Source: Candidatus Staskawiczbacteria bacterium (GTDB taxonomy: Bacteria > Patescibacteriota > Minisyncoccia > Minisyncoccales > Staskawiczbacteraceae). From it: 54,099 nt of DNA. The notes under the pieces are model-generated. The model was given only the letters and a program-made list of their open reading frames with translations, ran no database searches and had not been told where the DNA came from. The position numbers were made by a program, and so were the translations under genes. This document shows, in pieces, positions 1 to 54,099 of this stretch; positions within the stretch are counted from its first letter, which is position 1, and every line of letters begins with the position of its first letter. Location of the stretch: assembly GCA_016866675.1 (NCBI GenBank), contig VGLO01000001.1, forward strand, positions 1-54,099, given 5' to 3'.

Positions 1-210
1 AACCACTCCTGCGCTAGCGGCACTTGGAACAACTACAGTATCATAGTCTGAGCCATCTGGACAAGCATTATAGCTAAGACTTGTTGCTGAAGTGACAGCA
101 GAGGCATTAGTTGGCACTGTTAATGGTAATACAACAACGACAAAAGCTAAACAAATTACCGTGAATTTACTTATTAATTTTGAATTTTTACTATACATAT
201 TTTTGTTCAT
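1..210 (-). CDS. secreted or surface protein, N-terminal fragment (gene runs off the window start)
   Basis: ATG at 210-208. Translation MNKNMYSKNSKLISKFTVICLAFVVVVVLPLTVPTNASA... is a signal peptide/TM followed by a Ser/Thr/Ala-rich region. The frame is open to position 1. Located immediately upstream of a sortase gene. Confidence 0.5.
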   Translation of the reverse strand, partial: MNKNMYSKNSKLISKFTVICLAFVVVVLPLTVPTNASAVTSATSLSYNACPDGSDYDTVVVPSAASAGVV

Positions 211-295
211 TATTACTTATTATCTAATTTAATTATTTGCATTATATCTTATTATGTGTTTTATGTCAATGGGTCAGACTATTTTGTCACTCGTT

Positions 296-985
296 TTACA
301 ATACATCTAGTACTGCCTGAACCACAATTCTCTCATAATTTTTTCCGGGTGGCCAGCATGAAATAAGTGTCAGTATGTTGTCTTTAGGGTCAAATTCCTC
401 AATAGATACCTCGCTTCCCTTCTTAACAATTTCCTTTTTAATAATTGTGTAAGTATACTGTCTATTATTAAAATTTACAATAACCTTATCCCCACTATTT
501 AGATTGTTTAGGTCAGAAAAGACCCAGTCATACTTAATTTTTGGCCAATTTGGAGGCGCTGAATGTCCTAATACAACCACCTGTCCGCTCTGTCCTGGAA
601 GTACTGACCCAGGATATAAAACTGTTCCCTTATCAAGGTCCTTTGTTAGTATTGTATTATCTGTGCTTTGTCCTATTACTATTGGAGCCTCTATGCCAAT
701 TTGGGGCAGTTGAATTGAGTTTGATTTGCCGGTATGTGGAAATTTTTCTGCGTTTGCCAGTCTTGTATTAGCAACAATATTTTTGTTGATGCTATTTAGA
801 TTTTCATCAGCACTTACAAAGATACTGCTTTCTGGATATGGACTAAAGAAGTCGCTGATTAAAACACTCATCTCTCTGTAGTTAAACAACCAAGAGATAT
901 TATTCCAGCTTATAACCAAAACAATCATAATAAATATTATAATATAAGCCTTAATAAGTTGTTTTTGCTTATTATTAATTTTCAT
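296..985 (-). CDS. sortase family transpeptidase
   Basis: N-terminal TM helix. VVVLGHSAPP (His region), LTLISCWPPG (TLxTC-type catalytic Cys) and ERIVVQA (Arg). Confidence 0.85.
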   Translation of the reverse strand: MKINNKQKQLIKAYIIIFIMIVLVISWNNISWLFNYREMSVLISDFFSPYPESSIFVSADENLNSINKNIVANTRLANAEKFPHTGKSNSIQLPQIGIEAPIVIGQSTDNTILTKDLDKGTVLYPGSVLPGQSGQVVVLGHSAPPNWPKIKYDWVFSDLNNLNSGDKVIVNFNNRQYTYTIIKKEIVKKGSEVSIEEFDPKDNILTLISCWPPGKNYERIVVQAVLDVL

Positions 986-990
986 GATTT

Positions 991-2028
991 TTACACAACA
1001 ATTGCATTGTAATTAATTAGATTACTTATTGCTTCATTCCCAAGTATTATAGAAAATACTATAGCGATTATCATAATAATTGATCTTCTTAAAATCAAAG
1101 AGTGATTATTCTTTTGTTTTAATACAATAATAAGGCATCCAGCAATAGTAGTGACCAATAGATATAAGGTGTACTGTAGTATTGTATTGTTGTTATACAC
1201 TAAAATATTAAGAAATCTTAAGTAATAACTGTCTCCTGAATTATTGTTTGGTGCTGAAAATATTGAGTATCGAGTTGTTCTAGATAGCACTAAACCAATT
1301 TTATCTGTATTTGCAATGACATTTTGGGAGTCATCTAATAAATTATTTTCCTCTGCTATTGATTTAATTTCATCAGATTTTTTTACAACTTCGGGTGTAT
1401 CTGTGCTTTTCGGGACTATATTTTTATTGGCTTCAACAACAGACTCGCTGGTTGCTTTTGGCTTTGGACTACCAAAAAGCTGTACAACGAGTATTGCGCT
1501 ATTTTCACCAAAACCCTGTAAAACCGCAGTTCCAATTTCGTTGTAATTTGGATTAAAAAGATTATCTTTATGAGATGGAGAGTCAACCCACGCGTCATAA
1601 ACATTTTTTGAGTCAGTAAAACCAATTGCTAAGTTTTCTCCAGCATATTTGTAGCTATAACCGGCTTTTGCAAACCAAAACCAAGGAGTAATACCACTTG
1701 GGCTCTGGTGAGCAAAATAACCATTTCTAATCATGTCTTGAGCTTTCAAGTGAGCTGCGTTATCTAGTTCATTGTTTTGTGACAATGTATTTAGTCCGAG
1801 TTTTTCTCTATCACTATTTAATAAGTTTAATAACTCAGCCTTTGTAATATCAGCAAAAAATATGTTTCCTGGAAAAGGTATTGAGCTTAAAGTTAAAAGT
1901 ATCCTAATTAGTAGCAAAGCAACAATAATATATAGCAAAAATTTGCTATTCAAAAAACTGGCAATTGTACTACCATTTATATTAAAAATGTTGTTTTTTG
2001 GGCTGTTATAGCCTAAAGAATAGTCCAT
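991..2028 (-). CDS. CAP/SCP/PR1-like domain protein (YkwD-like) with TM segments
   Basis: GYFAHQSPSG...YAGENLA...DAWVDSPSHKDNLFNPNYNEIG is a typical CAP-domain core. Hydrophobic segments at both ends. Confidence 0.75.
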   Translation of the reverse strand: MDYSLGYNSPKNNIFNINGSTIASFLNSKFLLYIIVALLLIRILLTLSSIPFPGNIFFADITKAELLNLLNSDREKLGLNTLSQNNELDNAAHLKAQDMIRNGYFAHQSPSGITPWFWFAKAGYSYKYAGENLAIGFTDSKNVYDAWVDSPSHKDNLFNPNYNEIGTAVLQGFGENSAILVVQLFGSPKPKATSESVVEANKNIVPKSTDTPEVVKKSDEIKSIAEENNLLDDSQNVIANTDKIGLVLSRTTRYSIFSAPNNNSGDSYYLRFLNILVYNNNTILQYTLYLLVTTIAGCLIIVLKQKNNHSLILRRSIIMIIAIVFSIILGNEAISNLINYNAIVV

Positions 2029-2124
2029 AATCTAATAACTAATTATATAACTAATTATACAATTTGTCAATACAAAAGCCCCGATTTATGTTGGGGCCTT
2101 TTTGTATAGATATACTTAATAATC

Positions 2125-2943
2125 TTACTTGTAATATGCCCTGTCTTTATACTGTAAATAAACATATTCGATTTTTTTTCTTTCTCTTTCCGTTATTTCG
2201 TCTGATAGCAGTGCATTCATTTTTGTTATCTGAGAGTCAATGTCAGATTCTGCATCAAAATAAACAGTCCATCCTTCAAAAGTTTTGACATCTATTGTTT
2301 GTGAAATTATTACATCTCTTACATCAATTCTGAAGTTATTTTTAAGATTTTCTCTAATTTTAGAAACTGAGTTTATTGTTTTTTGCAGAATAGCCTGTTC
2401 ACCCAAAGAAATATCATTCTTGCCTGAAATCCTTAGTATCATTGTATTTTCTGAAATTGATTCTATTTTTTCAAATATTACACCCTCTTCATCAATTGCA
2501 AAACAACTATTATTTTCGTTTTGACAAAATACAGCAAAAGGCGTTCTTTCTTCTATGACTAAATCAACTAGATTTGGTAAAGATTTTTTAATTTTAATAT
2601 TTTTTATTATTGGGAAGGTTGATTTTATTTTTTTAGATAAGCTTTCTTTACTTAAAATAAAAATGCTTTGTGTGTCTATATTTACAATACCTGCACTAAA
2701 AAAGTTTTTGTAAGAATGATTCCACACTATGTTTTCGACGCTTACATTATCAACACTCTTGTATCCTGAAACCTTTATATGAGAGATCTGGAAAAATTTA
2801 GAGAAGAATACTAGGTAAAAGATTGATATTATTACTAAAATCAATAACAACCCAAGCCAAAAAAAGGGCTGATGAGTTATTTTTTTTCGTTTTATATCCT
2901 TTATTTTCGGCTTTATATGATTTTTTCTAAATGACATGCTCAT
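2125..2943 (-). CDS. ftsQ: cell division protein FtsQ/DivIB-like (POTRA)
   Basis: Basic N-terminus, single TM, then a POTRA-like region (ISHIKVSGYKSV...). Overlaps the upstream gene by 4 nt. Terminator hairpin GGCCCCAACATAAATCGGGGC plus T-run follows on the minus strand at about 2068-2100. Confidence 0.7.
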   Translation of the reverse strand: MSMSFRKNHIKPKIKDIKRKKITHQPFFWLGLLLILVIISIFYLVFFSKFFQISHIKVSGYKSVDNVSVENIVWNHSYKNFFSAGIVNIDTQSIFILSKESLSKKIKSTFPIIKNIKIKKSLPNLVDLVIEERTPFAVFCQNENNSCFAIDEEGVIFEKIESISENTMILRISGKNDISLGEQAILQKTINSVSKIRENLKNNFRIDVRDVIISQTIDVKTFEGWTVYFDAESDIDSQITKMNALLSDEITERERKKIEYVYLQYKDRAYYK

Positions 2944-3995
2944 AATCCCCTTTTAACTCTTCTAATTGACTCTATTATATAACTAATCCAGTATTTATGG
3001 GAAGTGGGTAAATCCTGAGTTAAAACATATTCATCTTTATATCCACCAAAACCCATTTTAAATAAAGTGGGACCTGAATATGGATGATTTGGGTTTTTTA
3101 CCGGATCTGAGTATCCCCAAAAGTCGTAAATTTTACAACCCTTTCTTTTTGCTTCTTTAATGGCCTCCCACTGCAACAAATATGATGCAGGAATTTTTTT
3201 ATATTCAGGTAAAAGAGCTGCATGGTGGTAAAAAGCCATATTATTCCAAAATATTCCATAAGAAGCTGCAATAACTTTACCTTTATAATTTGCAATAAAA
3301 AGGGCAATTTGTTTATCTGGCTCAAATGCCATAAACTCCTTTCTAAAATATTCTAATGAAAAGGGTACAAAGTTTTGCTTCTTTACCACCTCCAAGTGCA
3401 TTTTGTTAAACTCTTCTACATCTTTAATATCAAAACTTCGTGTAATATGTATATCTTTATTCTTTTCTGCTTGTTTAATTAAGTATCTTGTAGTTTTTCT
3501 CATGCCATTCATTAAATCTTCTTCTGAGGCCTCAATATTGAGCTTCCAAGATGATTCTGGATGTGAATGAAGTGGCCTTAAACTAAATCCAAGACTATTG
3601 AACAATTTGATATTTTCTTCAGTTCTCTCCCAAATTGGACTAATTCTAATAAAATCCACCTTCTCTTCTCTCGCCAATTCCTTTAGTTTAGTTAATAATA
3701 CTTCCAAAACTTTCAATTTTGAATTTTGAGTTTTAAGTTTAAGCGAAACGACTGGTCCATGTGGGACAATTAAATAACTCCCACGCCTTGCGGTATGTTT
3801 AATGGTTAAAGCTACAGCCAACAACTGTCCGTCTTCATATATTCCAAGCCTCCAAATTTTGTTTCCCAAAGATTTTTGAAATTCACCCCAATTCCATGAA
3901 TGCAAAAAACTTTTTCTGTCGCATAACAGCAAAAACTCTTCCCACTGATTTTTACCGTCAAATGACGGATTAATTTCTTTTATTTCCATAAGCAA
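2940..3995 (-). CDS. FemAB-family peptidoglycan bridge-forming aminoacyltransferase
   Basis: Length and motifs (FLHSWNWGEF..., YHHAA..., YDFWG) are typical of FemX/FemAB lipid II peptidyltransferases. The true start may be the ATG at 3989. Confidence 0.8.
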   Translation of the reverse strand: MLMEIKEINPSFDGKNQWEEFLLLCDRKSFLHSWNWGEFQKSLGNKIWRLGIYEDGQLLAVALTIKHTARRGSYLIVPHGPVVSLKLKTQNSKLKVLEVLLTKLKELAREEKVDFIRISPIWERTEENIKLFNSLGFSLRPLHSHPESSWKLNIEASEEDLMNGMRKTTRYLIKQAEKNKDIHITRSFDIKDVEEFNKMHLEVVKKQNFVPFSLEYFRKEFMAFEPDKQIALFIANYKGKVIAASYGIFWNNMAFYHHAALLPEYKKIPASYLLQWEAIKEAKRKGCKIYDFWGYSDPVKNPNHPYSGPTLFKMGFGGYKDEYVLTQDLPTSHKYWISYIIESIRRVKRGL

Positions 3996-4028
3996 ACTTT
4001 ATAAAACTCAATTAAATTATCTAAAAAA

Positions 4029-4056
4029 TTGACAATTAATTCATTTAAACTAGAAT
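4029..4056 (+). promoter_or_regulatory. sigma70-like promoter (TTGACA-16-TAGAAT)
   Basis: TTGACA at 4029-4034 and TAGAAT at 4051-4056. Predicted start near 4063 (AGTTTCG). Confidence 0.5.
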
Positions 4057-4062
4057 TAAATT

Positions 4063-4248
4063 AGTTTCGTGGTTCGGTAACCGCAGTAAGGTTGGGGTGG
4101 GCTGGCACTCTGTCGAGCTCACAGATGCCAATAATTCACAGGGCTGATCATGTCGCCATATATACAGCGACACTGATGATTGGTGAACAGCTCCAACCAA
4201 GCAAATCTTAGACCATCAGGTACACTGCCCTACTTGATGGCTTTTTTT
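4063..4248 (+). ncRNA. unassigned structured small RNA (about 185 nt)
   Basis: GC-rich island with no ORF and its own promoter. Long-range stem GGTTGGGGTGGGCTG/CAGCTCCAACC encloses two hairpins (GGCACTCTGT...ACAGATGCC and ATCATGTCGC...GCGACACTGAT). Ends in terminator CCATCAGG...CTTGATGG plus T7. Confidence 0.5.
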
Positions 4249-5500
4249 ATAAAAATTTTTTCAAAAAATCTACTATTCTTTTTCCGTCCTCCATTGTTAT
4301 ATTAATGTGAGTTGGTAGATTTAAAGTTTCTTTTGATAATTTTTCTGCGTTTTGACACTCACCCATCTTATACTTCATGTCTTCTAATTTTGTATCTCCT
4401 GGGGCAATTGGAGTTGTATACCAGTCGCCCAATAAGATATTCTCCCTGTGCCATGACTCATAAATTATTTCGTGGGCATTTTTGTGTTTTACAGCAAACC
4501 TTAAAAAGCTTTGATTTTCCTGCATGTTGGGCAACTCAAAACTAGTATTTTGCAATTCCTTGTAGTAAAATTTTGCTAATTTTTTTCTGTGATCGTAAAA
4601 TTTATCTAATTTTCTAAATTGATGCAGGGCCAAAAATGCCAAGGCATTTGGCAAAGCTTTTGGAAAATAATCTGGCTTTAATCCCCTTTTTTCTTTCCAG
4701 CTTACCGCTTTTGATAGTAAATGAGCCCATTGAGAGAAAACTAAAAATATTTTTCCAAGATCTAAAAAGCTATATAAAGGTAAAATAACATAGTGCAAAA
4801 GAATTGGATGCAATAATTGCTGTTTTATCCAAAGTAATCTTGGTTGACCAAACTCTTTTTGCAATTGTTCGATTTTTTTTGCTAATCGATCATCATTGGT
4901 CACTGCAAGCCCCCCATAAATAGAAGAAATTACCTTGTCTCTTGAAAAGCTAAAAAACCCTGCCTTACCAAAAGTTCCTAATTTTTGGTTGTTATGATCA
5001 GCTCCCAAAGCATGGGCACAATCTTCAATAACCGTGATATTATGTTCTTTTGAAATATTCATTATTTCATCCATATTCACTGGTAATCCAAATGTATGTT
5101 GAATTACTAAAACTTTTGAATTTAGACTTATAATTTTTGATTTTAGGCTTTCAATATCAATGTTAAAGTCGTTTCCACAGTCAATAAAAACTGGATTTAG
5201 TTTTGCCCACAAAATTGGATTTGGCACAGCATTGCAGGTAAAGGCCTGAATCATTACGTTATTACCGTCTTCTAATTCAAGAGATTTTAAAATTGCGTAA
5301 AATGCAGACCTTCCTGAATTAAAGGAAAAAGCATACTTTACTCCTAGATGTTTTTTAAATTCACTTTCAAGTTGTTTTACTGCACTACCTCTTTTCCAAT
5401 TCCAAGGTTGAAAAATTAATTTTAATGCCAAAAAAACATCGTCTTTTTGAACATTTGGAGATAAAGATATTGAAATTGGTTGAAAATTTTTGTACTTCAT
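4247..5500 (-). CDS. DegT/DnrJ/EryC1/StrS-family PLP-dependent aminotransferase
   Basis: Fold-type I sugar aminotransferase pattern including FSFSRDKVISS (PLP lysine region) and AHALGA. Confidence 0.85.
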   Translation of the reverse strand: MKYKNFQPISISLSPNVQKDDVFLALKLIFQPWNWKRGSAVKQLESEFKKHLGVKYAFSFNSGRSAFYAILKSLELEDGNNVMIQAFTCNAVPNPILWAKLNPVFIDCGNDFNIDIESLKSKIISLNSKVLVIQHTFGLPVNMDEIMNISKEHNITVIEDCAHALGADHNNQKLGTFGKAGFFSFSRDKVISSIYGGLAVTNDDRLAKKIEQLQKEFGQPRLLWIKQQLLHPILLHYVILPLYSFLDLGKIFLVFSQWAHLLSKAVSWKEKRGLKPDYFPKALPNALAFLALHQFRKLDKFYDHRKKLAKFYYKELQNTSFELPNMQENQSFLRFAVKHKNAHEIIYESWHRENILLGDWYTTPIAPGDTKLEDMKYKMGECQNAEKLSKETLNLPTHINITMEDGKRIVDFLKKFL

Positions 5501-5544
5501 ATTATAAGAAATATGTGTTGCTCATTACAAATAGGGAGATTTAA

Positions 5545-5814
5545 ATGAGAATTAGAGAGCTTCATAATATTAGCGCTTCAATTCATATGCTAGCAGATCA
5601 TATTGGTCTCAATAAGTGCTTTATTAATGAGTTTAATAATAAATATAATCAATTAATTGAGCAAATCCACCATGACTTTGAAGTGAAAAATAAGTGCAAA
5701 AATGGTCGATCGAATTCATCTAAGAATATTTCCTTATCAATTGAAAGAAAAGTTCGTCTCCTAAAACAATGGGTAATGCACAACTTAGAGTTTAAGGTTA
5801 AATCTCGTCGCTAA
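5545..5814 (+). CDS. small orphan protein (89 aa), SD-led cassette
   Basis: GGGAG lies 8 nt upstream of the ATG. Terminator GTCGAAC-AAA-TGTTCGAC plus T6 at 5815-5838. Opposite strand to the flanking core genes. Confidence 0.55.
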   Translation: MRIRELHNISASIHMLADHIGLNKCFINEFNNKYNQLIEQIHHDFEVKNKCKNGRSNSSKNISLSIERKVRLLKQWVMHNLEFKVKSRR

Positions 5815-5836
5815 GTCGAACAAATGTTCGACTTTT

Positions 5837-7456
5837 TTATTTCTTATTTAATAATTTTATTATCTCTATTGGTACTCTACCCTCTAATAAAACCGCATCT
5901 CCTGACTTACAAAAAGTTGTAATTAAATTCAAAATCTCTAAAGGCTTTTCAGATAATACGATATTATTTTCATTCATACCAGATAGTGTTGCAGATTCTT
6001 TTAAAATCTTAAATTTATCTTCTGTGGTAATAATTGCTAGATCACAAACTGTAGCTATTTTTTTGCCGATTTGCCTATGCACTTCTTCTGATTTTTTTCC
6101 TAATTCAATTAAGCAAGGCATCACGATGACTTTTTTACCTCCGAAAATAGATAGATAATCTAAGTCAGCTATAACTCCATCTGGGTTGGATGAATAAGAA
6201 GAGTCAATTATATTAAGTCCGTATGCCCCTTTTTTTAAGATAATGCCGGATTGCTTTTGTAATATTTTTTTTGCAGATTTTGAAATTTCTTCAAAGCTCA
6301 TTCCCAATTCTCTGGCAATCAAAATAGCTCCGAGTAAGTTTTGGATGTTTTGCCTACCAATAGCATTAACATTAAAATGACCCGCTTGTCCACCTTTTTG
6401 AATTGCAATAAAATCTAAAAAATGCTTATCAACGGTTATTTCTTTTGAATAAATATCTGCATCCACCCTACTACTTTCTATGCTATACATTTTTTTATCT
6501 ATGTTTGCCTTTTTAAATAAATCCATACAATACTTATTATCTCCGTTGACTACAAGTAATCCATCTTTTTTAAGACAAAAAAGTAATTCTTGACCACCCT
6601 CAGCTGATAACAAGTTTCCCATAGATTTGAAAGTTGCTAAGTGTTGCTCATTTACACCTGTCACAATGCCAATTTGAGGCTTTACAATGTCACATAGCAA
6701 ATTAATACCCCCTTTCTTGTATGACCCCATCTCAACAATAAAAATATCGTGTTTACCATTAAGCTCATTTAAAATTGTTTGAGATATTCCTATTTCAGAG
6801 TTTTTGTGATCTGGGGTAGCTAAAACATTAAACTTTTCAGACAAAATTGTTTTTAAAAATTCTTTTGTTGAAGTTTTTCCGTATGATCCCGTAATTGCAA
6901 TAACCTTTAACTCACCAAATCTTTTTATTTTTTGCGTTGCTTTTTTTATAGTATTGTTTCTTACTAAAACAAAAAATGGTTGCACTAAAAGCACTATTAC
7001 TGAAGCAAAAAAACCTAGAAAAACATCAAAAATAATTAGGTGCAATGAAAGTTTTTCCAAGGATTCATATTTTATTATGCTAAGGTTAAGGTAAAAAATA
7101 GACAAAACTAATAATATAAAGACAAGCAATATAGTTTTTATGGTTGCAACAGGAATTTTTATTGATTTTTTGGCAAAAAGGTAAACAGTTATAAGTGATT
7201 CTCCAAAATATATTAGTAAAACCGGCCAGAAAGCATCAGAAAACCTAAAAATTAATAAAACCAAAAGAGCAACTTTAAGTAAATATAAATAATTGATAAA
7301 TATTTTTTTACCCTTTTTTGTGCGGAAGTGATCAATGAATCTATCTATGTGGTACTCTTTTAACTGCCACAAATAAACCCAAAAAAGAACATTTCTAAAT
7401 GTTCTGGCAATCCAAAAAATGCCTAAAATTACTATAAGATTAACAAAACTAAGCAT
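5837..7456 (-). CDS. murF: Mur ligase (MurF-like) fused to an N-terminal polytopic membrane domain
   Basis: About 175 aa of hydrophobic helices precede the Mur ligase P-loop ITGSYGKTSTKE and the central and C-terminal ligase domains. Confidence 0.75.
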   Translation of the reverse strand: MLSFVNLIVILGIFWIARTFRNVLFWVYLWQLKEYHIDRFIDHFRTKKGKKIFINYLYLLKVALLVLLIFRFSDAFWPVLLIYFGESLITVYLFAKKSIKIPVATIKTILLVFILLVLSIFYLNLSIIKYESLEKLSLHLIIFDVFLGFFASVIVLLVQPFFVLVRNNTIKKATQKIKRFGELKVIAITGSYGKTSTKEFLKTILSEKFNVLATPDHKNSEIGISQTILNELNGKHDIFIVEMGSYKKGGINLLCDIVKPQIGIVTGVNEQHLATFKSMGNLLSAEGGQELLFCLKKDGLLVVNGDNKYCMDLFKKANIDKKMYSIESSRVDADIYSKEITVDKHFLDFIAIQKGGQAGHFNVNAIGRQNIQNLLGAILIARELGMSFEEISKSAKKILQKQSGIILKKGAYGLNIIDSSYSSNPDGVIADLDYLSIFGGKKVIVMPCLIELGKKSEEVHRQIGKKIATVCDLAIITTEDKFKILKESATLSGMNENNIVLSEKPLEILNLITTFCKSGDAVLLEGRVPIEIIKLLNKK

Positions 7457-8228
7457 TATTTAATATGTTTTGAGAAAGCTCTTTTGGAAACTTAGTGTTA
7501 AGCGCGTGCTCGGCCCCACTAATTACAAAAAGCTTTGAGTTAAAAATTCTTTTATTTATAAAGGTTGCCTGGTCATACGGAGTTGAAGTGTCTTTATCTC
7601 CCCAAATTATGACAACTGGGACTTTTATAAAACCAATCTTATATGAAAGGTCTTCAAGTATTATTTTAAGGTAGGTTTCCTTCATTATACCGTTTTGGTA
7701 AGTGTAGTCGCTTTTTCTAATTATAAACTTATAAACGGCCTTTCTAAATTGACTATATAGTGGCAAAAAAGAAAAAATCTTAACTGTTTTAGCTATTTTA
7801 TATAAAATCTTTTTAACTCCTGCATTTTTTCTAACAATGGCAGCTGAAACCAAAAATAATTTTTTAACTTTTTGTGCGTATTTTATAGAATATTTTGAAG
7901 CCAAAGCGCCTCCGAAAGAATGTCCAAGAAGCGAAAATTCACTACTAAGCTCAGGTACATTATTTGTAAATTCTAGCAACCATTCAACATAGTTGTCTAG
8001 ACACCACGCTTCTTTGGGAACATCACTCTTTCCAAATCCTGGTATATCAGGTACTACAACTGTAAACTTTGAAAACAACTCATCTGAAACTTGTTGCCAT
8101 CTGTCTGAGTTTGAGCCCCAACCATGCAAAATAAGCATTGACTCACTTATTTGCCCGCCTACCCTTGAACCATCAAAAACTTTATAATTTGTTTTTAGGC
8201 CTTTTATTATTATTTCTTTTTCCGTCAT
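7449..8228 (-). CDS. alpha/beta hydrolase
   Basis: HGWGSN and the nucleophile elbow GHSFGG. Overlaps murF-like by 8 nt. Confidence 0.8.
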   Translation of the reverse strand: MTEKEIIIKGLKTNYKVFDGSRVGGQISESMLILHGWGSNSDRWQQVSDELFSKFTVVVPDIPGFGKSDVPKEAWCLDNYVEWLLEFTNNVPELSSEFSLLGHSFGGALASKYSIKYAQKVKKLFLVSAAIVRKNAGVKKILYKIAKTVKIFSFLPLYSQFRKAVYKFIIRKSDYTYQNGIMKETYLKIILEDLSYKIGFIKVPVVIIWGDKDTSTPYDQATFINKRIFNSKLFVISGAEHALNTKFPKELSQNILNNA

Positions 8229-8317
8229 TTGATTTTACATAGCAAAGCAAGGAAAATCACTTCGTAATGAAAGCCATATATATAATACATTGTGGCTTGA
8301 AATTACCAAGAACTTTA

Positions 8318-9547
8318 TCACTTCTTCTTAATTACTTTAAATCCGGTGTATTTTTGAAGAACCTTTGGAACCTTAACACTACCATCTTTTTGTTGATAGT
8401 TTTCTAAAATAGCCACTATAATTCTTCCCATCGCAAACGCCGTGCCATTTAAGGTGTGTATAAATTTTAGACTATTATCATTTTCTTTGTACCTAATCTC
8501 TAACCCGCGAGATTGATAGTCGGTACAATTAGATGTTGAATGAGTTTCACGATATCTACTTTGTCCTGGCATCCAAGCTTCAATGTCATATTTTTTGGCA
8601 GCTGGCTTCCCTAAATCTCCCGTACAAATATTAATTACCTGATACGGAATATCCAAAGCTTTCATCAATTCCTCCTCAATAGATAATAATTCTTTGTGGT
8701 ATTTTTCTGACTCTTCTGGTTTGCAGAAAATAAACATTTCCATTTTATCGAACTGATGAACTCTAAAAATTCCTTTTGTATCCTTACCATAACTTCCAGA
8801 TTCACGCCTAAAGCATGTTGAAAAAGCAACATATTTCTTGGCTTTTTTTAAATCTAGAATTTCTTTTGAGTGCATTGCGCCTAGTGATTGCTCTGATGTA
8901 GCAGTCAAATATAATTCATCGCGCTCTAAATAATAGGCTTCCTCATCTGGATGATTTTCAATATAGCCCATAGCTTCAGATTCAGCGGGTTTAATCATAA
9001 CAGGTGGAATTACCGGCACAAATCCTTTTTTAGCCAATAACGAGAAAGTAAAATTAATAAGTGCTGTTTCTAGTATGACAGCCTCATTTTTTAAAAAATA
9101 AAAACGGCTACCAGATATTTTTGCTGCTCTTTCCAAGTCAATAATATCTAATTCTTCACCCAATAAAAAGTGTTCTTTTGGAGTAAAACCAAATTTTGGT
9201 AATTTACCCACCTGCCTTAAAACAATATTTTCGGCATCATCTTTTCCAACTAACACATCATCAAATGGAATATTTGGTATTCTACGATGTAAATTATGAC
9301 GTTTTTTATCGGTATCACTAAAACTCTCTTCTAATCCTTTTAATTTTTCTTTCAATTCCCTACCCTTTTCAATGTCGGCTTTCCCTAATTTATTTTTTTC
9401 AGATCTCAAGCCATCAATTTCTTGCTGAAGGACTCTTAATTCTTTATCCAAATTCAAAAAAGCATCAATATCAACAGTTATGCCTTTATCTGAACTAGCT
9501 TTTTTTACTTTTTCTGGATTTTCTCGTATGAACTTAATATCTAGCAT
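8318..9547 (-). CDS. serS: seryl-tRNA synthetase
   Basis: N-terminal coiled coil plus class II core motifs (FRRESGS..., GTAFAMGR). Confidence 0.95.
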   Translation of the reverse strand: MLDIKFIRENPEKVKKASSDKGITVDIDAFLNLDKELRVLQQEIDGLRSEKNKLGKADIEKGRELKEKLKGLEESFSDTDKKRHNLHRRIPNIPFDDVLVGKDDAENIVLRQVGKLPKFGFTPKEHFLLGEELDIIDLERAAKISGSRFYFLKNEAVILETALINFTFSLLAKKGFVPVIPPVMIKPAESEAMGYIENHPDEEAYYLERDELYLTATSEQSLGAMHSKEILDLKKAKKYVAFSTCFRRESGSYGKDTKGIFRVHQFDKMEMFIFCKPEESEKYHKELLSIEEELMKALDIPYQVINICTGDLGKPAAKKYDIEAWMPGQSRYRETHSTSNCTDYQSRGLEIRYKENDNSLKFIHTLNGTAFAMGRIIVAILENYQQKDGSVKVPKVLQKYTGFKVIKKK

Positions 9548-9549
9548 AA

Positions 9550-9975
9550 TTACTTATTTAATAACGATGACTTATATTTTTCTGGCTCAAAAGATTTAAG
9601 TCTAATTATTTTTATATCCAATCCCATTGCCTTAATTTCTTCCTCTAGTTTTTCTGTAAAATGTGTTTGATCATATCCAAGGCAAATAACATCTGGCATT
9701 ATTTCTTTTATAATTTTGTAAACCGGCACGCCTTCATTTCCCAGTCTAGCAAAATCAACATATTTGGTCTCTTGAATCACTTCAAGTCTTTGGTTTTCAT
9801 TAAACTTTGGCAATTTTTTCTTTATTCTTTCTACAGTTGAATCTCTGCCAACAACAACAACTAAGTATTCACCTTGCTCTTTTGCTTGACGCAAAAAATC
9901 TTTATGTCCTTCGTGCAATCCATCAAATGTCCCAAATACTAAAACTTTTATCATATATTTTTTGATCTTCCGCAA
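9550..9975 (-). CDS. cytidylyltransferase-like nucleotidyltransferase (RibL/FAD-synthase-like)
   Basis: VLVFGTFDGLHEGHKDFL is the (H/T)xGH nucleotidyltransferase motif. Confidence 0.7.
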   Translation of the reverse strand: MRKIKKYMIKVLVFGTFDGLHEGHKDFLRQAKEQGEYLVVVVGRDSTVERIKKKLPKFNENQRLEVIQETKYVDFARLGNEGVPVYKIIKEIMPDVICLGYDQTHFTEKLEEEIKAMGLDIKIIRLKSFEPEKYKSSLLNK

Positions 9976-10178
9976 TTTCTTTGATTGATAATATCCTCTT
10001 TTGCTAAAAACTCTTTTTCTATATCTAATCCAAGCTTGATTCCCACAGCAAACACCATATTAATAACACCTGTGATCTCCTCCCCGGTTTTACTAATAAT
10101 TTCTCTGTCTTTATCGGTGTACATTCCACTTACTTTTCTACATGCTTTTGCCAACTCCCCTATCTCTTCAGTTAGCAT
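9951..10178 (-). CDS. MazG-like nucleotide pyrophosphohydrolase, 5' end apparently disrupted
   Basis: EEIGELAKA...E..DV-type MazG helix pattern. The frame is open upstream to a TAA at 10276-10274. An ATG at 10281 is one base out of frame across an A8 run (see findings). Confidence 0.6.
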   Translation of the reverse strand: MLTEEIGELAKACRKVSGMYTDKDREIISKTGEEITGVINMVFAVGIKLGLDIEKEFLAKEDIINQRNCGRSKNI

Positions 10179-10329
10179 TAAAAGTCTTTCGTGAAGAGAC
10201 TCATCTTCAAACCCTCTTTCTTTTATTCTAAAGTGGATATATTCTTGAAGATTTTTAATTGAATCTTTTTTTTAATTCCATAGATTATTAACTATTATCA
10301 TACTAGATTTAGAGCCTACCAGCAACTTC

Positions 10330-10371
10330 TTGACGAATTATTTATTAAATGTTATTTAAAGATTAGCACTT
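10330..10371 (+). promoter_or_regulatory. cassette promoter TTGACG-17-TATTTA-6-AGCACTT
   Basis: -35 at 10330-10335, -10 at 10353-10358, conserved start AGCACTT at 10365. TTCTAGAA palindrome at 10370-10377. Confidence 0.55.
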
Positions 10372-10389
10372 CTAGAAAGAGAGGTCTAA

Positions 10390-10677
10390 ATGTACGAGGA
10401 AAGTCCTAAAAATTTTCAATTAAGTAAAATGCTTGAGCTCTCAGAAAAAAAATTTACATGGTCGATGATGGGGTGTGTTATTTTAACCATCACTCTTATT
10501 GTAATTTCACTTTTTGAACTCAAGGACGAGTCATACATTTATTTTATATGCGACCTACTTTTTGCTTTAATATTTTTTTACATACTAATAGTTCTCTCCC
10601 GAAAGAGAAAGAAAATTCACGACAAGAAGATTATTCTCCAGCAAATGGAAGAAGTAGTTAAAAAATCTAAAACGTAA
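10390..10677 (+). CDS. small membrane protein (95 aa), SD-led cassette
   Basis: AGAGAGG upstream of the ATG. Two hydrophobic helices and a basic tail. Terminator AGAGCG...CGCTCT plus T-run at 10685-10710. Confidence 0.55.
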   Translation: MYEESPKNFQLSKMLELSEKKFTWSMMGCVILTITLIVISLFELKDESYIYFICDLLFALIFFYILIVLSRKRKKIHDKKIILQQMEEVVKKSKT

Positions 10678-10807
10678 CAAAATAAGAGCGTAAAACCGCT
10701 CTTTTTATTTTTTAAAAATAAGCTCGATAATTATTGACCCTAAGTAAATTTTATGTTATATTTTGGGAGTTATTCGTTCATTAACCTTTACACAACTGGA
10801 GGGTCAG

Positions 10808-11110
10808 ATGCAACTTTACTATTTAGACCTTGAATGGTCGTGGTTTGAGGAAAATGGCAGTGATGAGAGTTACACACGACACTGGTGGTATATAAAGGCC
10901 GTTGTTGCTCACGAAAGTGAAGAAGCGGCTATTAATCTTATAAAGAGTAAAAACGATAACATAGGGAACGAAGACTATCTTCAACTGAGAAGTCGTCATA
11001 TAGATGTAATCGGTTCAACCGCTCAAAATAATCCTGAAATCATTTTTTCTGTCGCACAAAGTGATGAAGAAGATGATGATAACAATGATGGATGGTACAT
11101 ATTAGAGTAG
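10808..11110 (+). CDS. small acidic orphan protein (100 aa), SD-led cassette
   Basis: GGAGGG lies 5 nt upstream of the ATG at 10808, so the track start at 10763 is less likely. Promoter TTGACC-17-TATATT upstream. Terminator at 11138-11166. Confidence 0.55.
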   Translation: MQLYYLDLEWSWFEENGSDESYTRHWWYIKAVVAHESEEAAINLIKSKNDNIGNEDYLQLRSRHIDVIGSTAQNNPEIIFSVAQSDEEDDDNNDGWYILE

Positions 11111-11170
11111 GCAGAATCTGTTTAGTCACAACCAAAAAGCCCAGGAGATTCCCGGGCTCTTTTATTACAA

Positions 11171-12631
11171 TTATTTTGGTCGCATCAACGGGAAAATTTG
11201 AGTTTCGCGAGCAGGCTTATCCATTAAGAATGAAAATAGCCTTTCTGATAGGCCAAATCCGCAGGTTGGAGGCATTCCGTATTCTAAGGCCTCAACAAAG
11301 TCATAATCTGCCATTTGAGCCTCCTGATCCCCTGCTTTTCTTAATTTTTCCTGCTCCTTGAATCTTTCTTCTTGGTCTTGAGGATCATTTAGCTCTGAAT
11401 ATCCATTACCCATTTCAGACCCAGCTAAAATAACTTGGAATCTCTGTGCCATTTTTTCATTTTTTTCATCTCTTTTAGCCAGCGGAGAAACATCAATCGG
11501 TAACCCAATTAAAAATCCGGGCCCAGATAAATTCTTTCTGCAATACTTCCACAAGTTATCAATGGCGCGAGTCTTATTAAATCCCTTTTTATCATAGGTA
11601 ATTTCCAACTTCTGCAATTGCTTTTCCATTTCAGGTAAACTAGCTTCAAAAATATCTATCTTTGCGTATTTATTAATAATGGTCCAATAGTCGTATTTCT
11701 CCCACTTTTTGCCAAAATCAATCTGAAATCCTTTAATATTAAAGTCTAAAGTTCCAAAAGTTTCTTTAATTACATACTTATAAAGCTCTTCAACTAAATC
11801 CATTCCCATCTGATAATCAGCATAGGCCCAGTAAAACTCCATTTGAGTGTAATCTTGCAAATGCTCTGCATCCATTCCCTCGTTTCTGAATTGCCTGCCA
11901 ATTTCAAAGGTTTTTTCAAAACCTGCTACCATTAATTTTTTTTGCCAAAGCTCGCCAGTTGAAATTCTCAAGTATACATCTAAATCCAGTGCATTATGAT
12001 GCGTAGTAAAAGGCTTTGCATCGGCCCCCCCAGTTGTCACCTCTAAAACAGGAGTTTCAACTTCCAAAAAACCTTTTTTAATTAAAAAATTTCTCATTGA
12101 ATTCCAAAAAGTTGCGCGTTTTTGAATCATATCTTTCACCTCTGGATTAAATAAAATATCTAAATAGCGTTTTCTAAGTCTTTCTTCAACATCCTGAAGC
12201 CCATGCCATTTTTCAGGCAATGGCAATAAAGACTTTGAAAGTATTTTATAATCTTCTGCTTCAATGGTTTTTTCTCCACGCTTAGTAGTGATTAAATTTC
12301 CGGTAATTTCAATAAAGTCACCTATATCAAAATGATCTATTAAAAATTTATAACCCTTCTCCCCCACCTTATCAGTTTTAACAAGTCCTTGGATTTTTGC
12401 AGTGCCATCTTGAATGTCTAAAAATGTCGCTCCACCATGACCCCTCATTGCCATAATTCTTCCTGATACCGCAATTGATTTTTTGGACTTAAATATTTTA
12501 CCAAATAACAAAAGTGCCTCTTGGATTGCATGGGTTCTTTTTGTTTTTGCGGGATAGGCCAAAAGTCCCGCATCTTTTATGGATTTTAGTTTTTCTAATC
12601 TGACTTTTTTAAGCTCTTCTAGAGTTGGCAT
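11171..12631 (-). CDS. lysS: lysyl-tRNA synthetase (class II)
   Basis: OB-fold N-domain plus class II motifs (FRNEG..., GGxGxGxDR-like GFGLSERL). Confidence 0.95.
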   Translation of the reverse strand: MPTLEELKKVRLEKLKSIKDAGLLAYPAKTKRTHAIQEALLLFGKIFKSKKSIAVSGRIMAMRGHGGATFLDIQDGTAKIQGLVKTDKVGEKGYKFLIDHFDIGDFIEITGNLITTKRGEKTIEAEDYKILSKSLLPLPEKWHGLQDVEERLRKRYLDILFNPEVKDMIQKRATFWNSMRNFLIKKGFLEVETPVLEVTTGGADAKPFTTHHNALDLDVYLRISTGELWQKKLMVAGFEKTFEIGRQFRNEGMDAEHLQDYTQMEFYWAYADYQMGMDLVEELYKYVIKETFGTLDFNIKGFQIDFGKKWEKYDYWTIINKYAKIDIFEASLPEMEKQLQKLEITYDKKGFNKTRAIDNLWKYCRKNLSGPGFLIGLPIDVSPLAKRDEKNEKMAQRFQVILAGSEMGNGYSELNDPQDQEERFKEQEKLRKAGDQEAQMADYDFVEALEYGMPPTCGFGLSERLFSFLMDKPARETQIFPLMRPK

Positions 12632-12638
12632 ATACTGA

Positions 12639-12666
12639 ATTATATCAAAATATAATCAAATGGCAA
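12639..12666 (-). promoter_or_regulatory. lysS promoter TTGCCA-16-TATAAT placed for a leaderless mRNA
   Basis: Minus-sense sequence TTGCCA TTTGATTATATTTTGA TATAAT TCAGTAT ATG. Only 7 nt separate the -10 from the start codon, and there is no SD. Confidence 0.5.
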
Positions 12667-12670
12667 ATAA

Positions 12671-12706
12671 TTGACATTAACTAATCTTAGTGATAATCTT
12701 TATTGA
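12671..12706 (+). promoter_or_regulatory. cassette promoter TTGACA-17-TAATCT
   Basis: -35 at 12671-12676, TG-extended -10 (GTGATAATCT). Divergent from and back-to-back with the lysS promoter. Confidence 0.45.
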
Positions 12707-12741
12707 GATTTACTACCAAAAACTCTTTAAAGGAGGAGACT

Positions 12742-12960
12742 ATGTTCTTTGAATGCTTTATAGACGAAGAAGCCAAAAAAGAAGGCGTTTCTTTTTTTGT
12801 TATGGGAAGCAACTATAAAAAAGCCAGAGAAAGGGCTGCAATTTTTCTTGAGTACTTTGAAATGCCAACCGAGGATCTTATTATAAGGAGACCAAGAAGT
12901 CCTAGGCGATTGCCAAAAAAGAAGCGTAGCAAAATTCTTTCCTGCAGAAGAAGTAATTAA
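12742..12960 (+). CDS. small orphan protein (72 aa) with basic tail, SD-led cassette
   Basis: AGGAGGAG lies 4-5 nt upstream of the ATG at 12742. Terminator ATGGGCG...CGCCCAT plus T-run at 12987-13022. Confidence 0.5.
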   Translation: MFFECFIDEEAKKEGVSFFVMGSNYKKARERAAIFLEYFEMPTEDLIIRRPRSPRRLPKKKRSKILSCRRSN

Positions 12961-13020
12961 TTCAAAGAACATTTTTTGAAAAAACAATGGGCGATTTGAA
13001 CTTTAAAGCGCCCATTTTTA

Positions 13021-13056
13021 TTTGACAAAAATTATAATAAGTATTATATTATTCTA
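13021..13056 (+). promoter_or_regulatory. cassette promoter TTGACA-17-TATATT, start near AGAACC
   Basis: -35 at 13021-13026, -10 at 13044-13049. TTCTAGAA at 13051-13058. Confidence 0.5.
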
Positions 13057-13068
13057 GAACCCTTAACC

Positions 13069-13479
13069 ATGGAGGTAGAGGTGAAAATTTCATTATTTCG
13101 CAGGATACTCCAAATTCAGACAGAATTTAAGCTTGAGCTCATTGCAAAAAAACAGATACATTTTGATTCTCTCATAGAAAAAGGAAATGAATTAAGAATT
13201 GAATGGGAGAAACAAATTGCTAGACAAAAACAGTGGAAGGAAAAATGTCTTTCAATAATGTGTCCTGATTGTGAATACGGGCAAACAGAATGCAGATGTC
13301 ACTGTAAGGCAGACTATGATTTCTTAGTAGAAGAAATTAGGTCTCTCGCTGGAATAAACCCAGTCATAAGACATGGAAGCCCAATTCATGATGAAGACAA
13401 GTCATCTGGACCAGTCGGCTACCGTGTTTGCGGAAAAGACAGCTGGGACAATGCTGTGAGAGAATATGAAAACTTATAG
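13069..13479 (+). CDS. orphan protein (136 aa), coiled-coil N-terminus plus Cys-rich cluster
   Basis: The ATG at 13069 overlaps a GGAGG, so GTG at 13081 is an alternative start. CLSIMCPDCEYGQTECRCHC cluster. Terminator AGAGCGG-AAAT-CCGCTCT plus T5 at 13478-13499. Confidence 0.55.
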   Translation: MEVEVKISLFRRILQIQTEFKLELIAKKQIHFDSLIEKGNELRIEWEKQIARQKQWKEKCLSIMCPDCEYGQTECRCHCKADYDFLVEEIRSLAGINPVIRHGSPIHDEDKSSGPVGYRVCGKDSWDNAVREYENL

Positions 13480-13497
13480 AGCGGAAATCCGCTCTTT

Positions 13498-15426
13498 TTA
13501 TTTGCTTGAAAAGTAATATTGCAAAACATCATAGGCAACCGGCAAAGTAGCTGCCCTTAACCCTTCAACGCCCTCAATTGTAGTCACAAAAACTATTTCT
13601 GGATTTTCATATGGTGCATAGCTTGATGACCATGTATTAAAAAATCCCGATTTATTTGTTTCTACTGTACCTGTTTTTCCTGCTACATCAACAGGTAAAT
13701 CATTTAACATATAAGAAGACCCATAAGGCATTTTTACTCCATCTCTCATGCCTTCTTGAATTACTTTTATATTTTCTAGGTCAATAGATATTTTTGAATT
13801 TATAATTGGCTCAAAACTTTTAATTATTTCTGCGTCTTTACCAGAGCCTTGCACTACTTTTTGAACAACTTGCGGTTGATATAAAGTACCGCCATTGGCA
13901 ATAGCTGAATATGCTAAGGCAACTTGTAGTGGTGTCACCTGCAAATCAGATTGTCCTATGGACAAGTTGTATGTATCTCCATCCCACCATGATTCTTTTT
14001 TTACTTGTTTTTTCCACTCGGGACTTGGCACAAAACCAGCAAATTCTCCGGGTAAATCAATCCCAGTTTTTTGCTCCCATCCATACATATCAAGATAATT
14101 TTTTATTCTTGTTGGTCCCAACCCTTTTTGATCTTCATATCCCCCACCAATTGTATAAAAATAAATGTTTGAAGAAACAGCTAATGCTTTTCTCATATCA
14201 ACTAAACCATGAGGTTTTACTCCTCCAAATCTGTAAGAAATATCTGGATCATTTTGATTTTTAATTAAGATGTATCCTGGATCGTTTATTTGTTTTTCTG
14301 GAGAAATTATATTTTCTTGAAGAGCCCCAGAAGCTAAAAACGGCTTTATCGTAGAGCCCGTTGGATATTGAGCGGAAATAGACCTATTGAAAAATGGTTG
14401 ATTAGGATCGTTTAATAGCTTACTAAATTCATCTTGAGAAACACCCTTGCTAAAAATATTATTGTCGTAGCTTGGATACGATACTAATGCCAAAATGGCA
14501 CCGTTTTGTGGGTTAATTGCCACAGCTGAACCCTTTTTTGCACCAATATTTTTGATTGATTTTTCTAAGGCGTTATAAACCTCTGTTTGAAAGTCTGAAT
14601 TAATATTTAAAACTAAGTTATAGCCTTCCTTTGGTTCAGATAAAATTTTGTCTCCCCTTTTGACGCCAATAGCATCTCGAATAACTTCTGTTTTACCGGG
14701 AGTCCCTCTTAAATATTTTTCGTAAAACTTTTCAAGCCCCAATTTTCCAATGTAGTCGTTTACTGAATAATCAATTGACGATTCAAGCTCGCTACTACTT
14801 ATTCTACCGTTATGCCCCAGAACATGTGAGAATATTGGACCCAAGACATAACTTCTTGATGTGTTTTTTTCTATTACGCAGTCAGGTAATTCATTTTTTT
14901 TTGTTTCTAGAAATAAAATTGTTTCATGACTTAAATTTTCAGATATTAAAACCTGTGGGCTAACAGATGACTCAATATGGATTTTTAAATCATTTGCATC
15001 TTTTTTTAATACTTCTGCCATTACTTTTATTTCACTCTCAAATAAATTTGAATCAGAAAAGTTCCTCTTGTCACAACTTAAGTCATAAGCTGGTGAATTC
15101 GAAACAATTTTTTTATAATTATTGTCATAAATTATTCCCCTTTCTGGCCTTATTATGCTTATTTTTCCTTTATTATTTTCAGCTAAAGTAAAAAGCTTAT
15201 TACCATCAAAAACCTGAAGAAAAAATGTTTTAGTAATCAGTAATCCAGAAATAATAAAAAATAAAGCAAAAATTGAATAAATAATCTTTTCATTAATCTT
15301 AACTTCAAATTTTTTCTCTGAAATACCAAGCTCCTGCTCTTTTATGTGAGCAATTTTATCTAAAAAAACCTCATGTGTTTCAATGTCGTAAAAAGCCTCT
15401 CTTAATTTGTACTTATTAAGTTTCAT
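13498..15426 (-). CDS. mrdA: penicillin-binding protein 2 (elongation transpeptidase)
   Basis: N-terminal TM, PBP dimerisation domain, STIKP (SxxK), SSN-type and KTGT motifs. Immediately downstream of mreC and mreD. Confidence 0.9.
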   Translation of the reverse strand: MKLNKYKLREAFYDIETHEVFLDKIAHIKEQELGISEKKFEVKINEKIIYSIFALFFIISGLLITKTFFLQVFDGNKLFTLAENNKGKISIIRPERGIIYDNNYKKIVSNSPAYDLSCDKRNFSDSNLFESEIKVMAEVLKKDANDLKIHIESSVSPQVLISENLSHETILFLETKKNELPDCVIEKNTSRSYVLGPIFSHVLGHNGRISSSELESSIDYSVNDYIGKLGLEKFYEKYLRGTPGKTEVIRDAIGVKRGDKILSEPKEGYNLVLNINSDFQTEVYNALEKSIKNIGAKKGSAVAINPQNGAILALVSYPSYDNNIFSKGVSQDEFSKLLNDPNQPFFNRSISAQYPTGSTIKPFLASGALQENIISPEKQINDPGYILIKNQNDPDISYRFGGVKPHGLVDMRKALAVSSNIYFYTIGGGYEDQKGLGPTRIKNYLDMYGWEQKTGIDLPGEFAGFVPSPEWKKQVKKESWWDGDTYNLSIGQSDLQVTPLQVALAYSAIANGGTLYQPQVVQKVVQGSGKDAEIIKSFEPIINSKISIDLENIKVIQEGMRDGVKMPYGSSYMLNDLPVDVAGKTGTVETNKSGFFNTWSSSYAPYENPEIVFVTTIEGVEGLRAATLPVAYDVLQYYFSSK

Positions 15427-15428
15427 TA

Positions 15429-15953
15429 TTAAAGCAGTTTAAGCTGATTTGTATCTTTTTTATAAATTACTAATTTGTAAAGGTAAAATCCAATTCCAGC
15501 AAAAATTATATTGTATAATAAACCAATTAAAACCATGTAGCTAAATGAAAATCCAGTATCAAATTTAAAAAAGAATGAAACAAAATATCCAATTAAATGA
15601 TACAGTATAAAAAATAAAGAAAATATTGCTAGAAAATAATATATAGAAATTTTTTCTTGACCACTTTTTGAGAGGTAGGAAAAAGCTTTCTCTAATCCAA
15701 AAATAAGCAGTAATATAATAAATGAAATTCCAAAATAGGAAATAGTTGTTATATCAAGAAAAATACTGCATACAAAAGCCATAAAAATGATTGTCTCATA
15801 CTTTCCTTTATTTTCAAAAAAAATCACTAAAAAGAATATTATAAACAATAAATTAGGTGTATATCCTGCAATACTAAAATATGGCAATAAGCTAAACTGA
15901 AATATTGTTGCAAAAAAAAGTATTAAAACTATTAAAGGGTATTTAAACCACAT
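15429..15953 (-). CDS. mreD: rod shape-determining protein MreD
   Basis: Polytopic small membrane protein located between mreC and PBP2. Confidence 0.7.
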   Translation of the reverse strand: MWFKYPLIVLILFFATIFQFSLLPYFSIAGYTPNLLFIIFFLVIFFENKGKYETIIFMAFVCSIFLDITTISYFGISFIILLLIFGLEKAFSYLSKSGQEKISIYYFLAIFSLFFILYHLIGYFVSFFFKFDTGFSFSYMVLIGLLYNIIFAGIGFYLYKLVIYKKDTNQLKLL

Positions 15954-16043
15954 ATGATTTTATGAAACAAAGCGAGTAAAGTCATGTCACTCATTTGACC
16001 TGGTAAGTATACCTTGGGAGTCAAATAAGCGACGGGCTTTATT

Positions 16044-16871
16044 TTACTTTTTATAATTTTCAATTAAAAATAAGTTATCACTATTGCCTATTTCAAAATA
16101 ATGCTCAACTTTTGCAGTTTGAAATGGCTTTAAATCACTTTTATCTACTGATATAACTTTTCCAATTAACAAGTTTGGTGGGAAAAAACCCTCTAAGCCA
16201 GAAGTGACTATTAAATCATCTTGATTAAGATTTAATTCTGCATCAACCAAATCCAAATAAACACTTTGTCTGCCCTTTCCCCTTAATACTCCAAAGATTG
16301 TTTTTTCTTCTATGTTTTTTGGTTGCACTTTAACATCAACAGTGCTTTCTTTGGCTGACAATAATAAAACACTCGAGAAATTTTTAAAAACTTTTGTGAC
16401 TCTTCCATAAACTGACATTTCTTTGGAAATCAAAAGCATCCCCTCTAAAACACCGTCTTCCTGACCTTTATTTATTCCAATTGTGTCATTTTCTAAATTT
16501 ATTCCATTTATTTTTACAAGCATGAGTGAAAAATTGAGATCTTCTGAATTTTCTACAGCAATACTAGTATCATTAAATTCTTTTATTTTATCTTTTAAAA
16601 TTGACATCTCGTACATAATTTCCTTATTTTGCCTTTCTAATTCATCGCTTTTTTTTCTTATCTTTTTTGATAATAAAATATTACCAAAAAAATAGTTTAA
16701 GCTCTCTCCGGTGCCCATAAAAACGTTGGCTATTGGGCTTGATGATAAATAAAAAAAATTTCTAACTGGCCCAGAAAAAAGATTAAGTAGTGTTATTGAA
16801 ATAATAAAAACCAGCGACCTTATTAGAATTTTTTGTGAAAAAATAAATTGTTTTTTACTTCTTAAATTCAT
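16044..16871 (-). CDS. mreC: rod shape-determining protein MreC
   Basis: N-terminal TM, coiled coil, beta-barrel region (VVTSGLEGFFPPNLLIGKV). Confidence 0.8.
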   Translation of the reverse strand: MNLRSKKQFIFSQKILIRSLVFIISITLLNLFSGPVRNFFYLSSSPIANVFMGTGESLNYFFGNILLSKKIRKKSDELERQNKEIMYEMSILKDKIKEFNDTSIAVENSEDLNFSLMLVKINGINLENDTIGINKGQEDGVLEGMLLISKEMSVYGRVTKVFKNFSSVLLLSAKESTVDVKVQPKNIEEKTIFGVLRGKGRQSVYLDLVDAELNLNQDDLIVTSGLEGFFPPNLLIGKVISVDKSDLKPFQTAKVEHYFEIGNSDNLFLIENYKK

Positions 16872-16942
16872 TGTAATTTTTCACTCTATCAAAAATAGTC
16901 TTATCAATCAAATTATGACATTTTAGTAATTATTCAATAGGA

Positions 16943-16984
16943 TTGACATAATCTACTAAGTAAAGTACTATTTTGGTAGCACTT
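16943..16984 (+). promoter_or_regulatory. cassette promoter TTGACA-17-TACTAT-6-AGCACTT
   Basis: -35 at 16943-16948, -10 at 16966-16971, conserved start AGCACTT at 16978. Confidence 0.55.
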
Positions 16985-17008
16985 AAAAGGAGGTTTTTAT
17001 GCTAATCA

Positions 17009-17317
17009 TTGATAAGAATACTGAAAGTAACTTTATGGCTGCGAAGTTACGAATTGATTAAAGCGGGATTTAATAGAAGGCTTGATTTCATTAAGAATAA
17101 GCTAGTATATAAGAGATTTTTTAGGGAATTTTCCGTGGACCCAAGTAGTTTCTTGTACTACTTTGACCTAGATGTGATGTTTCCTACACAAAAATGTGTA
17201 GACTTAATGAAAGAGTTATATATAGAGCATGATGATATGCACATGATACTGACGATATTTTACTATACTACGGAAGTTAAGGGAAAAATCTTTGATGATT
17301 TTTTTAGAGAAAACTAA
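17009..17317 (+). CDS. orphan protein (about 100 aa); start uncertain
   Basis: AAGGAGG at 16988-16994 is followed by an ATG at 16999 in a different frame (20-codon ORF). The long ORF begins with TTG at 17009. Terminator ACCGACCATAATGGCCGGT plus T-run at about 17318-17347. Confidence 0.4.
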   Translation: MIRILKVTLWLRSYELIKAGFNRRLDFIKNKLVYKRFFREFSVDPSSFLYYFDLDVMFPTQKCVDLMKELYIEHDDMHMILTIFYYTTEVKGKIFDDFFREN

Positions 17318-17539
17318 AACCGACCATAATGGCCGGTCTTTTTTTATATTAATTTCTAGAATTGAGTTCTAGAATTCAATTCTCAAATGCTTTCGAGCTG
17401 TTTGTTTTGGAATTTTTAGCGAGGCAAAGAAAAAATTCTGAAGCTTATCCCATGCGATATGTTGAGCGATTTTTGCAAAATCGCAGCAAAAATTACAAAC
17501 AAAAAGCCGAAACTTTCGGCATTTGTGTATTGAGTTCTA

Positions 17540-17650
17540 TGGTGGCAACTACCTACTCTCGCGTTCATCACACTACCATCGGCCTTGATGTATTTCACTT
17601 CCGAGTTCGAAATGGGATCGGGTGGGACAACACCAGTATAATTGCCACCA
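17540..17650 (-). rRNA. rrf: 5S rRNA
   Basis: The reverse complement aligns with bacterial 5S (…CCTACTCTCGC…ACACTACCATCGG…TTTCACTTCCGAGTTCGAAATGGGATCGGGTGGGACAAC…). Terminal helix TGGTGGCAA/TTGCCACCA. Terminator AAATGCCGAAAGTTTCGGC plus T-run follows at about 17500-17525. Confidence 0.9.
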
Positions 17651-17730
17651 CAAAACTCAATTTGTGGACTAAGTTTACTTTAAAGCAAAATTCTGTATCT
17701 TGCAAAAAACTCAATTTTCTGAGTTTATCG

Positions 17731-20785
<3,055 letters not shown>

Positions 20786-21120
20786 CAATTATCGAATTCG
20801 TTTTAATTCCATACCGCTTTTTGCGGTCGGCATAGAATTTATCTTGCGTAAGATACAGTTTTTTCTTGTACAGCACGGGTGTGACGTACAAGAGTATGCT
20901 TTACCTTCACCTTTTTTTGGTGAAGAATTTTGATTACCTTTATTCTACTAAATAAGACCCATCTTAAAATTAGTAGAATGGCCCTGTTGAATTTCAACTT
21001 AGTAAAAAACTCATATATGCCTTTTGGGCATATTTTAACAGGGTTAAAATTTTCAAGCAACTTTCATAATTAGTCCGCGATTAAAAATATTTTTACTTTC
21101 AATCGCGGGCTAACTAATTT

Positions 21121-21148
21121 CAAACAAAAAAATCCGCGTCAAGCGGAT
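21121..21148 (-). terminator. intrinsic terminator-like hairpin inside the 23S leader
   Basis: Minus-sense ATCCGC-TTGAC-GCGGAT followed by T7GTTTG. An upstream segment CAAGCGGAT (21176-21184) can pair with the 5' arm instead. Confidence 0.45.
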
Positions 21149-21225
21149 CCAACTGATACAAAAATTCAGACAATCATCCGCTTGCTTTATTTTGTTTAGA
21201 TTTAGTTTGATATAACATTAAGGCC

Positions 21226-21254
21226 ATTCTAATCTATTTAAAAAGCAGTGTCAA
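21226..21254 (-). promoter_or_regulatory. promoter TTGACA-17-TAGAAT upstream of 23S-5S
   Basis: Minus-sense TTGACA (21254-21249), 17 nt spacer, TAGAAT (21231-21226). Confidence 0.5.
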
Positions 21255-21353
21255 GTCCAATTACTAGTTTAATTAAATCTAAAGATTAAACCCATACTTT
21301 TAAAGCAAAAGCGCCCCGAAAAACAGGGCGCTTTTAGCATTTATTATTAACTC

Positions 21354-22049
21354 TTACCTCTGAGTTATTTTATTTCTCATGTCTTTGAGTGCATCAGCTG
21401 CTACTTCCTTTCCGCCTAACCCAATCGCAATAGCAATTCCTAATGACAAAGTCCCAACAATACCCCAGACAATTGCCATATATAATGTCTTAATCAAATC
21501 GCTTGTAGGTAATAATTGCTCCAGAATCAAGAATATTGTAAATATCCAAATTGACCACTTAATAATCATTGAAGCTAAATGTCCGTACCCCACTTTCATT
21601 CTTTCAACTGTAATTCTGACAACCTTTTCAATAATGTCAGAAATTATTACTGCCACAACAAATATTAAAGCAGCAACAACTACGTTTGGTAAGTAATTTA
21701 ATACTTGAGTTAATACTCCACCAAATTGTGATAACTGAAGAATATCTACAGAAATAAGTAATGAAACTATTACAAAAACCCACTTTACAATAGCTCCAAT
21801 AAACTCTGATGGATCAACGTCGACATTTGCTCTTTGTAGGGCCTTGTGCCATCCCTCTTTGTCAAAAATTTTATTAAACTTTACTGACTTTAAAATTTCA
21901 GAGATTACTCTTCCAACACCAACTGAAATTAAGTATCCAACTACAAAAACTATTACAGCCAACAAAAGTTTTGCAGCAAAACCTATAAACCCTTGCAGAA
22001 ATGGCTGAATAATTATTAAAAACCATTCGTTATATGTCATTTTTAACAT
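21354..22049 (-). CDS. polytopic membrane protein with repeated conserved TM-helix units (MscS-N-terminal-like)
   Basis: Internal repeats of hydrophobic helix plus charged linker. Terminator AAAGCGCCCTG...GGGGCGCTTT at 21309-21336. Confidence 0.55.
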   Translation of the reverse strand: MLKMTYNEWFLIIIQPFLQGFIGFAAKLLLAVIVFVVGYLISVGVGRVISEILKSVKFNKIFDKEGWHKALQRANVDVDPSEFIGAIVKWVFVIVSLLISVDILQLSQFGGVLTQVLNYLPNVVVAALIFVVAVIISDIIEKVVRITVERMKVGYGHLASMIIKWSIWIFTIFLILEQLLPTSDLIKTLYMAIVWGIVGTLSLGIAIAIGLGGKEVAADALKDMRNKITQR

Positions 22050-22274
22050 GAAACTTAAAACGTGAAACGTGAAACAATGGTTTTACGCCTCAAATAAAAA
22101 GTTTCAAATTTATTTAGTTCGCCCTTAAATTATAAAGTCGACCACGAAAAGAGCGTTGTTAATTCTATTTATCAATTATCCTATTTTTTGCACACACAAA
22201 TCAATACCTCCTGTGGATAAGTAAGGAAGCACAACGAACACTCATCCCAAGTAAAGCGAAGGATTACCGTATAA

Positions 22275-23000
22275 CTATTTAATATACTGTTCCCAATCTT
22301 TAGGTAAATCAATTTTCAAATGAATATCCTTATCTCCAGTAGCTGATTTAAATGATAATCCTGTTGCACAAAGAGCAATGGAATTATTATCTTGCCATTC
22401 ATCAGTCCCCTTTTTTTGATCCTGTCTGCCGGTAGACAGGTGTTCTTTGTCTCCTAGAATTGGATGACCTAATTCAGCCATTTGAATTCTGATTTGGTGA
22501 AACCTTCCGGTTTTGGGTAAAATTTCAAGTAAACTATATTTTCCGTTTGACTTTACCACTTTATAACTTAACTCAGCTGTTCTTGTTTTAGTAGCCTTTT
22601 TAACAGCCTCTAAAATTTCCTTATCACTTTTTTTTGCAAATCCTTCAGCAAAAAATGAAACCTTACTCACCTTCTCTTTTAGCTCTCCTTGTTTTTCTTT
22701 TAATTCCCCAAAAACAATTGCATTGTAAGTTTTTTGTATGGCGTGGTTGCGAAACTGCTCTGACAACCTTGAGGCTCCTTTAGATGTTTTCGCAAAAACC
22801 ATAATTCCTGTGACAGGCTTGTCCAGTCTATGAACAAGACCCAAAAAAACATTTCCGGGCTTATTATACTTTTCTTTTAAGTAATTTTTAACTTCGTCAA
22901 AAATACTAGGTTTTCCTGTCATATCACCATGACTCAAAACACCCGCTGGTTTTAACACTGCTATTATATGGTTGTCTTCGTATAAAACTTTTAATTCCAT
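22275..23000 (-). CDS. RluA-family pseudouridine synthase
   Basis: HRLDKPVTGIMVFAKT (catalytic Asp motif) and GRFHQIRIQMA. Confidence 0.85.
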   Translation of the reverse strand: MELKVLYEDNHIIAVLKPAGVLSHGDMTGKPSIFDEVKNYLKEKYNKPGNVFLGLVHRLDKPVTGIMVFAKTSKGASRLSEQFRNHAIQKTYNAIVFGELKEKQGELKEKVSKVSFFAEGFAKKSDKEILEAVKKATKTRTAELSYKVVKSNGKYSLLEILPKTGRFHQIRIQMAELGHPILGDKEHLSTGRQDQKKGTDEWQDNNSIALCATGLSFKSATGDKDIHLKIDLPKDWEQYIK

Positions 23001-23066
23001 TTTAAGTATGATACAGGTAAATTAGAGTACTTTCAATTCCCCTCTCAAAAGAAAGGAGGAGAACGC

Positions 23067-23348
23067 ATGAGGATCAGCTTTTTCAATTACCGCTTGGAAT
23101 TGAAAAAGGGATCGTCCAATGGCCCATTTCTTAGTGTTAATTGGCCATTGGTTGACCTGCCCGTTGCAGGTTCGAAGTTGGCCTTCGCAGTTTTGCGGAA
23201 CGGCCAGTCGAGTAAGGAAAGGATTGTCAATTCTGAAGTCTTAGTTGTCCAAGAAAGGGACAACTCCGCCCTAATTTGGGTGGACATGGAGGAGCTGAGT
23301 GATGAAGAGTTCGTTGGAAATTGGCGAAACTATTCGCCACCACATTAA
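23067..23348 (+). CDS. orphan protein (93 aa), SD-led, locally GC-rich
   Basis: AAGGAGGAG lies 5 nt upstream of the ATG. Hairpin CCCCGCAACAATGTTGCGGGG at about 23358-23386. Confidence 0.5.
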   Translation: MRISFFNYRLELKKGSSNGPFLSVNWPLVDLPVAGSKLAFAVLRNGQSSKERIVNSEVLVVQERDNSALIWVDMEELSDEEFVGNWRNYSPPH

Positions 23349-23388
23349 TTTCGCCTAAACCCCGCAACAATGTTGCGGGGTTGAACAT

Positions 23389-23682
23389 TTAGACTAATAA
23401 TCTTTTAATCCTTTCTGCTTCCCCTTCTACAACGCTACCGTCATATTCTCCACTGTGACCAGTTGAGCCCTCATATGAAGGCTTTTTTTGGTCCAAGTGT
23501 AAGTTAAATGAAAACCCATCACCACTTTCTTTAATATATAAATGAAACCTTGGATAATCTGCTCCGCCCATTTTTCTAATTACGCTAAACTCCCCTGCTT
23601 TCTGAAAATAAGCCGGCTGATATCCAATTGTCCTCATAATGTCGTTTATACTTTTATTAATATTAGTAATTGAAAATTCCAT
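23389..23682 (-). CDS. conserved-looking hypothetical protein, tandem paralog A (97 aa)
   Basis: MEFSI...IGY...YPRFHLY...LHLDQKKPSY..GHSGEYDG...E.ERIK. No SD. Confidence 0.6.
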   Translation of the reverse strand: MEFSITNINKSINDIMRTIGYQPAYFQKAGEFSVIRKMGGADYPRFHLYIKESGDGFSFNLHLDQKKPSYEGSTGHSGEYDGSVVEGEAERIKRLLV

Positions 23683-23775
23683 ATTTTTTATTTTCCCGAC
23701 GCCAAAGCCGTAAAGGATCCGCGTATGAATTTAATCACATTAAATTTATCGGGACAAATTGCATTTTTAGTTTGA

Positions 23776-24081
23776 TTATTCGTTAATTGATTTTTTTATT
23801 ATTCCTTTAATTCTATTGGTCTCCACTTTTATTTCATTACTACTATATATATCAAGTTTATCCAGTAAGCTTTCTCTCAAAGTTTCTTTTTGGTCAATAT
23901 GAAGTCTAAATAAAATTGAGCCATTTTTACGCTCACCATATAGATGGAATTTTGGATAAGAGATACTTCCCGACTGCCTCAACATAGAACAAATACCTTT
24001 TTCGTGAAACTTAATTTCACTATACCCAATTAATTTTGCAATATCAGTAATACTCATCTGTGTTTTAATACTGAATTCCAT
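23776..24081 (-). CDS. hypothetical protein, tandem paralog B (101 aa)
   Basis: MEFSI...IGY...YPKFHLY...LHIDQKE... aligns with paralog A but lacks the SYEGSTGHSGEYDG segment. Confidence 0.6.
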   Translation of the reverse strand: MEFSIKTQMSITDIAKLIGYSEIKFHEKGICSMLRQSGSISYPKFHLYGERKNGSILFRLHIDQKETLRESLLDKLDIYSSNEIKVETNRIKGIIKKSINE

Positions 24082-24083
24082 AG

Positions 24084-24125
24084 TTGCTAAAAATTTTACT
24101 TTATGATACTATTTTTTCAGCACAA
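24084..24125 (+). promoter_or_regulatory. cassette promoter TTGCTA-17-TACTAT-6-AGCACAA
   Basis: -35 at 24084-24089, TG-extended -10 at 24107-24112, conserved start AGCACAA at 24119. Confidence 0.55.
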
Positions 24126-24160
24126 GAACAAGTTCTCTAGTCTCGCCAAGGGAGCGACAT

Positions 24161-24391
24161 ATGTACTATCTGATTATGGTAAAGCCTTCAGAAATTTTTG
24201 ATGGAGCTGAATGCGTTAGTCTGGAATTTGAGATATCTCGCAACAATCTAGAAGCAATCAAACAGTCTGAGAAAATTGCCTCTGAAGTAAAATTTAAGAT
24301 GCCTAATGGTCAAACCTGCAAAGGAGCTCCCGTGGCTCTTAGAGAATGGGGCGGAAACGACCCTCAACCTACAATTATTAAACAGTGGTAA
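24161..24391 (+). CDS. small orphan protein (76 aa), SD-led cassette
   Basis: AAGGGAG upstream of the ATG. Terminator ATCTCG...CGAGAT plus T8 at about 24400-24429. Confidence 0.5.
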   Translation: MYYLIMVKPSEIFDGAECVSLEFEISRNNLEAIKQSEKIASEVKFKMPNGQTCKGAPVALREWGGNDPQPTIIKQW

Positions 24392-24428
24392 TATTTTATA
24401 ATCTCGTACGCCCAATGCGAGATTTTTT

Positions 24429-24470
24429 TTGACAAAGTTTCCTCCATAGAATAACGTATAAACAGCACTT
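24429..24470 (+). promoter_or_regulatory. cassette promoter TTGACA-17-TAACGT-6-AGCACTT
   Basis: -35 at 24429-24434, -10 at 24452-24457, conserved start AGCACTT at 24464. Confidence 0.5.
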
Positions 24471-24506
24471 AAACAACAAATTTAACAAAAAGAAAAGGAG
24501 TTTACA

Positions 24507-24722
24507 GTGAAAGCATTTCTTAGTTTCATGATATTGCTCCTATTAATAACAGGAATAATACTTACAACTATGCTATTGATCTTACACTCAAGCCCTGCCG
24601 AGGGAGCATGGTTGGCGACTATCGCCTATCTCATACTTGGCACAATATTCACTGTGCCAAACCTTTTTCCGCAGACACACCACCCGGACTGTTACTTTGA
24701 CCTTCAGGAGGACTGGCAATGA
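24507..24722 (+). CDS. small two-TM membrane protein (71 aa), GTG start
   Basis: AAAGGAG lies 7 nt upstream of the GTG. Two hydrophobic helices. Confidence 0.5.
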   Translation: MKAFLSFMILLLLITGIILTTMLLILHSSPAEGAWLATIAYLILGTIFTVPNLFPQTHHPDCYFDLQEDWQ

Positions 24723-24892
24723 AAAATGAAGAGATTGTCGCGAGAGTAAGAGCTTTGGTCAAAAGCTATAATGAAGCATACGAGGGTCTTTTCACAAGAT
24801 TTGAACCAAATTACAGTAAAATAAGGAAAGAGAAGTTAAAACTTCAAGCAGAACTTACCACCGAACTTCGCAAAATTCTCTCTTTGCAATAG
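24719..24892 (+). CDS. small helical protein (57 aa), translationally coupled (ATGA overlap); below the ORF-track cutoff
   Basis: My own translation is MKNEEIVARVRALVKSYNEAYEGLFTRFEPNYSKIRKEKLKLQAELTTELRKILSLQ. The start overlaps the stop of 24507-24722. A terminator-like hairpin follows at about 24900-24927. Confidence 0.45.
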   Translation: MKNEEIVARVRALVKSYNEAYEGLFTRFEPNYSKIRKEKLKLQAELTTELRKILSLQ

Positions 24893-24927
24893 TCTATATC
24901 CCCAGCTCGCCGCTGTGGGATTCTTTA

Positions 24928-24966
24928 TTGACAAATTATTTATTTTGTAATATTGTATTATCTAGA
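24928..24966 (+). promoter_or_regulatory. cassette promoter TTGACA-17-TATTGT, start near AGAACC
   Basis: -35 at 24928-24933, -10 at 24951-24956. The sequence around the start (TCTAGAACCTT) closely resembles the 13021 cassette. Confidence 0.5.
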
Positions 24967-24988
24967 ACCTTCAATAAAGGAGAGTGTT

Positions 24989-25246
24989 ATGAAGTACAGA
25001 CTTCTCTATCAAATCTGGAGCTATGATGTGGTGACGGGGATGAGATACAGAGAAGAGCAATTAGAGGCACCAGATGACGAAATGGCCAAAACCCTTCTTT
25101 CTCAATTCTCTTTTAACCTAAAAGAGAGAGTTCATAGACTGCAAATCAAAGCATTTTTCATTAGAGAATTATTTCAGGCAGGCGAGCACCCGGATGAAGA
25201 TCGGCTCGTGATACGACTAGATACTGCCTCTACCTGGACGCCTTGA
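24989..25246 (+). CDS. small orphan protein (85 aa), SD-led cassette
   Basis: AAGGAGAG lies 6 nt upstream of the ATG at 24989, so the track start at 24953 is less likely. Confidence 0.5.
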   Translation: MKYRLLYQIWSYDVVTGMRYREEQLEAPDDEMAKTLLSQFSFNLKERVHRLQIKAFFIRELFQAGEHPDEDRLVIRLDTASTWTP

Positions 25247-25286
25247 GTTTTTTGCCAGTTGCCCCAGCATCTGGTTTTTTATTTAC

Positions 25287-25328
25287 TTGATAATTATAAT
25301 TTTTTATTATATCCTACAACCAGCACAA
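25287..25328 (+). promoter_or_regulatory. cassette promoter TTGATA-17-TATCCT-6-AGCACAA
   Basis: -35 at 25287-25292, -10 at 25310-25315, conserved start AGCACAA at 25322. Confidence 0.5.
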
Positions 25329-25342
25329 AGGAGGAATTATTA

Positions 25343-25546
25343 ATGGAAGACTATGAATGGGAATACTGTGTTTTTTCTCATAATGCTCAAAGCCGAGAAA
25401 TCTATGATTTCACTGCCGAAGATGATAATAAAGCAGTCTGCATAGTAAGAGGAAAGAAAAGAGATATGGAAAGAATTTACAGGAAAGTTAAACACGTTGG
25501 ACTATTCCGAAAGTTAAAGATTATCAATGTAAGCTTCTTTAACTAA
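25343..25546 (+). CDS. small orphan protein (67 aa), SD-led cassette
   Basis: AAAGGAGG lies 9 nt upstream of the ATG at 25343. Terminator AAGACACGTATATGTGTCTT plus T-run at 25547-25568. Confidence 0.5.
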   Translation: MEDYEWEYCVFSHNAQSREIYDFTAEDDNKAVCIVRGKKRDMERIYRKVKHVGLFRKLKIINVSFFN

Positions 25547-25567
25547 GACACGTATATGTGTCTTTTT

Positions 25568-26620
25568 TTATCCGTGTTTAAACTCTATTACATCACCATC
25601 GCGAACCACATACTCCCTTCCTTCGGTTCTAATTTTTCCTGTCTCACGAGCTTTGGCGTAACTTCCTGCTTTTAGTAAATCTTCCCAAAAAATAACTTCA
25701 GCTTTTACAAATTTTTGCTCAAAGTCACTATGAATTACACCGGCAGCTTGCGGAGCTTTGTCCCCCTTATGAATTGTCCAAGCACGCGTTTCATCTTCTC
25801 CTGTGGTCAAAAATGTTTGTAGTCCCAATAGTTCGTACGATTTTTTAATTAAAATATCTGTCCCTGATAATTCAGGCAAACCTAATTCAATTCTTTCTTG
25901 TCTAGACAAGTTATCTGCATCAACTTCAGTCCCCACATCAACAATAACATAGTTTTTTAGAGTGTTTTTAAGTTCATCACCTACTTCTTCTGGCTTTCCA
26001 TTTAATAAATATAGTCTTGGCTTAAATGTTAAAAGTTGAAAGTTTTTCAAAATCTCTATTTCATCATCTGACCATTCTTGATCAACTAATATTTTTTGTT
26101 GACTTAAAAATTCTTTAGCTTTTATTAAGACAGCATGCTCTTTAATCCCCTCTTTCTTTCCGGCACGCAAATCTCCTGATAAACCATCAATTCTTTTATC
26201 AACGGTTTCTAAATCTTTTAAAATGAGCTCCACATCTAAAATTTCTTTATCTCTTAGAGGATTCACATCATTTTGAGTATTAATAATATCTGAATTACCA
26301 AATACTCGTAAAACATAAACAATAGCATCTGTTTCTCTAATATTTGCCAAAAACTTATTTCCCAACCCCTCTCCTTCAGATGCACCTTTTACTAAGCCGG
26401 CAATATCAACAAAGTCTACGGTGGCATATATTTTTTTTGCAGATTTTGAAAAATCTGATAACTTATGCACTCTTTCATCTGGAACCAAAACAACCCCAAC
26501 AGAGGGGTCAATTGTGGCAAACGGATAATTTGCAATCAGTACCTGTTTTTTAGTTAATGTTTTAAATAGTGTGGATTTACCAACATTCGGTAACCCAACT
26601 ATTCCTATTGATAAACTCAC
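25568..26620 (-). CDS. ychF: redox-regulated ATPase YchF (Obg-like)
   Basis: GIVGLPNVGKSTLF P-loop, DIAGLVKGAS, C-terminal TGS-like end YVVRDGDVIEFK. GTG start. Confidence 0.9.
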   Translation of the reverse strand: MSLSIGIVGLPNVGKSTLFKTLTKKQVLIANYPFATIDPSVGVVLVPDERVHKLSDFSKSAKKIYATVDFVDIAGLVKGASEGEGLGNKFLANIRETDAIVYVLRVFGNSDIINTQNDVNPLRDKEILDVELILKDLETVDKRIDGLSGDLRAGKKEGIKEHAVLIKAKEFLSQQKILVDQEWSDDEIEILKNFQLLTFKPRLYLLNGKPEEVGDELKNTLKNYVIVDVGTEVDADNLSRQERIELGLPELSGTDILIKKSYELLGLQTFLTTGEDETRAWTIHKGDKAPQAAGVIHSDFEQKFVKAEVIFWEDLLKAGSYAKARETGKIRTEGREYVVRDGDVIEFKHG

Positions 26621-26684
26621 TTTTTGAATAATACAGTATTTTTAAGCAAAATAAAAGTCCCGACGAGATGTCGAGACATTATTG

Positions 26685-26924
26685 CTATCCTTTTTTGTGT
26701 TTTCCATTTTTACCATTTTTTGGCAGAAGTGGCTTTTGCCATTCCGGTGGTCTTCCGGTTTCGTTCATATATTTTAGAAGATTTTCAAGGGGAATTCTTC
26801 TGAATGTTCCAACCATGTATCCCTTTATATTGCCTCTATCAAATTCTCTGATAATGGTTTGTTGAGAGCACCTACAAATTTTAGCTGCCTCTGCGGTTGA
26901 AAAAATATCTGGATAGTTTTTCAT
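26685..26924 (-). CDS. excisionase-family (MerR-superfamily) helix-turn-helix DNA-binding protein
   Basis: FSTAEAAKICRCSQQTIIREFDRGNIKGY... is typical of excisionase-type HTH. GGAGGTG lies 5 nt upstream of the ATG at 26924. Terminator hairpin plus TTTTATTTT at about 26650-26684. Confidence 0.7.
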   Translation of the reverse strand: MKNYPDIFSTAEAAKICRCSQQTIIREFDRGNIKGYMVGTFRRIPLENLLKYMNETGRPPEWQKPLLPKNGKNGKHKKG

Positions 26925-26951
26925 TTCCACACCTCCAAATCTGGTAATACT

Positions 26952-26994
26952 CACGACGCAATAATAAAGAAAATTTCTGCACTATTGCGTCGTG
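26952..26994. repeat. perfect 12 bp inverted repeat CACGACGCAATA / TATTGCGTCGTG (19 nt spacer)
   Basis: Read directly from the sequence. It lies between the trhO-like stop and the HTH gene RBS. Confidence 0.8.
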
Positions 26995-27010
26995 GGTAAA
27001 TTTTAATGAA

Positions 27011-27877
27011 CTATACCGGCAAGACTGGGCGTAATTTTTTTCTGTATTTTAATATACAATTATTGCAACAGATAACTTTTTTTGATGGCCTCATTGAGTC
27101 ATCATTATAAAAGTCTTCTGACTTTTTATTGCAGTATCTGCACTTTCCTACTATTTCCCTTTTTACATTTTCAACAACAGAAGTCAACATTCTGTTATCA
27201 AAAACAAACAAACTTCCCTTAAAATGTTTCCCAGGAAATTTTTTAATATAGGTATGTATTCCGTCTTTTAGTTGATATAGGTTTTTAAAACCCCTGTCTT
27301 TTAGTAAGACAGTTGCCTTTTCGCATCTAATTCCACCTGTACATACTGCCACCACCTTCTTGTCCTTTAAATTATCTAATTTTCTTAACTTGGCAGGTAA
27401 ATCTCTAAATTTTCTCAAATTTGGATTAACAGTATTTTCAAAATAACCAGCATCAATTTCAAAATCATTTCTTAAATCAAGTACCACAAAATCTTCCTTT
27501 TTTTCATACATTTTATCAAGCTGTGTAGCAGTAACCACTGGAGCTGTATCCCTCTTAATATTTAAAGAGCCGACTCCTAATGTAACTACCTCTTCTCTTA
27601 CTTTTACTTTTAATTTGCCGAATGCATTGCCATTTCCTTTACTCTCCTTGAAAACAACATCTTTAAAAACTTTTTGCTCACGCAATTTTTTAATGTATAA
27701 TTTAACATTTTTAGTAGTCCCCTCAAGGGTTGCATTAACCCCCTCTTTAGCAATAAGCATTCTGCCTGTTAAACCAAAAGACTCAGCAATTTTTCTTTGT
27801 TTTATTTTAAAAGAATCCGGATTTTTTATCGGAGTAAATTTATAAAATAGTATAATGTTGTACTTATTACCTTTCAT
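27011..27877 (-). CDS. trhO: rhodanese-domain protein, UPF0176/TrhO-like (tRNA U34 hydroxylase family)
   Basis: ILFYKF N-terminal domain, rhodanese active-site loop CTGGIRCEK, C-terminal Cys cluster. The start is set at MKGNKYN (27877) because the longer track ORF overlaps tRNA-Ala. Confidence 0.75.
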   Translation of the reverse strand: MKGNKYNIILFYKFTPIKNPDSFKIKQRKIAESFGLTGRMLIAKEGVNATLEGTTKNVKLYIKKLREQKVFKDVVFKESKGNGNAFGKLKVKVREEVVTLGVGSLNIKRDTAPVVTATQLDKMYEKKEDFVVLDLRNDFEIDAGYFENTVNPNLRKFRDLPAKLRKLDNLKDKKVVAVCTGGIRCEKATVLLKDRGFKNLYQLKDGIHTYIKKFPGKHFKGSLFVFDNRMLTSVVENVKREIVGKCRYCNKKSEDFYNDDSMRPSKKVICCNNCILKYRKKLRPVLPV

Positions 27878-27895
27878 ATTTGGTCTAAAAAAAAG

Positions 27896-27972
27896 TGGTG
27901 GACCTGACTGGACTCGAACCAGCAACCTCCTCATTGCAAATGAGGCGCTCTAGCCAATTGAGCTACAGGCCC
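27896..27972 (-). tRNA. tRNA-Ala(UGC), CCA encoded
   Basis: Reverse complement GGGCCTGTAGCTCAATTGGCTAGAGCGCCTCATTTGCAATGAGGAGGTTGCTGGTTCGAGTCCAGTCAGGTCCACCA forms a cloverleaf with G3:U70 and anticodon loop TTTGCAA. Confidence 0.9.
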
Positions 27973-28015
27973 ATATGTTTGATATTATATCAAACTTTAT
28001 TTAATTTCCAATACC

Positions 28016-28477
28016 TCATACTACTTTTAATATTTTGATTTTTACCTTTTTTCCCTTAACTTCGTAGCCAAATTCCTCGTCAACTTTCCTTCCTATTAAT
28101 TTTCCTCCTAATGGCGACTGGTAAGAAATTTTGTTTTTTAAAATATCTGCTTCAGTTGGACCAACAAGACTATAAACTTCTTCCTTTCCATCAAATAAAA
28201 TTTTGACTTCAGAACCAACCTGTATGACTCCCCCTTCTTTTTTCTCAACAACAATAGCATCGTTAATAGCATTTTCTAACTGCTCAATTCTTCCAAGCAA
28301 ATAAGACTTTGCATTTCTTGCATCATGATAGGCTGCGTTTTCTTTTAAGTCACCAAAAGCGGCCGCTTCAGCTATTAGCTTTACAATTCTTCTCATTTCT
28401 GTGGTTTTTAAATCCTTTAACTCGTCTTTTAACTTTTTTAGTCCGTCTTTAGTAAAATATTGTACCATTGAAGTCAT
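28016..28477 (-). CDS. greA: transcription elongation factor GreA
   Basis: N-terminal coiled coil (LKENAAYHDAR) and C-terminal FKBP-like domain. Confidence 0.9.
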   Translation of the reverse strand: MTSMVQYFTKDGLKKLKDELKDLKTTEMRRIVKLIAEAAAFGDLKENAAYHDARNAKSYLLGRIEQLENAINDAIVVEKKEGGVIQVGSEVKILFDGKEEVYSLVGPTEADILKNKISYQSPLGGKLIGRKVDEEFGYEVKGKKVKIKILKVV

Positions 28478-28637
28478 GGAGGCAGGTCGCTCGCCCTTAC
28501 CGCCCTCGCCCTACTAAGGCTAGCTCTACGGTTCTGGTCTCGCTCTTTCAAAACCCTCTGTTTTGAATTATTTCCTACACGGGGAAACCGAATTTTCCCC
28601 GACCCCCCCTCCAGTTGTATTAATTTTAAGTAATCGT
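28478..28637 (-). promoter_or_regulatory. GC-rich structured 5' leader of greA (about 160 nt)
   Basis: The closing helix GGAGG..GGTCG (5') pairs with CGACC..CCTCC, which abuts the ATG. Internal hairpins GGGGAAA-ATTCGG-TTTCCCC and CAAAAC-AGAGG-GTTTTG. Confidence 0.4.
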
Positions 28638-28643
28638 ACAGTT

Positions 28644-28671
28644 ATACTATCAAAATTCTTAAAAATTTCAA
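28644..28671 (-). promoter_or_regulatory. greA promoter TTGAAA-16-TAGTAT (TG-extended)
   Basis: Minus-sense TTGAAA (28671-28666) and TGATAGTAT (-10 at 28649-28644). Confidence 0.45.
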
Positions 28672-28705
28672 GTAAAAGAAAAGTCACTCACGAGCGTAAG
28701 TGACT
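28668..28705 (-). terminator. intrinsic terminator ending the 16S transcription unit
   Basis: Minus-sense AGTCACT-TACGCTCGTG-AGTGACT followed by TTTTCTTTT. Confidence 0.6.
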
Positions 28706-28715
28706 CAAGAAAAAT

Positions 28716-28810
28716 GCCAGATAACTAAGGTGTCCGGTTGCCCATGAAGCTGGCCGTCACCATTCGGCCGAGGAGGTAGCAACCGTCGGTTTCAACCAAA
28801 GTTATCTGGC
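28716..28810 (-). ncRNA. 95 nt long hairpin element displaying ACCUCCU in an internal loop
   Basis: Stem GCCAGATAACT..GG / CC..AGTTATCTGGC, inner stems CGGTTGC/GCAACCG and GGCCG/CGGCC. Minus-sense UACCUCCUC (28771-28777 on plus) is unpaired in this fold. Confidence 0.4.
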
Positions 28811-29368
28811 AATATTTTAGTGAAAAGCTGAGCAGTCAATCACCGTTCCAGACGAGACAACGAGTCTCAGTCAACAACTGACTGCTCAGCAAAAGAGCAA
28901 AGTGCTAGACAGCTAGCAGATGTCAATGCGGATTTTTGAACCCAGCGCAGTTCTGACCTACGCAGTCAAAACCTTGATTCAAAAATATACAATGACGGCT
29001 TGTGGCTCCCCATTTGACCCAACAAGCCAAACCTGTTAACTGTCTAGCGAACTAGACAATCAATGAATTCCACGCAACCCGCCGAGGTTATAAGAATTCA
29101 TCAACTGTCCAGAAAATTACTTACTAATTTTAGTAAACAATTTACTAGACAGTCTCATTAACCAAATTAATTTAAATTAGTTTCTTTAAGTTGCTTCGAA
29201 TAGTTGGTTTTTTTGTCGAAACCAGCAAAAACGCATATCTATTGAAAGAGATTATTAATTCTTCGCAAAAGCTTCGACCGGCTTGCGCCAGGCGCCTTAG
29301 CGAAAAATATTTCTCTCGCAATATAGTCAACGCTCAATATCTTGGTAAAACCAAAATATTTAAAAAAA
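28811..29368 (-). other. structured 16S 3' trailer (series of 7-12 bp hairpins, no ORF)
   Basis: Hairpins include GCTGAGCAGTCA...TGACTGCTCAGC, ATTTTTGAA...TTCAAAAAT, GGCTTGT...ACAAGCC, TGTCTAG-CGAA-CTAGACA, ATGAATTC...GAATTCAT and ACTGTCCAG...CTAGACAGT. The 8-mer CTAGACAG recurs in both orientations. Confidence 0.5.
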
Positions 29369-30827
29369 TGATCCACGAGCAGCTTCCGCTACCCGTGCCT
29401 TGTTACGACTTAGTCCCTCTCATTGAGCCTACCTTGATCCCACTTGCGTGGAGCTTCGGGTATTCCCAACTCGCTTGACTTGACGGGCGGTGAGTACAAG
29501 ACTCAGGAACGTATTCATCGCCACGTAGCTGATTGGCGATTACTAGCAATTCCAACTTCATGAGGGCGAGTTTCAGCCCTCAATCCGAACTGGGACCGGC
29601 TTTGGTGGGATTATCCTCCGTCTTGCGACTTCAGTACCCATTGTACCGGCCATTGTACCACGTGTGCAGCCCTAGGCATCAAGGGCCATGCTGATTTGGC
29701 GTCATCCTCGCCTTCCTCCCAATTATCTCGGGCAGTCCCCTGTGACATATAAAACACAGGGCAAGGGTTGCGTTCGTTACCCGAATTAACGGTACGTCTC
29801 AAGACACGAACTGACGACAACCATGCAGCACCTGCCCAACTGTCTTGCGAAGTTCTACTTTCATAGAATTGTCAGTTGGGTTTCTAGCCTAGGTAAGGTT
29901 CTCCGGTTGTTGTCGAATTAAGCCACATGGTCCACTGCTTGTGTGAGTCCCCGTCTATTCCTTTGAGTTTTAAACTTGCGTTCGTACTTCCCAGGCGGAT
30001 AACTTAACGCGTTAGCTTCGCCACTGGCAGGGTCGACACTGCCAATAGCCAGTTATCATCGTTTACGGCGTGGACTACAAGGGTATCTAATCCTTTTTGC
30101 TCCCCACGCTTTCGTCCCTCAGTGTCAGGGTCGCCCCAGCTAACTGCCTTCGCTTTTGGTATTCCCGATGAGATCAACGGATTTCACCCCTACTCCATCG
30201 GTTCTGTTAGCCTCTAACGCCCTCTTAGTCTGGCAGTATTCAAAACAGCTCAAAGGTTAAGCCGATGAGGTTTAATCTTGAACTTACCAAACCACCTACG
30301 GACCCTTTACGCCCAATAAATCCGGGTAACGCTTGGGGTCTCTGTATTACCGCTACTGCTGGCACAGAGTTAGTAACCCCTTATTCATCTGGTACTCTCA
30401 ATAATTTGCTCCCAAATAAAAGAAGTTTACACCCCTAAGGGCTTCATCCTTCACGTAACGTCGCTCCATCAGACTTTCGTCCATTGTGGAAGATTCTCGA
30501 CTGCAGCCTCCCGTAGGAGTGTGAGCCGTGTCGCAGTCTCACTCTTGGGGGTCGCGCTCTCACGCCCCCTACCCGTCATTGCCTTGGTGGGCCATTACCC
30601 CGCCAACAAGCTGATAGGCCGCGGACCATTCATAAAGCGGCTTGCGCCTTTACTCTTGCGAGACTATGGGAAATTACCCCGTCTTTCGACGAGCTGTGCC
30701 CCACTTTACGGTATGTATCCACGTGTTACTAAGCCGTTCGCCGGTGCCCTTGCGGGCCCCTTGACTTGCATGCCGGTATCCACGTTACCAGCGTTCACCC
30801 TGAGCTAGGATCAAACTCTCAAAATTT
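29369..30827 (-). rRNA. rrs: 16S rRNA (about 1.46 kb); 3' boundary uncertain
   Basis: The reverse complement runs from ...TTTGAGAGTTTGATCCTAGCTCAG... to ...AAGTCGTAACAAGGCACGGGTAGCGGAAGCTGCTCGTGGATCA. The 515 region reads GTGCCAGCAGTAGCGGTAATAC. Confidence 0.9.
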
Positions 30828-31090
30828 CATGCCAGTTAGAGTACTGGCAGACTTATTCGAAACAACTTAAAAAAACTAATATCCCCAACATTGGGATGGT
30901 TGTGTACCAAGTTGGGATTCAGAATAAGTTTTTAATGTTCGTTTTCAACGGACCAACCTTTGGTACGCCAAGTGAAAAAAACACCCGCGAAGACCTACAA
31001 ACTTTGTAAACCTTCGCGGATATTTTTAAAACAATATATTTTAAAAATGTTTGCCTTTTATTTTGTTTAATTGTATTACTCTCCTCTCCC

Positions 31091-31118
31091 ATTCTATTCT
31101 AAATAATCTGAATGTCAA
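31091..31118 (-). promoter_or_regulatory. 16S promoter TTGACA-16-TAGAAT
   Basis: Minus-sense TTGACA (31118-31113) and TAGAAT (31096-31091), about 260 nt upstream of the mature 5' end. Confidence 0.5.
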
Positions 31119-31130
31119 TAGCCTAATCCT

Positions 31131-31205
31131 TGGAGCCAGCTAAGGGATTCGAACCCCCGACCTACTGTTTACAAAACAGTTGCTCTACCGCTGAGCTAAG
31201 CTGGC
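31131..31205 (-). tRNA. tRNA-Thr(UGU), CCA encoded
   Basis: Reverse complement GCCAGCTTAGCTCAGCGGTAGAGCAACTGTTTTGTAAACAGTAGGTCGGGGGTTCGAATCCCTTAGCTGGCTCCA. Anticodon loop TTTGTAA. Confidence 0.9.
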
Positions 31206-31327
31206 AAAATATAATTTTTAAAGACAATCAGTTTAGCGAAGCTGTAGAGGAACTCTACCGATCGCTGATGTTCATTAATTTTTGTAAAAATTAATGAAGG
31301 CGACATAAGCTGGCAAAATATAATTTT
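31197..31327. repeat. 22 nt perfect direct repeat covering the tRNA-Thr 5' end and its upstream flank
   Basis: TAAGCTGGCAAAATATAATTTT occurs at 31197-31218 and at 31306-31327. The 87 nt between the copies carries a D-arm-like relic and an AT hairpin. Confidence 0.85.
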
Positions 31328-31363
31328 AAATATACGGCGTGTGATACAAGTTAAAAATATGCC

Positions 31364-31684
31364 CTACTTTTTTCTTTTTTTCTTACTGTCTAATTGCTGG
31401 GCATTTTTTCTTATTCCATGAAGCAAACCATCAATTTTAGTTTCAGTTTTTAAAATCCAAATCTTTGCTTTAGAAAGTATCTTGTGTAAAAAAATCTGCT
31501 TTTCAAAAAAATCAAAGTGAATGTCCTTAATTCTTTTTTCTAATTTTTTAAGAGTCTTTGGTTTTTTAAAACCATGATGACCATTTTTGGGTAAGTTAAC
31601 CAAAACCGGTATTTTTTTATAAAGTAGAAATAGTAAAACTCCAGAAGAAACTATAAAAATTATTAAAGAAATAAGTTGTATCAT
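31364..31684 (-). CDS. small membrane-anchored basic protein (106 aa)
   Basis: N-terminal TM helix. The start overlaps the tsf stop (ATGA). Confidence 0.5.
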   Translation of the reverse strand: MIQLISLIIFIVSSGVLLFLLYKKIPVLVNLPKNGHHGFKKPKTLKKLEKRIKDIHFDFFEKQIFLHKILSKAKIWILKTETKIDGLLHGIRKNAQQLDSKKKRKK

Positions 31685-32265
31685 ATTTCAAATCTTGAAA
31701 ATCTCTTAACTTCTATATTTTCTCCAATTTTTGAAATAGCTTCTTCAATTAAATTATTAATAGTTTTTGAGTCGTCTTTTACCCAAGGTTGATTTAATAA
31801 AGAAATTGATTCTTTGTATTTATTTATTTTTCCCTCAAGAATTTGCTTTAATATATCTTCTGGTTTTCCTGAATCTTTTAACTGCTCTTCGTATATTTTT
31901 GTTTCACCATCAACAATTTCAGCAGGGATTTCTGAATCTTTTACATACAAAGGCTTCATTGCTACAATTTGCAAACAAATCTCATGAGCTAACTTTTTAA
32001 AGTCAGGCGACTTTGCAACAAAGTCAGTTTCACATCTTATGTCAAGCAAAACACCTGCTTTTGAATTGGGGTGAATATATGTTTCAATAATACCCTGACT
32101 TGCCTGTCTGGAAGTCTTTTTTCCAGCAATGTTTTTACCCCAAGTTTTTAGAATTTCTTTTGCTTTCTCTAAATCACCTTGGGCTTGTTCTAAAGCCTTT
32201 TTTATCTCATTTGGAGATGCTCCTGTTTCTTCTCGAAGTTTTTTTATATCTTCAATATTTACCAC
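31681..32265 (-). CDS. tsf: translation elongation factor Ts (short form)
   Basis: UBA-like N-terminus (IKKLREETGASPNEIKKALE) and CETDFVAK. GTG start. Confidence 0.9.
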   Translation of the reverse strand: MVNIEDIKKLREETGASPNEIKKALEQAQGDLEKAKEILKTWGKNIAGKKTSRQASQGIIETYIHPNSKAGVLLDIRCETDFVAKSPDFKKLAHEICLQIVAMKPLYVKDSEIPAEIVDGETKIYEEQLKDSGKPEDILKQILEGKINKYKESISLLNQPWVKDDSKTINNLIEEAISKIGENIEVKRFSRFEI

Positions 32266-32269
32266 CGTA

Positions 32270-32334
32270 GGATTTAGGATTTAAGATTTAGGATTTAGGG
32301 AATTTACTACACCCTACACCCTATCTCCTACACC
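32270..32334. repeat. two adjacent heptamer tandem arrays, (GGATTTA)x4-5 and (CTACACC)x4
   Basis: GGATTTA units lie at 32270, 32277, 32284 (AGATTTA) and 32291, with a degenerate unit next. CTACACC units lie at 32307, 32314, 32321 (CTATCTC) and 32328. The arrays fill the rpsB-tsf spacer. Confidence 0.85.
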
Positions 32335-33017
32335 CTTGAATTTAAAATTGTTTCTTTGACACTCTCTAAAACATATTCGATTGACGAGATTGCGTCATCG
32401 TTTGCAGGAATAATGTAATCAGCAATATCTGGATTAATATTAGTATCTACAACTCCAATAATCTTAATCCCCTTCTTCTTTGCTTCTTTTGCTGCTGTTA
32501 AATCCTTTTTTAAATCTAAAATAAATATTGCATCAGGCAATTTTCTCAATCTTTTTATACCTTCAAACTTAATCTTAAGCGTTTCTAATTCTTTGTCAAA
32601 ATTTAATCTTTCTTTTTTTGTATATTTTTCCAAAGCATTCCTTGCTTTTTTGTCTTCTAAGTCTAGGAAATAGTCAATTCTTTTCGTTAAAGTTTCAAAA
32701 TTTGTCAAAGTCCCTCCAAGCCATCTTTCAACAACATATGGCATATTACAATCTTGAGCTGTTTTTTTAACTGATTCTTTTGCTTGAATTTTTGTTCCTA
32801 CAAATAAAATTGTTTTGTTTTCTTTAACTAAGCTCGCAATAAATTTTAAAGAAGACTCAAATTCCTTAATAGACTTTTCCAAATCAATTAAATGAACATT
32901 GTTTTTAACGCCAGATACAAAAGGCTTCATTTTAGGATGAAGCTTTGAAACAGTGTGGCCAAAGTTAACTCCAGCCTTTATCATTTCTTCAATATTTAGT
33001 TTGACGTCGTTACTCAT
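32328..33017 (-). CDS. rpsB: 30S ribosomal protein S2
   Basis: GVNFGHTVSKLHPKMKPF..., VVERWLGGTLTNF. Confidence 0.95.
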   Translation of the reverse strand: MSNDVKLNIEEMIKAGVNFGHTVSKLHPKMKPFVSGVKNNVHLIDLEKSIKEFESSLKFIASLVKENKTILFVGTKIQAKESVKKTAQDCNMPYVVERWLGGTLTNFETLTKRIDYFLDLEDKKARNALEKYTKKERLNFDKELETLKIKFEGIKRLRKLPDAIFILDLKKDLTAAKEAKKKGIKIIGVVDTNINPDIADYIIPANDDAISSIEYVLESVKETILNSRV

Positions 33018-33042
33018 AATTATATTTAAAACTTAAATGATA

Positions 33043-33294
33043 CTATTTTGATTTTCTCTCTCTAGTTTTCTTTTCTTTTTTTGGCTCATCAGACTTTTTT
33101 GCCAATTTATCTTTAAATTTCTGAACTCTTCCCACCTTGTCTAATACCTTTTCCTTTCCAGTATAAAAAGGATGACATTTTGAGCAAATTTCAGTTTCAA
33201 TGAATTCTTTTGTAGAGCCAGTAAAAAACGTGTTGCCACAGGCACACTTAACAGATGCTTTCGCAAAGTATTTAGGATGGATATCTGTTTTCAT
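33043..33294 (-). CDS. rpmE: 50S ribosomal protein L31
   Basis: MKTDIHPKY..., CxC...[10 protein letters not shown] zinc motif. Confidence 0.9.
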
Positions 33295-33384
33295 AAGATG
33301 TATGTTAGCAAACTTTTAAAATAATATCAATACCTCTTAGCCTTATATTAAAAAAGACGGCTATTTTTCATAACCGCCTATTAA

Positions 33385-33579
33385 TTATCCCTCGTTTCCA
33401 GCTATTAATTTTGGTTTCCATGGAAGATTTGGTTTCCAAAGCCTCCAATCGCGAAACCGAGGGTGATTATTCCTAATTTCCCTATATCGTTCAACTACTT
33501 CCTTGTCATCCTCGCCTTTTATAATAACCTTTGAATTCTTACCACCATCATCGGTATAGCAAAGTTCGTAATAAGTCAT
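33385..33579 (-). CDS. small orphan protein (64 aa), SD-led
   Basis: GGGAGG lies 5 nt upstream of the ATG. Second gene of a two-gene unit. Confidence 0.5.
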   Translation of the reverse strand: MTYYELCYTDDGGKNSKVIIKGEDDKEVVERYREIRNNHPRFRDWRLWKPNLPWKPKLIAGNEG

Positions 33580-33919
33580 TACTACCTCCCTTACATTCCT
33601 TGACGATATACAAGAGAGTCATCAGATCGCTGATACGTTCGTCGCTCAACAACAATACCGTTGATTTTTTTTCAACAGTATAATATTGTTCAGACCAACG
33701 ACGTTGCACTGCCTCTATCTTAATGCGCTTTAGTTGCTCTTCCTGCTGATGTTCGTGCTTGAGAAATCGCCTCCAAGCTTCAAGACGATTGACTTTGCGA
33801 CTATACTTAGAAAGTCGCTTAAAGAATGATTCAAACTTAAAACGCAACATAAGCATCTTCCCTAACCTCTTTTTTATTATATTTTCCCTCCTGCTGTTTT
33901 TCAAGATTTTCTTGGCCAT
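33548..33919 (-). CDS. basic helical orphan protein (123 aa), SD-led
   Basis: AAGGAGG lies 5 nt upstream of the ATG. Divergent from the RF1-like gene. Confidence 0.5.
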
Positions 33920-33986
33920 CTCAACCTCCTTATTTTGCTATCAAGGTACTGTTTTAAAAACTAAATTCTTATGGTATATTACTACA

Positions 33987-34727
33987 ATGGAAATAGAAAA
34001 ACAATCAGTAATTGTAGAAATAAGAGCTGGCACCGGCGGAGATGAAGCCGGGCTTTTTGCGCGTGATTTATATAGGATGTATACAAAGTATGCTACCAGC
34101 CAAGGATGGGGGCAAAAAGTGCTGGATTCTAATATGTCTGACATTGGAGGATATAAAGAAATTATTTTTGAGTTAAAGGGAGAGGAAGCTTATGATCAGC
34201 TTCAGTATGAGGGCGGAGTACATCGCGTTCAAAGAATTCCCAAAACAGAAAAACAGGGACGTGTACATACTTCAACGGTGACAGTGGCTGTAATGAAAAA
34301 ACCTCAAAGGACAGAATTTTCAATAAACCCAGCTGACATTCAAATGGATACTTACAGGGCTTCAGGAGCCGGCGGACAGTATGTAAATAAGACCGAATCA
34401 GCTGTTAGGCTTACTCACAAGCCAACAGGAGTTGTAGTGACTTCTCAGTCTGAAAGATCTCAACTTCAAAATCGAGAAAACGCCATGCAATTAATGGCTG
34501 CTAGAATCTTGCAAGCTCAAGAGGAAGCAGACTTATCAAGTTTATCAGAAGAAAGACGCGCACAAATTGGATGGGCAAAAAGATCAGAAAAAACTCGGAC
34601 ATATAATTATCCGCAAAACAGAATTACCGATCACCGAATTGGAAAATCGTGGCATAATCTTGAAAAAATTGTTGAAGGAGATTTAAGCCCCATCATCAAA
34701 GCATTTAAAAAAGGAAAAGAAGAATAA
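33987..34727 (+). CDS. prfA: class I peptide chain release factor, RF1-type, lacking N-terminal domain 1 (246 aa)
   Basis: Begins at [25 protein letters not shown] (start of domain 2). [14 protein letters not shown] (PxT-type anticodon motif) and [16 protein letters not shown] (GGQ). The in-frame upstream extension in the track shows no RF similarity. A TG-extended -10 (TGGTATATT) lies 6 nt before the ATG. Confidence 0.8.
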
Positions 34728-34793
34728 AAATCCGCCAGTTGGCGGATTTTTTGTAAAGAAATAGACTCGTGAAGCTGTTCACGAGTCTTTTCC
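34727..34793 (+). terminator. two tandem intrinsic terminators after the RF1-like gene
   Basis: ATCCGCCAGTTGGCGGAT plus T6, then AGACTCGTGAAGCTGTTCACGAGTCT plus TTTT. Confidence 0.7.
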
Positions 34794-34794
34794 A

Positions 34795-35045
34795 ACTTAA
34801 GCAGTTGGCGCTTTCTCCTCGGTTCTATTACTCGCGACCGAAAATTTGTTGATTGTACGAGGCCAGACTCCAAGTCCGGCCTTCAAAGAACTGCCCCTTT
34901 TGTCGGGGTCGAGGATCGGCAATATGGTCGCCGATTGCCTTGGCCGCAATAGTGCAGCCAGCGGCCGCTTCTTAGCGCGCTCTGTCAATTGATACACGGG
35001 GTGAATTGGCTGCTCCTTGCCTTTCATAAACGCGACACAAGCAAA
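34795..35045. ncRNA. GC-rich structured region, candidate ncRNA of unknown class (strand unresolved)
   Basis: About 250 nt of roughly 55% GC lies between terminators. There are many 5-7 bp GC hairpins (CCAACT/AGTTGG, GGCCAGACT/AGTCCGGCC, ATCGGC/GCCGAT, GGCCGC/GCGGCC, GCAGCCA/TGGCTGC). The only ORF (76 aa, minus) has no SD and is low-complexity. Confidence 0.4.
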
Positions 35046-35075
35046 AAGACGCTCTCGAGAGCGCCTTTTTTATAA
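35045..35075. terminator. bidirectional terminator hairpin
   Basis: AAAAAGACGCTCTCGAGAGCGCCTTTTTT, flanked by A- and T-runs. Confidence 0.65.
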
Positions 35076-35083
35076 TATTATCC

Positions 35084-36484
35084 CTATCCCCCAATGGCCT
35101 TGATATCGGCTTCGTATTGAGATGCAAACTTTAGTACAGAATTTGCGTAAGCCCTGCATTCATATCTTCCATAATTTCCGCCACAGTAATACTTTGCTGC
35201 AGCAACAGATTCAGAGCTTCCCGCTCCATTATCTTTTAATAACAATCCTGAAGCTAAAAACGCATCTCTAATATTCCAAGGGTTTGCCGTTCTTCCTGTA
35301 ATATCAGTCACTTTGATTGTATAAGCGCTCCATGTTGAGGCAATAAACTGCGCCGGACCCATTGCCCCACCCCAGCCATAAGGTGTCCCATTGCTTGTGT
35401 ATAGTGGAATCCAGCATGACACAGGGGTTTCCTTTGTTTTCATTCCCAAACTTTCGGTTAAAGAAATAAATCCCTGAATTGATTTTGGATTCATTACTCT
35501 TTTTTTTGCGACACCCTGAAGGTTTGTACCGTTTCCAGTGTCAAAATCAGTTAAATAACATTGCCCTACATTTCTTCCAAGACTTGACTCTTGGGTTAAT
35601 ATGGCCAACAAGAAAGCGGGCCTAACCCCCGTGACACTTGAAACATACTTTGCAATTTCTAGCGCTTCTCCAAATGTTGGGGCCTGAGAAACTCCAATCA
35701 ACTCAAAGATTCTAGCCTTAATAGAGGCTGCGTTTTTATCTGCCTCTGCTTTTTCTCTTTGCTGTTGCTGATATTGAGCTTCTGTTAACTTTAAAAGACT
35801 GTCTTGTTGCTGTTTGTTTTTTTCGTTTTGCTGTTTTTGTAAATTCTGAACCTGAATAGTTTTTTGCACTTGACCCTTTTCAGTGTCTATTTTTACTTTT
35901 TGCGTTTCCAGGTAATTCTTCAAATTTGTAGTACTATCAATTAAAGCACTAATTTTTGCATTTAAAGATTCTAGATAAGCTAAGTTACTAAAAAAGTCTG
36001 ACAAATTTCCCTCAAGCAAAATAACAAATGAAGATTTTTTATCTTGCTCGTAAATAGATCTTAATATAGCTATAATTTGTTCTTGAGCCTCGCTAATCTC
36101 AAAAGAGGTCTTATCAATTGATTTTTGAGTATCGTTAATTTGCAAACTCAAGTCCTTTACCAAGAGAGTTCCCTGACTTATTTGATAATCTAAACCAGAT
36201 ATCTTCTTCTTTAACGAAGAAATTTCATTTTGTAGAGTATTTTTTTGTTGTTGAGTTTTAGACAAATCATTTGCAATTAGAGCAGATTGCTGGTCATAAT
36301 AATCTGCGCACTTTTCAAGCTTTGCCCTACACTCTGATGAGCTAATGTCTTTACAAGTATTTTCGTCTTGTGTAATCTGTTCACACATCACAGATAAATC
36401 ATCTGCAAAAACTTTATCTGTTTTAATGAAAACAAAAACAGGAACCAGAAAAGCTAAAAGTAATGAAATAAATGATTTTCGCAT
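35084..36484 (-). CDS. secreted coiled-coil protein with C-terminal lytic transglycosylase (MltB/SLT_2-like) domain
   Basis: Signal peptide, about 250 aa of Q/K/E-rich coiled coil, then LAILTQESSLG...GAMGPAQFIASTW. Confidence 0.65.
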   Translation of the reverse strand: MRKSFISLLLAFLVPVFVFIKTDKVFADDLSVMCEQITQDENTCKDISSSECRAKLEKCADYYDQQSALIANDLSKTQQQKNTLQNEISSLKKKISGLDYQISQGTLLVKDLSLQINDTQKSIDKTSFEISEAQEQIIAILRSIYEQDKKSSFVILLEGNLSDFFSNLAYLESLNAKISALIDSTTNLKNYLETQKVKIDTEKGQVQKTIQVQNLQKQQNEKNKQQQDSLLKLTEAQYQQQQREKAEADKNAASIKARIFELIGVSQAPTFGEALEIAKYVSSVTGVRPAFLLAILTQESSLGRNVGQCYLTDFDTGNGTNLQGVAKKRVMNPKSIQGFISLTESLGMKTKETPVSCWIPLYTSNGTPYGWGGAMGPAQFIASTWSAYTIKVTDITGRTANPWNIRDAFLASGLLLKDNGAGSSESVAAAKYYCGGNYGRYECRAYANSVLKFASQYEADIKAIGG

Positions 36485-36576
36485 CTCTTAAAATTTAAAC
36501 TATACTCCCATTATATTTTAATACAACAAAAAAGCAACCTTATTTCATAAAGTTGCTTTTTAAACTTTTAAAACTG

Positions 36577-37236
36577 TTATTTAATTTCTTCAACCACATC
36601 TTCCTCCTTCTTTTCCTTTACAACCTTCTCAACATCTTCCACATTTTCTGTAATTTCTGCCGACAATTCTTCTTCAACTTTCTGAGGAGGCAAAACCGCC
36701 ACAATTATTTCTTCAGGGTTCTTTAAAACCTCTACATCTTTTGGTAGTTTTAGGTCTTTTACCAAAATATGGTCATCAAAAGTTTTAAGAGACTCAACAT
36801 TAACCAAAATTTCGTGAGGCAAATTTTGAGGTAAAGCTTTTACCACAATTTCTAGCATGTTTTTTACCAAAGTCCCACCTAAGTCCTTTTCAGCTAGAGC
36901 CACTCCCTCAAATACAATAGGAATTGCAACTTCAACAGTTTCTTTTAAGTTTGGCTGAAAAAAGTCTATGTGAATAAAATCTCCAGTTATTGGATCTTTT
37001 TGAATATTGTGAACCAAAACAGTCCTTTTATCTTTAGTTCCATATAGGTCAATTTCAATCAAAGAGCTTTCTCCAGCTAACTTATAAACTTTTTTAAAAT
37101 CCTTTTCATCAATTTCAATAATGTCGTTTTTCTTTAAATTGTGTCCATAGACAACAGCAGGGATTTTTCCTACTCCCCTAATTGAATTGGTTTTCTTTCC
37201 CAACTCACTTCTTGTTTTTGCTAATAATGAAATCAT
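36577..37236 (-). CDS. rplY: 50S ribosomal protein L25/Ctc
   Basis: R..GK...R..G.IPAVVYG N-terminus, two-domain Ctc form with an acidic tail. Confidence 0.9.
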   Translation of the reverse strand: MISLLAKTRSELGKKTNSIRGVGKIPAVVYGHNLKKNDIIEIDEKDFKKVYKLAGESSLIEIDLYGTKDKRTVLVHNIQKDPITGDFIHIDFFQPNLKETVEVAIPIVFEGVALAEKDLGGTLVKNMLEIVVKALPQNLPHEILVNVESLKTFDDHILVKDLKLPKDVEVLKNPEEIIVAVLPPQKVEEELSAEITENVEDVEKVVKEKKEEDVVEEIK

Positions 37237-37291
37237 GATTATATGCGAATCTATAGATTAATATGAAAAGTATAACAGATAATATGATTTT

Positions 37292-37460
37292 TTGCAACTC
37301 CTATGCTGCGACCGGTGTGGGGGGTGTGGTGAGTGCTGCTGCCAGCAATGGCAGGAGCATGAGGCCACTTAAAGAATTCAACGCAGTTCACAAACCACAA
37401 ACTGCGTCAACAAAAAAGTGGATTACATATAAGCCCACGGATGGTACCGCGGGCTTTTTT
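37292..37460 (+). ncRNA. candidate small RNA (about 170 nt) with a GNRA-capped irregular hairpin
   Basis: Weak promoter TTAATA-16-TAATAT (37258-37285). Hairpin 37326-37368 reads GTGG|TGAG|TGCT|G|CTGCCA-GCAA-TGGCAG|G|AGCA|TGAG|GCCAC. Second hairpin ACGCAGTT...AACTGCGT. Terminator AGCCCACGG...CCGCGGGCT plus T6. Confidence 0.4.
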
Positions 37461-37471
37461 CATGCAAAAAA

Positions 37472-38335
37472 TTAGGCTTTGCCTTCACTCCCAAAGAGCT
37501 TAATTTTCTCTTCAATCACCTTCTGCACCTCATTAATTGAGTTTTGCAGGTATTTATATGGAGTTATTTGATCTTTATTGGCATCCAGCGTATTTCTGAG
37601 TGTTTTGGTATAAGCCAGCCTCGTTTCTGTATTAATATTTATTTTTACAATTCCCAGTTTTATCCCCTCCTTAATGTCTTCTTCTGGGGTGCCTGATCCT
37701 CCGTGCAATACCATGGCAATTCCCACATTTTCTTTCAAATCTTTTAACCTATCAAGTTTTAAATGAGGTGAGACGCCGCTGGCATCAATTCCGTGAAAAG
37801 TTCCGATAGAAACCGCCATAACATCAATATGGGCTTTTTTTAAATACTCCTTTGCCTCATCCACCTTGGTTAAATCTTCTTCTTTAATTTGAAACTTTTC
37901 TGTGTACAGTTTTGAAGCATCAGTCCCAAACCTGCCGACTTCACCTTCAACGACGATCCCCTTCCACTTCCCAAAGGCAACAACTTCTACGCTTTTTTTA
38001 ATGTTCTCATCTAAAGGAAGCTTTGAGCCGTCAAAGTGAATCATGTCGTATCCTGCAGCTACCGCCTCCTTTAAATAGTCCACCGATTTTCCGTGATCTA
38101 AATTCAAAAAAATTGGCACTCCCGTTTTCTTTCTCAAAGCATCTCTCATGGCCACTGCCTCTTGTAAACCAACAAATTTGGCTTCACCTTCTGAAGTCCC
38201 CAAAATAATTGGAGATTTCATATTTTGAGCCGCTTGAACAATCCCCCTTACCTGAGACCAATCAGAAAAGTTAAACTGCCCAATCGCCCACCCCTCTTTA
38301 TACGCTTTGTCTAAATAATATTTTAAATTTTTCAT
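37472..38335 (-). CDS. fba: class II fructose-bisphosphate aldolase
   Basis: LDHG..., HGGSG... class II FBA/tagatose-BP aldolase motifs. Confidence 0.9.
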   Translation of the reverse strand: MKNLKYYLDKAYKEGWAIGQFNFSDWSQVRGIVQAAQNMKSPIILGTSEGEAKFVGLQEAVAMRDALRKKTGVPIFLNLDHGKSVDYLKEAVAAGYDMIHFDGSKLPLDENIKKSVEVVAFGKWKGIVVEGEVGRFGTDASKLYTEKFQIKEEDLTKVDEAKEYLKKAHIDVMAVSIGTFHGIDASGVSPHLKLDRLKDLKENVGIAMVLHGGSGTPEEDIKEGIKLGIVKININTETRLAYTKTLRNTLDANKDQITPYKYLQNSINEVQKVIEEKIKLFGSEGKA

Positions 38336-38338
38336 AAA

Positions 38339-39364
38339 TTATTTCACCAGACAAATATTATTGTCGCACTCTTCCCTTAAAACTTCTACCCTCGTAAAAT
38401 TTTCTCCTTTTTTAAGTAGGCCATTTTTTGCGCCTATTTGACTTATACATTCTTCTGAATTTGCCATTCCAAGCTGAATTGCATATTCAATATCTCCCTT
38501 ACTATGAATAAAACCAGACACAAATCCTGCCCCAAAAGCATCTCCTGCTCCCGTAGTATCAACCACCTCTCTTTTTTCATTCGGCTTTGCTTTGAAAATT
38601 TGCTTGCCATCTGAAACTACCACACCTTCGCCTCCTTTTGTCATTACAGCAATACCGGGACAAATTTCATCTATTTTTCTAAAAATATCAGCCTCTCTAT
38701 TAAATGTAATTTTTGTTAAAAAACTTGCTTCTTCTTGATTTAAAATTAAAATATCAATTTTTTTTGCAATATCGTAAAAATGTGGTAATGAAAGTTGTGC
38801 CATGCCGGGATTTGCAGCAATTTTTATTTTGTTTTTACTTGCAAAATCAACAATTTCTTCAAAAGCTTTACACATTTGACCAGACAAAGGCGCTAAATAA
38901 AACCACTTTGCTTTTAGTTTGCCAAAATTAATTCCATTTTTACTTAAAACTTCAGAGGCTCCCCTGTAAGCTAAAATTGTTCTTTCTTTATTTGAATCTA
39001 AAATAACTATTGAATGGTTTGTTGGCTTTTCGTTGCTTTTTTGAATAAGACCTGTGTTAATTTTTAAGTTTTTTAATTCTTTAATAATTTCCTGGCTAGC
39101 TAAATCCTCTCCTAGGCCACCAAAAAACGCTGTTTTAAAGCCTTGTTTGGCAAAAGTTGCAGAAGTATTGGTACCACCCCCTCCACTCATAAAATTTATT
39201 TGCTCAACATCAATTTTAGATCCCAATGGAAAACAAACTCCAGTGCTTTCTATATTTTCAGTAGAACTATTAGAGCCTGCGGGATTATATTTCAAAACAG
39301 TTAAGTTTTTAGGCTTTACAATTATGTCCCTTGTAGCTGAACCAAAGGTTATAATGTCGTACAT
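38339..39364 (-). CDS. PfkB-family carbohydrate kinase
   Basis: GGGGTN and the C-terminal DTTGAGDAFGAGF (anion hole/catalytic Asp). Confidence 0.85.
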   Translation of the reverse strand: MYDIITFGSATRDIIVKPKNLTVLKYNPAGSNSSTENIESTGVCFPLGSKIDVEQINFMSGGGGTNTSATFAKQGFKTAFFGGLGEDLASQEIIKELKNLKINTGLIQKSNEKPTNHSIVILDSNKERTILAYRGASEVLSKNGINFGKLKAKWFYLAPLSGQMCKAFEEIVDFASKNKIKIAANPGMAQLSLPHFYDIAKKIDILILNQEEASFLTKITFNREADIFRKIDEICPGIAVMTKGGEGVVVSDGKQIFKAKPNEKREVVDTTGAGDAFGAGFVSGFIHSKGDIEYAIQLGMANSEECISQIGAKNGLLKKGENFTRVEVLREECDNNICLVK

Positions 39365-39385
39365 ATGAAAATTATTCTAATTAAA

Positions 39386-41788
39386 CTAAATACTCTGATT
39401 AGGCATTTTTTTCTTTTCTTTTTCTGAAATCATTAACATCGTCTTTATAATTGAGTCTGGGTTTAATGAAATTGACTCTATTCCGGTATTTACTAAAAAT
39501 TCAGCAAAATTTGGAAAGTCGCTTGGCCCTTGTCCGCATATTCCAGAGTACTTTCCTTTTTCTTTACAAATTTTGACTGCTTGTTCAATTAATTTTTTCA
39601 CGGCTTCATTTTTTTCATTTCCAATACTAGCAATTTCAGAATTATCTCGGTCTAATCCCAAAGTTAATTGAGTTAAATCGTTGGACCCTATTGAAAAACC
39701 GTCAAAAATTTCTAGAAATTCTTCTGCTAAAATTACGTTTGACGGAATTTCACACATGACAAATACCTTCAATCCCCTTTGTCCCTTTTCTAGACCAGCC
39801 TCCTTCATAATTTTTAAAACCTTCTCTCCTTCTTCAACTGTTCTGCAAAATGGAACCATTACTTGCACATTATCAATTCCAAATTCCTCTCTTACTTTTT
39901 TAATTGCCTTACATTCTAAAATAAAAGCTTCCTTAAATTTTTCATCATAATATCTAGATGCTCCTCTAAAACCAATCATGGGATTTCTTTCTTCATCTGA
40001 TTCATATAAATGACCTCCCAAAAGTTCTCTATATTCGTTTGTTTTAAAGTCAGAAAACCTTACAATAACTTGCTTTGGATAAAAGGCCGCTCCAATTTTT
40101 CCAACTCCCTCTGCTAATTTATCAACATAAAAATCAACCTTATTGCTGTATCCTAGGGTTAACTTATCAATTTGTTTCTTTAAACTACTTGGGAGTTTTT
40201 TATAATTAATTAAAGCGTTTGGATGGATTTTAATGGTATTTGCAATAATTAATTCCTCACGAGCCAACCCAACACCATCATTTGGTATAAAACTTAGATT
40301 AAACGCCTGACTTGGATCAGCCAAATTCATTTCTATTTTTATTTTTGGTTTTTCTACTTTTGAAATATCAGTTTTTTTTACCTCAAACTTAATTAAGCCT
40401 TCGTAAGCTAGTCCCTCTTCACCCCCAGAACAATCAACTGTGATTTCTTTGCCGGTTTTAATTGTTTTTGTAGCGTTATCTGTCCCAACAATACATGGAA
40501 TTCCTAATTCCCTTGAAACAATTGCTGCGTGGGCTGTCCTACCCCCTTGATCTGTAATAATAGCCGAAGCCAATTTCATTGCTGGTACCCAATCTGGGTC
40601 GGTCATGCCGGTAACCAAAATTTCTCCTTTTTTAAACTTGTTAATATCTTTTGCAGACATTATTTTATTTGCCTTTCCAGAGCCAATCTTACTTCCAACA
40701 CTCATACCACCAGCCAAAACCTTCAACTTTTTTGACCTATCAATAACGTAATCTTCTAAAATATTTACATTCCTCTTACTTTGAACAGTTTCTGGTCTTG
40801 CTTGAACAATATACAACTTCCCTTCTTTTCCATCTTTTGCCCACTCCATGTCCATGGGTTTTTGATAATGTTCTTCAACCAACATTGACCACTTTGCCAA
40901 TGTTAAAATTTCTTCATCAGACAAAACAAAATTATTCCTTTCTTTTTCTGTAGTGTTGATATTTTTTGTAGGCTTTGATTTATTTTTGTCATAAATCATC
41001 TTTAACAATTTTGACCCAACTTTCTTTTCAATAATTGGTTTAAACTCTGTTTTTAAAGTAGTCTCAAAAACATAGTACTGATCTGGCTCAACTCTTCCTA
41101 AAACAACATTTTCTCCTAATCCATAACTTGCATTTATTAAAACAGCGTCTGCAAATCCAGACTCTGTATCACATGAAAACATTACTCCAGAGGCTCCAAC
41201 GTCCGACCTCACCATTTTTTGCACTCCAGCTGACAAGCCAACCTTCATATGAGAAAAACCCATTTCCTGTCTGTATGCAATAGCTCTGTCAGTAAAAAGC
41301 GACGCAAAACACTTTTTAACTGCCTCAACTACATTGTTTTCCCCTGAAATATTCAAATATGTCTCCTGTTGCCCAGCAAAAGAAGCTCCAGGTAAGTCTT
41401 CTGCGGTAGCAGAAGACCTTACGGCAACATCTACTTCTCTGGCTCCATAAGAATTTGATAGCTCTTTATAAAAAAAACCAATCTCTTTTTGTAAATCTTC
41501 TGGGAAAGTTGCAGCCAGAATGGCTTCCCTCGCTTCCCTTCCTTTTGCCTGAAGCATTTTTAGATTATGCACATCAAGATTTTTTAAAATGCCATCAATT
41601 TGTTTATCAAGACCTGTCTCTTTTAAAAAAGCAAAGTAGGCATCCGCGGTAATTGCAAAACCATTAGCACAATTTACTCCTTTTGGGATTAAATTATTAT
41701 AAAGCTCTCCAAGTGAAGCGTTTTTTCCACCCACAACACTAACATCTTTAATCCCTAAGTCTTTAAACCAAATAATATTTTTCTCCAT
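39386..41788 (-). CDS. ppsA: phosphoenolpyruvate synthase (pyruvate, water dikinase)
   Basis: ATP-grasp N-domain, phospho-His domain (GGRTAHAAIVSRELGIP), PEP-utilising TIM barrel. Confidence 0.9.
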   Translation of the reverse strand: MEKNIIWFKDLGIKDVSVVGGKNASLGELYNNLIPKGVNCANGFAITADAYFAFLKETGLDKQIDGILKNLDVHNLKMLQAKGREAREAILAATFPEDLQKEIGFFYKELSNSYGAREVDVAVRSSATAEDLPGASFAGQQETYLNISGENNVVEAVKKCFASLFTDRAIAYRQEMGFSHMKVGLSAGVQKMVRSDVGASGVMFSCDTESGFADAVLINASYGLGENVVLGRVEPDQYYVFETTLKTEFKPIIEKKVGSKLLKMIYDKNKSKPTKNINTTEKERNNFVLSDEEILTLAKWSMLVEEHYQKPMDMEWAKDGKEGKLYIVQARPETVQSKRNVNILEDYVIDRSKKLKVLAGGMSVGSKIGSGKANKIMSAKDINKFKKGEILVTGMTDPDWVPAMKLASAIITDQGGRTAHAAIVSRELGIPCIVGTDNATKTIKTGKEITVDCSGGEEGLAYEGLIKFEVKKTDISKVEKPKIKIEMNLADPSQAFNLSFIPNDGVGLAREELIIANTIKIHPNALINYKKLPSSLKKQIDKLTLGYSNKVDFYVDKLAEGVGKIGAAFYPKQVIVRFSDFKTNEYRELLGGHLYESDEERNPMIGFRGASRYYDEKFKEAFILECKAIKKVREEFGIDNVQVMVPFCRTVEEGEKVLKIMKEAGLEKGQRGLKVFVMCEIPSNVILAEEFLEIFDGFSIGSNDLTQLTLGLDRDNSEIASIGNEKNEAVKKLIEQAVKICKEKGKYSGICGQGPSDFPNFAEFLVNTGIESISLNPDSIIKTMLMISEKEKKKMPNQSI

Positions 41789-41856
41789 TTTATTTTAATT
41801 TGATTATATTTAAGGTAATTAAACTAGTATATCATTTATAAAAAATAGCAACAACT

Positions 41857-41885
41857 TTGACAAAATTTATTTTTTAAACTATCAT
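41857..41885 (+). promoter_or_regulatory. promoter TTGACA-17-TATCAT
   Basis: -35 at 41857-41862, -10 at 41880-41885. The transcript would start near AAGAAC (41891). Confidence 0.55.
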
Positions 41886-41890
41886 TCCAT

Positions 41891-42148
41891 AAAGAACTAA
41901 AGCGAGGAAAATTGGGAAGTCTTCCATTAAGGCATTTCATGGTGGTGCCGTAAGTATGTCTAGCAAGACTCTCTCTTGGTGCAAGCAAGAAGAGTTAAGC
42001 GAAGTACTGGGAAGGCTACAATCAGCTCCAAAAGAGCAGGACAAAGTCGGATAATTCTCGAGGAACCTCTGCTCCTATCGAGATAAGCCGATGCCAACTA
42101 CCTCGCTAAATCAAAACCCCCAAGACACTTTTGTCTTGGGGGTTTCTT
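41891..42148 (+). ncRNA. unassigned structured RNA (about 260 nt)
   Basis: Consensus promoter. Closing helix AGCGAGG/CCTCGCT. Internal helices ACTCTCTCTTG/CAAGAAGAGT, GAGCAG/CTGCTC and TCGGATAATTCTCGA/TCGAGATAAGCCGA. Strong terminator AAACCCCCAAGACACTTTTGTCTTGGGGGTTT. No ORF. Confidence 0.55.
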
Positions 42149-42179
42149 AAAAAAATAAGTGAAAAGTTACTTGTTTTTT

Positions 42180-43142
42180 TTATTTTTCTGCCACAAATTC
42201 TGTAAATTCTGCGAGTCTACAGCTAAACCCCCACTCGTTATCATACCATCCTACTACTTTTACTAAGTTTCCATTTACCATAGTTAAGTTGGCATCCAAA
42301 ATGGAAGAATAACTATCTCCCTTGAAGTCCGTGGATACTAACTCTTCCTCTTCTACTCGTAGAATGCCCTTGAAATTCTTGGAAGCTGAAGCTTTTTTAA
42401 AAACCTCATTAACCTCCTCAACTGTTGTTTCTTTTTCAACTACAACAATAACATCTAAACTAGAAACTACTGGCGTTGGTACTCTCATAGAAATACCGTC
42501 TAATTTTCCATTGAGCTCAGGAATCATTTTGCCAATAGCTTTTGCTGCTCCGGTTGAAGTTGGAATAATATTAACGGCTGCAGCTCTAGCCCTTCTTAAA
42601 TCCTTGTGAGGTAAATCAAGTATCTTTTGATCATTTGTATAGCTGTGTACGGTTGTCATAAAACCCTTTTGAATCACAAAGTTGTCATTTAATATCTTGG
42701 CAATGGGGGCTAAACAATTAGTAGTACAGCTTCCCATATCAAAAACATCATCCTTTGAAATATCAAAGCTATCAGTGTTTACACCTAAAACATACCCTGC
42801 TGTATCTTTGCATGGTCCTGATATAATCACCTTTTTAGCTCCCGCCTTAATATGCTTTTCTCCTCCCTCCTTGGTTGTAAATAGCCCAGTGCACTCTAGC
42901 ACAATATCAACTTCCATGCTTTTCCAAGGAAGCTTCTCGGGATCTTTTTCTGCAAAAACTTTTTCTGGTAATTTGCCATCATAAAAACCATAGCTTGAGT
43001 CGTGGCGCAATAGATGCAGAAGTGTTTTATCATCAGTCAAATCATTAATTGCAACTACCTCCATATTTGGATGATTTTCAGAAATTCTGCGATATACCTG
43101 CCTGCCTATTCTACCAAATCCATTTATTGCTACTTTAATCAT
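42180..43142 (-). CDS. gap: glyceraldehyde-3-phosphate dehydrogenase
   Basis: INGFGRIGR and SCTTNCLAP. Confidence 0.95.
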   Translation of the reverse strand: MIKVAINGFGRIGRQVYRRISENHPNMEVVAINDLTDDKTLLHLLRHDSSYGFYDGKLPEKVFAEKDPEKLPWKSMEVDIVLECTGLFTTKEGGEKHIKAGAKKVIISGPCKDTAGYVLGVNTDSFDISKDDVFDMGSCTTNCLAPIAKILNDNFVIQKGFMTTVHSYTNDQKILDLPHKDLRRARAAAVNIIPTSTGAAKAIGKMIPELNGKLDGISMRVPTPVVSSLDVIVVVEKETTVEEVNEVFKKASASKNFKGILRVEEEELVSTDFKGDSYSSILDANLTMVNGNLVKVVGWYDNEWGFSCRLAEFTEFVAEK

Positions 43143-43144
43143 AT

Positions 43145-43375
43145 TTATTTTAGATTTAATAACTCATCCACTCGCTTCTTATCAAAACCAATAACAACAT
43201 TTCCATCAATGTCTATTACAGGTACTCCCATTTGTCCTGAGATTGCCACCATTTTTTCTAGCTCTTTTTCATCTTTTGAAACATCAATATCTTTGTACTC
43301 AATATTTTTTGACTTTAAGTACTCCATTAAAGAATGACAGTAAACACAAGTTGGTGTTGAATAAATTATTACCAT
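43145..43375 (-). CDS. glutaredoxin/NrdH-like thiol-disulfide protein
   Basis: 76 aa, CVYC active site, GVPVI. Confidence 0.8.
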   Translation of the reverse strand: MVIIYSTPTCVYCHSLMEYLKSKNIEYKDIDVSKDEKELEKMVAISGQMGVPVIDIDGNVVIGFDKKRVDELLNLK

Positions 43376-43377
43376 AT

Positions 43378-44385
43378 TTACTTATTTATAATTTTATCAA
43401 TTTTCTCCTTAAATACTTCAAAGGGAACAGACCCCGAAACCAATTCTCCATTAACAAATGTTGCCGGAGTTCCATCGACTCCTTTTGCAGATCCCTCTGC
43501 CAAATCGTCCTTCACTTTCTTTTCATATTTTGAGGAATCCAAGCAATTGTTAAATTGATTAGCGTTTAACCCAAGTTGTACTGCCCATTGTTTAAACTTT
43601 ACAACACTAAACCCACTTTTTTGATTTGCAAACAGTAAGTCATGATATTCCCAAAACTTTCCTTGCTCTGATGAGCACTCAGAAGCCTCGGCGGCCTTTT
43701 GAGCATTTGGGTGTATATTTGAAAGCGGATAGTGCTTATAAACTAATCTAACTGTATCCTTATATTCAGAAAGAATCCTCTCTATGGTAGGCACATGCCT
43801 TTCGCAAAAAGGACACTCAAAATCAGAAAACTCAACCAATGTCACTGGGGCATTAATATTTCCTTTAATATGATTATCACTAGTTATATTAAATGAAACA
43901 TTTCCTTCCGGCTGAACGCCTGAATTACTAGGTCCTGTCAGTAAATATGCTTGTGGGAAAAATAACTTTCCATCTTTTGTAATATAGCTGTCATAACTAT
44001 TTGTATCAATATTAACCTTAAACTTAATAATTCCGCTTTCCTCTGTTATATTTGAAGCTGTAGCCTTTTGTCCTTGCAATAAATTATTATTTAGGTAATC
44101 AATTGCATTATCTACAGCCTCCTGTCTAGATACTGGGCTAAATGAAAACATTCCACCAGAAGATGAGTTAATAAAAATTAAAACACCTGTAATTATTACA
44201 ACTGCAACAGCAATTGCAATTATTATAAAATTTTTATTAAATCTCATTTTATGTGGCTCAAGCATTTTTGGAGGCTCGTAATTACTCTGGGGTTGAGCTC
44301 TCATTGATTGCTCTGAATCACTGCCTGTCATGTTTCCTGAATTATTTAGTTGATTTTCTTGCATTATATTTTTTAATCTGCTCAA
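43378..44385 (-). CDS. membrane-anchored DsbA-family thioredoxin-fold protein
   Basis: TM helix, then FSDFECPFC (CxxC) and GTPATFVNG. The start is TTG at 44385 or ATG at 44364. Confidence 0.8.
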   Translation of the reverse strand: MSRLKNIMQENQLNNSGNMTGSDSEQSMRAQPQSNYEPPKMLEPHKMRFNKNFIIIAIAVAVVIITGVLIFINSSSGGMFSFSPVSRQEAVDNAIDYLNNNLLQGQKATASNITEESGIIKFKVNIDTNSYDSYITKDGKLFFPQAYLLTGPSNSGVQPEGNVSFNITSDNHIKGNINAPVTLVEFSDFECPFCERHVPTIERILSEYKDTVRLVYKHYPLSNIHPNAQKAAEASECSSEQGKFWEYHDLLFANQKSGFSVVKFKQWAVQLGLNANQFNNCLDSSKYEKKVKDDLAEGSAKGVDGTPATFVNGELVSGSVPFEVFKEKIDKIINK

Positions 44386-44431
44386 ACATGCAAAACATAT
44401 TTTAACAGAAAAATTTTAATTATTATTAATT

Positions 44432-45097
44432 CTACACCTTGTGATATTTCCCGTCAAATTCATATTTAACCAATCCTGCAAAAGGTATTTCCACCTCGCC
44501 CATTCTTTCTGTGGGAATATTTTCTATACATTTTATAATAGACCTTAATGGATGATGACTTGAAACAACAAGAATATTTTTCCCATTAATCAACTCCTTT
44601 TCAATATATTCTTTAAAAAATGGTACTGTCCTATTATAAACATCCTCCCCACTCTCTCCTTTTGGCGGAGCATCTGTATAGCTTGTTCTCCAAAGCTTCA
44701 CCTGATCTTCTCCATACTTTTTCTTGGTTTCAGCTTTATTTAGTCCTTGAAGCTCACCATAATATCGCTCATTTAACTTTTCAGAAACATAGGTATTCAC
44801 ATCTTTGTCTCCAATATCTTCAAAATTTCCCCATTCTTGCATTTTCCCTCCGTCTAAATTGATAAAAAATGGATATTTTCCATCTTCAAAATTATTGAAA
44901 ATCTCAACAACAGTTTGCATATTTCTCATTAATGGAGAGGTAAACACAATATCAATGGGTTGACCCATGAGTTTTTGAGCAACATCTTTGGATGTTTTTA
45001 AGCTTTCTTTTGCTACTGGTGCATTTGTCCATCCAGCAAAACGATCTTCCATGTTCCATTGTGACTTTAAATGCCTTTGTAAATATAATTTTGCCAT
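44432..45097 (-). CDS. gpmA: histidine phosphatase family, 2,3-BPG-dependent phosphoglycerate mutase-like
   Basis: LQRHLKSQWN..RFAGWTN (RHG-type motif variant) and SSHHPLRS. Confidence 0.75.
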   Translation of the reverse strand: MAKLYLQRHLKSQWNMEDRFAGWTNAPVAKESLKTSKDVAQKLMGQPIDIVFTSPLMRNMQTVVEIFNNFEDGKYPFFINLDGGKMQEWGNFEDIGDKDVNTYVSEKLNERYYGELQGLNKAETKKKYGEDQVKLWRTSYTDAPPKGESGEDVYNRTVPFFKEYIEKELINGKNILVVSSHHPLRSIIKCIENIPTERMGEVEIPFAGLVKYEFDGKYHKV

Positions 45098-45099
45098 AG

Positions 45100-46311
45100 T
45101 TAAATTTTTTTACTTAATTCTTGCTCAATCTCCAATAATCTGTCGTACTTTACGATTCTTACATCCTTAGTATAGGCTCCTGACTTTATAAATTCAGCTC
45201 CCACACCAACGGCCAAGTCAGCAATAAAGTTGTCCATGGTTTCTCCTGATCGGTGAGAAACCATAATTTTCCAGCCGTAAGACTTTGCCAAGTTTACCGC
45301 CTCAATTGTTTCAGATACTGTGCCAATTTGATTTAGCTTAATAATAATTCCGTTGGCAGCTTTCTTTGATTCCGCCTCTTTAATCATCTTAATATTTGTT
45401 GTTGTTAAGTCGTCTCCAATAATAACAACTTCAGACAATTCTCTGTGTAATTCTTTAAAACCTTCCCAATCACTTTCGGCAAAAGGGTCTTCAATCGAAA
45501 TAATCGGAAACCTTGAAGATAAATCCTTATAAAACTCAACTAATTCATTTCTTGAAAGCTGTTTTCCTTCTTCTACTTCGTACTTTCCACCTCTAAAAAA
45601 CTCTGAGGCAGCACAATCCATAGCAATTCCCACGTCTTTGTGGTCACCAATTGCGCTTTTAATTAAAAGTAATGCCTGTTCTGCGTTTGCAATTTGTGGC
45701 GCATATCCGCCTTCGTCTCCCATTTCAGGTAAATCCCCTTGTTGCTTTAGCAATTCTGTCAGCTTATTAAAAACATCACTTCCTAACTTTAAATTTTCAA
45801 TAAAAGTCTTTTTTTGAGGAACCACCATAAACTCCTGAAATTCCAATTCGTTTTTAGCGTGAGCTCCCCCGTTTAAAATATTAAAGCTTGGCAGGGGCAT
45901 TGAAATTTTATTTCCTGAAATTTCTGAAATGTGCTTATATAAAGAAATTTTCTTTGCAGCAGCTCCCGCTCGGCAAACAGCCATAGAAACAGGCAAAATA
46001 GCATTTGCTCCAAGTTTTGACTTGTTTTCTGTCCCATCTAAAGCCTGCATTAAGTCATCAATTTCTTTTTGGTTTGAAGGATCTTTGCCAATTAGCTTTG
46101 GCGCAATAATTTTATTTACATTATCAATTGCTTTTGAAACTCCCCTTTTATCATCATCTCGCAATTCCAAGGCTTCGTTGGCTCCTGTTGAAGCCCCTGA
46201 TGGACAAGAAGCCACAAAACTTCCCCTATCTGTTTCTAATTCAACCTCAACGGTTGGCTTTCCTCGTGAATCTTTAATTTCTCGCGCAATAATATTTATA
46301 ATTTTACTCAT
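45100..46311 (-). CDS. eno: enolase
   Basis: SRGKPTVEVE..., SHRSGET, KLNQIGT. Confidence 0.95.
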   Translation of the reverse strand: MSKIINIIAREIKDSRGKPTVEVELETDRGSFVASCPSGASTGANEALELRDDDKRGVSKAIDNVNKIIAPKLIGKDPSNQKEIDDLMQALDGTENKSKLGANAILPVSMAVCRAGAAAKKISLYKHISEISGNKISMPLPSFNILNGGAHAKNELEFQEFMVVPQKKTFIENLKLGSDVFNKLTELLKQQGDLPEMGDEGGYAPQIANAEQALLLIKSAIGDHKDVGIAMDCAASEFFRGGKYEVEEGKQLSRNELVEFYKDLSSRFPIISIEDPFAESDWEGFKELHRELSEVVIIGDDLTTTNIKMIKEAESKKAANGIIIKLNQIGTVSETIEAVNLAKSYGWKIMVSHRSGETMDNFIADLAVGVGAEFIKSGAYTKDVRIVKYDRLLEIEQELSKKI

Positions 46312-46394
46312 TTTATTTTTTAAACTTTATTTATTTTTCTTAATACCATTTTATATATATTCTTAATGTCTGGTATCAGTGAAAGTTAATGTTG

Positions 46395-47315
46395 CTAACT
46401 AACTTTCCTGATATAATTATATGCACTCAAGGCTGCCAAGGCTCCCTGCCCTGAGGCCATGACAATTTGCTTATATCGGGAAACATTACAATCACCGGCT
46501 GAAAATAATCCTGGAGTTTTTGTTTCCAATGTTTCTGAGTTAAATATTACTTCATTTTTTTCGTTTAAGTCAACAAGATTTCCTAAAAAGTTAGTCGATG
46601 GACTATATCCAATTTCTACAAATACTCCGCTCACATCTATTTTTTTCTCCTTCTTATTTGCTCTATCTTCATAATAAATTGCGCTCACAAACACCTTTCC
46701 TTCAATTTTCGTAACCTGTGCATTGGTAATCACCTCAATATTTGGATTTTTGGCCACCAATTCTTGGTTTTCAGCATCGGCATTGGCTTTTTCGCCATAT
46801 TCCAATACTTTTACGCTTTTTACATAGTTAGACAAAAACACGGCGGTTTCAAAACCATTGTTTCCGCCACCAACTACAGCAACGTCTTTATTTTTAAACA
46901 CTGGACCATCGCATAATGAGCAGTAACTTACCCCTTTTCCGGCAAATTCTTCCTCACCAGGCACATGAATAAGCTTTGATTCTGCCCCAGAAGTAACAAT
47001 TACCGAAATTGCCTTGTATTCCTTATCATCAACTGTTTTTACTGAAAATATATTATCGTTTTTTTCAATTCCCACAACTTCTCCAAGTGTTACAGAAAGG
47101 TCATTAGCCTTTAATTGTTTTTTGTATAAGTCAACCAAATCAGGACCAGAGATTTTTTCAAATCCCGGATAGTTTTCAATATCCACTGCTTTTTTTGCAA
47201 CCTGACCTCCAATATCTTTTGAAAGCATCAGAATACTTAATTTTTGGCGAGTAGCATAAACAGCAGCTGATACGCCAGCTGGTCCAGCTCCAATAATAAT
47301 TAAGTCGTACGTCAT
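46395..47315 (-). CDS. trxB: thioredoxin-disulfide reductase
   Basis: GAGPAG, redox CSLCDG variant of CATCDG, GGGNNG. Confidence 0.9.
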   Translation of the reverse strand: MTYDLIIIGAGPAGVSAAVYATRQKLSILMLSKDIGGQVAKKAVDIENYPGFEKISGPDLVDLYKKQLKANDLSVTLGEVVGIEKNDNIFSVKTVDDKEYKAISVIVTSGAESKLIHVPGEEEFAGKGVSYCSLCDGPVFKNKDVAVVGGGNNGFETAVFLSNYVKSVKVLEYGEKANADAENQELVAKNPNIEVITNAQVTKIEGKVFVSAIYYEDRANKKEKKIDVSGVFVEIGYSPSTNFLGNLVDLNEKNEVIFNSETLETKTPGLFSAGDCNVSRYKQIVMASGQGALAALSAYNYIRKVS

Positions 47316-48328
47316 TTTACTGTATTGATTGGTTTATTTTTACTAAACGATTGAATATTTTCTACCGTAGTTTCTAAAATTCTTTCTAATGCCTCCTTTG
47401 AATTAAAAGCGTTATGCGGAGTAACAATAACATTTTCTCTTTCCATTAAAACGTGGTTTTGTAGCATCGTTTTTACATCACACTTTTGAGGAAAACCTTT
47501 TGTTAATAATTCTCTCTCGTCTTTTATATAGCACTCCTCTTCTAAAACATCTAATCCAGCTCCTGCTAAGGTTCCATCTTCTAAAGCACCAACTAAGGCA
47601 GAAGTTTCAACAAGACCCCCTCTGGCAGTGTTTACCAAATATGAACCTTTTTTAATTAAGACAATATTACTTGAATTTATTAAGTGATGAGTATTTTTAT
47701 TGTAAGGTAAGTGCAGCGTTATAATATCTGAATTTTTAAGTAGATCTTCAAGAGAAACATATTCAAATCCTAGGTTTTTTGCCAATTTTTTGTCTTTTTT
47801 TGCGTCAAAAGCCACAACATTCATTTCAAAGCCTCTTGCAATTCTAGCCACATGGCTTCCAATATGGCCTGTGCCTACAATTCCTAATGTTTTACCTTTT
47901 AAGTCAAAACCCCTTAAACCATCTGGAATAAAGCCGTTTTCTTTGACGCTTTGTATTGATTTGTGAATTTTTCTTGAAAGGTTAAGAATAAGTCCAAAAG
48001 TATGCTCTGCAACCGTATTTTCTCCATAAGTAGGTACGTTAAAAACTAAAATACCATTTTTTTTTGCTTCTTCAATATCAATATTATCAAACCCTGTTGC
48101 TCTTACTGATATCATTTTTAAGCTTGGTAGGTCTCTTAAAACTTCTTTGCTTAACTGAGAGGATGTAAAAATAGAAATAACCTGACAATCTTCAACAAGA
48201 GGCAATATCTCTCTTTCTAAATTTCCCTCAAAAAATTTTAGCTCAAAACCCGTAAAATGACTTCTCATATATTCTTTTTCCCAGTCTTCAATTTCAAAGA
48301 AAGCAATTTTTAATTTATTACTATCCAT
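47312..48328 (-). CDS. D-isomer-specific 2-hydroxyacid dehydrogenase
   Basis: GIVGTGHIGSHVA Rossmann motif and the catalytic R/E/H pattern (NTARGGLV...TPHNA). Confidence 0.85.
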   Translation of the reverse strand: MDSNKLKIAFFEIEDWEKEYMRSHFTGFELKFFEGNLEREILPLVEDCQVISIFTSSQLSKEVLRDLPSLKMISVRATGFDNIDIEEAKKNGILVFNVPTYGENTVAEHTFGLILNLSRKIHKSIQSVKENGFIPDGLRGFDLKGKTLGIVGTGHIGSHVARIARGFEMNVVAFDAKKDKKLAKNLGFEYVSLEDLLKNSDIITLHLPYNKNTHHLINSSNIVLIKKGSYLVNTARGGLVETSALVGALEDGTLAGAGLDVLEEECYIKDERELLTKGFPQKCDVKTMLQNHVLMERENVIVTPHNAFNSKEALERILETTVENIQSFSKNKPINTVK

Positions 48329-48343
48329 ATTTATCGAAAAAAA

Positions 48344-49234
48344 CTATTTAAATGTTTTAATGTAATCCTTAAGATCTTTTCCAAAAACTGGGTCTTTCAA
48401 AGACATATACATAAATGACTTTAGCCACTTTAATTTATCTCCGCATTCTAACCACTCACCCTTTACTTCATAACCGTATACCATCTTTCCATCATTTAAC
48501 ATTTCTTCAAACACTTCTCCTAAAATTATTTCTCCCTTGATTGATGGCTTAGATTTTTTTAAATAGTCAAAAACCTCTGGAGTCAAAACATATTTTCCTA
48601 CTATAACGAAATCTGATTTTATTTGATCTGGCTGTGGCTTTTCTATAATTTTCTTGATTTTATAAAGATTATTTGCAATCTTTTCCACAACAACAGATCC
48701 GTATGCTGGTATTTTTTCTCTCGGAAGCTGTTTTAGGGCAATTACAGGAGCATCACAAGTTTGAAAAATATTTATTAATTGGGCTAAAGCCGGAACACTA
48801 GAGTCAATAATATCGTCCCCAAATGAAACTGCTACAGATTCAGAATGTCCCAATCCCCCCATTTTATATGCTTGCAAAAGGGCGTGTCCGTCTCCTAGTG
48901 GATCTTTTTGAACAGCAAAGGAAAACTTAATTCCCTCGAACGTTGAATCAAAATCTTTTAACTCTTTTAAAATCTTATCCTTTTTTCTCTTTATTAAAAT
49001 TTTTTCTAACTCAGGTGAACCCTTAAAATAATTTAATATCATTTTTTGCTTTGGGCTTATAACAAATACAATCTCTTCAATTCCAGAATTCTTAGCTTCC
49101 TCAACAATATATTGAATAACTGGCTTATCAACCAAAGGCAAAAACTCTTTTGAAATAGCCAAAGACAAAGGTAAAAACCTGGTTCCAAGTCCAGCCACCG
49201 GAATAATCACTTTTTTAATGTTTTGTACATCCAT
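48344..49234 (-). CDS. galU: UTP--glucose-1-phosphate uridylyltransferase
   Basis: IPVAGLGTRFLP and the KEFLP motif. The start is taken at the ATG (MDVQ). Confidence 0.9.
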   Translation of the reverse strand: MDVQNIKKVIIPVAGLGTRFLPLSLAISKEFLPLVDKPVIQYIVEEAKNSGIEEIVFVISPKQKMILNYFKGSPELEKILIKRKKDKILKELKDFDSTFEGIKFSFAVQKDPLGDGHALLQAYKMGGLGHSESVAVSFGDDIIDSSVPALAQLINIFQTCDAPVIALKQLPREKIPAYGSVVVEKIANNLYKIKKIIEKPQPDQIKSDFVIVGKYVLTPEVFDYLKKSKPSIKGEIILGEVFEEMLNDGKMVYGYEVKGEWLECGDKLKWLKSFMYMSLKDPVFGKDLKDYIKTFK

Positions 49235-49275
49235 GGACAATTTTAGTCTATAAATTTAATTAATCCTAAATTATA

Positions 49276-50709
49276 CTACTTAATTTTTTTAAATCTTAAA
49301 AAAGCTGGTATCTCCCATTCTTCTTCCTGCTTTGACTTAGTTTCACTCTCAAGCTCTTCTGCTTTTTGAATCTCCAAAGCACTTCTTCGTAAATTCTTCT
49401 TTAAGCTTAGTGTTTTTTCAGAAATACTTATCTTTTTTGCTTGAAACTCCTCTGTTTTTAAGTTGGCAAATTCCGGCATAAAGTCAACAGATATTGGTAA
49501 TTTTTCCATATTCTGCTTTTCCTTTTTTGCTTTTTTGAAAGATTTTTGGACTTTCAACTTTAAAGGTTTTGCTTTTCTTACTTTTTCTTTTGAAACTACT
49601 GTCTTTTTAGCTATTTTTTCAGGTTGCCCAGAAAAAGGCATGGGCCCCGTCATAAGTAATGTAGTTTTTATTTTATTTTTAAACTTTGCATTCTTTGATA
49701 TTCCAAAAATAATTTTTGCTTTTGAGTTTTTTTCAGAAATTGCCTTACTAATTTTATCAACCTCAAACATGCTAAGATTTTTACCTCCCTCAATATTAAA
49801 CAAAACTTTTTCTGGCAAGAAATGATCTTGATAAAGCTGGTTATGTAAAACACTGGCGATTACCTTTTCTGCCTTATCTGACCCGGAGGCCTCTGCTGTA
49901 TTTAAAAAGGCCAAATTCCCTCTACCTTGCAATATTGCTCTTAAATCTGCGAAGTCAATGTTTATTAATCCAGGACTCTGTATTAAATCAATTAAGCTCT
50001 CCAATGACTCAATTAAATTCTTATTAACCATTGAAAAGGCTTGGACTATTGGAGTGTTTTCATCTATTACTTTAAAAATTCTCTCATTAGGTATTGTAAT
50101 TGAAACATTAAGCAATCTCCTTAATTCTCTTTGAGCTTTTAAGGCTATTTTATGCTTTCCTGACCCTTCAAACTTAAACGGCAAAGTAAAAATTCCAAAA
50201 GTAATTCCACTAAAGTCTTTGGCTGAATCTAAAAATACTTTTGTTGCGCCAGAACCAAGCCCACCCCCCAAACAAGTAATAAAAATCATAATATCTTGAT
50301 CTTTGAATAAATGGGATATTTTTTCTTTTTCTCTTTGAGCAGCTTCCTCGGCCAGCTCAACATTAAGTCCAGTGCCCAACCCATGTGTTAACTCTTGACC
50401 AAAAATAAAATGCTTGATTCCCTTTTTCTTTTTAAAAGATCTGATATCTGTATCGGCTATCACGAAAGTGGCTTTTTCCAAAGACCTACCTATTTCAGAA
50501 ACAATTGACCCACCCCCTCCACCAATTCCAATAACCTTTATCTTTGGCTTGAAAGTTTCTGCCAAAGTTGGAGAATATTCTTTATTTAATTTATTTTCTT
50601 TTTTTGAATTTTTATTGGACAACTTATTTTTTTTTACAAGTAAAATACTCTTCTCAGGCCCTACTGTTTTTTTTACTTTTGGCATATTAGAGATTTTCTT
50701 TTTTTTCAT
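49276..50709 (-). CDS. ftsZ: cell division GTPase FtsZ with long basic N- and C-terminal extensions
   Basis: GIGGGGGS, GLGTGLN, CLGGGLGSGA (tubulin signature variant). Confidence 0.9.
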   Translation of the reverse strand: MKKKKISNMPKVKKTVGPEKSILLVKKNKLSNKNSKKENKLNKEYSPTLAETFKPKIKVIGIGGGGGSIVSEIGRSLEKATFVIADTDIRSFKKKKGIKHFIFGQELTHGLGTGLNVELAEEAAQREKEKISHLFKDQDIMIFITCLGGGLGSGATKVFLDSAKDFSGITFGIFTLPFKFEGSGKHKIALKAQRELRRLLNVSITIPNERIFKVIDENTPIVQAFSMVNKNLIESLESLIDLIQSPGLINIDFADLRAILQGRGNLAFLNTAEASGSDKAEKVIASVLHNQLYQDHFLPEKVLFNIEGGKNLSMFEVDKISKAISEKNSKAKIIFGISKNAKFKNKIKTTLLMTGPMPFSGQPEKIAKKTVVSKEKVRKAKPLKLKVQKSFKKAKKEKQNMEKLPISVDFMPEFANLKTEEFQAKKISISEKTLSLKKNLRRSALEIQKAEELESETKSKQEEEWEIPAFLRFKKIK

Positions 50710-50727
50710 TAAGCTATTCTACCTTAG

Positions 50728-50949
50728 CTATTTTTTAATTTCAATAATCTTTGTTTTGCTCCAATCCCCTGAAATAATTTCTATAAAATATGATTTTGTA
50801 CCAAAGTAATCTGCCAAAATTTTTATTATTGCTGAATTTGCTTTACCATCAACAGGTCGTTCCTTTACATAAACTACATAATTACTCTCATCTATTTTTT
50901 CTACCCTGTTTTCTTTTGAATTGGTTTTTGCCTTAACTATAATTTTCAT
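50728..50949 (-). CDS. DUF167/YggU-family small protein
   Basis: MKIIVKAKTNSKENRV...VKERPVDGKAN pattern. The start is taken at the second Met. Confidence 0.6.
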   Translation of the reverse strand: MKIIVKAKTNSKENRVEKIDESNYVVYVKERPVDGKANSAIIKILADYFGTKSYFIEIISGDWSKTKIIEIKK

Positions 50950-51022
50950 ATTGCATTTTAACAATACATTATTAGTGTTTTTATGTAAAACAAAACCGCC
51001 AATTTCATAGCGGTTTCGTAAT

Positions 51023-51361
51023 TTATCTGCAATCCGATGGACAATCTAGGGCACTCTCAATGCAGATGCAATTTAAACTACCATCTTCACACATGCTATT
51101 TTTATCTTGGCAAATACCATCTCCACACTTATCTGAACAAATAATCAACCCCTCTTTAACTTCATTACTAGTTTTTAATTCAATCCCATCAATCCCGACA
51201 TTAGAATCATTTGAGTTGTTTGTTTGATTTTGAGTATTTTTGCTTTCAATAAAATCTAGATTTGTCTCGTTATTCTGAAAGATATAGCTGTATGCCAACA
51301 ACGCACCAATAACCGCTAAAACAATACCAACTATAGATATTAATAAAAATTTTTTATTCAT
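51023..51361 (-). CDS. secreted cysteine-rich small protein (112 aa)
   Basis: Signal/TM helix, N/Q-rich linker, C-terminal CSDKCGDGICQ...CEDGSLNCICIE..DCPSDC. Terminator AAACCGCTATGAAATTGGCGGTTT plus T-run downstream. Confidence 0.6.
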   Translation of the reverse strand: MNKKFLLISIVGIVLAVIGALLAYSYIFQNNETNLDFIESKNTQNQTNNSNDSNVGIDGIELKTSNEVKEGLIICSDKCGDGICQDKNSMCEDGSLNCICIESALDCPSDCR

Positions 51362-51363
51362 AG

Positions 51364-51399
51364 TGGACGAGGAAGGAATCGGACCTTCGACCTCTGTCT
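51364..51399 (-). other. tRNA 3' half (anticodon-stem 3' strand through acceptor; no CCA)
   Basis: Reverse complement AGACAGAGGTCGAAGGTCCGATTCCTTCCTCGTCCA is nearly identical to the 3' half of the neighbouring tRNA-Ile. Confidence 0.6.
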
Positions 51400-51448
51400 T
51401 AGGAGTCTTTGTCTATATATTTCTATATTAACAAATCCTCCATTAATT

Positions 51449-51523
51449 TGGTGGGCCCAGAAGGAATCGGACCTTCTACCTCTGTCTTATCAGGACAGCG
51501 TTCTACCAATGAACTATGGGCCC
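51449..51523 (-). tRNA. tRNA-Ile(GAU), CCA encoded
   Basis: Reverse complement GGGCCCATAGTTCATTGGTAGAACGCTGTCCTGATAAGACAGAGGTAGAAGGTCCGATTCCTTCTGGGCCCACCA. Anticodon loop CTGATAA. The T-loop TCCGATT is atypical. Confidence 0.85.
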
Positions 51524-51533
51524 ACCAAATTAA

Positions 51534-51570
51534 TTTGCAGGACAGCGTTCTACCACTAAACTACGCGCCC
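51534..51570 (-). other. tRNA 5' half (acceptor, D-arm, anticodon stem 5' strand and loop CTGCAAA)
   Basis: Reverse complement GGGCGCGTAGTTTAGTGGTAGAACGCTGTCCTGCAAA. The D-arm and anticodon stem are identical to tRNA-Ile. Confidence 0.6.
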
Positions 51571-51609
51571 AGAACAATTAGAATAATACCAATAAAAATA
51601 AGTTTAGTC

Positions 51610-51879
51610 AAAAAAAAAATAAGGCCGTGACACAAGTGTGGCACGGCCTCTATGAAATGAGTCCGAAGACCCTTGGGCGAGAAAAATAAAGAACAATGGA
51701 GGCAGTGAGTGTGGCGTGCGAGCATATTGCTCGCTCAGGTGGTTTCCGGAACTCCGGAGTAGCATGGGGGATAGACCCCCGAACCGGAAGGTTTTTCCGC
51801 ACCCTCAGCCTTTTTCACTACTGCCTCCAGAAAGATATTTACCAGAAGATAAACATTTTTCTAAAGGCATTGCCTCTGT
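51610..51879 (-). ncRNA. unassigned structured RNA (about 270 nt)
   Basis: Own promoter. GC-rich core 51698-51828 is closed by GGAGGCAGT/ACTGCCTCC and contains hairpins CGGAA-AAACC-TTCCG, GGGGG-TCTAT-CCCCC and GCGAGCA-ATA-TGCTCGC. Strong terminator AGGCCGTG...CACGGCCT plus T10. Confidence 0.55.
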
Positions 51880-51885
51880 GCCTCT

Positions 51886-51913
51886 ATATTATCAAAATAA
51901 TAATGACTGTCAA
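51886..51913 (-). promoter_or_regulatory. promoter TTGACA-16-TAATAT (TG-extended)
   Basis: Minus-sense TTGACA (51913-51908, overlapping the stop of the upstream gene) and TGATAATAT (-10 at 51891-51886). Confidence 0.5.
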
Positions 51914-52221
51914 GAGTTTTTGTCTTTTTTGGGAATTCCCCACTGCCACCTTGGTTTTTCTCCTTTTTTATAGCAAATTCTAATTAGAATAATTGAAAGG
52001 AAAAGTATTGGTAAAAAAAATGTAAAAATAATTTCTTTATCAGATGAGCTTGCATCAATTGTAAAACCAAAAAATAATAAAGCACCAATATAAATGGCAA
52101 CTACAAGCCAACCCTGCCAAGTGACTGGAACCCAACCCCATCCATATATTTTTCTCTTAAACCAATACTTTTTTGGATTGTCTTTAAAATAATCTTTGTA
52201 TTTTTTAAAAATTTTTCCCAT
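51910..52221 (-). CDS. small membrane protein (103 aa)
   Basis: Basic N-terminus, two TM helices, basic C-terminus. Confidence 0.55.
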   Translation of the reverse strand: MGKIFKKYKDYFKDNPKKYWFKRKIYGWGWVPVTWQGWLVVAIYIGALLFFGFTIDASSSDKEIIFTFFLPILFLSIILIRICYKKGEKPRWQWGIPKKDKNS

Positions 52222-52226
52222 AGTTT

Positions 52227-52481
52227 TTAAACACCATTAATTAAACTTAATTTTTTATCTCTTGTCCATTTTTTGACTTCAGCTTCTCTTTTTAATGCTT
52301 TTGTTAAAGTTTTAAATTCTTCGTAGTATTTTAGTTTTACAGGTCTGCGTATTTTTGTATAATGTGCCCCCGATTTTGCATTGTTATGTTTATATATTCT
52401 CTTTTCTAGGTCATTTGTATAGCCAACATACAAAGAATCATCAGAGCATTGTAAAATATAAACAAAATATTTTAAACTCAT
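52227..52481 (-). CDS. GIY-YIG nuclease-domain protein (UPF0213/YhbQ-like)
   Basis: YFVYILQCSDDSLYVGYTNDLEKRIYKHN... Confidence 0.85.
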   Translation of the reverse strand: MSLKYFVYILQCSDDSLYVGYTNDLEKRIYKHNNAKSGAHYTKIRRPVKLKYYEEFKTLTKALKREAEVKKWTRDKKLSLINGV

Positions 52482-52619
52482 TTTCTAAAATGCTATGTGC
52501 TTTTTTCATAATGTTCCCATATTACTTGGTTTGTACTAGGTTGTCGATCTAGTGTCTTATGATATCCAGTTCATGGCTTTATATTATGTCATATTTTGAC
52601 GCGATCGAAAAGGTTAATT

Positions 52620-53405
52620 TCAACCACCTTGCTTTGCACTATGCTCAAAAATAATCACCGAGTTTATGGTACCATTCAAAATTCTTGCCTCAAGAATAGG
52701 ATTAAAAATATCATATGCTCGCCTCGGCAAGGGAGGGTAAAGAATTTTTCTCTTGCCGAAAGTACTCCTAACTAAAATGTGCGTTTTAGACTGTAAGTGC
52801 TTGCGCATATGTAAAAGAATATTTTCTTTCATATTTTTTTCAATTCCAACCAAGGAGGCAAGAAAAATAACATTAAATTGGCGATAGTTTTGAAAACCCA
52901 ATGCGTCCGATTGGATAATAATAATCTTTTTACTAAGTCCTAACTTTTTTACCAATCTCCTTGAAATATCACAGGCAAAAGCATCTGCATCTATGACAGT
53001 TACCTTTTGACCATGATTTTGCGCAATCAGAATCGCGGTAATTGGTAGCGGCCCCCCGCCAATAAAAAGAATGTTATGTTTTTTATGACTGGAACATATT
53101 AAAAGAGACATCCATTCCATTTTAGTAAGTTTTCTGTATCGATCCATGTCAGAGAAACTCTCGAATGCTTTTCTTGGATTTTTACTTTTTATAATCGTAT
53201 TCGCCCAATATTTTTCAAATTCATAAACCGATTGGCTGATAACTTTATGTAAATTTACTATTTCATTATTAGTTAAAACATTCTTTCCCTTTTTATCTAG
53301 CACAAAAGCAAAGAGGCTTTCCAAAAGCCTGTTAGTTTTTTGATAATCTGAATAATCCTTCATTCCTATTAGTTCTTGATATAGCTTTTTGACGTTATGG
53401 TTCAT
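52620..53405 (-). CDS. nicotianamine synthase-like (NAS/CntL-type) SAM-dependent aminobutyryltransferase
   Basis: ILFIGGGPLPITAILIA...VTVIDAD..A...S..L...LGL...I.I..SDA......FNVIFLASLVG...K..IL.HM.KHL....ILVRS..G.R..LYPP matches the NAS family core as I recall it. The start is set at MNHNV (53405), downstream of a terminator. Confidence 0.6.
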   Translation of the reverse strand: MNHNVKKLYQELIGMKDYSDYQKTNRLLESLFAFVLDKKGKNVLTNNEIVNLHKVISQSVYEFEKYWANTIIKSKNPRKAFESFSDMDRYRKLTKMEWMSLLICSSHKKHNILFIGGGPLPITAILIAQNHGQKVTVIDADAFACDISRRLVKKLGLSKKIIIIQSDALGFQNYRQFNVIFLASLVGIEKNMKENILLHMRKHLQSKTHILVRSTFGKRKILYPPLPRRAYDIFNPILEARILNGTINSVIIFEHSAKQGG

Positions 53406-53410
53406 ATTTA

Positions 53411-53450
53411 TAAAAAATATCGGATGCACACCACATAGGGTGAGCATCCG
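53411..53450 (-). terminator. intrinsic terminator after the GC-rich gene
   Basis: Minus-sense CGGATGC-TCACCCTATGTGGTGT-GCATCCG followed by ATATTTTTTAT. Confidence 0.6.
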
Positions 53451-53457
53451 ATTTGTA

Positions 53458-54099
53458 TCAGGCCAGTTGTGCGCAATCCTTTTTCCATTCCCCGTGCACC
53501 GGAGTGCCTTGGGAAAGCGAAAGGCAGTGCTGCATGGCTTTGATGATCAGATCTCGATCTTCACCGTTTTCCAGCCCGAACTTGGCGGCGCAGAGAAATT
53601 CCTGGCATTGCCAATAGGCCTTTTCGGCATCGGAGTTAAGGCTGGCGAGCTGCAAAGCTCCGCTGGCCAGCATTTCGCCGACACGGAGAGCTTTTGCTCT
53701 CAAAAGAACGTCGGAGCTGAAGCAGTTTCCGTAGTGCGTTGCCCACCAGGCCAATGAAACCGCCAATTCCCGCTGATTGACAGGCACGTCAGCAGCAACA
53801 AGTTGGCGTTCATGAGCTTTCAGGTGTGCAGCGCATTTGATCCAGTACTTCATGCACTGTTCGATCGCTCGCGGGAACCATTCTTCCTTGATCCGAGGAC
53901 GTCGTGAGATCTCCTTGAGGATTTGGAGAATCTCAGGATGGGTGATGAGACGCACCAAACCATCCGAGCTAGGAAGCAGAATTGCTTTGTCGGGCACTTC
54001 CTGCATGAGCCGTTGGATCTCGGCGATCGTCTCTTCGTCACTGGCTCCTTCCTTGCGGATGAGCTGGTAACTCTGAGCATCGTCGGCCGTTTCGGTATC
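53458..54099 (-). CDS. GC-rich all-helical protein of unknown function, partial (open to window end)
   Basis: The frame stays open from 54099 (DTETADDAQSYQLIRKEGASDEETIAEIQRLMQEVPDK...) to the TGA at 53460-53458. About 55% GC, against about 33% for the rest of the window. Confidence 0.6.
   Translation of the reverse strand, partial: DTETADDAQSYQLIRKEGASDEETIAEIQRLMQEVPDKAILLPSSDGLVRLITHPEILQILKEISRRPRIKEEWFPRAIEQCMKYWIKCAAHLKAHERQLVAADVPVNQRELAVSLAWWATHYGNCFSSDVLLRAKALRVGEMLASGALQLASLNSDAEKAYWQCQEFLCAAKFGLENGEDRDLIIKAMQHCLSLSQGTPVHGEWKKDCAQLA

What the first reader, a model, noticed from the sequence alone, without database searches (positions are those of the whole stretch)
5545..33919. Two translation-initiation regimes: about 14 small orphan genes carry strong GGAGG sites, while the core genes carry none
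I read the 20 nt upstream of roughly 30 core gene starts plus the small-gene starts. Core genes show no GGAGG-type motif 5-10 nt before the start. This holds for serS, lysS, mrdA, mreC, mreD, DegT-like, FemAB-like, the rluA-like gene, ychF, trhO-like, greA, tsf, rpsB, rpmE, rplY, the pfkB-like gene, ppsA, gap, eno, galU and ftsZ, among others. At most they have weak purine patches, and many have only A/T or a TATAAT-like box next to the ATG. By contrast, 14 small genes without recognisable families have near-consensus sites: 5545 GGGAG, 10390 AGAGAGG, 10808 GGAGGG, 12742 AGGAGGAG, 13069 GGAGG, 16999 AAGGAGG, 23067 AAGGAGGAG, 24161 AAGGGAG, 24507 AAGGAG, 24989 AAGGAGAG, 25343 AAGGAGG, 26924 GGAGGTG, 33579 GGGAGG and 33919 AAGGAGG. 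Each is a self-contained unit of promoter, short leader, ORF of 57-136 aa and intrinsic terminator, wedged at an operon boundary and usually antisense to its neighbours. The split looks too clean for chance. It suggests a separately translated or separately regulated gene class, or a recently acquired one.
Basis: seen in the sequence. Interest (0 to 1): 0.78.

Follow-up and report, generated by a model that had tools for sequence, protein, structure and literature searches.

The report
Shine-Dalgarno genes without an anti-Shine-Dalgarno
In this tiny-genome (CPR) bacterium the ribosomal RNA has lost the sequence that normally reads GGAGG ribosome-binding sites and the housekeeping genes have none, yet a set of small, fast-evolving accessory genes keeps textbook GGAGG sites, which current models of translation initiation do not explain.

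Summary
Of the 14 listed sites, 12 are correct. At 16999 the motif is real but the ORF closes after 20 codons. 13069 has no upstream motif. One further site was missed (24719).

Predicted pairing to a canonical anti-SD averages -11.0 kcal/mol for the 14 SD-led starts and -1.2 for 42 core starts (Fisher p = 2e-11).

The window is a Candidatus Staskawiczbacteria (Parcubacteria, CPR) contig whose 16S rRNA ends GGAUCAUUUUUUUA. CCUCC is replaced by UUUUU, and 16 related species show the same change. Anti-SD loss in Parcubacteria is published, and it explains the SD-free, A-rich core starts.

The SD-led genes are the flexible genome:
- They are promoter-leader-ORF-terminator cassettes inserted between conserved genes, mostly antisense.
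- They are orphans, apart from one HTH_17 protein.
- They are GC3-richer than core genes in 29 genomes.

In relatives, larger accessory genes carry the motif too: radical SAM enzymes, a ResIII helicase and a Bacillota-like PurSL.

Homologues at 29-58% protein identity keep the motif in 21 of 23 cases, including a syntenic family in seven species. So it looks selected rather than a decaying relic. No pairing partner was found. The mechanism is unresolved.

The parts
29361..29374 (-). 3' tail of the 16S rRNA: GGAUCAUUUUUUUA. The canonical GGAUCACCUCCUUA has CCUCC replaced by UUUUU, so there is no anti-SD.
   Evidence: Rfam SSU model aligned 1-1533, ending at 29361; helix 45 intact. The same tail occurs in 16 related species. 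There is no CCTCC anywhere in the 16S sense strand.
29361..30826 (-). 16S rRNA gene, unlinked from the 23S (17728-20777) and 5S (17540-17649) genes.
5533..5834 (+). Cassette 1: purine tract AGGGAGA 5533-5539, ORF 5545-5814 (89 aa, orphan), terminator 5813-5834.
10330..10703 (+). Cassette 2: TTGACG -35 box at 10330, AGCAC start-site motif, tract AGAAAGAGAGG 10374-10384, ORF 10390-10677 (95 aa, membrane-like), terminator 10684-10703.
10734..11165 (+). Cassette 3: promoter 10734-10762, GGAGGG 10798-10803, ORF 10808-11110 (100 aa, acidic orphan), hairpin plus T-run downstream.
12671..13020 (+). Cassette 4: TTGACA at 12671, AAAGGAGGAGA 12729-12739, ORF 12742-12960 (72 aa), hairpin plus T-run downstream.
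13022..13495 (+). Cassette of the same build but without an SD-like motif: promoter 13022-13050, ORF 13069-13479 (136 aa, Cys-rich), terminator 13478-13495.
16943..17345 (+). Cassette 5: promoter 16943-16971, AGCAC, AAAAGGAGG 16985-16993. The ATG at 16999 opens only 20 codons. A 102-aa ORF at 17009-17317 lies in the +1 frame. Terminator about 17316-17345. Frameshifted gene, or an assembly indel.
23047..23385 (+). Cassette 6: tract AAAAGAAAGGAGGAGAA 23047-23063, ORF 23067-23348 (93 aa, GC3 0.54), hairpin downstream. Divergent from rluA. Member of a Staskawiczbacteria-only family that is syntenic in seven species.
24107..24424 (+). Cassette 7: -10 box plus AGCAC at 24107-24123, AAGGGAG 24148-24154, ORF 24161-24391 (76 aa), terminator 24400-24424.
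24429..24919 (+). Cassette 8, bicistronic: TTGACA at 24429, AGCAC, tract ending AAAAGGAG 24487-24500, ORF 24507-24722 (71 aa, membrane). Terminator 24906-24919.
24928..25285 (+). Cassette 9: promoter 24928-24956, AAAGGAGAG 24976-24984, ORF 24989-25246 (85 aa), hairpin plus T-run downstream.
25287..25564 (+). Cassette 10: promoter 25287-25315, AGCAC, AAAGGAGGAA 25327-25336, ORF 25343-25546 (67 aa), terminator 25545-25564.
26657..26936 (-). Cassette 11: GGAGG 26936-26932, ORF 26924-26685 (79 aa, HTH_17 / excisionase-like DNA-binding protein), terminator 26677-26657.
33355..33931 (-). Cassette 12, bicistronic: AAGGAGG 33931-33925, ORF 33919-33548 (123 aa, basic). Then AAGGGAGG 33592-33585 and ORF 33579-33385 (64 aa). 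Terminator 33379-33355. Divergent from a truncated RF1 gene.

Best explanation
The window comes from a Candidatus Staskawiczbacteria genome (CPR / Parcubacteria). Its ribosomes have no anti-Shine-Dalgarno sequence: the 16S rRNA ends GGAUCA-UUUUUUU-A.

Shown: the conserved core genes start without any SD. Their upstream regions are A-rich and G-poor from -14 to -3, with T at -1, and often carry a -10-like box within 0-20 nt. This is SD-independent initiation on short or absent leaders, as already described for SD-poor lineages.

Shown: the GGAGG-led ORFs are a different population, the lineage's flexible genome. Each is a self-contained module with these parts:
- a sigma-70-type promoter, often TTGACA-17-TAnnnT with the transcript apparently starting at AGCAC;
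- a 20-45 nt leader;
- aAAGGAG(G/A) placed 2-8 nt before the start codon;
- an orphan ORF, followed by an intrinsic terminator.
The modules are inserted between backbone genes, mostly on the opposite strand. They have higher GC3 and diverge fast.

Inferred: the motif is kept by selection in this anti-SD-less lineage, because homologues that have diverged to 16-58% protein identity nearly always retain it at SD-like spacing. It is therefore a working part of the translation-initiation region of flexible-genome mRNAs. It gives them a start-site signal, and probably a level or condition of translation, distinct from the core genes.

Not shown: what reads it. It cannot be canonical SD:CCUCC pairing. 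The candidates are weak purine:U-tract pairing (A-U and G.U) with the conserved U7 tail, or an unknown protein or RNA partner.
For: Loss of the anti-SD:
- tail sequence; the 16S model is aligned to its end.
- 16 relatives carry the same U-tail.
- the only metagenomic 16S genes with this helix 45 plus CCTCC are about 75% identical, so they belong to other CPR lineages.
- (PMC9297842): the anti-SD motif was detected in only 48% of Parcubacteria.

Core regime:
- 40 of 42 core starts have no SD.
- position matrix of 276 starts shows A 0.45-0.57 and G 0.07-0.14 near the start.
- pairing to a canonical tail is weaker at core starts (-1.4) than at internal ATGs (-3.1).
- -10-like boxes are enriched 0-20 nt upstream.

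Flexible-genome class:
- orphans, in clusters of 1-4 members.
- the families have only 2-11 members among billions of proteins.
- the conserved backbone is greA-ychF-o23389-rluA-MscS, with variable opposite-strand inserts.
- GC3 is +0.10 (small genes) and +0.15 (large genes) over core genes in 29 loci, p about 2e-6.
- in relatives the SD-led large genes are radical SAM enzymes, dTMP-kinase-like and Hsp70-like proteins, an extra GreA, a ResIII helicase and a Bacillota-like PurSL.
- promoters, terminators and the AGCAC association (16 of 77 sites against 29 of 543 for control 5-mers).

Selection on the motif:
- the family of 23067 has 9 members at 16-43% identity, syntenic between o23389 and rluA, and all 9 carry (A)AAGGAGG.
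- homologues of accessory families keep a strong motif in 21 of 23 cases.
- spacer peak at 5-9 nt and consensus aAAGGAG(G/A).

Linkage: searches show independent assemblies that carry the island and the U-tailed 16S end on one contig.
Against: - No reader for GGAGG was found. There is no CCUCC in the 16S. The one CCUCC in the 23S lies in a conserved internal helix.
- Predicted pairing of the leaders to the U-tail is marginal: -2.9 kcal/mol, against -1.6 for core starts and -1.8 for internal ATGs.
- If purine:U pairing were the mechanism, AT-biased mutation should turn G into A, yet the Gs are kept.
- The elevated GC3, the patchy distribution and the Bacillota-like PurSL fit import from SD-using donors. 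In that case the motif could be a passenger.
- The conservation argument assumes that family members diverged inside anti-SD-less genomes. Repeated re-import from an unseen SD-using reservoir cannot be excluded.
- Only about 54 kb of this genome, and 1.7-21 kb of each relative, was seen. A second rRNA operon or a trans-acting RNA elsewhere is not excluded.
- There are no expression or proteomic data.
Confidence: 0.5

Rival explanations
1. Passenger relics. The SD-led genes were imported, directly or through mobile elements, from organisms whose ribosomes use SD pairing. The motif does nothing in Staskawiczbacteria, and the genes are translated, perhaps poorly, by the same SD-independent route as everything else. 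The clean split is simply core versus recently imported.
For: - GC3 is shifted in every genome examined.
- The genes are orphans with patchy distribution in variable islets.
- An SD-led PurSL in L029 has Desulfotomaculales/Bacillota proteins at 55-57% identity as nearest named homologues.
- SD-led large genes are of accessory or defence-island type.
- An HTH_17 excisionase-like gene is among them.
- Two homologues show G-to-A-decayed purine tracts.
Against: - The motif is retained in 21 of 23 homologues at 29-58% identity, and in all 9 members of a syntenic, lineage-restricted family.
- No homologues of the small genes were found outside Staskawiczbacteria/Parcubacteria.
- The cassettes share a lineage-typical promoter and start-site signature.
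- The 14 motifs in the window are near consensus despite a genome of about 33% G+C. There is no continuum of half-decayed motifs.
Confidence: 0.3
2. Hidden anti-SD. The cells do contain a CCUCC reader that the window does not show: a second, divergent 16S gene (heterogeneous ribosomes), or a trans-acting RNA. That reader would serve or regulate only the flexible-genome mRNAs.
For: - The spacing and consensus of the motif are exactly those shaped by CCUCC pairing.
- Only about 54 kb of the genome was examined.
- A stable hairpin RNA with CCUCC in an internal loop lies downstream of the 16S gene (28720-28815, z = -3.8).
Against: - All 16 relatives with a visible 16S end have the U-tail.
- No Staskawicz-like 16S with CCTCC exists in 241 million metagenome records at an exact helix-45 match.
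- The CCUCC hairpin is strain-specific and not conserved in other species.
- CPR genomes usually carry a single rRNA gene set (my own background knowledge).
Confidence: 0.07
3. Signals meant for another cell. The cassettes carry host-type expression signals (consensus sigma-70 promoter, SD, different codon usage) because their products are made by SD-using ribosomes in the bacterial host of this presumed episymbiont after nucleic-acid transfer. This would be analogous to T-DNA genes carrying plant signals.
For: Indirect only:
- motif, GC3 and promoter type all differ from the core genes;
- the proteins evolve fast, like effectors.
Against: - There is no evidence of any transfer apparatus or border sequences.
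- One cassette encodes an ordinary DNA-binding protein.
- SD-led large genes in relatives are ordinary cytoplasmic enzymes.
- Nothing like this is known for CPR bacteria.
Confidence: 0.03
4. Artefact of selection or chance. The reader picked ORFs because they had a GGAGG, so the split is circular.
For: The SD-led set is defined by its motif. GGAGG occurs 72 times in the window, mostly inside genes.
Against: - Nearly all non-conserved intergenic ORFs of at least 57 aa in 5.5-34 kb carry the motif.
- Enrichment over nested ORFs is p = 5e-18, with an SD-like spacer peak.
- The ORFs end at terminators.
- NCBI and other pipelines called the same starts.
- The pattern recurs in 29 other genomes.
Confidence: 0.02

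Closest known systems
Loss of the anti-SD motif in a Parcubacteria subgroup (Tsurumaki et al. 2022, RNA 28:1041, PMC9297842)
   Same: Same clade and same phenomenon at the rRNA level. That study detected the CCTCCT motif in only 48% of Parcubacteria 16S genes and concluded that SD helices probably do not form there. This fully explains the SD-free core genes in the window.
   Different: The passages I read do not describe the replacement tail (U7). They also do not mention that a minority of genes in such genomes keeps consensus SD-like motifs, or that these are the accessory genes.
Anti-SD-less bacteria surveyed by Lim et al. 2012 and Amin et al. 2018 (PMC6107228): Blattabacterium, Carsonella, some Mycoplasma, Chryseobacterium and others
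   Same: The 16S tail lacks CCUCCU, and no genome-wide SD motif is enriched.
   Different: Those surveys report that organisms lacking the anti-SD also lack a recognisable SD. Their whole-genome motif search would not see a minority class. Here a distinct class, about a quarter of the genes in this stretch, has strong motifs.
Bacteroidia 'SD-blind' ribosomes with SD-dependent autoregulation of rpsU (abstracts of PMC9976891 and PMC13000453, seen)
   Same: Nearly all genes use A-rich, SD-independent initiation, while a special minority keeps a strong SD that is read under special conditions. That is a two-regime system.
   Different: Bacteroidia retain CCUCC. It is only sequestered by bS21/bS18/bS6 and is freed in bS21-less ribosomes. 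Here the CCUCC is absent from the gene, so that mechanism cannot apply. The SD-led set here is many unrelated accessory genes, not one ribosomal protein gene.
Phage 'morons' and other self-contained accessory cassettes (promoter-gene-terminator units inserted between operons); named from my own knowledge
   Same: Own promoter and terminator, insertion between unrelated genes, atypical composition, small proteins of unknown function, presence or absence varying between relatives.
   Different: No prophage context and no PHROG matches apart from a weak excisionase-like hit for the HTH_17 protein. The cassettes are scattered over at least seven intergenic sites. Some are syntenic across species.

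Membership tests
Canonical Shine-Dalgarno-led genes (mRNA:16S pairing) | GGAGG-type purine motif about 4-10 nt upstream of the start codon | tested here: met
   14 starts with -7.6 to -13.8 kcal/mol against a canonical tail; spacer peak 5-9 nt, consensus aAAGGAG(G/A).
Canonical Shine-Dalgarno-led genes (mRNA:16S pairing) | Complementary CCUCC near the 3' end of the organism's own 16S rRNA | tested here: not met
   the tail is GGAUCAUUUUUUUA and there is no CCUCC in the 16S; same in 16 relatives; no close 16S with CCTCC.
Canonical Shine-Dalgarno-led genes (mRNA:16S pairing) | Translation depends on the motif | not testable with these tools
   Needs reporters, toeprinting or ribosome profiling.
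Anti-SD-less, SD-independent lineage (Parcubacteria subgroup, PMC9297842) | 16S lacks the CCTCCT motif | tested here: met
Anti-SD-less, SD-independent lineage (Parcubacteria subgroup, PMC9297842) | Conserved genes lack SD motifs and have A-rich, G-poor start regions | tested here: met
Anti-SD-less, SD-independent lineage (Parcubacteria subgroup, PMC9297842) | Membership of Parcubacteria | tested here: met
   YchF is 70-85% identical to Candidatus Staskawiczbacteria MAGs. NCBI names the contig's proteins Candidatus Staskawiczbacteria bacterium (FJZ43_...).
Bacteroidia-type specialised SD translation (bS21-controlled) | Anti-SD present in the 16S but sequestered on the platform | tested here: not met
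   The CCUCC is absent from the gene.
Bacteroidia-type specialised SD translation (bS21-controlled) | The strong SD sits on rpsU (bS21) | not tested
   rpsU is not in the window. None of the SD-led ORFs matches a ribosomal protein family.
Moron-like or horizontally acquired accessory cassettes | Own promoter and own terminator flanking a single small gene or a pair | tested here: met
Moron-like or horizontally acquired accessory cassettes | Composition differs from the resident genome; distribution among relatives is patchy | tested here: met
   (GC3). (variable inserts in a conserved backbone).
Moron-like or horizontally acquired accessory cassettes | Prophage or mobile-element context (integrase, phage genes) | tested here: not met
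   no PHROG hits except a weak excisionase-like HTH; one weak viral-contig relative at 34% identity. Pfam found no integrase among the ORFs scanned in the window.
SD-sequestering leader hairpins (thermometer or translational-control type) | The motif is base-paired with an upstream pyrimidine tract | tested here: inconclusive
   clear in the 23067 family (GUUUCCU...AGGAAAC, -9 to -20 kcal/mol; CCUCU:GGAGG in the window copy); not a general property (pairing probability 0.46 against 0.44 in shuffles, p = 0.62, n = 89).

The most novel reading that the evidence does not exclude
A bacterial lineage that has deleted the anti-SD from its only visible 16S gene still maintains, by selection, consensus AAGGAGG elements at SD spacing, and only on its flexible-genome mRNAs. 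That would mean a second, anti-SD-independent reader of SD-like sequences exists. Such a reader would let the cell translate core and accessory genes under separate rules.
Probability: 0.35. Interest if true: 0.85.

Novelty: new variant of a known kind. Interest (0 to 1): 0.66.

Why it matters
The accepted view is that SD motifs exist because they pair with CCUCC. Where the anti-SD is lost or hidden, SD motifs disappear, apart from special cases such as rpsU in Bacteroidia.

Here a whole lineage (this genome and about 30 other species sampled) has no CCUCC. Its accessory genes nevertheless keep consensus SD-like motifs at the canonical distance, even after their proteins have diverged almost beyond recognition. 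There are two possible readings:
- The motif is functional. Then there is an unrecognised way of reading it, and a built-in separation between translation of core and flexible genes in CPR bacteria.
- The motif is a passenger. Then it is a convenient, sequence-only marker of imported DNA in these genomes, and it says that gene influx from SD-using organisms into CPR symbionts is continuous and large.

Both readings can be tested with existing metagenomes and with orthogonal-ribosome reporters. The finding also matters for gene calling in CPR genomes, because start-site models that assume one RBS regime will mis-handle one of the two classes.

Tried and rejected
1. The U7 tail as a new anti-SD for A-tracts in core leaders. 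Duplex energies to the U-tail are no better at core starts (-1.6) than at internal ATGs (-1.8). The A-enrichment is broad, from -14 to -3, and not peaked like an SD.

2. GGAGG as the 3' arm of a leader hairpin that mimics the SD helix in cis. This holds for one family but not in general (p = 0.62).

3. The CCUCC-containing hairpin at 28720-28815 as a trans anti-SD. It is stable but strain-specific.

4. A conserved leader (GCGGACAATCAGCAGGGAAG...) preceding three unrelated SD-led ORFs in L011, L026 and L034 looked like a cassette system. It lies inside insertions in the 23S rRNA genes.

5. Apparent overlap of 33548-33919(-) with a 322-aa release-factor ORF. The real RF1-like gene starts at 33987 (246 aa), so there is no conflict.

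6. Phage origin. There are no PHROG matches. The viral-contig scan could not use the family alignment and gave one weak hit for the HTH protein.

7. AlphaFold2 on the 23067 family gave pLDDT 48, which is unusable, so no fold search was run.

8. Population polymorphism. Contigs from other samples are 99.96-100% identical, so they carry no information.

9. A fixed-spacer pattern search (AAGGAGG-N6-ATG) was not informative, because the spacers vary.

10. My crude ORF-based SD scoring of other phyla as a control gave the expected order (Myxococcota > Uhrbacteria > Staskawiczbacteria, about equal to Bacteroidota), but it is noisy.

Full report
WHAT THE WINDOW IS

The window has about 33% G+C, and almost all long ORFs lie on the minus strand. 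It carries an unlinked 16S gene (29361-30826), a 23S gene (17728-20777) and a 5S gene (17540-17649), plus three tRNAs.

Exact-sequence look-ups show it is a 54,099-bp contig of a Candidatus Staskawiczbacteria MAG (NCBI tags FJZ43_...). YchF is 70-85% identical to about 35 other Staskawiczbacteria species. Identical contigs were assembled independently from several samples.

These include SerS, LysS, PBP2, MreC, DegT, FemAB, RluA, YchF, TrhO-like, GreA, EF-Ts, S2, L31, L25, aldolase, PfkB, PpsA, GAPDH, enolase, GalU and FtsZ.

CHECK OF THE OBSERVATION

Twelve of the fourteen listed sites are exactly as described. The corrections are:
- 13069 is an error. The GGAGG there is part of ATGGAGG, and nothing lies upstream.
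- 16999 has a perfect AAAAGGAGG-N5-ATG, but that frame closes after 20 codons. The 102-aa ORF that runs to the cassette's terminator is in the +1 frame.
- One SD-led ORF was missed: 24719-24892.

Predicted pairing to a canonical tail averages -11.0 kcal/mol for the 14 SD-led starts and -1.2 for 42 conserved starts. Only two core genes reach -6 or lower. Fisher p = 2e-11.

The pattern is not circular:
- Practically every non-conserved intergenic ORF between 5.5 and 34 kb has the motif.
- The ORFs end at terminator-like hairpins, which are three times more frequent than in shuffles.
- Most have TTGACA-17-TAnnnT promoters.
- Other gene callers chose the same starts.

Size is not the discriminator. 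L31, glutaredoxin and the conserved small proteins o23389, o23776 and o31364 have no motif. Strand is not the discriminator either. The RF1-like gene on the plus strand (33987-34727) has none, and three SD-led genes are on the minus strand.

The 16S rRNA ends ...GUCGUAACAAGGCACGGGUAGCGGAAGCUGCUCGUGGAUCAUUUUUUUA. Helix 45 and the GGAUCA are intact, but CCUCC is replaced by UUUUU. The 16S contains no CCUCC at all.

Sixteen related species whose 16S end lies in the fetched loci have the same tail. I scanned 241 million metagenome records for this helix 45 followed by CCTCC. It found only 16S genes about 75% identical to the window's, so they belong to other CPR lineages.

Loss of the anti-SD in about half of Parcubacteria is published (PMC9297842). 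So the SD-free core is expected. In 276 core starts from the lineage, the region from -14 to -3 is A-rich (0.45-0.57) and G-poor (0.07-0.14), with T at -1. Canonical pairing is weaker there than at internal ATGs. A -10-like box is often within 0-20 nt of the start.

WHAT THE SD-LED GENES ARE

They have no Pfam or PHROG family, except the HTH_17 protein at 26685-26924. Their 90%-identity clusters have 1-4 members. Sensitive searches find only a handful of relatives:
- 5 for the 23067 family among 5.8 billion proteins;
- 2 for the HTH protein;
- 11 for 24161 among 1.84 billion representatives.

In the relatives, the backbone greA ... ychF - o23389 - rluA - MscS is conserved. Between these genes lie variable inserts, mostly on the opposite strand, made of small ORFs with AAGGAGG-N5-8-ATG.

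The motif is not confined to small genes. In relatives it also precedes radical SAM enzymes, dTMP-kinase-like and Hsp70-like proteins, an extra GreA paralogue and a ResIII helicase. It also precedes a PurS/L/Q cluster whose PurSL is closest to Desulfotomaculales (Bacillota) proteins. The real split is therefore core versus flexible genome.

The flexible class is compositionally distinct:
- GC3 is 0.37 against 0.27 in the window (p = 6e-6).
- Over 29 loci it is +0.10 (small genes) and +0.15 (large genes), whatever the resident GC content (p about 2e-6).

A subset of the cassettes shares the signature TAnnnT-N4-8-AGCAC at the probable transcription start: 16 of 77 such sites are followed by SD plus start, against 29 of 543 for control 5-mers.

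RELIC OR FUNCTIONAL ELEMENT?

For relic: the GC3 shift, the patchiness, the Bacillota-like PurSL, and two homologues whose motif has decayed to AAGAAAG or GAAAGGAAG.

For function:
- The family of 23067 lies between o23389 and rluA in the window and in L006-L009, L012 and L017. Its proteins share only 16-43% identity, yet all nine members have (A)AAGGAGG 3-7 nt before the ATG.
- In an unbiased search, homologues of accessory families keep a strong motif in 21 of 23 cases.
- The families are restricted to this anti-SD-less lineage.
- The motifs in a genome of about 33% G+C are near consensus, not a continuum of decay.

I therefore favour selection on the motif (about 0.5-0.6) over passive relics (about 0.3).

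WHAT COULD READ THE MOTIF

Nothing was found:
- The only CCUCC in the rRNAs is in a conserved internal 23S helix.
- A CCUCC-bearing hairpin downstream of the 16S is strain-specific.
- Pairing with the U7 tail is thermodynamically marginal (AAGGAGG -0.5 and A7 -1.3 kcal/mol). It would also not explain why the Gs are kept.
- Sequestration of the motif in a leader hairpin is clear in one family but not general.

The consensus aAAGGAG(G/A) and its spacing are those expected from CCUCCUUU pairing. This keeps open a hidden reader elsewhere in the genome, or an external SD-using reservoir.

COMPARISON WITH WHAT IS KNOWN

- The core regime belongs to the published anti-SD-less Parcubacteria (PMC9297842).
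- It resembles the A-rich initiation of Bacteroidia (abstracts seen).
- Surveys of anti-SD-less bacteria report that SD motifs are absent as well (PMC6107228).
- The nearest two-regime precedent is rpsU in Flavobacteria (abstracts seen). It depends on a CCUCC that is present but masked, and that defining feature is not met here.
- The cassettes resemble morons in build, but no phage context was found.

My searches of the open literature found no description of a consensus-SD minority class in an anti-SD-less genome.

VERDICT

The core half is already explained by known biology. The accessory half is a real, lineage-wide and unexplained pattern.

I rate it a new variant of a known kind, interest about 0.66. 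The main caveat is that only sequence evidence from part of each genome was available.

Noticed in passing
window 28478-29180 (- strand): About 700 nt of non-coding, GC-richer sequence lies between the 16S trailer and greA. Most relatives lack it; there greA follows the trailer directly. It holds several 'CTGTCTAG...CTAGACAG' palindromes and a very stable 96-nt hairpin (28720-28815, -46.7 kcal/mol, z = -3.8) with CCUCC in an internal loop. Rfam has no match for it. L012 and L016 have differently sequenced but similar-looking palindromes at the same place.
   Followed up: partly
window 33987-34727 (+): The release-factor gene (PCRF plus RF-1 domains, PKT tripeptide, GGQ) encodes only 246 aa. 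It starts at the equivalent of domain 2, so the usual N-terminal domain is missing. A -10-like TATATT lies 6 nt before its ATG, which suggests a leaderless mRNA. Other pipelines made the same 246-aa call.
   Followed up: partly
window 53458-54006 (-) and 52620-53447 (-): The last ORF of the window (182 aa, no family) has 54% G+C and GC3 0.60 in a genome of about 33% G+C. It looks foreign but has no SD-like motif. Its neighbour is a nicotianamine-synthase-like protein, which is unusual for a CPR bacterium.
   Followed up: no
window 10370-10377, 13052-13059, 24961-24967, 17354-17374: The palindrome TTCTAGAA / TCTAGAA sits at or just after the predicted transcription start of several cassettes (10390, 13069, 24989). 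It also occurs twice in tandem just after the 16999 cassette. There are 20 copies against 10.2 +/- 4.4 expected. It could be an operator for a shared regulator.
   Followed up: partly
window 29374-29397 plus the tail 29361-29373 (-): Helix 45 of the 16S followed by GAUCAUUUUUUU scores as an intrinsic-terminator-like site. With the 16S unlinked from the 23S, the U-tract might double as a transcription stop. However, a conserved processing trailer continues downstream.
   Followed up: no
L011 14158-19140, L026 7652-11992, L034 14565-18613: The 23S rRNA genes of three relatives carry 1-2 kb insertions. These contain small ORFs, unrelated to each other, each preceded by AAGGAG and by the same conserved upstream sequence. 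L034 also has a group II intron domain next to a 16S gene interrupted near its 3' end, and L011 has a LOOT RNA.
   Followed up: partly
window 23389-23682 and 23776-24081 (-): These are two paralogous small proteins (97 and 101 aa, no Pfam family). One of them (o23389) is conserved next to ychF in about 30 Staskawiczbacteria species (44-75% identity). It is a lineage-wide core gene of unknown function, without an SD.
   Followed up: partly
window 24161-24391 (+): This 76-aa orphan has relatives as single small proteins. It also matches repeated segments (6-12 matched stretches) inside giant proteins of 1118-4818 aa in the representative library.
   Followed up: no
window 28478-28640 (-): The greA leader has GGAGGGGGG about 140 nt upstream and CCUGCCUCC directly abutting an upstream ATG at 28477. 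The more likely GreA start is the ATG at 28468. A long-range pairing that could occlude the start region was not examined.
   Followed up: no

Follow-up and report, generated by a model that had tools for sequence, protein, structure and literature searches.

Several small-gene cassettes of Candidatus Staskawiczbacteria, an uncultivated group within the Patescibacteria/CPR, are preceded by a promoter of fixed layout in which the pentamer AGCAC lies exactly 6 nt past the -10 box. This pattern is real and peculiar to the lineage. The stretch of DNA analyzed here (the window; 54,099 nucleotides) contains five such units, in cassettes A, E, G, H, and J, each of which was found exactly where an earlier note on this DNA had placed it (Table 1). 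With a likelihood that we put a little short of even, AGCAC forms the start-site core of a Staskawiczbacteria-specific promoter-leader module that is maintained by descent together with promoter-level constraint, such that a dedicated trans-acting reader would be unnecessary.

All five promoters are of the sigma-70 type: a TTGnnn hexamer and a TAnnn(T/A) hexamer stand 17 bp apart, within the 16-18 bp range that defines this type. The strict pattern TTGNNN-N17-TANNNT-N6-AGCAC has four matches in the window, compared to a mean of 0.05 in 100 dinucleotide-preserving shuffles of the window, none of which reached four; cassette A falls outside this strict pattern as the last base of its -10 box is A (TATTTA). 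The window contains 46 copies of AGCAC when both strands are counted, and only the five promoter copies adjoin a promoter-like site before an ORF. Within the window, AGCAC is missing from promoters of core genes and stable RNAs, and the 16S, 23S, lysS, greA, 4 kb RNA, and 51.8 kb RNA promoters do not carry it at that position, as had been stated previously. The spacing to the -10 box suggests that transcripts would start at the A of AGCAC, and the sequence fits the sigma-70 expectation of a purine start behind a pyrimidine, 6-8 nt past the -10 box. Two additional cassettes (D and I) and the 41.9 kb RNA had been related to these units through an AGAAC start, a claim that stands in part. AGAAC is present in all three, but it lies 5 and 7 nt past the -10 box in the AGAACC units at 13022/13056 and 24928/24964, respectively, and 7 nt past it at the RNA promoter, rather than 6. 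The similarity TATTAT(T)CTAGAACC(C)TT described for the two AGAACC units is present in both.

Table 1. Promoters, cassettes, and associated genes in the window (positions counted from its first nucleotide).
Feature	Position	Strand	Description
Cassette A promoter	10330..10369	+	TTGACG-17-TATTTA-6-AGCAC; AGCAC 10365-10369
Cassette E promoter	16943..16982	+	TTGACA-17-TACTAT-6-AGCAC; AGCAC from 16978
Cassette G promoter and leader hairpin	24084..24135	+	TTGCTA-17-TACTAT-6-AGCAC; AGCAC 24119-24123
Cassette H promoter	24429..24468	+	TTGACA-17-TAACGT-6-AGCAC; AGCAC from 24464
Cassette J promoter	25287..25326	+	TTGATA-17-TATCCT-6-AGCAC; AGCAC from 25322
Cassette A	10390..10703	+	ORF 95 aa (10390-10677), two predicted membrane helices; terminator 10684-10703
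Cassette E	16999..17340	+	SD-led ATG at 16999, just 20 codons open; terminator 17316-17340
Cassette G	24161..24424	+	ORF 76 aa (24161-24391); terminator 24400-24424
Cassette H	24507..24919	+	Two overlapping ORFs; terminator 24906-24919
Cassette H ORFs	24507-24722; 24719-24892	+	71 aa membrane protein; 57 aa
Cassette J	25343..25564	+	ORF 67 aa (25343-25546); terminator 25545-25564
Related cassette D	13022..13495	+	TTGACA-17-TATATT-5-AGAAC; ORF 136 aa (13069-13479); terminator
Related cassette I	24928..25282	+	TTGACA-17-TATTGT-7-AGAAC; ORF 85 aa (24989-25246); terminator
Probable sixth member	33385..33987	-	TTGTAG-18-TAGTTT-7-AGTAC (33987..33946)
ORFs of probable sixth member	33919-33548; 33579-33385	-	123 aa; 64 aa; both SD-led
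m1	23389-23682	-	Conserved lineage protein, 97-101 aa class
m2, paralog of m1	23776-24081	-	Conserved lineage protein, 97-101 aa class

Cassettes A, D, E, G, H, I, and J each possess a promoter-like site, an SD-like motif, an ORF, and a terminator-like hairpin. They are packed between core genes and run mostly antiparallel to them, with lysS, PBP2, mreC, rRNA genes, rluA, and ychF as neighbors. A gap of 2 nt separates the -35 box of cassette G from the ATG of m2, a divergent gene, the -35 box of cassette H is fused to the T-run of the cassette G terminator, and cassette J, with a leader of only 21 nt (AGCACAAAGGAGG...ATG), is convergent with ychF. In several genomes the start codon of m1/m2 abuts the -35 box of a divergent AG(C/T)A(C/T) promoter. 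The cassette I terminator consists of CCAGTTGCCCCAGCATCTGG followed by a T-run, and the ortholog of this cassette in a close relative has the start AGCTC. In cassette E, a 102-codon ORF occupies a different frame (17009-17317) from the short SD-led frame, and this split indicates that the gene may be disrupted. The probable sixth member, which the earlier note did not list, is divergent from a leaderless release-factor gene. The 76-aa product of cassette G is a genuine protein family; a confident alpha/beta model was predicted for it, and a search for structural neighbors of this model returned no known one. The cassette proteins have no significant match in PHROG, and an Rfam scan of the window at gathering score yielded rRNA and tRNA matches only, with no known leader family. 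SD-like GGAGG was observed in 11 of 12 cassettes versus none of 42 core genes, and the 16S rRNA is without an anti-SD sequence.

The distribution of the motif was surveyed in 507 kb of loci from 35 related genomes, comprising 237 promoter-like sites. At these sites no 5-mer is more strongly enriched exactly 6 nt past the -10 box than AGCAC (13 sites, 103x), around which a discrete class is centered, Y(-1)-A-G-[C/T]-A-[C/T], in which variation is confined to C/T at +3 and +5; the clade consensus for the upstream elements is TTGACA / 17 / TAnnnT. Sixteen of 30 AG starts continue as YAY, compared to the approximately 2.3 expected by our own estimate from base composition. When the AGYAY sites are removed, the other promoters keep T-1, A+1, and G+2 and have no preference from +3 to +5. 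Furthermore, the AGYAY class accounts for 21 of 212 promoter-like sites in Staskawiczbacteria loci, 0 of 83 in other Patescibacteria, and 0 of 37 in other bacteria, which shows that it is restricted to this lineage. Of its 19 intergenic promoters, 17 stand before SD-led ORFs of 36-136 aa. The ORFs behind the class are short (median 76 aa), each has its own terminator, and BLASTP among them detected no relatedness. Results from the shuffles, the clade counts, and BLASTP bear out the earlier description of a non-random motif at a fixed position, linked to small, mutually unrelated ORFs. A conserved AGCACAAA start is found before a tRNA gene in another CPR-like lineage, indicating that the start sequence is not intrinsically bound to small ORFs. 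In 2.9 million viral contigs, the motif gave single matches at chance level and no enrichment.

The module proposed here would be a sigma-70-type promoter consisting of TTGACA, a spacer of 17 bp, TAnnnT, and a discriminator of 6 bp whose last base is a pyrimidine, followed by the initiating sequence A-G-(C/T)-A-(C/T), usually with A next. The leader would often contain the hairpin GRGCAA...TTGCYC and then, 4-8 nt ahead of the start codon, a GGAG-type motif. The module would drive self-contained units, each made up of a promoter, a small ORF, and a terminator. Transcription would begin at the A, with Y-1, A+1, and G+2 reflecting the usual start-site and core-recognition-element preferences of RNA polymerase. 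The extra C-A-C may have been inherited along with the module and may be kept by selection because it makes initiation efficient and unambiguous and defines the 5' end of the leadered mRNAs. Both the Y-1/R+1 preference and G+2 have been described as determinants for RNA polymerase (PMC5730371). Since Y-1, A+1, and G+2 fit ordinary start-site preference and are common to other promoters of the lineage, only +3 to +5 are special. To our knowledge, no RNA polymerase contact reads these three positions. The lack of AGCAC at promoters of core genes and stable RNAs counts against the proposal, as it would be unexpected of a sequence that is simply the one from which this polymerase initiates best.

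The contribution of descent is most apparent in one sub-family, in which the promoter, AG(C/T)A(C/T)A, and a hairpin recur as a unit in nine genomes before at least eight non-homologous ORFs (214, 112, 69, 91, 76/77, 70, and 78 aa). The hairpin is found in this sub-family only, always in the leader and directly after AGCACA(Y), and three of its base pairs show compensatory changes (covariation); in cassette G it is the short GAACAAGTTC (24126-24135). At the platform adjacent to m1, promoter and hairpin are fixed and homology stops beyond them. One relative (L276) carries two paralogous copies of the module, one driving a soluble protein and the other a membrane protein. Spacer identity within the sub-family is 0.76-0.94 despite the differing ORFs, as in a reused promoter, whereas the promoters of A, E, H, and J, which do not adjoin m1/m2, have a spacer identity of 0.34, equal to background, and do not qualify as such. 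The common origin of the cassette leaders that had been suggested therefore holds for the hairpin sub-family; A, E, H, and J share functional boxes only.

It is improbable that descent acted without function, with promoters copied from one ancestral cassette and AGCAC persisting as a leftover that has not yet decayed. The m1-adjacent promoters are clearly paralogous or orthologous (spacer identity up to 0.94), the leader is duplicated inside L276, and the motif has drifted or is gone in some orthologs, all of which would fit such a history. However, AGCAC is retained at 5/5 positions in A, E, H, and J, yet their spacers, discriminators, and leaders are at background identity (0.28-0.37), and since shared ancestry of these promoters is not detectable beyond the boxes, they are not accounted for by descent alone. 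The cassette G promoter in L276 likewise keeps TACTAT and AGCAC intact despite a rewritten spacer and leader, and changes in the motif are limited to C/T at two positions. The finding that four window promoters share the functional boxes alone suggests that selection acts on AGCAC itself. This constraint would be only moderate, as the motif is at times missing from the G promoter orthologs: the orthologous promoters of this one gene family have AGCAC, AGCAC, AGAAT, and AGTGA, and none in two lineages. The cassettes themselves are gained, lost, and replaced fast between close relatives. The cassette A promoter is nearly identical in a relative of 88% identity, and in L276, with 84% flank identity, other cassettes occupy the place of J.

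The earlier note had pointed to a shared 5'-end-dependent control, through a regulator, RNase, or RNA partner. We consider it unlikely, though less so than descent without function, that a lineage-specific factor reads the 5'-terminal AG(C/U)A(C/U) and jointly sets the stability or translation of accessory mRNAs. This reader could be a protein that binds RNA, an RNase or pyrophosphohydrolase whose action depends on the 5' end, a small RNA, or the ribosome. Such a regulon would be consistent with a discrete class whose location at the presumed 5' end is fixed, and with the hairpin leaders, in which the stem starts at +7/+8 and leaves AGCACA(Y) single-stranded. The low pairing of the first bases is, however, what an end effect would produce, with no notable excess of unpaired bases at the 5' end beyond it. 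Changes at +3 and +5 are pyrimidine-for-pyrimidine only, so that pairing with the G of a GUGCU partner would survive them, but this pattern is weak evidence because transitions are the commonest mutations anyway. No regulator, RNase, or RNA partner was found: GTGCT, the complement of AGCAC, is present in none of 23 leaders and in none of the window RNA candidates, and GUGCU in the 16S rRNA is confined to a universally conserved internal segment, helix 34. The motif has also been lost in orthologous promoters while the gene stays. On the other hand, G at position 2 suits RppH-type enzymes, which prefer or require it (PMC7144940), and the cassette mRNAs are leadered and SD-like, in contrast to the SD-less and partly leaderless core genes of the lineage.

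A more far-reaching proposal, which we regard as quite doubtful, is that an AG(C/A)AC start combined with a GGAG-type motif distinguishes a second class of gene expression in a lineage that has lost the anti-Shine-Dalgarno sequence and whose core genes are SD-less and often leaderless. AGCAC would then be less a detail of the promoter than an element of a code for translation or stability. If so, the leadered, fast-evolving small accessory genes would depend on a dedicated route comprising a defined 5' end and a purine-rich GGAGG box. This route could involve 5'-end-dependent ribosome loading, a specialized initiation or RNA-binding factor, or a regulator occupying the GGAGG vacated by the ribosome.

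The motif could instead be read in DNA, as the site or half-site of a transcription factor that lies over the start and jointly represses or activates the cassettes, one version being a degenerate CIRCE/HrcA-type operator. The imperfect inverted repeat in the cassette A leader, TTAGCACTT-N9-GAGGTCTAA, is 3 mismatches from CIRCE (TTAGCACTC-N9-GAGTGCTAA), the 9-bp inverted repeat bound by the heat-shock repressor HrcA, and no other CIRCE-like match in 1.2 Mb of loci is better. The AGCAC core matches the left arm of CIRCE exactly, and this arm in unrelated bacteria (L202, L214, L231, L259) places AGCAC at the same 6 nt past the -10 box, and an HTH_17 gene is located nearby. Nevertheless, an operator of this kind has little probability: apart from cassette A, neither the window sites nor any of the sites in relatives have the right arm or another second half-site, the motif spans 5 bp and is asymmetric and strand-specific, and relatives show no enrichment of the palindrome TTCTAGAA, which lies near three starts. 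Canonical CIRCE was absent from every Staskawiczbacteria locus searched, and neither hrcA nor chaperone genes were present among the window ORFs scanned. Assignment to the CIRCE/HrcA operators was rejected, as only cassette A comes close and the genes downstream encode small proteins of no assigned function, whereas such operators are located at chaperone operons (hrcA-grpE-dnaK, groESL).

Eukaryotic 5'-terminal oligopyrimidine (TOP) mRNAs are under coordinated control through a 5'-terminal sequence that is recognized in a cap-dependent manner by LARP1. The parallel, which concerns the 5'-end-dependent control raised in the earlier note, is conceptual, in that an invariant 5' terminus is found on otherwise unrelated mRNAs; the domain of life, the sequence, and the cap-dependent LARP1 reading differ, and we know of nothing comparable established in bacteria. 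A REP/MITE-type repeat was rejected, since the window copies share only 5 bp beyond the boxes and the hairpin is found in one sub-family only. A single IS transposase was noted, in a relative. The cassettes resemble integron arrays in that small, variable, mostly uncharacterized ORFs are found beside a conserved gene, with a fixed promoter platform (m1-adjacent) at one end. Integron cassettes are promoterless, are bounded by attC sites, and lie next to an intI integrase with attI and Pc. By contrast, each Staskawiczbacteria cassette owns a promoter and an intrinsic terminator, and the window ORFs scanned included no integrase; this assignment was likewise rejected.

The phage morons that Juhala et al. 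(2000) and Hendrix et al. (2000) reportedly described are independent promoter-ORF-terminator units between core genes. Similarly, each cassette has a promoter and a terminator to itself, with one or two small ORFs of no assigned function between them; the cassettes lie between conserved genes, vary among close relatives, and are slightly deviant in composition. The cassettes are autonomous units as morons are, but they reside in a cellular chromosome between housekeeping genes, with no phage genes nearby and no viral enrichment, and were not classified as morons. The RNA polymerase start-site determinants (PMC5730371) match the module at Y-1, A+1, and G+2 and in a start 7 nt past the -10 box; these determinants are silent on +3 to +5, and the CAC/YAY class is found in one lineage only. 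Promoter reuse, in which similar and putatively mobile promoters are found before non-homologous genes in prokaryotes, was reported by Nijveen, Matus-Garcia and van Passel in 2012 (PMC3575422). The promoter, AGCACA, and hairpin leader before at least eight unrelated ORFs conform to this description, whereas the window copies share only the -35 box, the -10 box, and five start-site bases, with no extended similarity. In a further departure from the reported cases, what is reused in Staskawiczbacteria extends into the transcribed leader, with its covarying hairpin and SD-like motif.

The earlier note described five small-gene cassettes (promoter, small ORF or ORFs, terminator) in which a -35 hexamer, 17 nt, a -10 hexamer and 6 nt lead to a presumed start at AGCAC, and all five of these units, cassettes A, E, G, H and J, were located as described. 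The pattern TTGNNN-N17-TANNNT-N6-AGCAC has four matches in the window compared to a mean of 0.05 in shuffled sequence; in the fifth, the -10 reads TATTTA. Elsewhere in the window AGCAC occurs 41 more times, never at a promoter preceding an ORF. Two further promoters, those of cassettes D and I, had been grouped with these five on account of an AGAACC start. Their extended similarity is borne out, but their -10 spacing is 5 and 7 nt and not the common 6. A chance origin of the pattern is ruled out by the shuffles and by an unbiased 5-mer test in relatives.

The pattern has also been probed across the lineage, using loci of relatives gathered via the neighbouring ychF gene, almost all of which are labelled Candidatus Staskawiczbacteria (Patescibacteria/CPR). 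The clade set comprised the window and 34 Staskawiczbacteria loci (507 kb), in which 237 sites were picked by -35 and -10 alone (TTGACA with at most 1 mismatch, 17 bp, TANNNT). At these sites, AGCAC is the top-enriched 5-mer exactly 6 nt past the -10 (13 sites, 103-fold over background). AGCAC is the core of a wider class, A-G-(C/T)-A-(C/T) or AGYAY, which accounts for 24-25 sites and has a pyrimidine at -1 and, mostly, A at +6; between -45 and +25, the two hexamers are otherwise the sole conserved parts of this class. The promoters left after removal of AGYAY still prefer T-1, A+1 and G+2 but favour no base at +3 to +5, indicating that AGYAY is a discrete class rather than one end of a continuum. 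Counts of AGYAY at promoter-like sites are 21/212 for Staskawiczbacteria loci, 0/83 for other Patescibacteria and 0/37 for other bacteria. The original observation is thereby confirmed and extended from the window to the clade: the AGCAC start is a property of the lineage, beyond a single window. Strains near-identical to the window are present in freshwater metagenomes, including lake samples (SRR16108667, SRR7052762, JGI 3300020197).

The window has a G+C content of 35%, and its core genes (including lysS, PBP2, mreC, an MscS-like gene, rluA, ychF, greA, tsf, rpsB, glycolytic genes and ftsZ) are for the most part encoded on the minus strand, with small ORFs between them on the opposite strand. 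Protein-coding genes spanning 8.6 kb separate the 23S-5S from the 16S rRNA genes. A promoter-like site and a purine-rich GGAG motif accompany each small ORF, together with a hairpin resembling an intrinsic terminator, and the cassettes are packed so tightly that the terminator T-run of one unit merges into the -35 of the next. Across the clade, 17 of the 19 intergenic AGYAY promoters are followed by an ORF of 36-136 aa (median 76) led by a Shine-Dalgarno (SD)-like motif. Apart from cassette G orthologs, these ORFs are mutually unrelated by BLASTP. The cassette proteins have no Pfam family and no significant PHROG match, and the G+C and GC3 of their ORFs are somewhat higher than those of core genes. 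The cassette G protein is a real family of 75-91 aa, and its very confident AlphaFold model (pLDDT 94) has no significant neighbours in the PDB or among viral structure models; the predicted small fold is confident and new-looking. Cassette E possibly represents a gene that is frameshifted or in decay: its SD-led ATG opens 20 codons, followed in another frame by a 102-codon ORF with a TTG start and no SD.

Coordinates of features in the window
Feature	Position	Strand	Remark
Cassette A, AGCAC start	10365		
Cassette E, AGCAC start	16978		
Cassette G, AGCAC start	24119		
Cassette H, AGCAC start	24464		
Cassette J, AGCAC start	25322		
Cassette D	13022..13495		AGAAC start
Cassette I	24928..25282		AGAAC start
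Candidate promoter TTGTAG-18-TAGTTT-7-AGTAC	33987..33946	minus	two SD-led small ORFs
Small-ORF starts compared	10390, 10808, 12742, 16999, 23067, 24161, 24507, 24989, 25343	plus	
Small-ORF starts compared	33919, 33579	minus	
Cassette A leader	10363-10389		
Cassette E reading frames	16999-17317		
Terminator of shared form	25256-25282		
-10-like hexamer ending 6-7 nt before ATG, lysS	12631	minus	
-10-like hexamer ending 6-7 nt before ATG, rluA	23000	minus	
-10-like hexamer ending 6-7 nt before ATG, ftsZ	50709	minus	
-10-like hexamer ending 6-7 nt before ATG, release factor gene	33978	plus	
Palindrome TTCTAGAA	10370, 13052, 14905, 17354, 17367, 39710		
23S-5S rRNA genes	17540-20777	minus	
16S rRNA gene	29361-30826	minus	
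16S 3' end	29361-29374	minus	GGATCATTTTTTTA
16S 3' end to greA	28478-29360	minus	several strong hairpins
Stretch between MscS-like gene and rluA	22050-22275		
Promoter-to-terminator unit	4029-4240	plus	no ORF or gathering-score Rfam match
Promoter-to-terminator unit	41857-42140	plus	no ORF or gathering-score Rfam match
Promoter-to-terminator unit	51913-51620	minus	no ORF or gathering-score Rfam match
Gene pair at window end	52620-54006		G+C 0.54 for 53458-54006

Several other features of the window were recorded. Between the MscS-like gene and rluA lies a long intergenic region of odd composition (a GAAACGTGAAACGTGAAAC repeat and a G+C-richer part); it has no Rfam match and might encode a minus-strand non-coding RNA. 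The roughly 880 nt separating the 16S 3' end from greA contain no long ORF. In the 41.9 kb RNA unit, the 5' AAAGCGAGGAAAA and 3' CCTCGCTAAA ends could pair, and the unit resembles a reduced RNase P RNA. The two genes at the window end, one of them nicotianamine-synthase-like, have a G+C content far above the rest and were probably acquired horizontally.

The SD-like motif of the cassettes occurs in a genome that has TTTTT in place of the anti-SD CCTCC at the 16S 3' end. The same replacement is found in all 14 relatives for which a 16S end is available (L008, L010, L016, L018-L020, L025-L027, L031, L033, L035, L039, L041). No conserved CCTCC lies within 1.1 kb downstream of 16S, where 11 of the 14 relatives have no copy at all, and the few copies elsewhere are not conserved in position. 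Loss of the anti-SD motif has been reported for a Parcubacteria subgroup (PMC9297842). In the window, GGAG or GAGG at -16 to -4 precedes 0/42 core ORFs versus 11/12 small cassette ORFs (Fisher p = 1.3e-10), where its spacing is canonical. Counted from the first ATG, the motif is at background rate among long ORFs of the clade (15/228), and it is present at 16 of 20 clade AGYAY promoters and in most G-family orthologs. The absence of SD from core genes is consistent with anti-SD loss. Furthermore, lysS, rluA, ftsZ and the release factor gene look leaderless, with hexamer-to-ATG sequences of TATAAT-TCAGTAT-ATG, TATCAT-ACTTAAA-ATG, TAGAAT-AGCTTA-ATG and TATATT-ACTACA-ATG. Because the SD-like motif is found in the cassettes and not in core genes, the AGCAC leaders are, as read from these sequences, a separate class of leadered, SD-like-bearing genes, although ribosomes of this lineage are not expected to recognise an SD.

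Comparison of relatives reveals a hot spot between ychF and m1, as cassettes are absent there in some relatives and number one to five in others. The minus-strand genes m1 (23389-23682) and m2 (23776-24081) belong to a strongly conserved 97-aa family (>1,100 homologs, usually directly after ychF; compared in L008-L041) that has no Pfam family; for the m1 AlphaFold model (pLDDT 83), the fold matches are weak and KA1/TBP-like. At cassette insertions, the m1/m2 start codon, which lacks an SD of its own, directly adjoins the -35 of the AGCAC promoter that diverges from it. A role of AGCAC as the -35 of a divergent m1/m2 promoter was rejected on grounds of unsuitable geometry and because the majority of AGCAC promoters lack a divergent neighbour. 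In the close relative L276, whose flanks are 84% identical to the window, cassettes G and H are kept with AGCAC, and the G promoter has a rewritten spacer and leader with TACTAT and AGCAC unaltered. A diverged I ortholog there starts at AGCTC, and two other cassettes occupy the position of J. Both replacements carry TAGTTT-6-AGCACAT followed by a hairpin (GAGCAA..TTTGCT) and drive unrelated proteins. This module of promoter, AG(C/T)A(C/T)A and hairpin recurs in nine genomes before ORFs of 214, 112, 69, 91, 76/77, 70 and 78 aa; its -35 lies 0-13 nt from the divergent m1/m2 start codon in several genomes, its homology stops directly past the hairpin, and the hairpin has compensatory changes at three pairs. 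Cassette terminators in L011-L013, L021, L276 and the window share the form CCAG-N-CCCAG-N-CTGG followed by TTTTTTATTT, and since this form is common to several genomes, cassette 3' ends also look like a reused module. The sole mobile-element gene observed near cassettes is in L269 (484-3234), an IS with an rve-type transposase flanked by two 77-aa ORFs of G-family size, of which the copy at 3001-3234 is the only confirmed family member.

The earlier note had offered a common origin of the cassette leaders as one reading, and its interpretation is supported in part: common origin holds for the hairpin sub-family, with its nine genomes and covarying hairpin. Cassettes A, E, H and J differ, as their spacers, discriminators and leaders are 0.28-0.37 identical, the level of unrelated promoters. 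Because AGCAC is intact in these four while the rest is unalike, the comparison points to selection acting on the five AGCAC bases. Descent without function is considered improbable. G-promoter orthologs carry AGCAC (window, L016, L276), AGAAT (L272) or AGTGA (L271), and are unrecognisable in L020/L274 and L275; the motif is best regarded as helpful, yet dispensable. A relative with 88% identity has nearly the same A-D promoters, a comparison too close to inform.

To our knowledge, nothing accounts for the bases at +3 to +5. A reader of the transcript end, as in a 5'-end-dependent post-transcriptional regulon, could act on them, but a search for such a reader gave none. Y-1, A+1 and G+2 agree with what has been described for bacterial RNA polymerase at the start site and core recognition element (PMC5730371), and G at position 2 is also preferred or required by RppH-type pyrophosphohydrolases (PMC7144940). 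The complement GTGCT is found in 0/23 leaders, at neither the 16S 3' end nor in the RNA candidates at 4.0, 41.9 and 51.8 kb, and pairing with either of these was rejected. Pairing with a downstream GUGCU or UGCU was likewise rejected, as the full complement is missing and the TGCT excess is due to a hairpin arm. The first five bases are predicted to pair little, yet no less than an end effect would explain. Such a regulon, which would be the shared 5'-end control suggested in the earlier note, is regarded as rather unlikely.

An operator at the start site is improbable to the same degree as descent without function. The motif is asymmetric and lacks a second half-site, with cassette A the exception: its leader, TTAGCACTT-CTAGAAAGA-GAGGTCTAA (TTAGCACTT-N9-GAGGTCTAA), has 3 mismatches to the HrcA CIRCE consensus, closer than any other sequence in 1.2 Mb of loci, and folds into a 5' hairpin covering part of the SD-like motif. 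Among the matches listed in a metagenome motif scan, mostly from unrelated bacteria, CIRCE elements place AGCAC exactly as far from the -10 as it lies here. The CIRCE right arm is missing in cassettes other than A. No canonical CIRCE was found in the lineage's loci, and the HrcA reading was rejected as the resemblance is limited to cassette A. The palindrome TTCTAGAA has 6 copies in the window (~2 expected), among them one directly after the cassette A AGCAC, one over the cassette D AGAAC start and two in tandem in the gap from the E terminator to 5S. It was rejected as an operator, being unenriched in relatives, where it lies in coding sequence. A phage origin was also rejected: a viral contig scan for TTGACA-N17-TANNNT-N5-CAGCACA yielded 58 single matches, as many as chance predicts, and 0 contigs with several. 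In at least six metagenome contigs of another CPR-like lineage (L152, L170, L191, L212, L237, L240), TTGACA-17-TATATT-TATTAT-AGCACAAA precedes a type II tRNA gene, and since this conserved promoter has an AGCAC start, such starts are not restricted to small ORFs outside this lineage. The leader of this tRNA promoter forms a long hairpin, and in two contigs it carries an inserted ORF.

The most economical reading, which is favoured tentatively and with slightly less than even confidence, is a lineage-specific promoter-leader module. Selection acting on initiation would maintain the start-site core, AGCAC, which would be inherited as cassettes duplicate, exchange and get replaced. Almost no Patescibacteria have been cultivated, and consequently we know of no experimental work on their transcription and translation signals. 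The motif offers a sequence handle for finding the accessory "small proteome" of episymbionts in metagenomes, and for the way in which new small genes are wired for expression through reuse of a ready-made promoter and leader. An SD-like motif without anti-SD likewise offers a handle on start-codon choice after loss of the classical SD/anti-SD pairing. Should AGCAC be no more than a promoter feature, it would remain useful as a rule for annotating the clade; if it is read by something, it would represent a rare bacterial control via a common 5'-terminal mRNA sequence. Promoter reuse has already been described (PMC3575422), and the recurrence of the hairpin module agrees with it. The AGCAC finding is a variation on known kinds, reused promoters and moron-like cassettes, and is not claimed as a new category.

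Follow-up and report, generated by a model that had tools for sequence, protein, structure and literature searches.

A 16S rRNA gene without the anti-Shine-Dalgarno sequence in a Parcubacteria lineage related to 'Candidatus Staskawiczbacteria'

The analysed stretch of DNA (the window, 54,099 nt) contains a single visible 16S rRNA gene. It is unlinked from the 23S gene, which is located at 17728-20777, and is followed by greA. The features of this region, all on the minus strand, are:

31091..31118, minus strand: promoter-like TTGACA-16-TAGAAT, 5' of the 16S gene, matching 11 of 12 consensus positions
30854..30880, minus strand: 5' leader arm of the pre-16S processing stem, complementary to the 3' trailer arm
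29361..30826, minus strand: 16S rRNA gene, full length by the Rfam RF00177 model, 1466 nt, short as is usual for CPR
29374..29397, minus strand: helix 45, CACGGGUAGC-GGAA-GCUGCUCGUG, intact with its GGAA loop (RF00177 alignment and direct reading)
29369..29373, minus strand: GAUCA linker, retained, which reads GGAUCA when joined to the last G of helix 45
29359..29368, minus strand: replacement tail, U7 (29368-29362) and then AAA (29361-29359), in the position of CCUCCUUU
29336..29360, minus strand: trailer hairpin AAUAUUUUGG-UUUUA-CCAAGAUAUU, a variable insertion
29325..29331, minus strand: GUUGACU box, a conserved trailer element; relatives read (G)UAGUCGAC
29176..29202, minus strand: 3' trailer arm of the pre-16S leader/trailer stem, 159-185 nt beyond GGAUCA
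28016..28477, minus strand: greA, the gene next after the 16S (Pfam GreA_GreB_N and GreA_GreB)

The 16S gene is a full-length bacterial SSU rRNA by covariance model. The RF00177 match to 29361-30826 scores 1345.6 bits and covers model positions 1-1533, with helix 45 included and paired. After GGAUCA, where CCUCCUUU is expected, the gene has UUUUUUUA. It continues past helix 45 and GGAUCA as UUUUUUUAAA. At the 3' end of the alignment, model positions 1522-1533 (AUcACCUCCUUu) are aligned with AUCAUUUUUUUA of the window. In the canonical system CCUCC is found within the tail of about 13 nt after helix 45; here this tail is GAUCAUUUUUUUA. A pattern search for CACCTCC, ATCACCTCCTT and GATCACCTCC gave no occurrences on the minus strand of the whole window. 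The RF00177 alignment and the sequence therefore confirmed the initial annotation, which described helix 45 and GGAUCA as intact and a U-run in place of CCUCC. The 16S gene of the window is genuinely without CCUCC. It shares with aSD-less (anti-Shine-Dalgarno-less) Parcubacteria (Paceibacteria) a 16S 3' end that lacks CCUCCU.

Conserved rRNA is often broken or mis-joined by assemblers, which could create such a 3' boundary through a chimera or a sequencing error. The junction of 16S, tail and greA is 100% identical over 3.1-6.0 kb in four separately assembled contigs (Logan SRR7052762, SRR7053297 and SRR16108675, and JGI 3300020193), three of which may share one sampling campaign. The three Logan contigs begin at window position 29400, within the 16S, and the JGI contig (L002) covers 360 nt of 16S plus the tail. 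However, the four assemblies come from different pipelines and agree base for base over the junction, and both the tail and the gene after it are shared by relatives from unrelated metagenomes. The four identical assemblies and the tails of the relatives rule out an artefact, the probability of which is practically negligible.

The aSD could also be displaced rather than lost, if an intron or intervening sequence after GGAUCA, or a separate 3' fragment, let the mature rRNA regain CCUCC. Insertions are frequent in CPR rRNA genes (PMC12641178, PMC9297842), and on this strand CCUCCUC is found 590 nt downstream at 28776 and CCUCC at 28482. However, an Rfam scan of 20700-29420 found no intron family, and no group I/II intron or other Rfam match lies between the 16S and 23S genes even at E <= 1. 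Since CACCUCC is also absent on the strand, the 16S is not intron-split, and no downstream exon that would restore its 3' end was found. The CCUCC at 28482 adjoins the greA start codon, and downstream CCTCC is sporadic and unconserved in 118 relatives. One relative (L118) has only about 160 nt between 16S and greA, and the conserved processing stem encloses a 16S of normal length. The empty Rfam scan, the lack of CACCUCC and the sporadic CCTCC in relatives rule out an intron, intervening sequence or displaced exon, which we consider highly improbable. Neither the assembly artefact nor the intervening sequence offered by the initial annotation was borne out.

The missing CCUCC follows a particular type of helix 45. 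GTDB species genomes were scanned with a loose helix-45 pattern, and the matches listed were mostly from Actinomycetota and Chloroflexota. The 120 16S 3' ends among the matches listed comprise 7 with the helix 45 of the window and 113 without it, which served as the control group. Among these listed matches, all 113 controls have a CCUCCUU-type tail, GGATCACCTCCT(T/A), and CCTCC is absent from all 7 loci with the window's helix 45. It is also absent from 117 of 118 metagenome loci with this helix. Combined, 124 of 125 public 16S with the identical 24-nt helix 45 (7 genomic, among the matches listed, and 118 metagenomic) are without CCTCC. Compared with 0/113 in the controls, tail loss is associated with helix-45 type at a Fisher p of ~7e-69, where the genome part covers the matches listed.

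The replacement tail is conserved within the clade. GGAUCA-U7-8-AA is identical in 13 relatives, whose 16S identity, calculated over whatever portion is present on each contig, is 86-92%. The alignment with relatives called for earlier thus gave the same tail and not a canonical one. U7 and AA are invariant across the alignment of 14 related 16S, and conservation collapses directly downstream. The GAUCA linker is invariant in the window's clade and degenerate (GAAUA, GAUUA, GAGUA) in remoter aSD-less lineages. Non-U tails follow the same helix 45 in other aSD-less clades.

The gene neighborhood is shared as well. The 16S-then-greA order is kept in 13 relatives, and 16S, greA, ychF, rluA and o231 are in the same order in L118, L137 and others, with 60-77% protein identity. 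L118 is a Staskawiczbacteria MAG that shares the 16S-greA-ychF-rluA order with the window at 65-77% protein identity. The window shares its helix 45 and tail type with L118 and with L090, a Paceibacterota MAG. Its NCBI lineage is Patescibacteria group > Parcubacteria group. As judged from sequence, helix 45 and tail type, synteny, protein identity and NCBI lineage place the window inside Parcubacteria. The missing CCUCC is a trait that a whole branch of ultra-small Parcubacteria (CPR) has inherited, and is neither an artefact nor a one-off.

The flanks of the 16S gene indicate how its transcript is made. The leader arm at 30854-30880 and the trailer arm at 29176-29202 match over 27 nt with 93% complementarity. 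This stem was found by a repeat search; cofolding of leader and trailer with the 16S ends included gave spurious pairings. The relative L126 has the same leader/trailer element on both 16S flanks. At the position of the trailer hairpin, 8 of 14 relatives have a hairpin built from differing sequences. Because the conserved leader/trailer stem is located ~160-185 nt further downstream, pre-rRNA transcription must pass through the U-run.

This read-through bears on the possibility that helix 45 and U7 form an intrinsic terminator of the unlinked 16S, in which case the U-run would serve transcription termination and not the ribosome. A loose consensus scan flags 29397-29374 plus GATCATTTTT as terminator-like, and the gene that follows the 16S, itself unlinked from 23S, is a protein gene. 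However, the stem and the U-run are 5 nt apart, and the same helix 45 is found with non-U tails in other aSD-less clades. The conserved 27-nt leader/trailer stem, 159-185 nt downstream, requires read-through and opposes the terminator flagged by the scan. We regard this role of the U-run as very unlikely.

The core genes of the window are SD-less. An SD core (GGAG, GAGG or AGGA) is found at -18..-4 in none of the 44 annotated core genes. The link drawn earlier between aSD loss and SD-less core genes holds, since even a 4-nt SD core is absent in 44 of 44. The frequency of G is 0.06-0.23 at -15..-6 with no G peak, and that of A is 0.56 at -3. SD enrichment 5-12 nt before most start codons, as in canonical systems, is not seen in the window; SD-like sites are found only at small, mostly unannotated ORFs. 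The positive control of the SD pipeline gave only 21-33% in SD-using genomes against 11% background, and SD percentages for the pooled relatives are to be read loosely because the signal is weakened by crude calling of ORFs and starts.

A promoter signal is found close to the start codons instead of an SD. In the pooled aSD-less relatives, for which start calls are crude, the last T of the -10 box peaks at -7 to -9 from the start codon (48 observed vs 6.9 expected, p = 2e-24; 24 vs 6.9, p = 3e-7). The peak is weaker in the window's clade (10 observed vs 3.4 expected, p = 0.003). In the window itself about four genes have this spacing, for example lysS, rluA and ychF. A -10 box that ends about 7 nt before the start codon would place the transcription start at the AUG, and the boxes that end 7-9 nt before start codons point to mRNAs that may be leaderless.

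Together, these analyses suggest with a probability of roughly 0.8 that the window comes from a Parcubacteria lineage related to 'Candidatus Staskawiczbacteria', that the 16S aSD was lost in an ancestor, and that the ribosome initiates without SD:aSD pairing. A genuinely aSD-less ribosome had been the third option in the initial annotation, and it is favored by the identical junctions, the tails of relatives and the helix-45 lineage trait. The same replacement tail is fixed in related genomes. Since the aSD tail is replaced and core genes are SD-less, mRNA would be recruited without SD:aSD pairing. One route of initiation may use leaderless mRNAs. A second may rely on leaders that are rich in A, poor in G and weakly structured and that have A at -3, along with coupling in tight operons. 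The loss was probably eased because, according to the literature, the class (GTDB Paceibacteria) is mostly without Era, the GTPase that reads GAUCA-CCUCC.

A second 16S with a normal CCUCC tail, GGAUCACCUCC, might exist elsewhere in the genome. In that case the copy in the window would be a paralogue, specialised or in decay, and canonical ribosomes would read the GGAGG genes. Both the window and its relatives show a true enrichment of SD-ATG arrangements, the visible part of the genome is 54 kb, and Alteromonas has two 16S classes with different aSDs (PMC6107228). However, the copy in the window is full length (1345 bits), comes with a promoter and a processing stem of its own, and lies in a gene order conserved across 13 relatives. 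CPR genomes usually have one rRNA gene set. The same kind of tail is found in 124 aSD-less relatives from many environments (the genome part being the matches listed), and SD use is 0/44 in core genes. These observations make a second, canonical 16S decidedly improbable.

The U-run could also act in initiation. If kept in the mature 16S, it might be a degenerate replacement aSD that forms A-U/G.U pairs with purine tracts 5-13 nt before starts, GGAGG included. U7-AA is invariant in the 14 related 16S while the flanking trailer diverges, and poly-U could in principle pair with any purine tract. Purine hexamers that end at -8..-5 reach ~2.5-3x background in the window's clade, and A5 runs ~2x. 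However, the purine-tract ratio is 0.96 in other U-run lineages and 1.38 in lineages without U-runs, and A-rich leaders are general to SD-independent initiation. The cognate tail gives no hybridisation-energy trough at SD distance. The sole energy dip is that of AUG with GAUCAU, and it is equal in a clade whose tail differs. Tail-complementary k-mers are not enriched before starts, and A-U/G.U duplexes would be very weak. The k-mers, the duplex energies profiled for cognate and non-cognate tails, and the comparison of U-run and non-U-run lineages thus give this role no support, and we consider it unlikely. Similarly doubtful is a broader version, in which the aSD was replaced and not merely lost. 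U7-8 on the mature 30S would be a low-specificity dock for mRNA or protein, with a conserved UUC(A/C)-loop-(U/G)GAA mini-hairpin tail as its equivalent in sister clades. A U7-8 docking tail that pairs with purine tracts, GGAGG of the accessory cassettes included, would, if true, give bacteria a second SD/aSD-like system, specific to the lineage.

GGAGG sites are nevertheless present in the window. GGAGG-N3-9-ATG occurs 21 times, compared with 6.9 +/- 2.9 expected. Two regions contain such ORFs:

23053..25546, plus strand: island of small ORFs behind GGAGG/AGGAG sites, with starts at 23067, 24161, 24507, 24719, 24989 and 25343
33385..33931, minus strand: two SD-led small ORFs (64 and 123 aa) that lie between rpmE and a short RF1 gene

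In the first, two SD-less minus-strand 'MEFSI' genes are interleaved with the plus-strand small ORFs. The GGAGG-led ORFs are GC-richer (mean GC 0.39 vs 0.33). They match no Pfam or PHROG family, except for one HTH_17/excisionase-like ORF. The one ORF searched, o93 (93 aa), matches itself alone among 5.8 billion proteins and is an ORFan. The fetched loci of relatives contain no homologues of the GGAGG-led ORFs, whereas the neighboring SD-less MEFSI gene has one, and the island is absent from the ychF-rluA interval of relatives. No phage DNA match was found for the GGAGG cassettes. A foreign origin of the cassettes has no direct support; the remaining evidence is GC, strand and absence from syntenic relatives.

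The relatives have SD-like sites of their own. In L208, the gap equivalent to 33385..33931 contains different small ORFs behind SD-like sites, and one small ORF that looks homologous and has an SD-like site is found at the same locus. SD-like sites before ATG are ~2.3-fold enriched in the window's relatives as well. This enrichment and the L208 ORF are somewhat awkward for reading the GGAGG sites purely as recent relics. We infer that these sites are more simply accessory DNA whose SD no aSD decodes, for which the other partner suggested in the initial annotation would not be needed. The GGAGG-led small ORFs would then be strain-variable accessory DNA with unread SDs, either relics of acquisition or inconsequential for this ribosome.

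Loss of the aSD in Parcubacteria has been described. An anti-SD motif was detected in only 48% of Parcubacteria, and its absence overlaps the uL1-lacking group (Tsurumaki et al., 2022, RNA 28:1041; PMC9297842). The authors' inference is that no SD helices are formed. Like the window, the aSD-less members have a 16S 3' end without CCUCCU, and relatives and synteny indicate the same lineage. In aSD-less Paceibacteria, loss of uL1 (rplA), Der and mostly Era is associated (PMC9297842, PMC12641178). Loss of Era, Der and uL1, and recognition of GAUCACCUCC by Era, are also covered in PMC12641178 and PMC10582724. Because this aSD loss is already published (PMC9297842), the window is an added instance with further detail and not a discovery. 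That paper covers motif absence and the uL1 overlap only; a replacement tail, start signals and SD-led accessory ORFs are not described in it. The window's clade adds to it the invariant GGAUCA-U7-8-AA tail. What the window contributes in detail is this fixed U7-8-AA tail, transcription past it as far as a remote processing stem, a promoter signature of the leaderless type, and SD-led small ORFs that are limited to variable islands.

Other systems without SD:aSD pairing are similar in part. The consensus aSD is absent in 128 of 20,648 taxa, about 0.6% (Amin et al., 2018, PMC6107228; Lim et al., 2012). These include Chryseobacterium, Blattabacterium, some Mycoplasma and Carsonella; organisms without aSD lack SDs too, and SDs are scarce in Bacteroidetes (PMC6107228). 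Like the window, other aSD-less bacteria keep helix 45 and have a non-consensus tail and SD-less genes, with no compensating variant SD. Unlike the window, they belong to different phyla with independent losses, and those surveys predate most CPR genomes. Bacteroidetes of the Flavobacterium johnsoniae type resemble the window in their SD-less core genes, A-rich upstream regions and preference for A at -3. In most Bacteroidetes, CCUCC is intact and sequestered on the ribosome, whereas in the window the aSD sequence is absent; the working may be similar. Mammalian mitochondria are a likely working analogue of the window's system, and their mRNAs are largely leaderless. However, they are organelles with very few mRNAs and with dedicated factors, while the window is from a cellular bacterium that has hundreds of genes, of which many are operon-internal. 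The mammalian mitochondrial 12S rRNA has helix 45 and no aSD (PMC10582724).

SD:aSD pairing is the textbook mode of bacterial initiation, and a large class without aSD that is abundant in the environment is a natural experiment in SD-independent initiation. SD-trained gene finders and RBS-based start models will mis-call starts in these genomes. Annotation of the 16S 3' end will also be wrong in them. A canonical 3' end at the locus studied here would have read GGATCACCTCCTT.

The rRNA genes of the window, and the elements of the 16S 3' end in its alignment to the Rfam model, are located as follows.

29361-30826, minus strand: complete 16S rRNA, Rfam bacterial model positions 1-1533, 1345.6 bits
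17728-20777: 23S rRNA (Rfam)
17540-17649: 5S rRNA (Rfam)
29397-29374, minus strand: helix 45, perfectly paired, CACGGGUAGC-GGAA-GCUGCUCGUG
29373-29369, minus strand: GAUCA after helix 45
29368-29361, minus strand: UUUUUUUA, opposite the model's CCUCCUUu

Read directly, the raw sequence of the 16S 3' end is ...GTGGATCATTTTTTTAAATATTTTGG.... The alignment and the raw sequence confirm the initial annotation, in which helix 45 and GGAUCA are kept and a U-run (U7, then AAA) replaces the CCUCC anti-Shine-Dalgarno (aSD) tail.

An assembly artefact at this junction had been considered. We used the GreA protein (28016-28477, directly downstream of the 16S gene) as the query in an exact-sequence lookup for other contigs. 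Its sequence is present in four (Logan SRR7052762, SRR7053297 and SRR16108675; JGI 3300020193), all 100% identical to the window across 3.1-6.0 kb spanning the 16S 3' end, the U-run and the spacer. Some runs may share one campaign, so the four identical contigs rule out an assembler-specific chimera and do not prove independent populations. An intervening sequence after GGAUCA, or a displaced tail, was also rejected. An E-value-level Rfam scan of the entire 16S-23S interval gave no hit to introns or any other relevant family, and a string search found no CACCTCC-type string on the minus strand of the whole window. The CCUCC strings downstream, at 28776 and 28482, are not in GAUCA context, and one of them adjoins the greA start codon.

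The tail was compared across other genomes. Scanning GTDB species genomes with a helix-45 pattern gave at least 120 loci. Among the matches listed, all 113 with another helix-45 stem (Actinomycetota, Chloroflexota, Magasanikbacteria, Saccharibacteria and others) carry GGATCACCTCCT(T/A), and all seven with the exact helix 45 of the window, including MAGs labelled Paceibacterota and Staskawiczbacteria, carry an A/T-rich tail without CCTCC. Querying JGI metagenomes with the helix 45 of the window gave 120 further loci; CCTCC is absent from 117 of the 118 readable tails. The association of this helix with CCTCC absence is strong (Fisher p ~7e-69, listed GTDB matches and JGI loci).

Thirteen loci whose 16S is 86-92% identical to that of the window, over the part held by each contig (several only ~120-350 nt), have the same GGATCA-T7-8-AA tail. 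All alignment columns through U7 and the next AA are invariant, and conservation collapses directly beyond. In the same relatives the 16S gene is followed by greA, ychF, a gene for the small protein MEFSI (named after its first residues), rluA and a mechanosensitive-channel-like gene, the proteins being 60-77% identical to those of the window. One is a Staskawiczbacteria MAG (NCBI lineage Patescibacteria group, Parcubacteria group). The shared tail and gene order show that the tail is inherited within a lineage of Parcubacteria. The four contigs, the JGI tails and the 13 close relatives thus bear out a genuine absence of the aSD, and these sequence comparisons show that its loss in Staskawiczbacteria-like Parcubacteria is real, inherited and lineage-wide.

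More distant aSD-less lineages that share this helix 45 have lost even GAUCA. Among metagenome loci L125-L244, more distant aSD-less Parcubacteria (e.g. L164, L173, L183 and L243) have another recurrent tail, GGA(A/U/G)UA-(A/U)UUCAA...UGAA(A), whose UUCC...GGAA variants suggest a mini-hairpin of 3-5 bp. In these lineages, start codons are very often preceded by a -10 box whose end is at -7.

Loss of the aSD is itself already reported for Parcubacteria. The motif CCTCCT was detected in only 48% of them, the lineages without it overlap the group lacking uL1, and SD helices are probably not formed there (Tsurumaki et al. 2022, PMC9297842). The consensus aSD is absent from 128 of 20,648 taxa, which also lack SDs (Amin et al. 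2018, PMC6107228). In Paceibacteria, rplA and der are missing and era is mostly missing too (PMC12641178); Era, which reads GAUCA and CCUCC, is lost from most CPR (PMC10582724). For these bacteria, we found neither the replacement tails nor leaderless signals nor SD-led cassettes described in open-access text.

As initially annotated, the core genes are SD-less: of the 44 annotated in the window, none is preceded at -18 to -4 by GGAG, GAGG or AGGA. Upstream G frequency is 0.06-0.23 without a peak; that of A rises to 0.56 at -3. Across ~770 kb from aSD-less relatives, 12-16% of genes have an SD-like 4-mer at these positions, hardly more than the 8-11% at a control offset. These figures are rough, since SD-using controls give only a moderate SD signal in this crude pipeline. 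An unbiased k-mer comparison revealed -10 promoter boxes near start codons, with the last T of TAnnnT peaking sharply at -7 to -9. Counts in aSD-less relatives are 48 vs 6.9 expected (Poisson p 2e-24) and 24 vs 6.9 (3e-7); in the clade of the window, 10 vs 3.4 (p 0.003). A peak there is what leaderless mRNAs are predicted to show. Four genes of the window conform to it (lysS, rluA, ychF and the one at 49276-50709), three with -35 boxes.

The U-run could in principle act as a replacement aSD by pairing with purine tracts, and the clade of the window does show a 2-3 times enrichment of purine hexamers that end at -8 to -5. Three tests failed to support the idea: k-mers complementary to the tail are not enriched, duplex-energy profiles have no cognate trough, and the purine enrichment is absent in other U-run lineages but present to some degree in non-U-run lineages. 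Initiation in this organism would be SD-independent: part of the operon-first genes would use leaderless initiation, and the remaining genes A-rich, weakly structured leaders and coupling.

The rRNA genes (17540-30826) are unlinked. The 8.6 kb between 16S and 23S-5S holds greA, tRNA-Ala, rhodanese, ychF, rluA and others; tRNA-Ile is found 20 kb upstream of 16S. In 13 relatives, too, 16S is followed by greA. Upstream of 16S lies a promoter-like element:

31118-31091, minus strand: TTGACA-16-TAGAAT

A 27-nt leader stretch (30854-30880) is 93% complementary to a trailer arm at 29176-29202, 159-185 nt beyond GGAUCA, and the relative L126 has the same element on both flanks of 16S. The two arms make up the usual pre-16S processing stem. 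Since this stem extends past the tail, transcription must read through the U-run. A loose scan marks helix 45 and U7 as terminator-like; the required read-through rules out a dedicated terminator. A hairpin of differing sequence occupies the same place, between the U-run and a conserved GUUGAC/GUCGAC box, in 8 of 14 relatives.

Strong GGAGG sites before small cassettes, noted initially, are real. GGAGG-N3-9-ATG occurs 21 times vs 6.9 +/- 2.9 expected, a count reached in 0 of 100 shuffles, and intergenic cases have small ORFs downstream.

12742, 23067, 24507, 24719, 24989, 25343, plus strand (nearly all core genes are on the other strand): starts of GGAGG-led small ORFs
26924, 33579, 33919, minus strand: starts of GGAGG-led small ORFs

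These ORFs have a GC of 0.39 vs 0.33 in core genes. Pfam and PHROG searches assigned a family to only one of them, an HTH_17/excisionase-like protein next to tRNA-Ala, and there is no phage DNA match. Among 5.8 billion proteins, the only match to the 93-aa ORF is the ORF itself. Relatives' loci contain no homologues, while the adjacent SD-less MEFSI gene has one there, and the ychF-rluA interval is 400 nt in L118 (the Staskawiczbacteria MAG) vs 2568 nt in the window. This suggests that the GGAGG-led ORFs are strain-variable accessory DNA. In relatives, too, ATG is ~2.3-fold enriched at SD spacing downstream of AGGAG/GGAGG, and the rpmE-RF1 gap of L208 contains different small ORFs with SD-like sites, one weakly resembling a 64-aa ORF of the window. 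SD-led small ORFs thus appear to recur in variable islands of the clade. Their SDs may be mere passengers on DNA that is mobile or turns over rapidly.

The HTH_17/excisionase-like gene (26685-26924, minus strand) has a GGAGG site near tRNA-Ala (27896-27972), and relatives have no equivalent of the rhodanese gene beside it; together they hint at an integrated element. Two MEFSI paralogues of ~100 aa without a Pfam family lie at 23389-23682 and 23776-24081 (minus strand). One copy is conserved in L118, L137 and L170, where it lies between ychF and rluA; the second copy in the window is duplicated and diverged, inside the SD-led ORF island. An RF1-type release factor with the PKT motif and GGQ is only 245-251 aa long (window 33990-34727, plus strand; L208 8441-9196). 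The PCRF match begins only at profile position 98; the proteins of the window and of L208 therefore both lack the N-terminal domain.

Several features of the rRNA region were also observed. The 515F universal primer site in 16S (~30330-30350) reads GTGCCAGCAGTAGCGGTAATAC, with TA in place of CC, which would leave standard 515F amplicon primers mismatched in this organism. In the 16S leader, a terminator-like 20-bp hairpin followed by U7 (30979-31025, minus strand) lies between the promoter and the gene, a possible attenuator or element of antitermination type. The 23S gene measures 3050 nt vs 2925 model positions and may contain an insertion; rRNA insertions are common in CPR. A ~60-nt two-hairpin element, GGGGAAAAUUCGGUUUCCCC-GUGUAGGAAAUAAU-UCAAAACAGAGGGUUUUGA, is found at 28540-28610 (minus sense), 60-130 nt upstream of greA, and has no Rfam match. 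Near-identical copies, with compensatory changes in the first stem, are present in L208 (~5550-5619 and ~1358-1403) and L137 (~1729-1800); the element is a possible clade-specific small RNA or cis-element.
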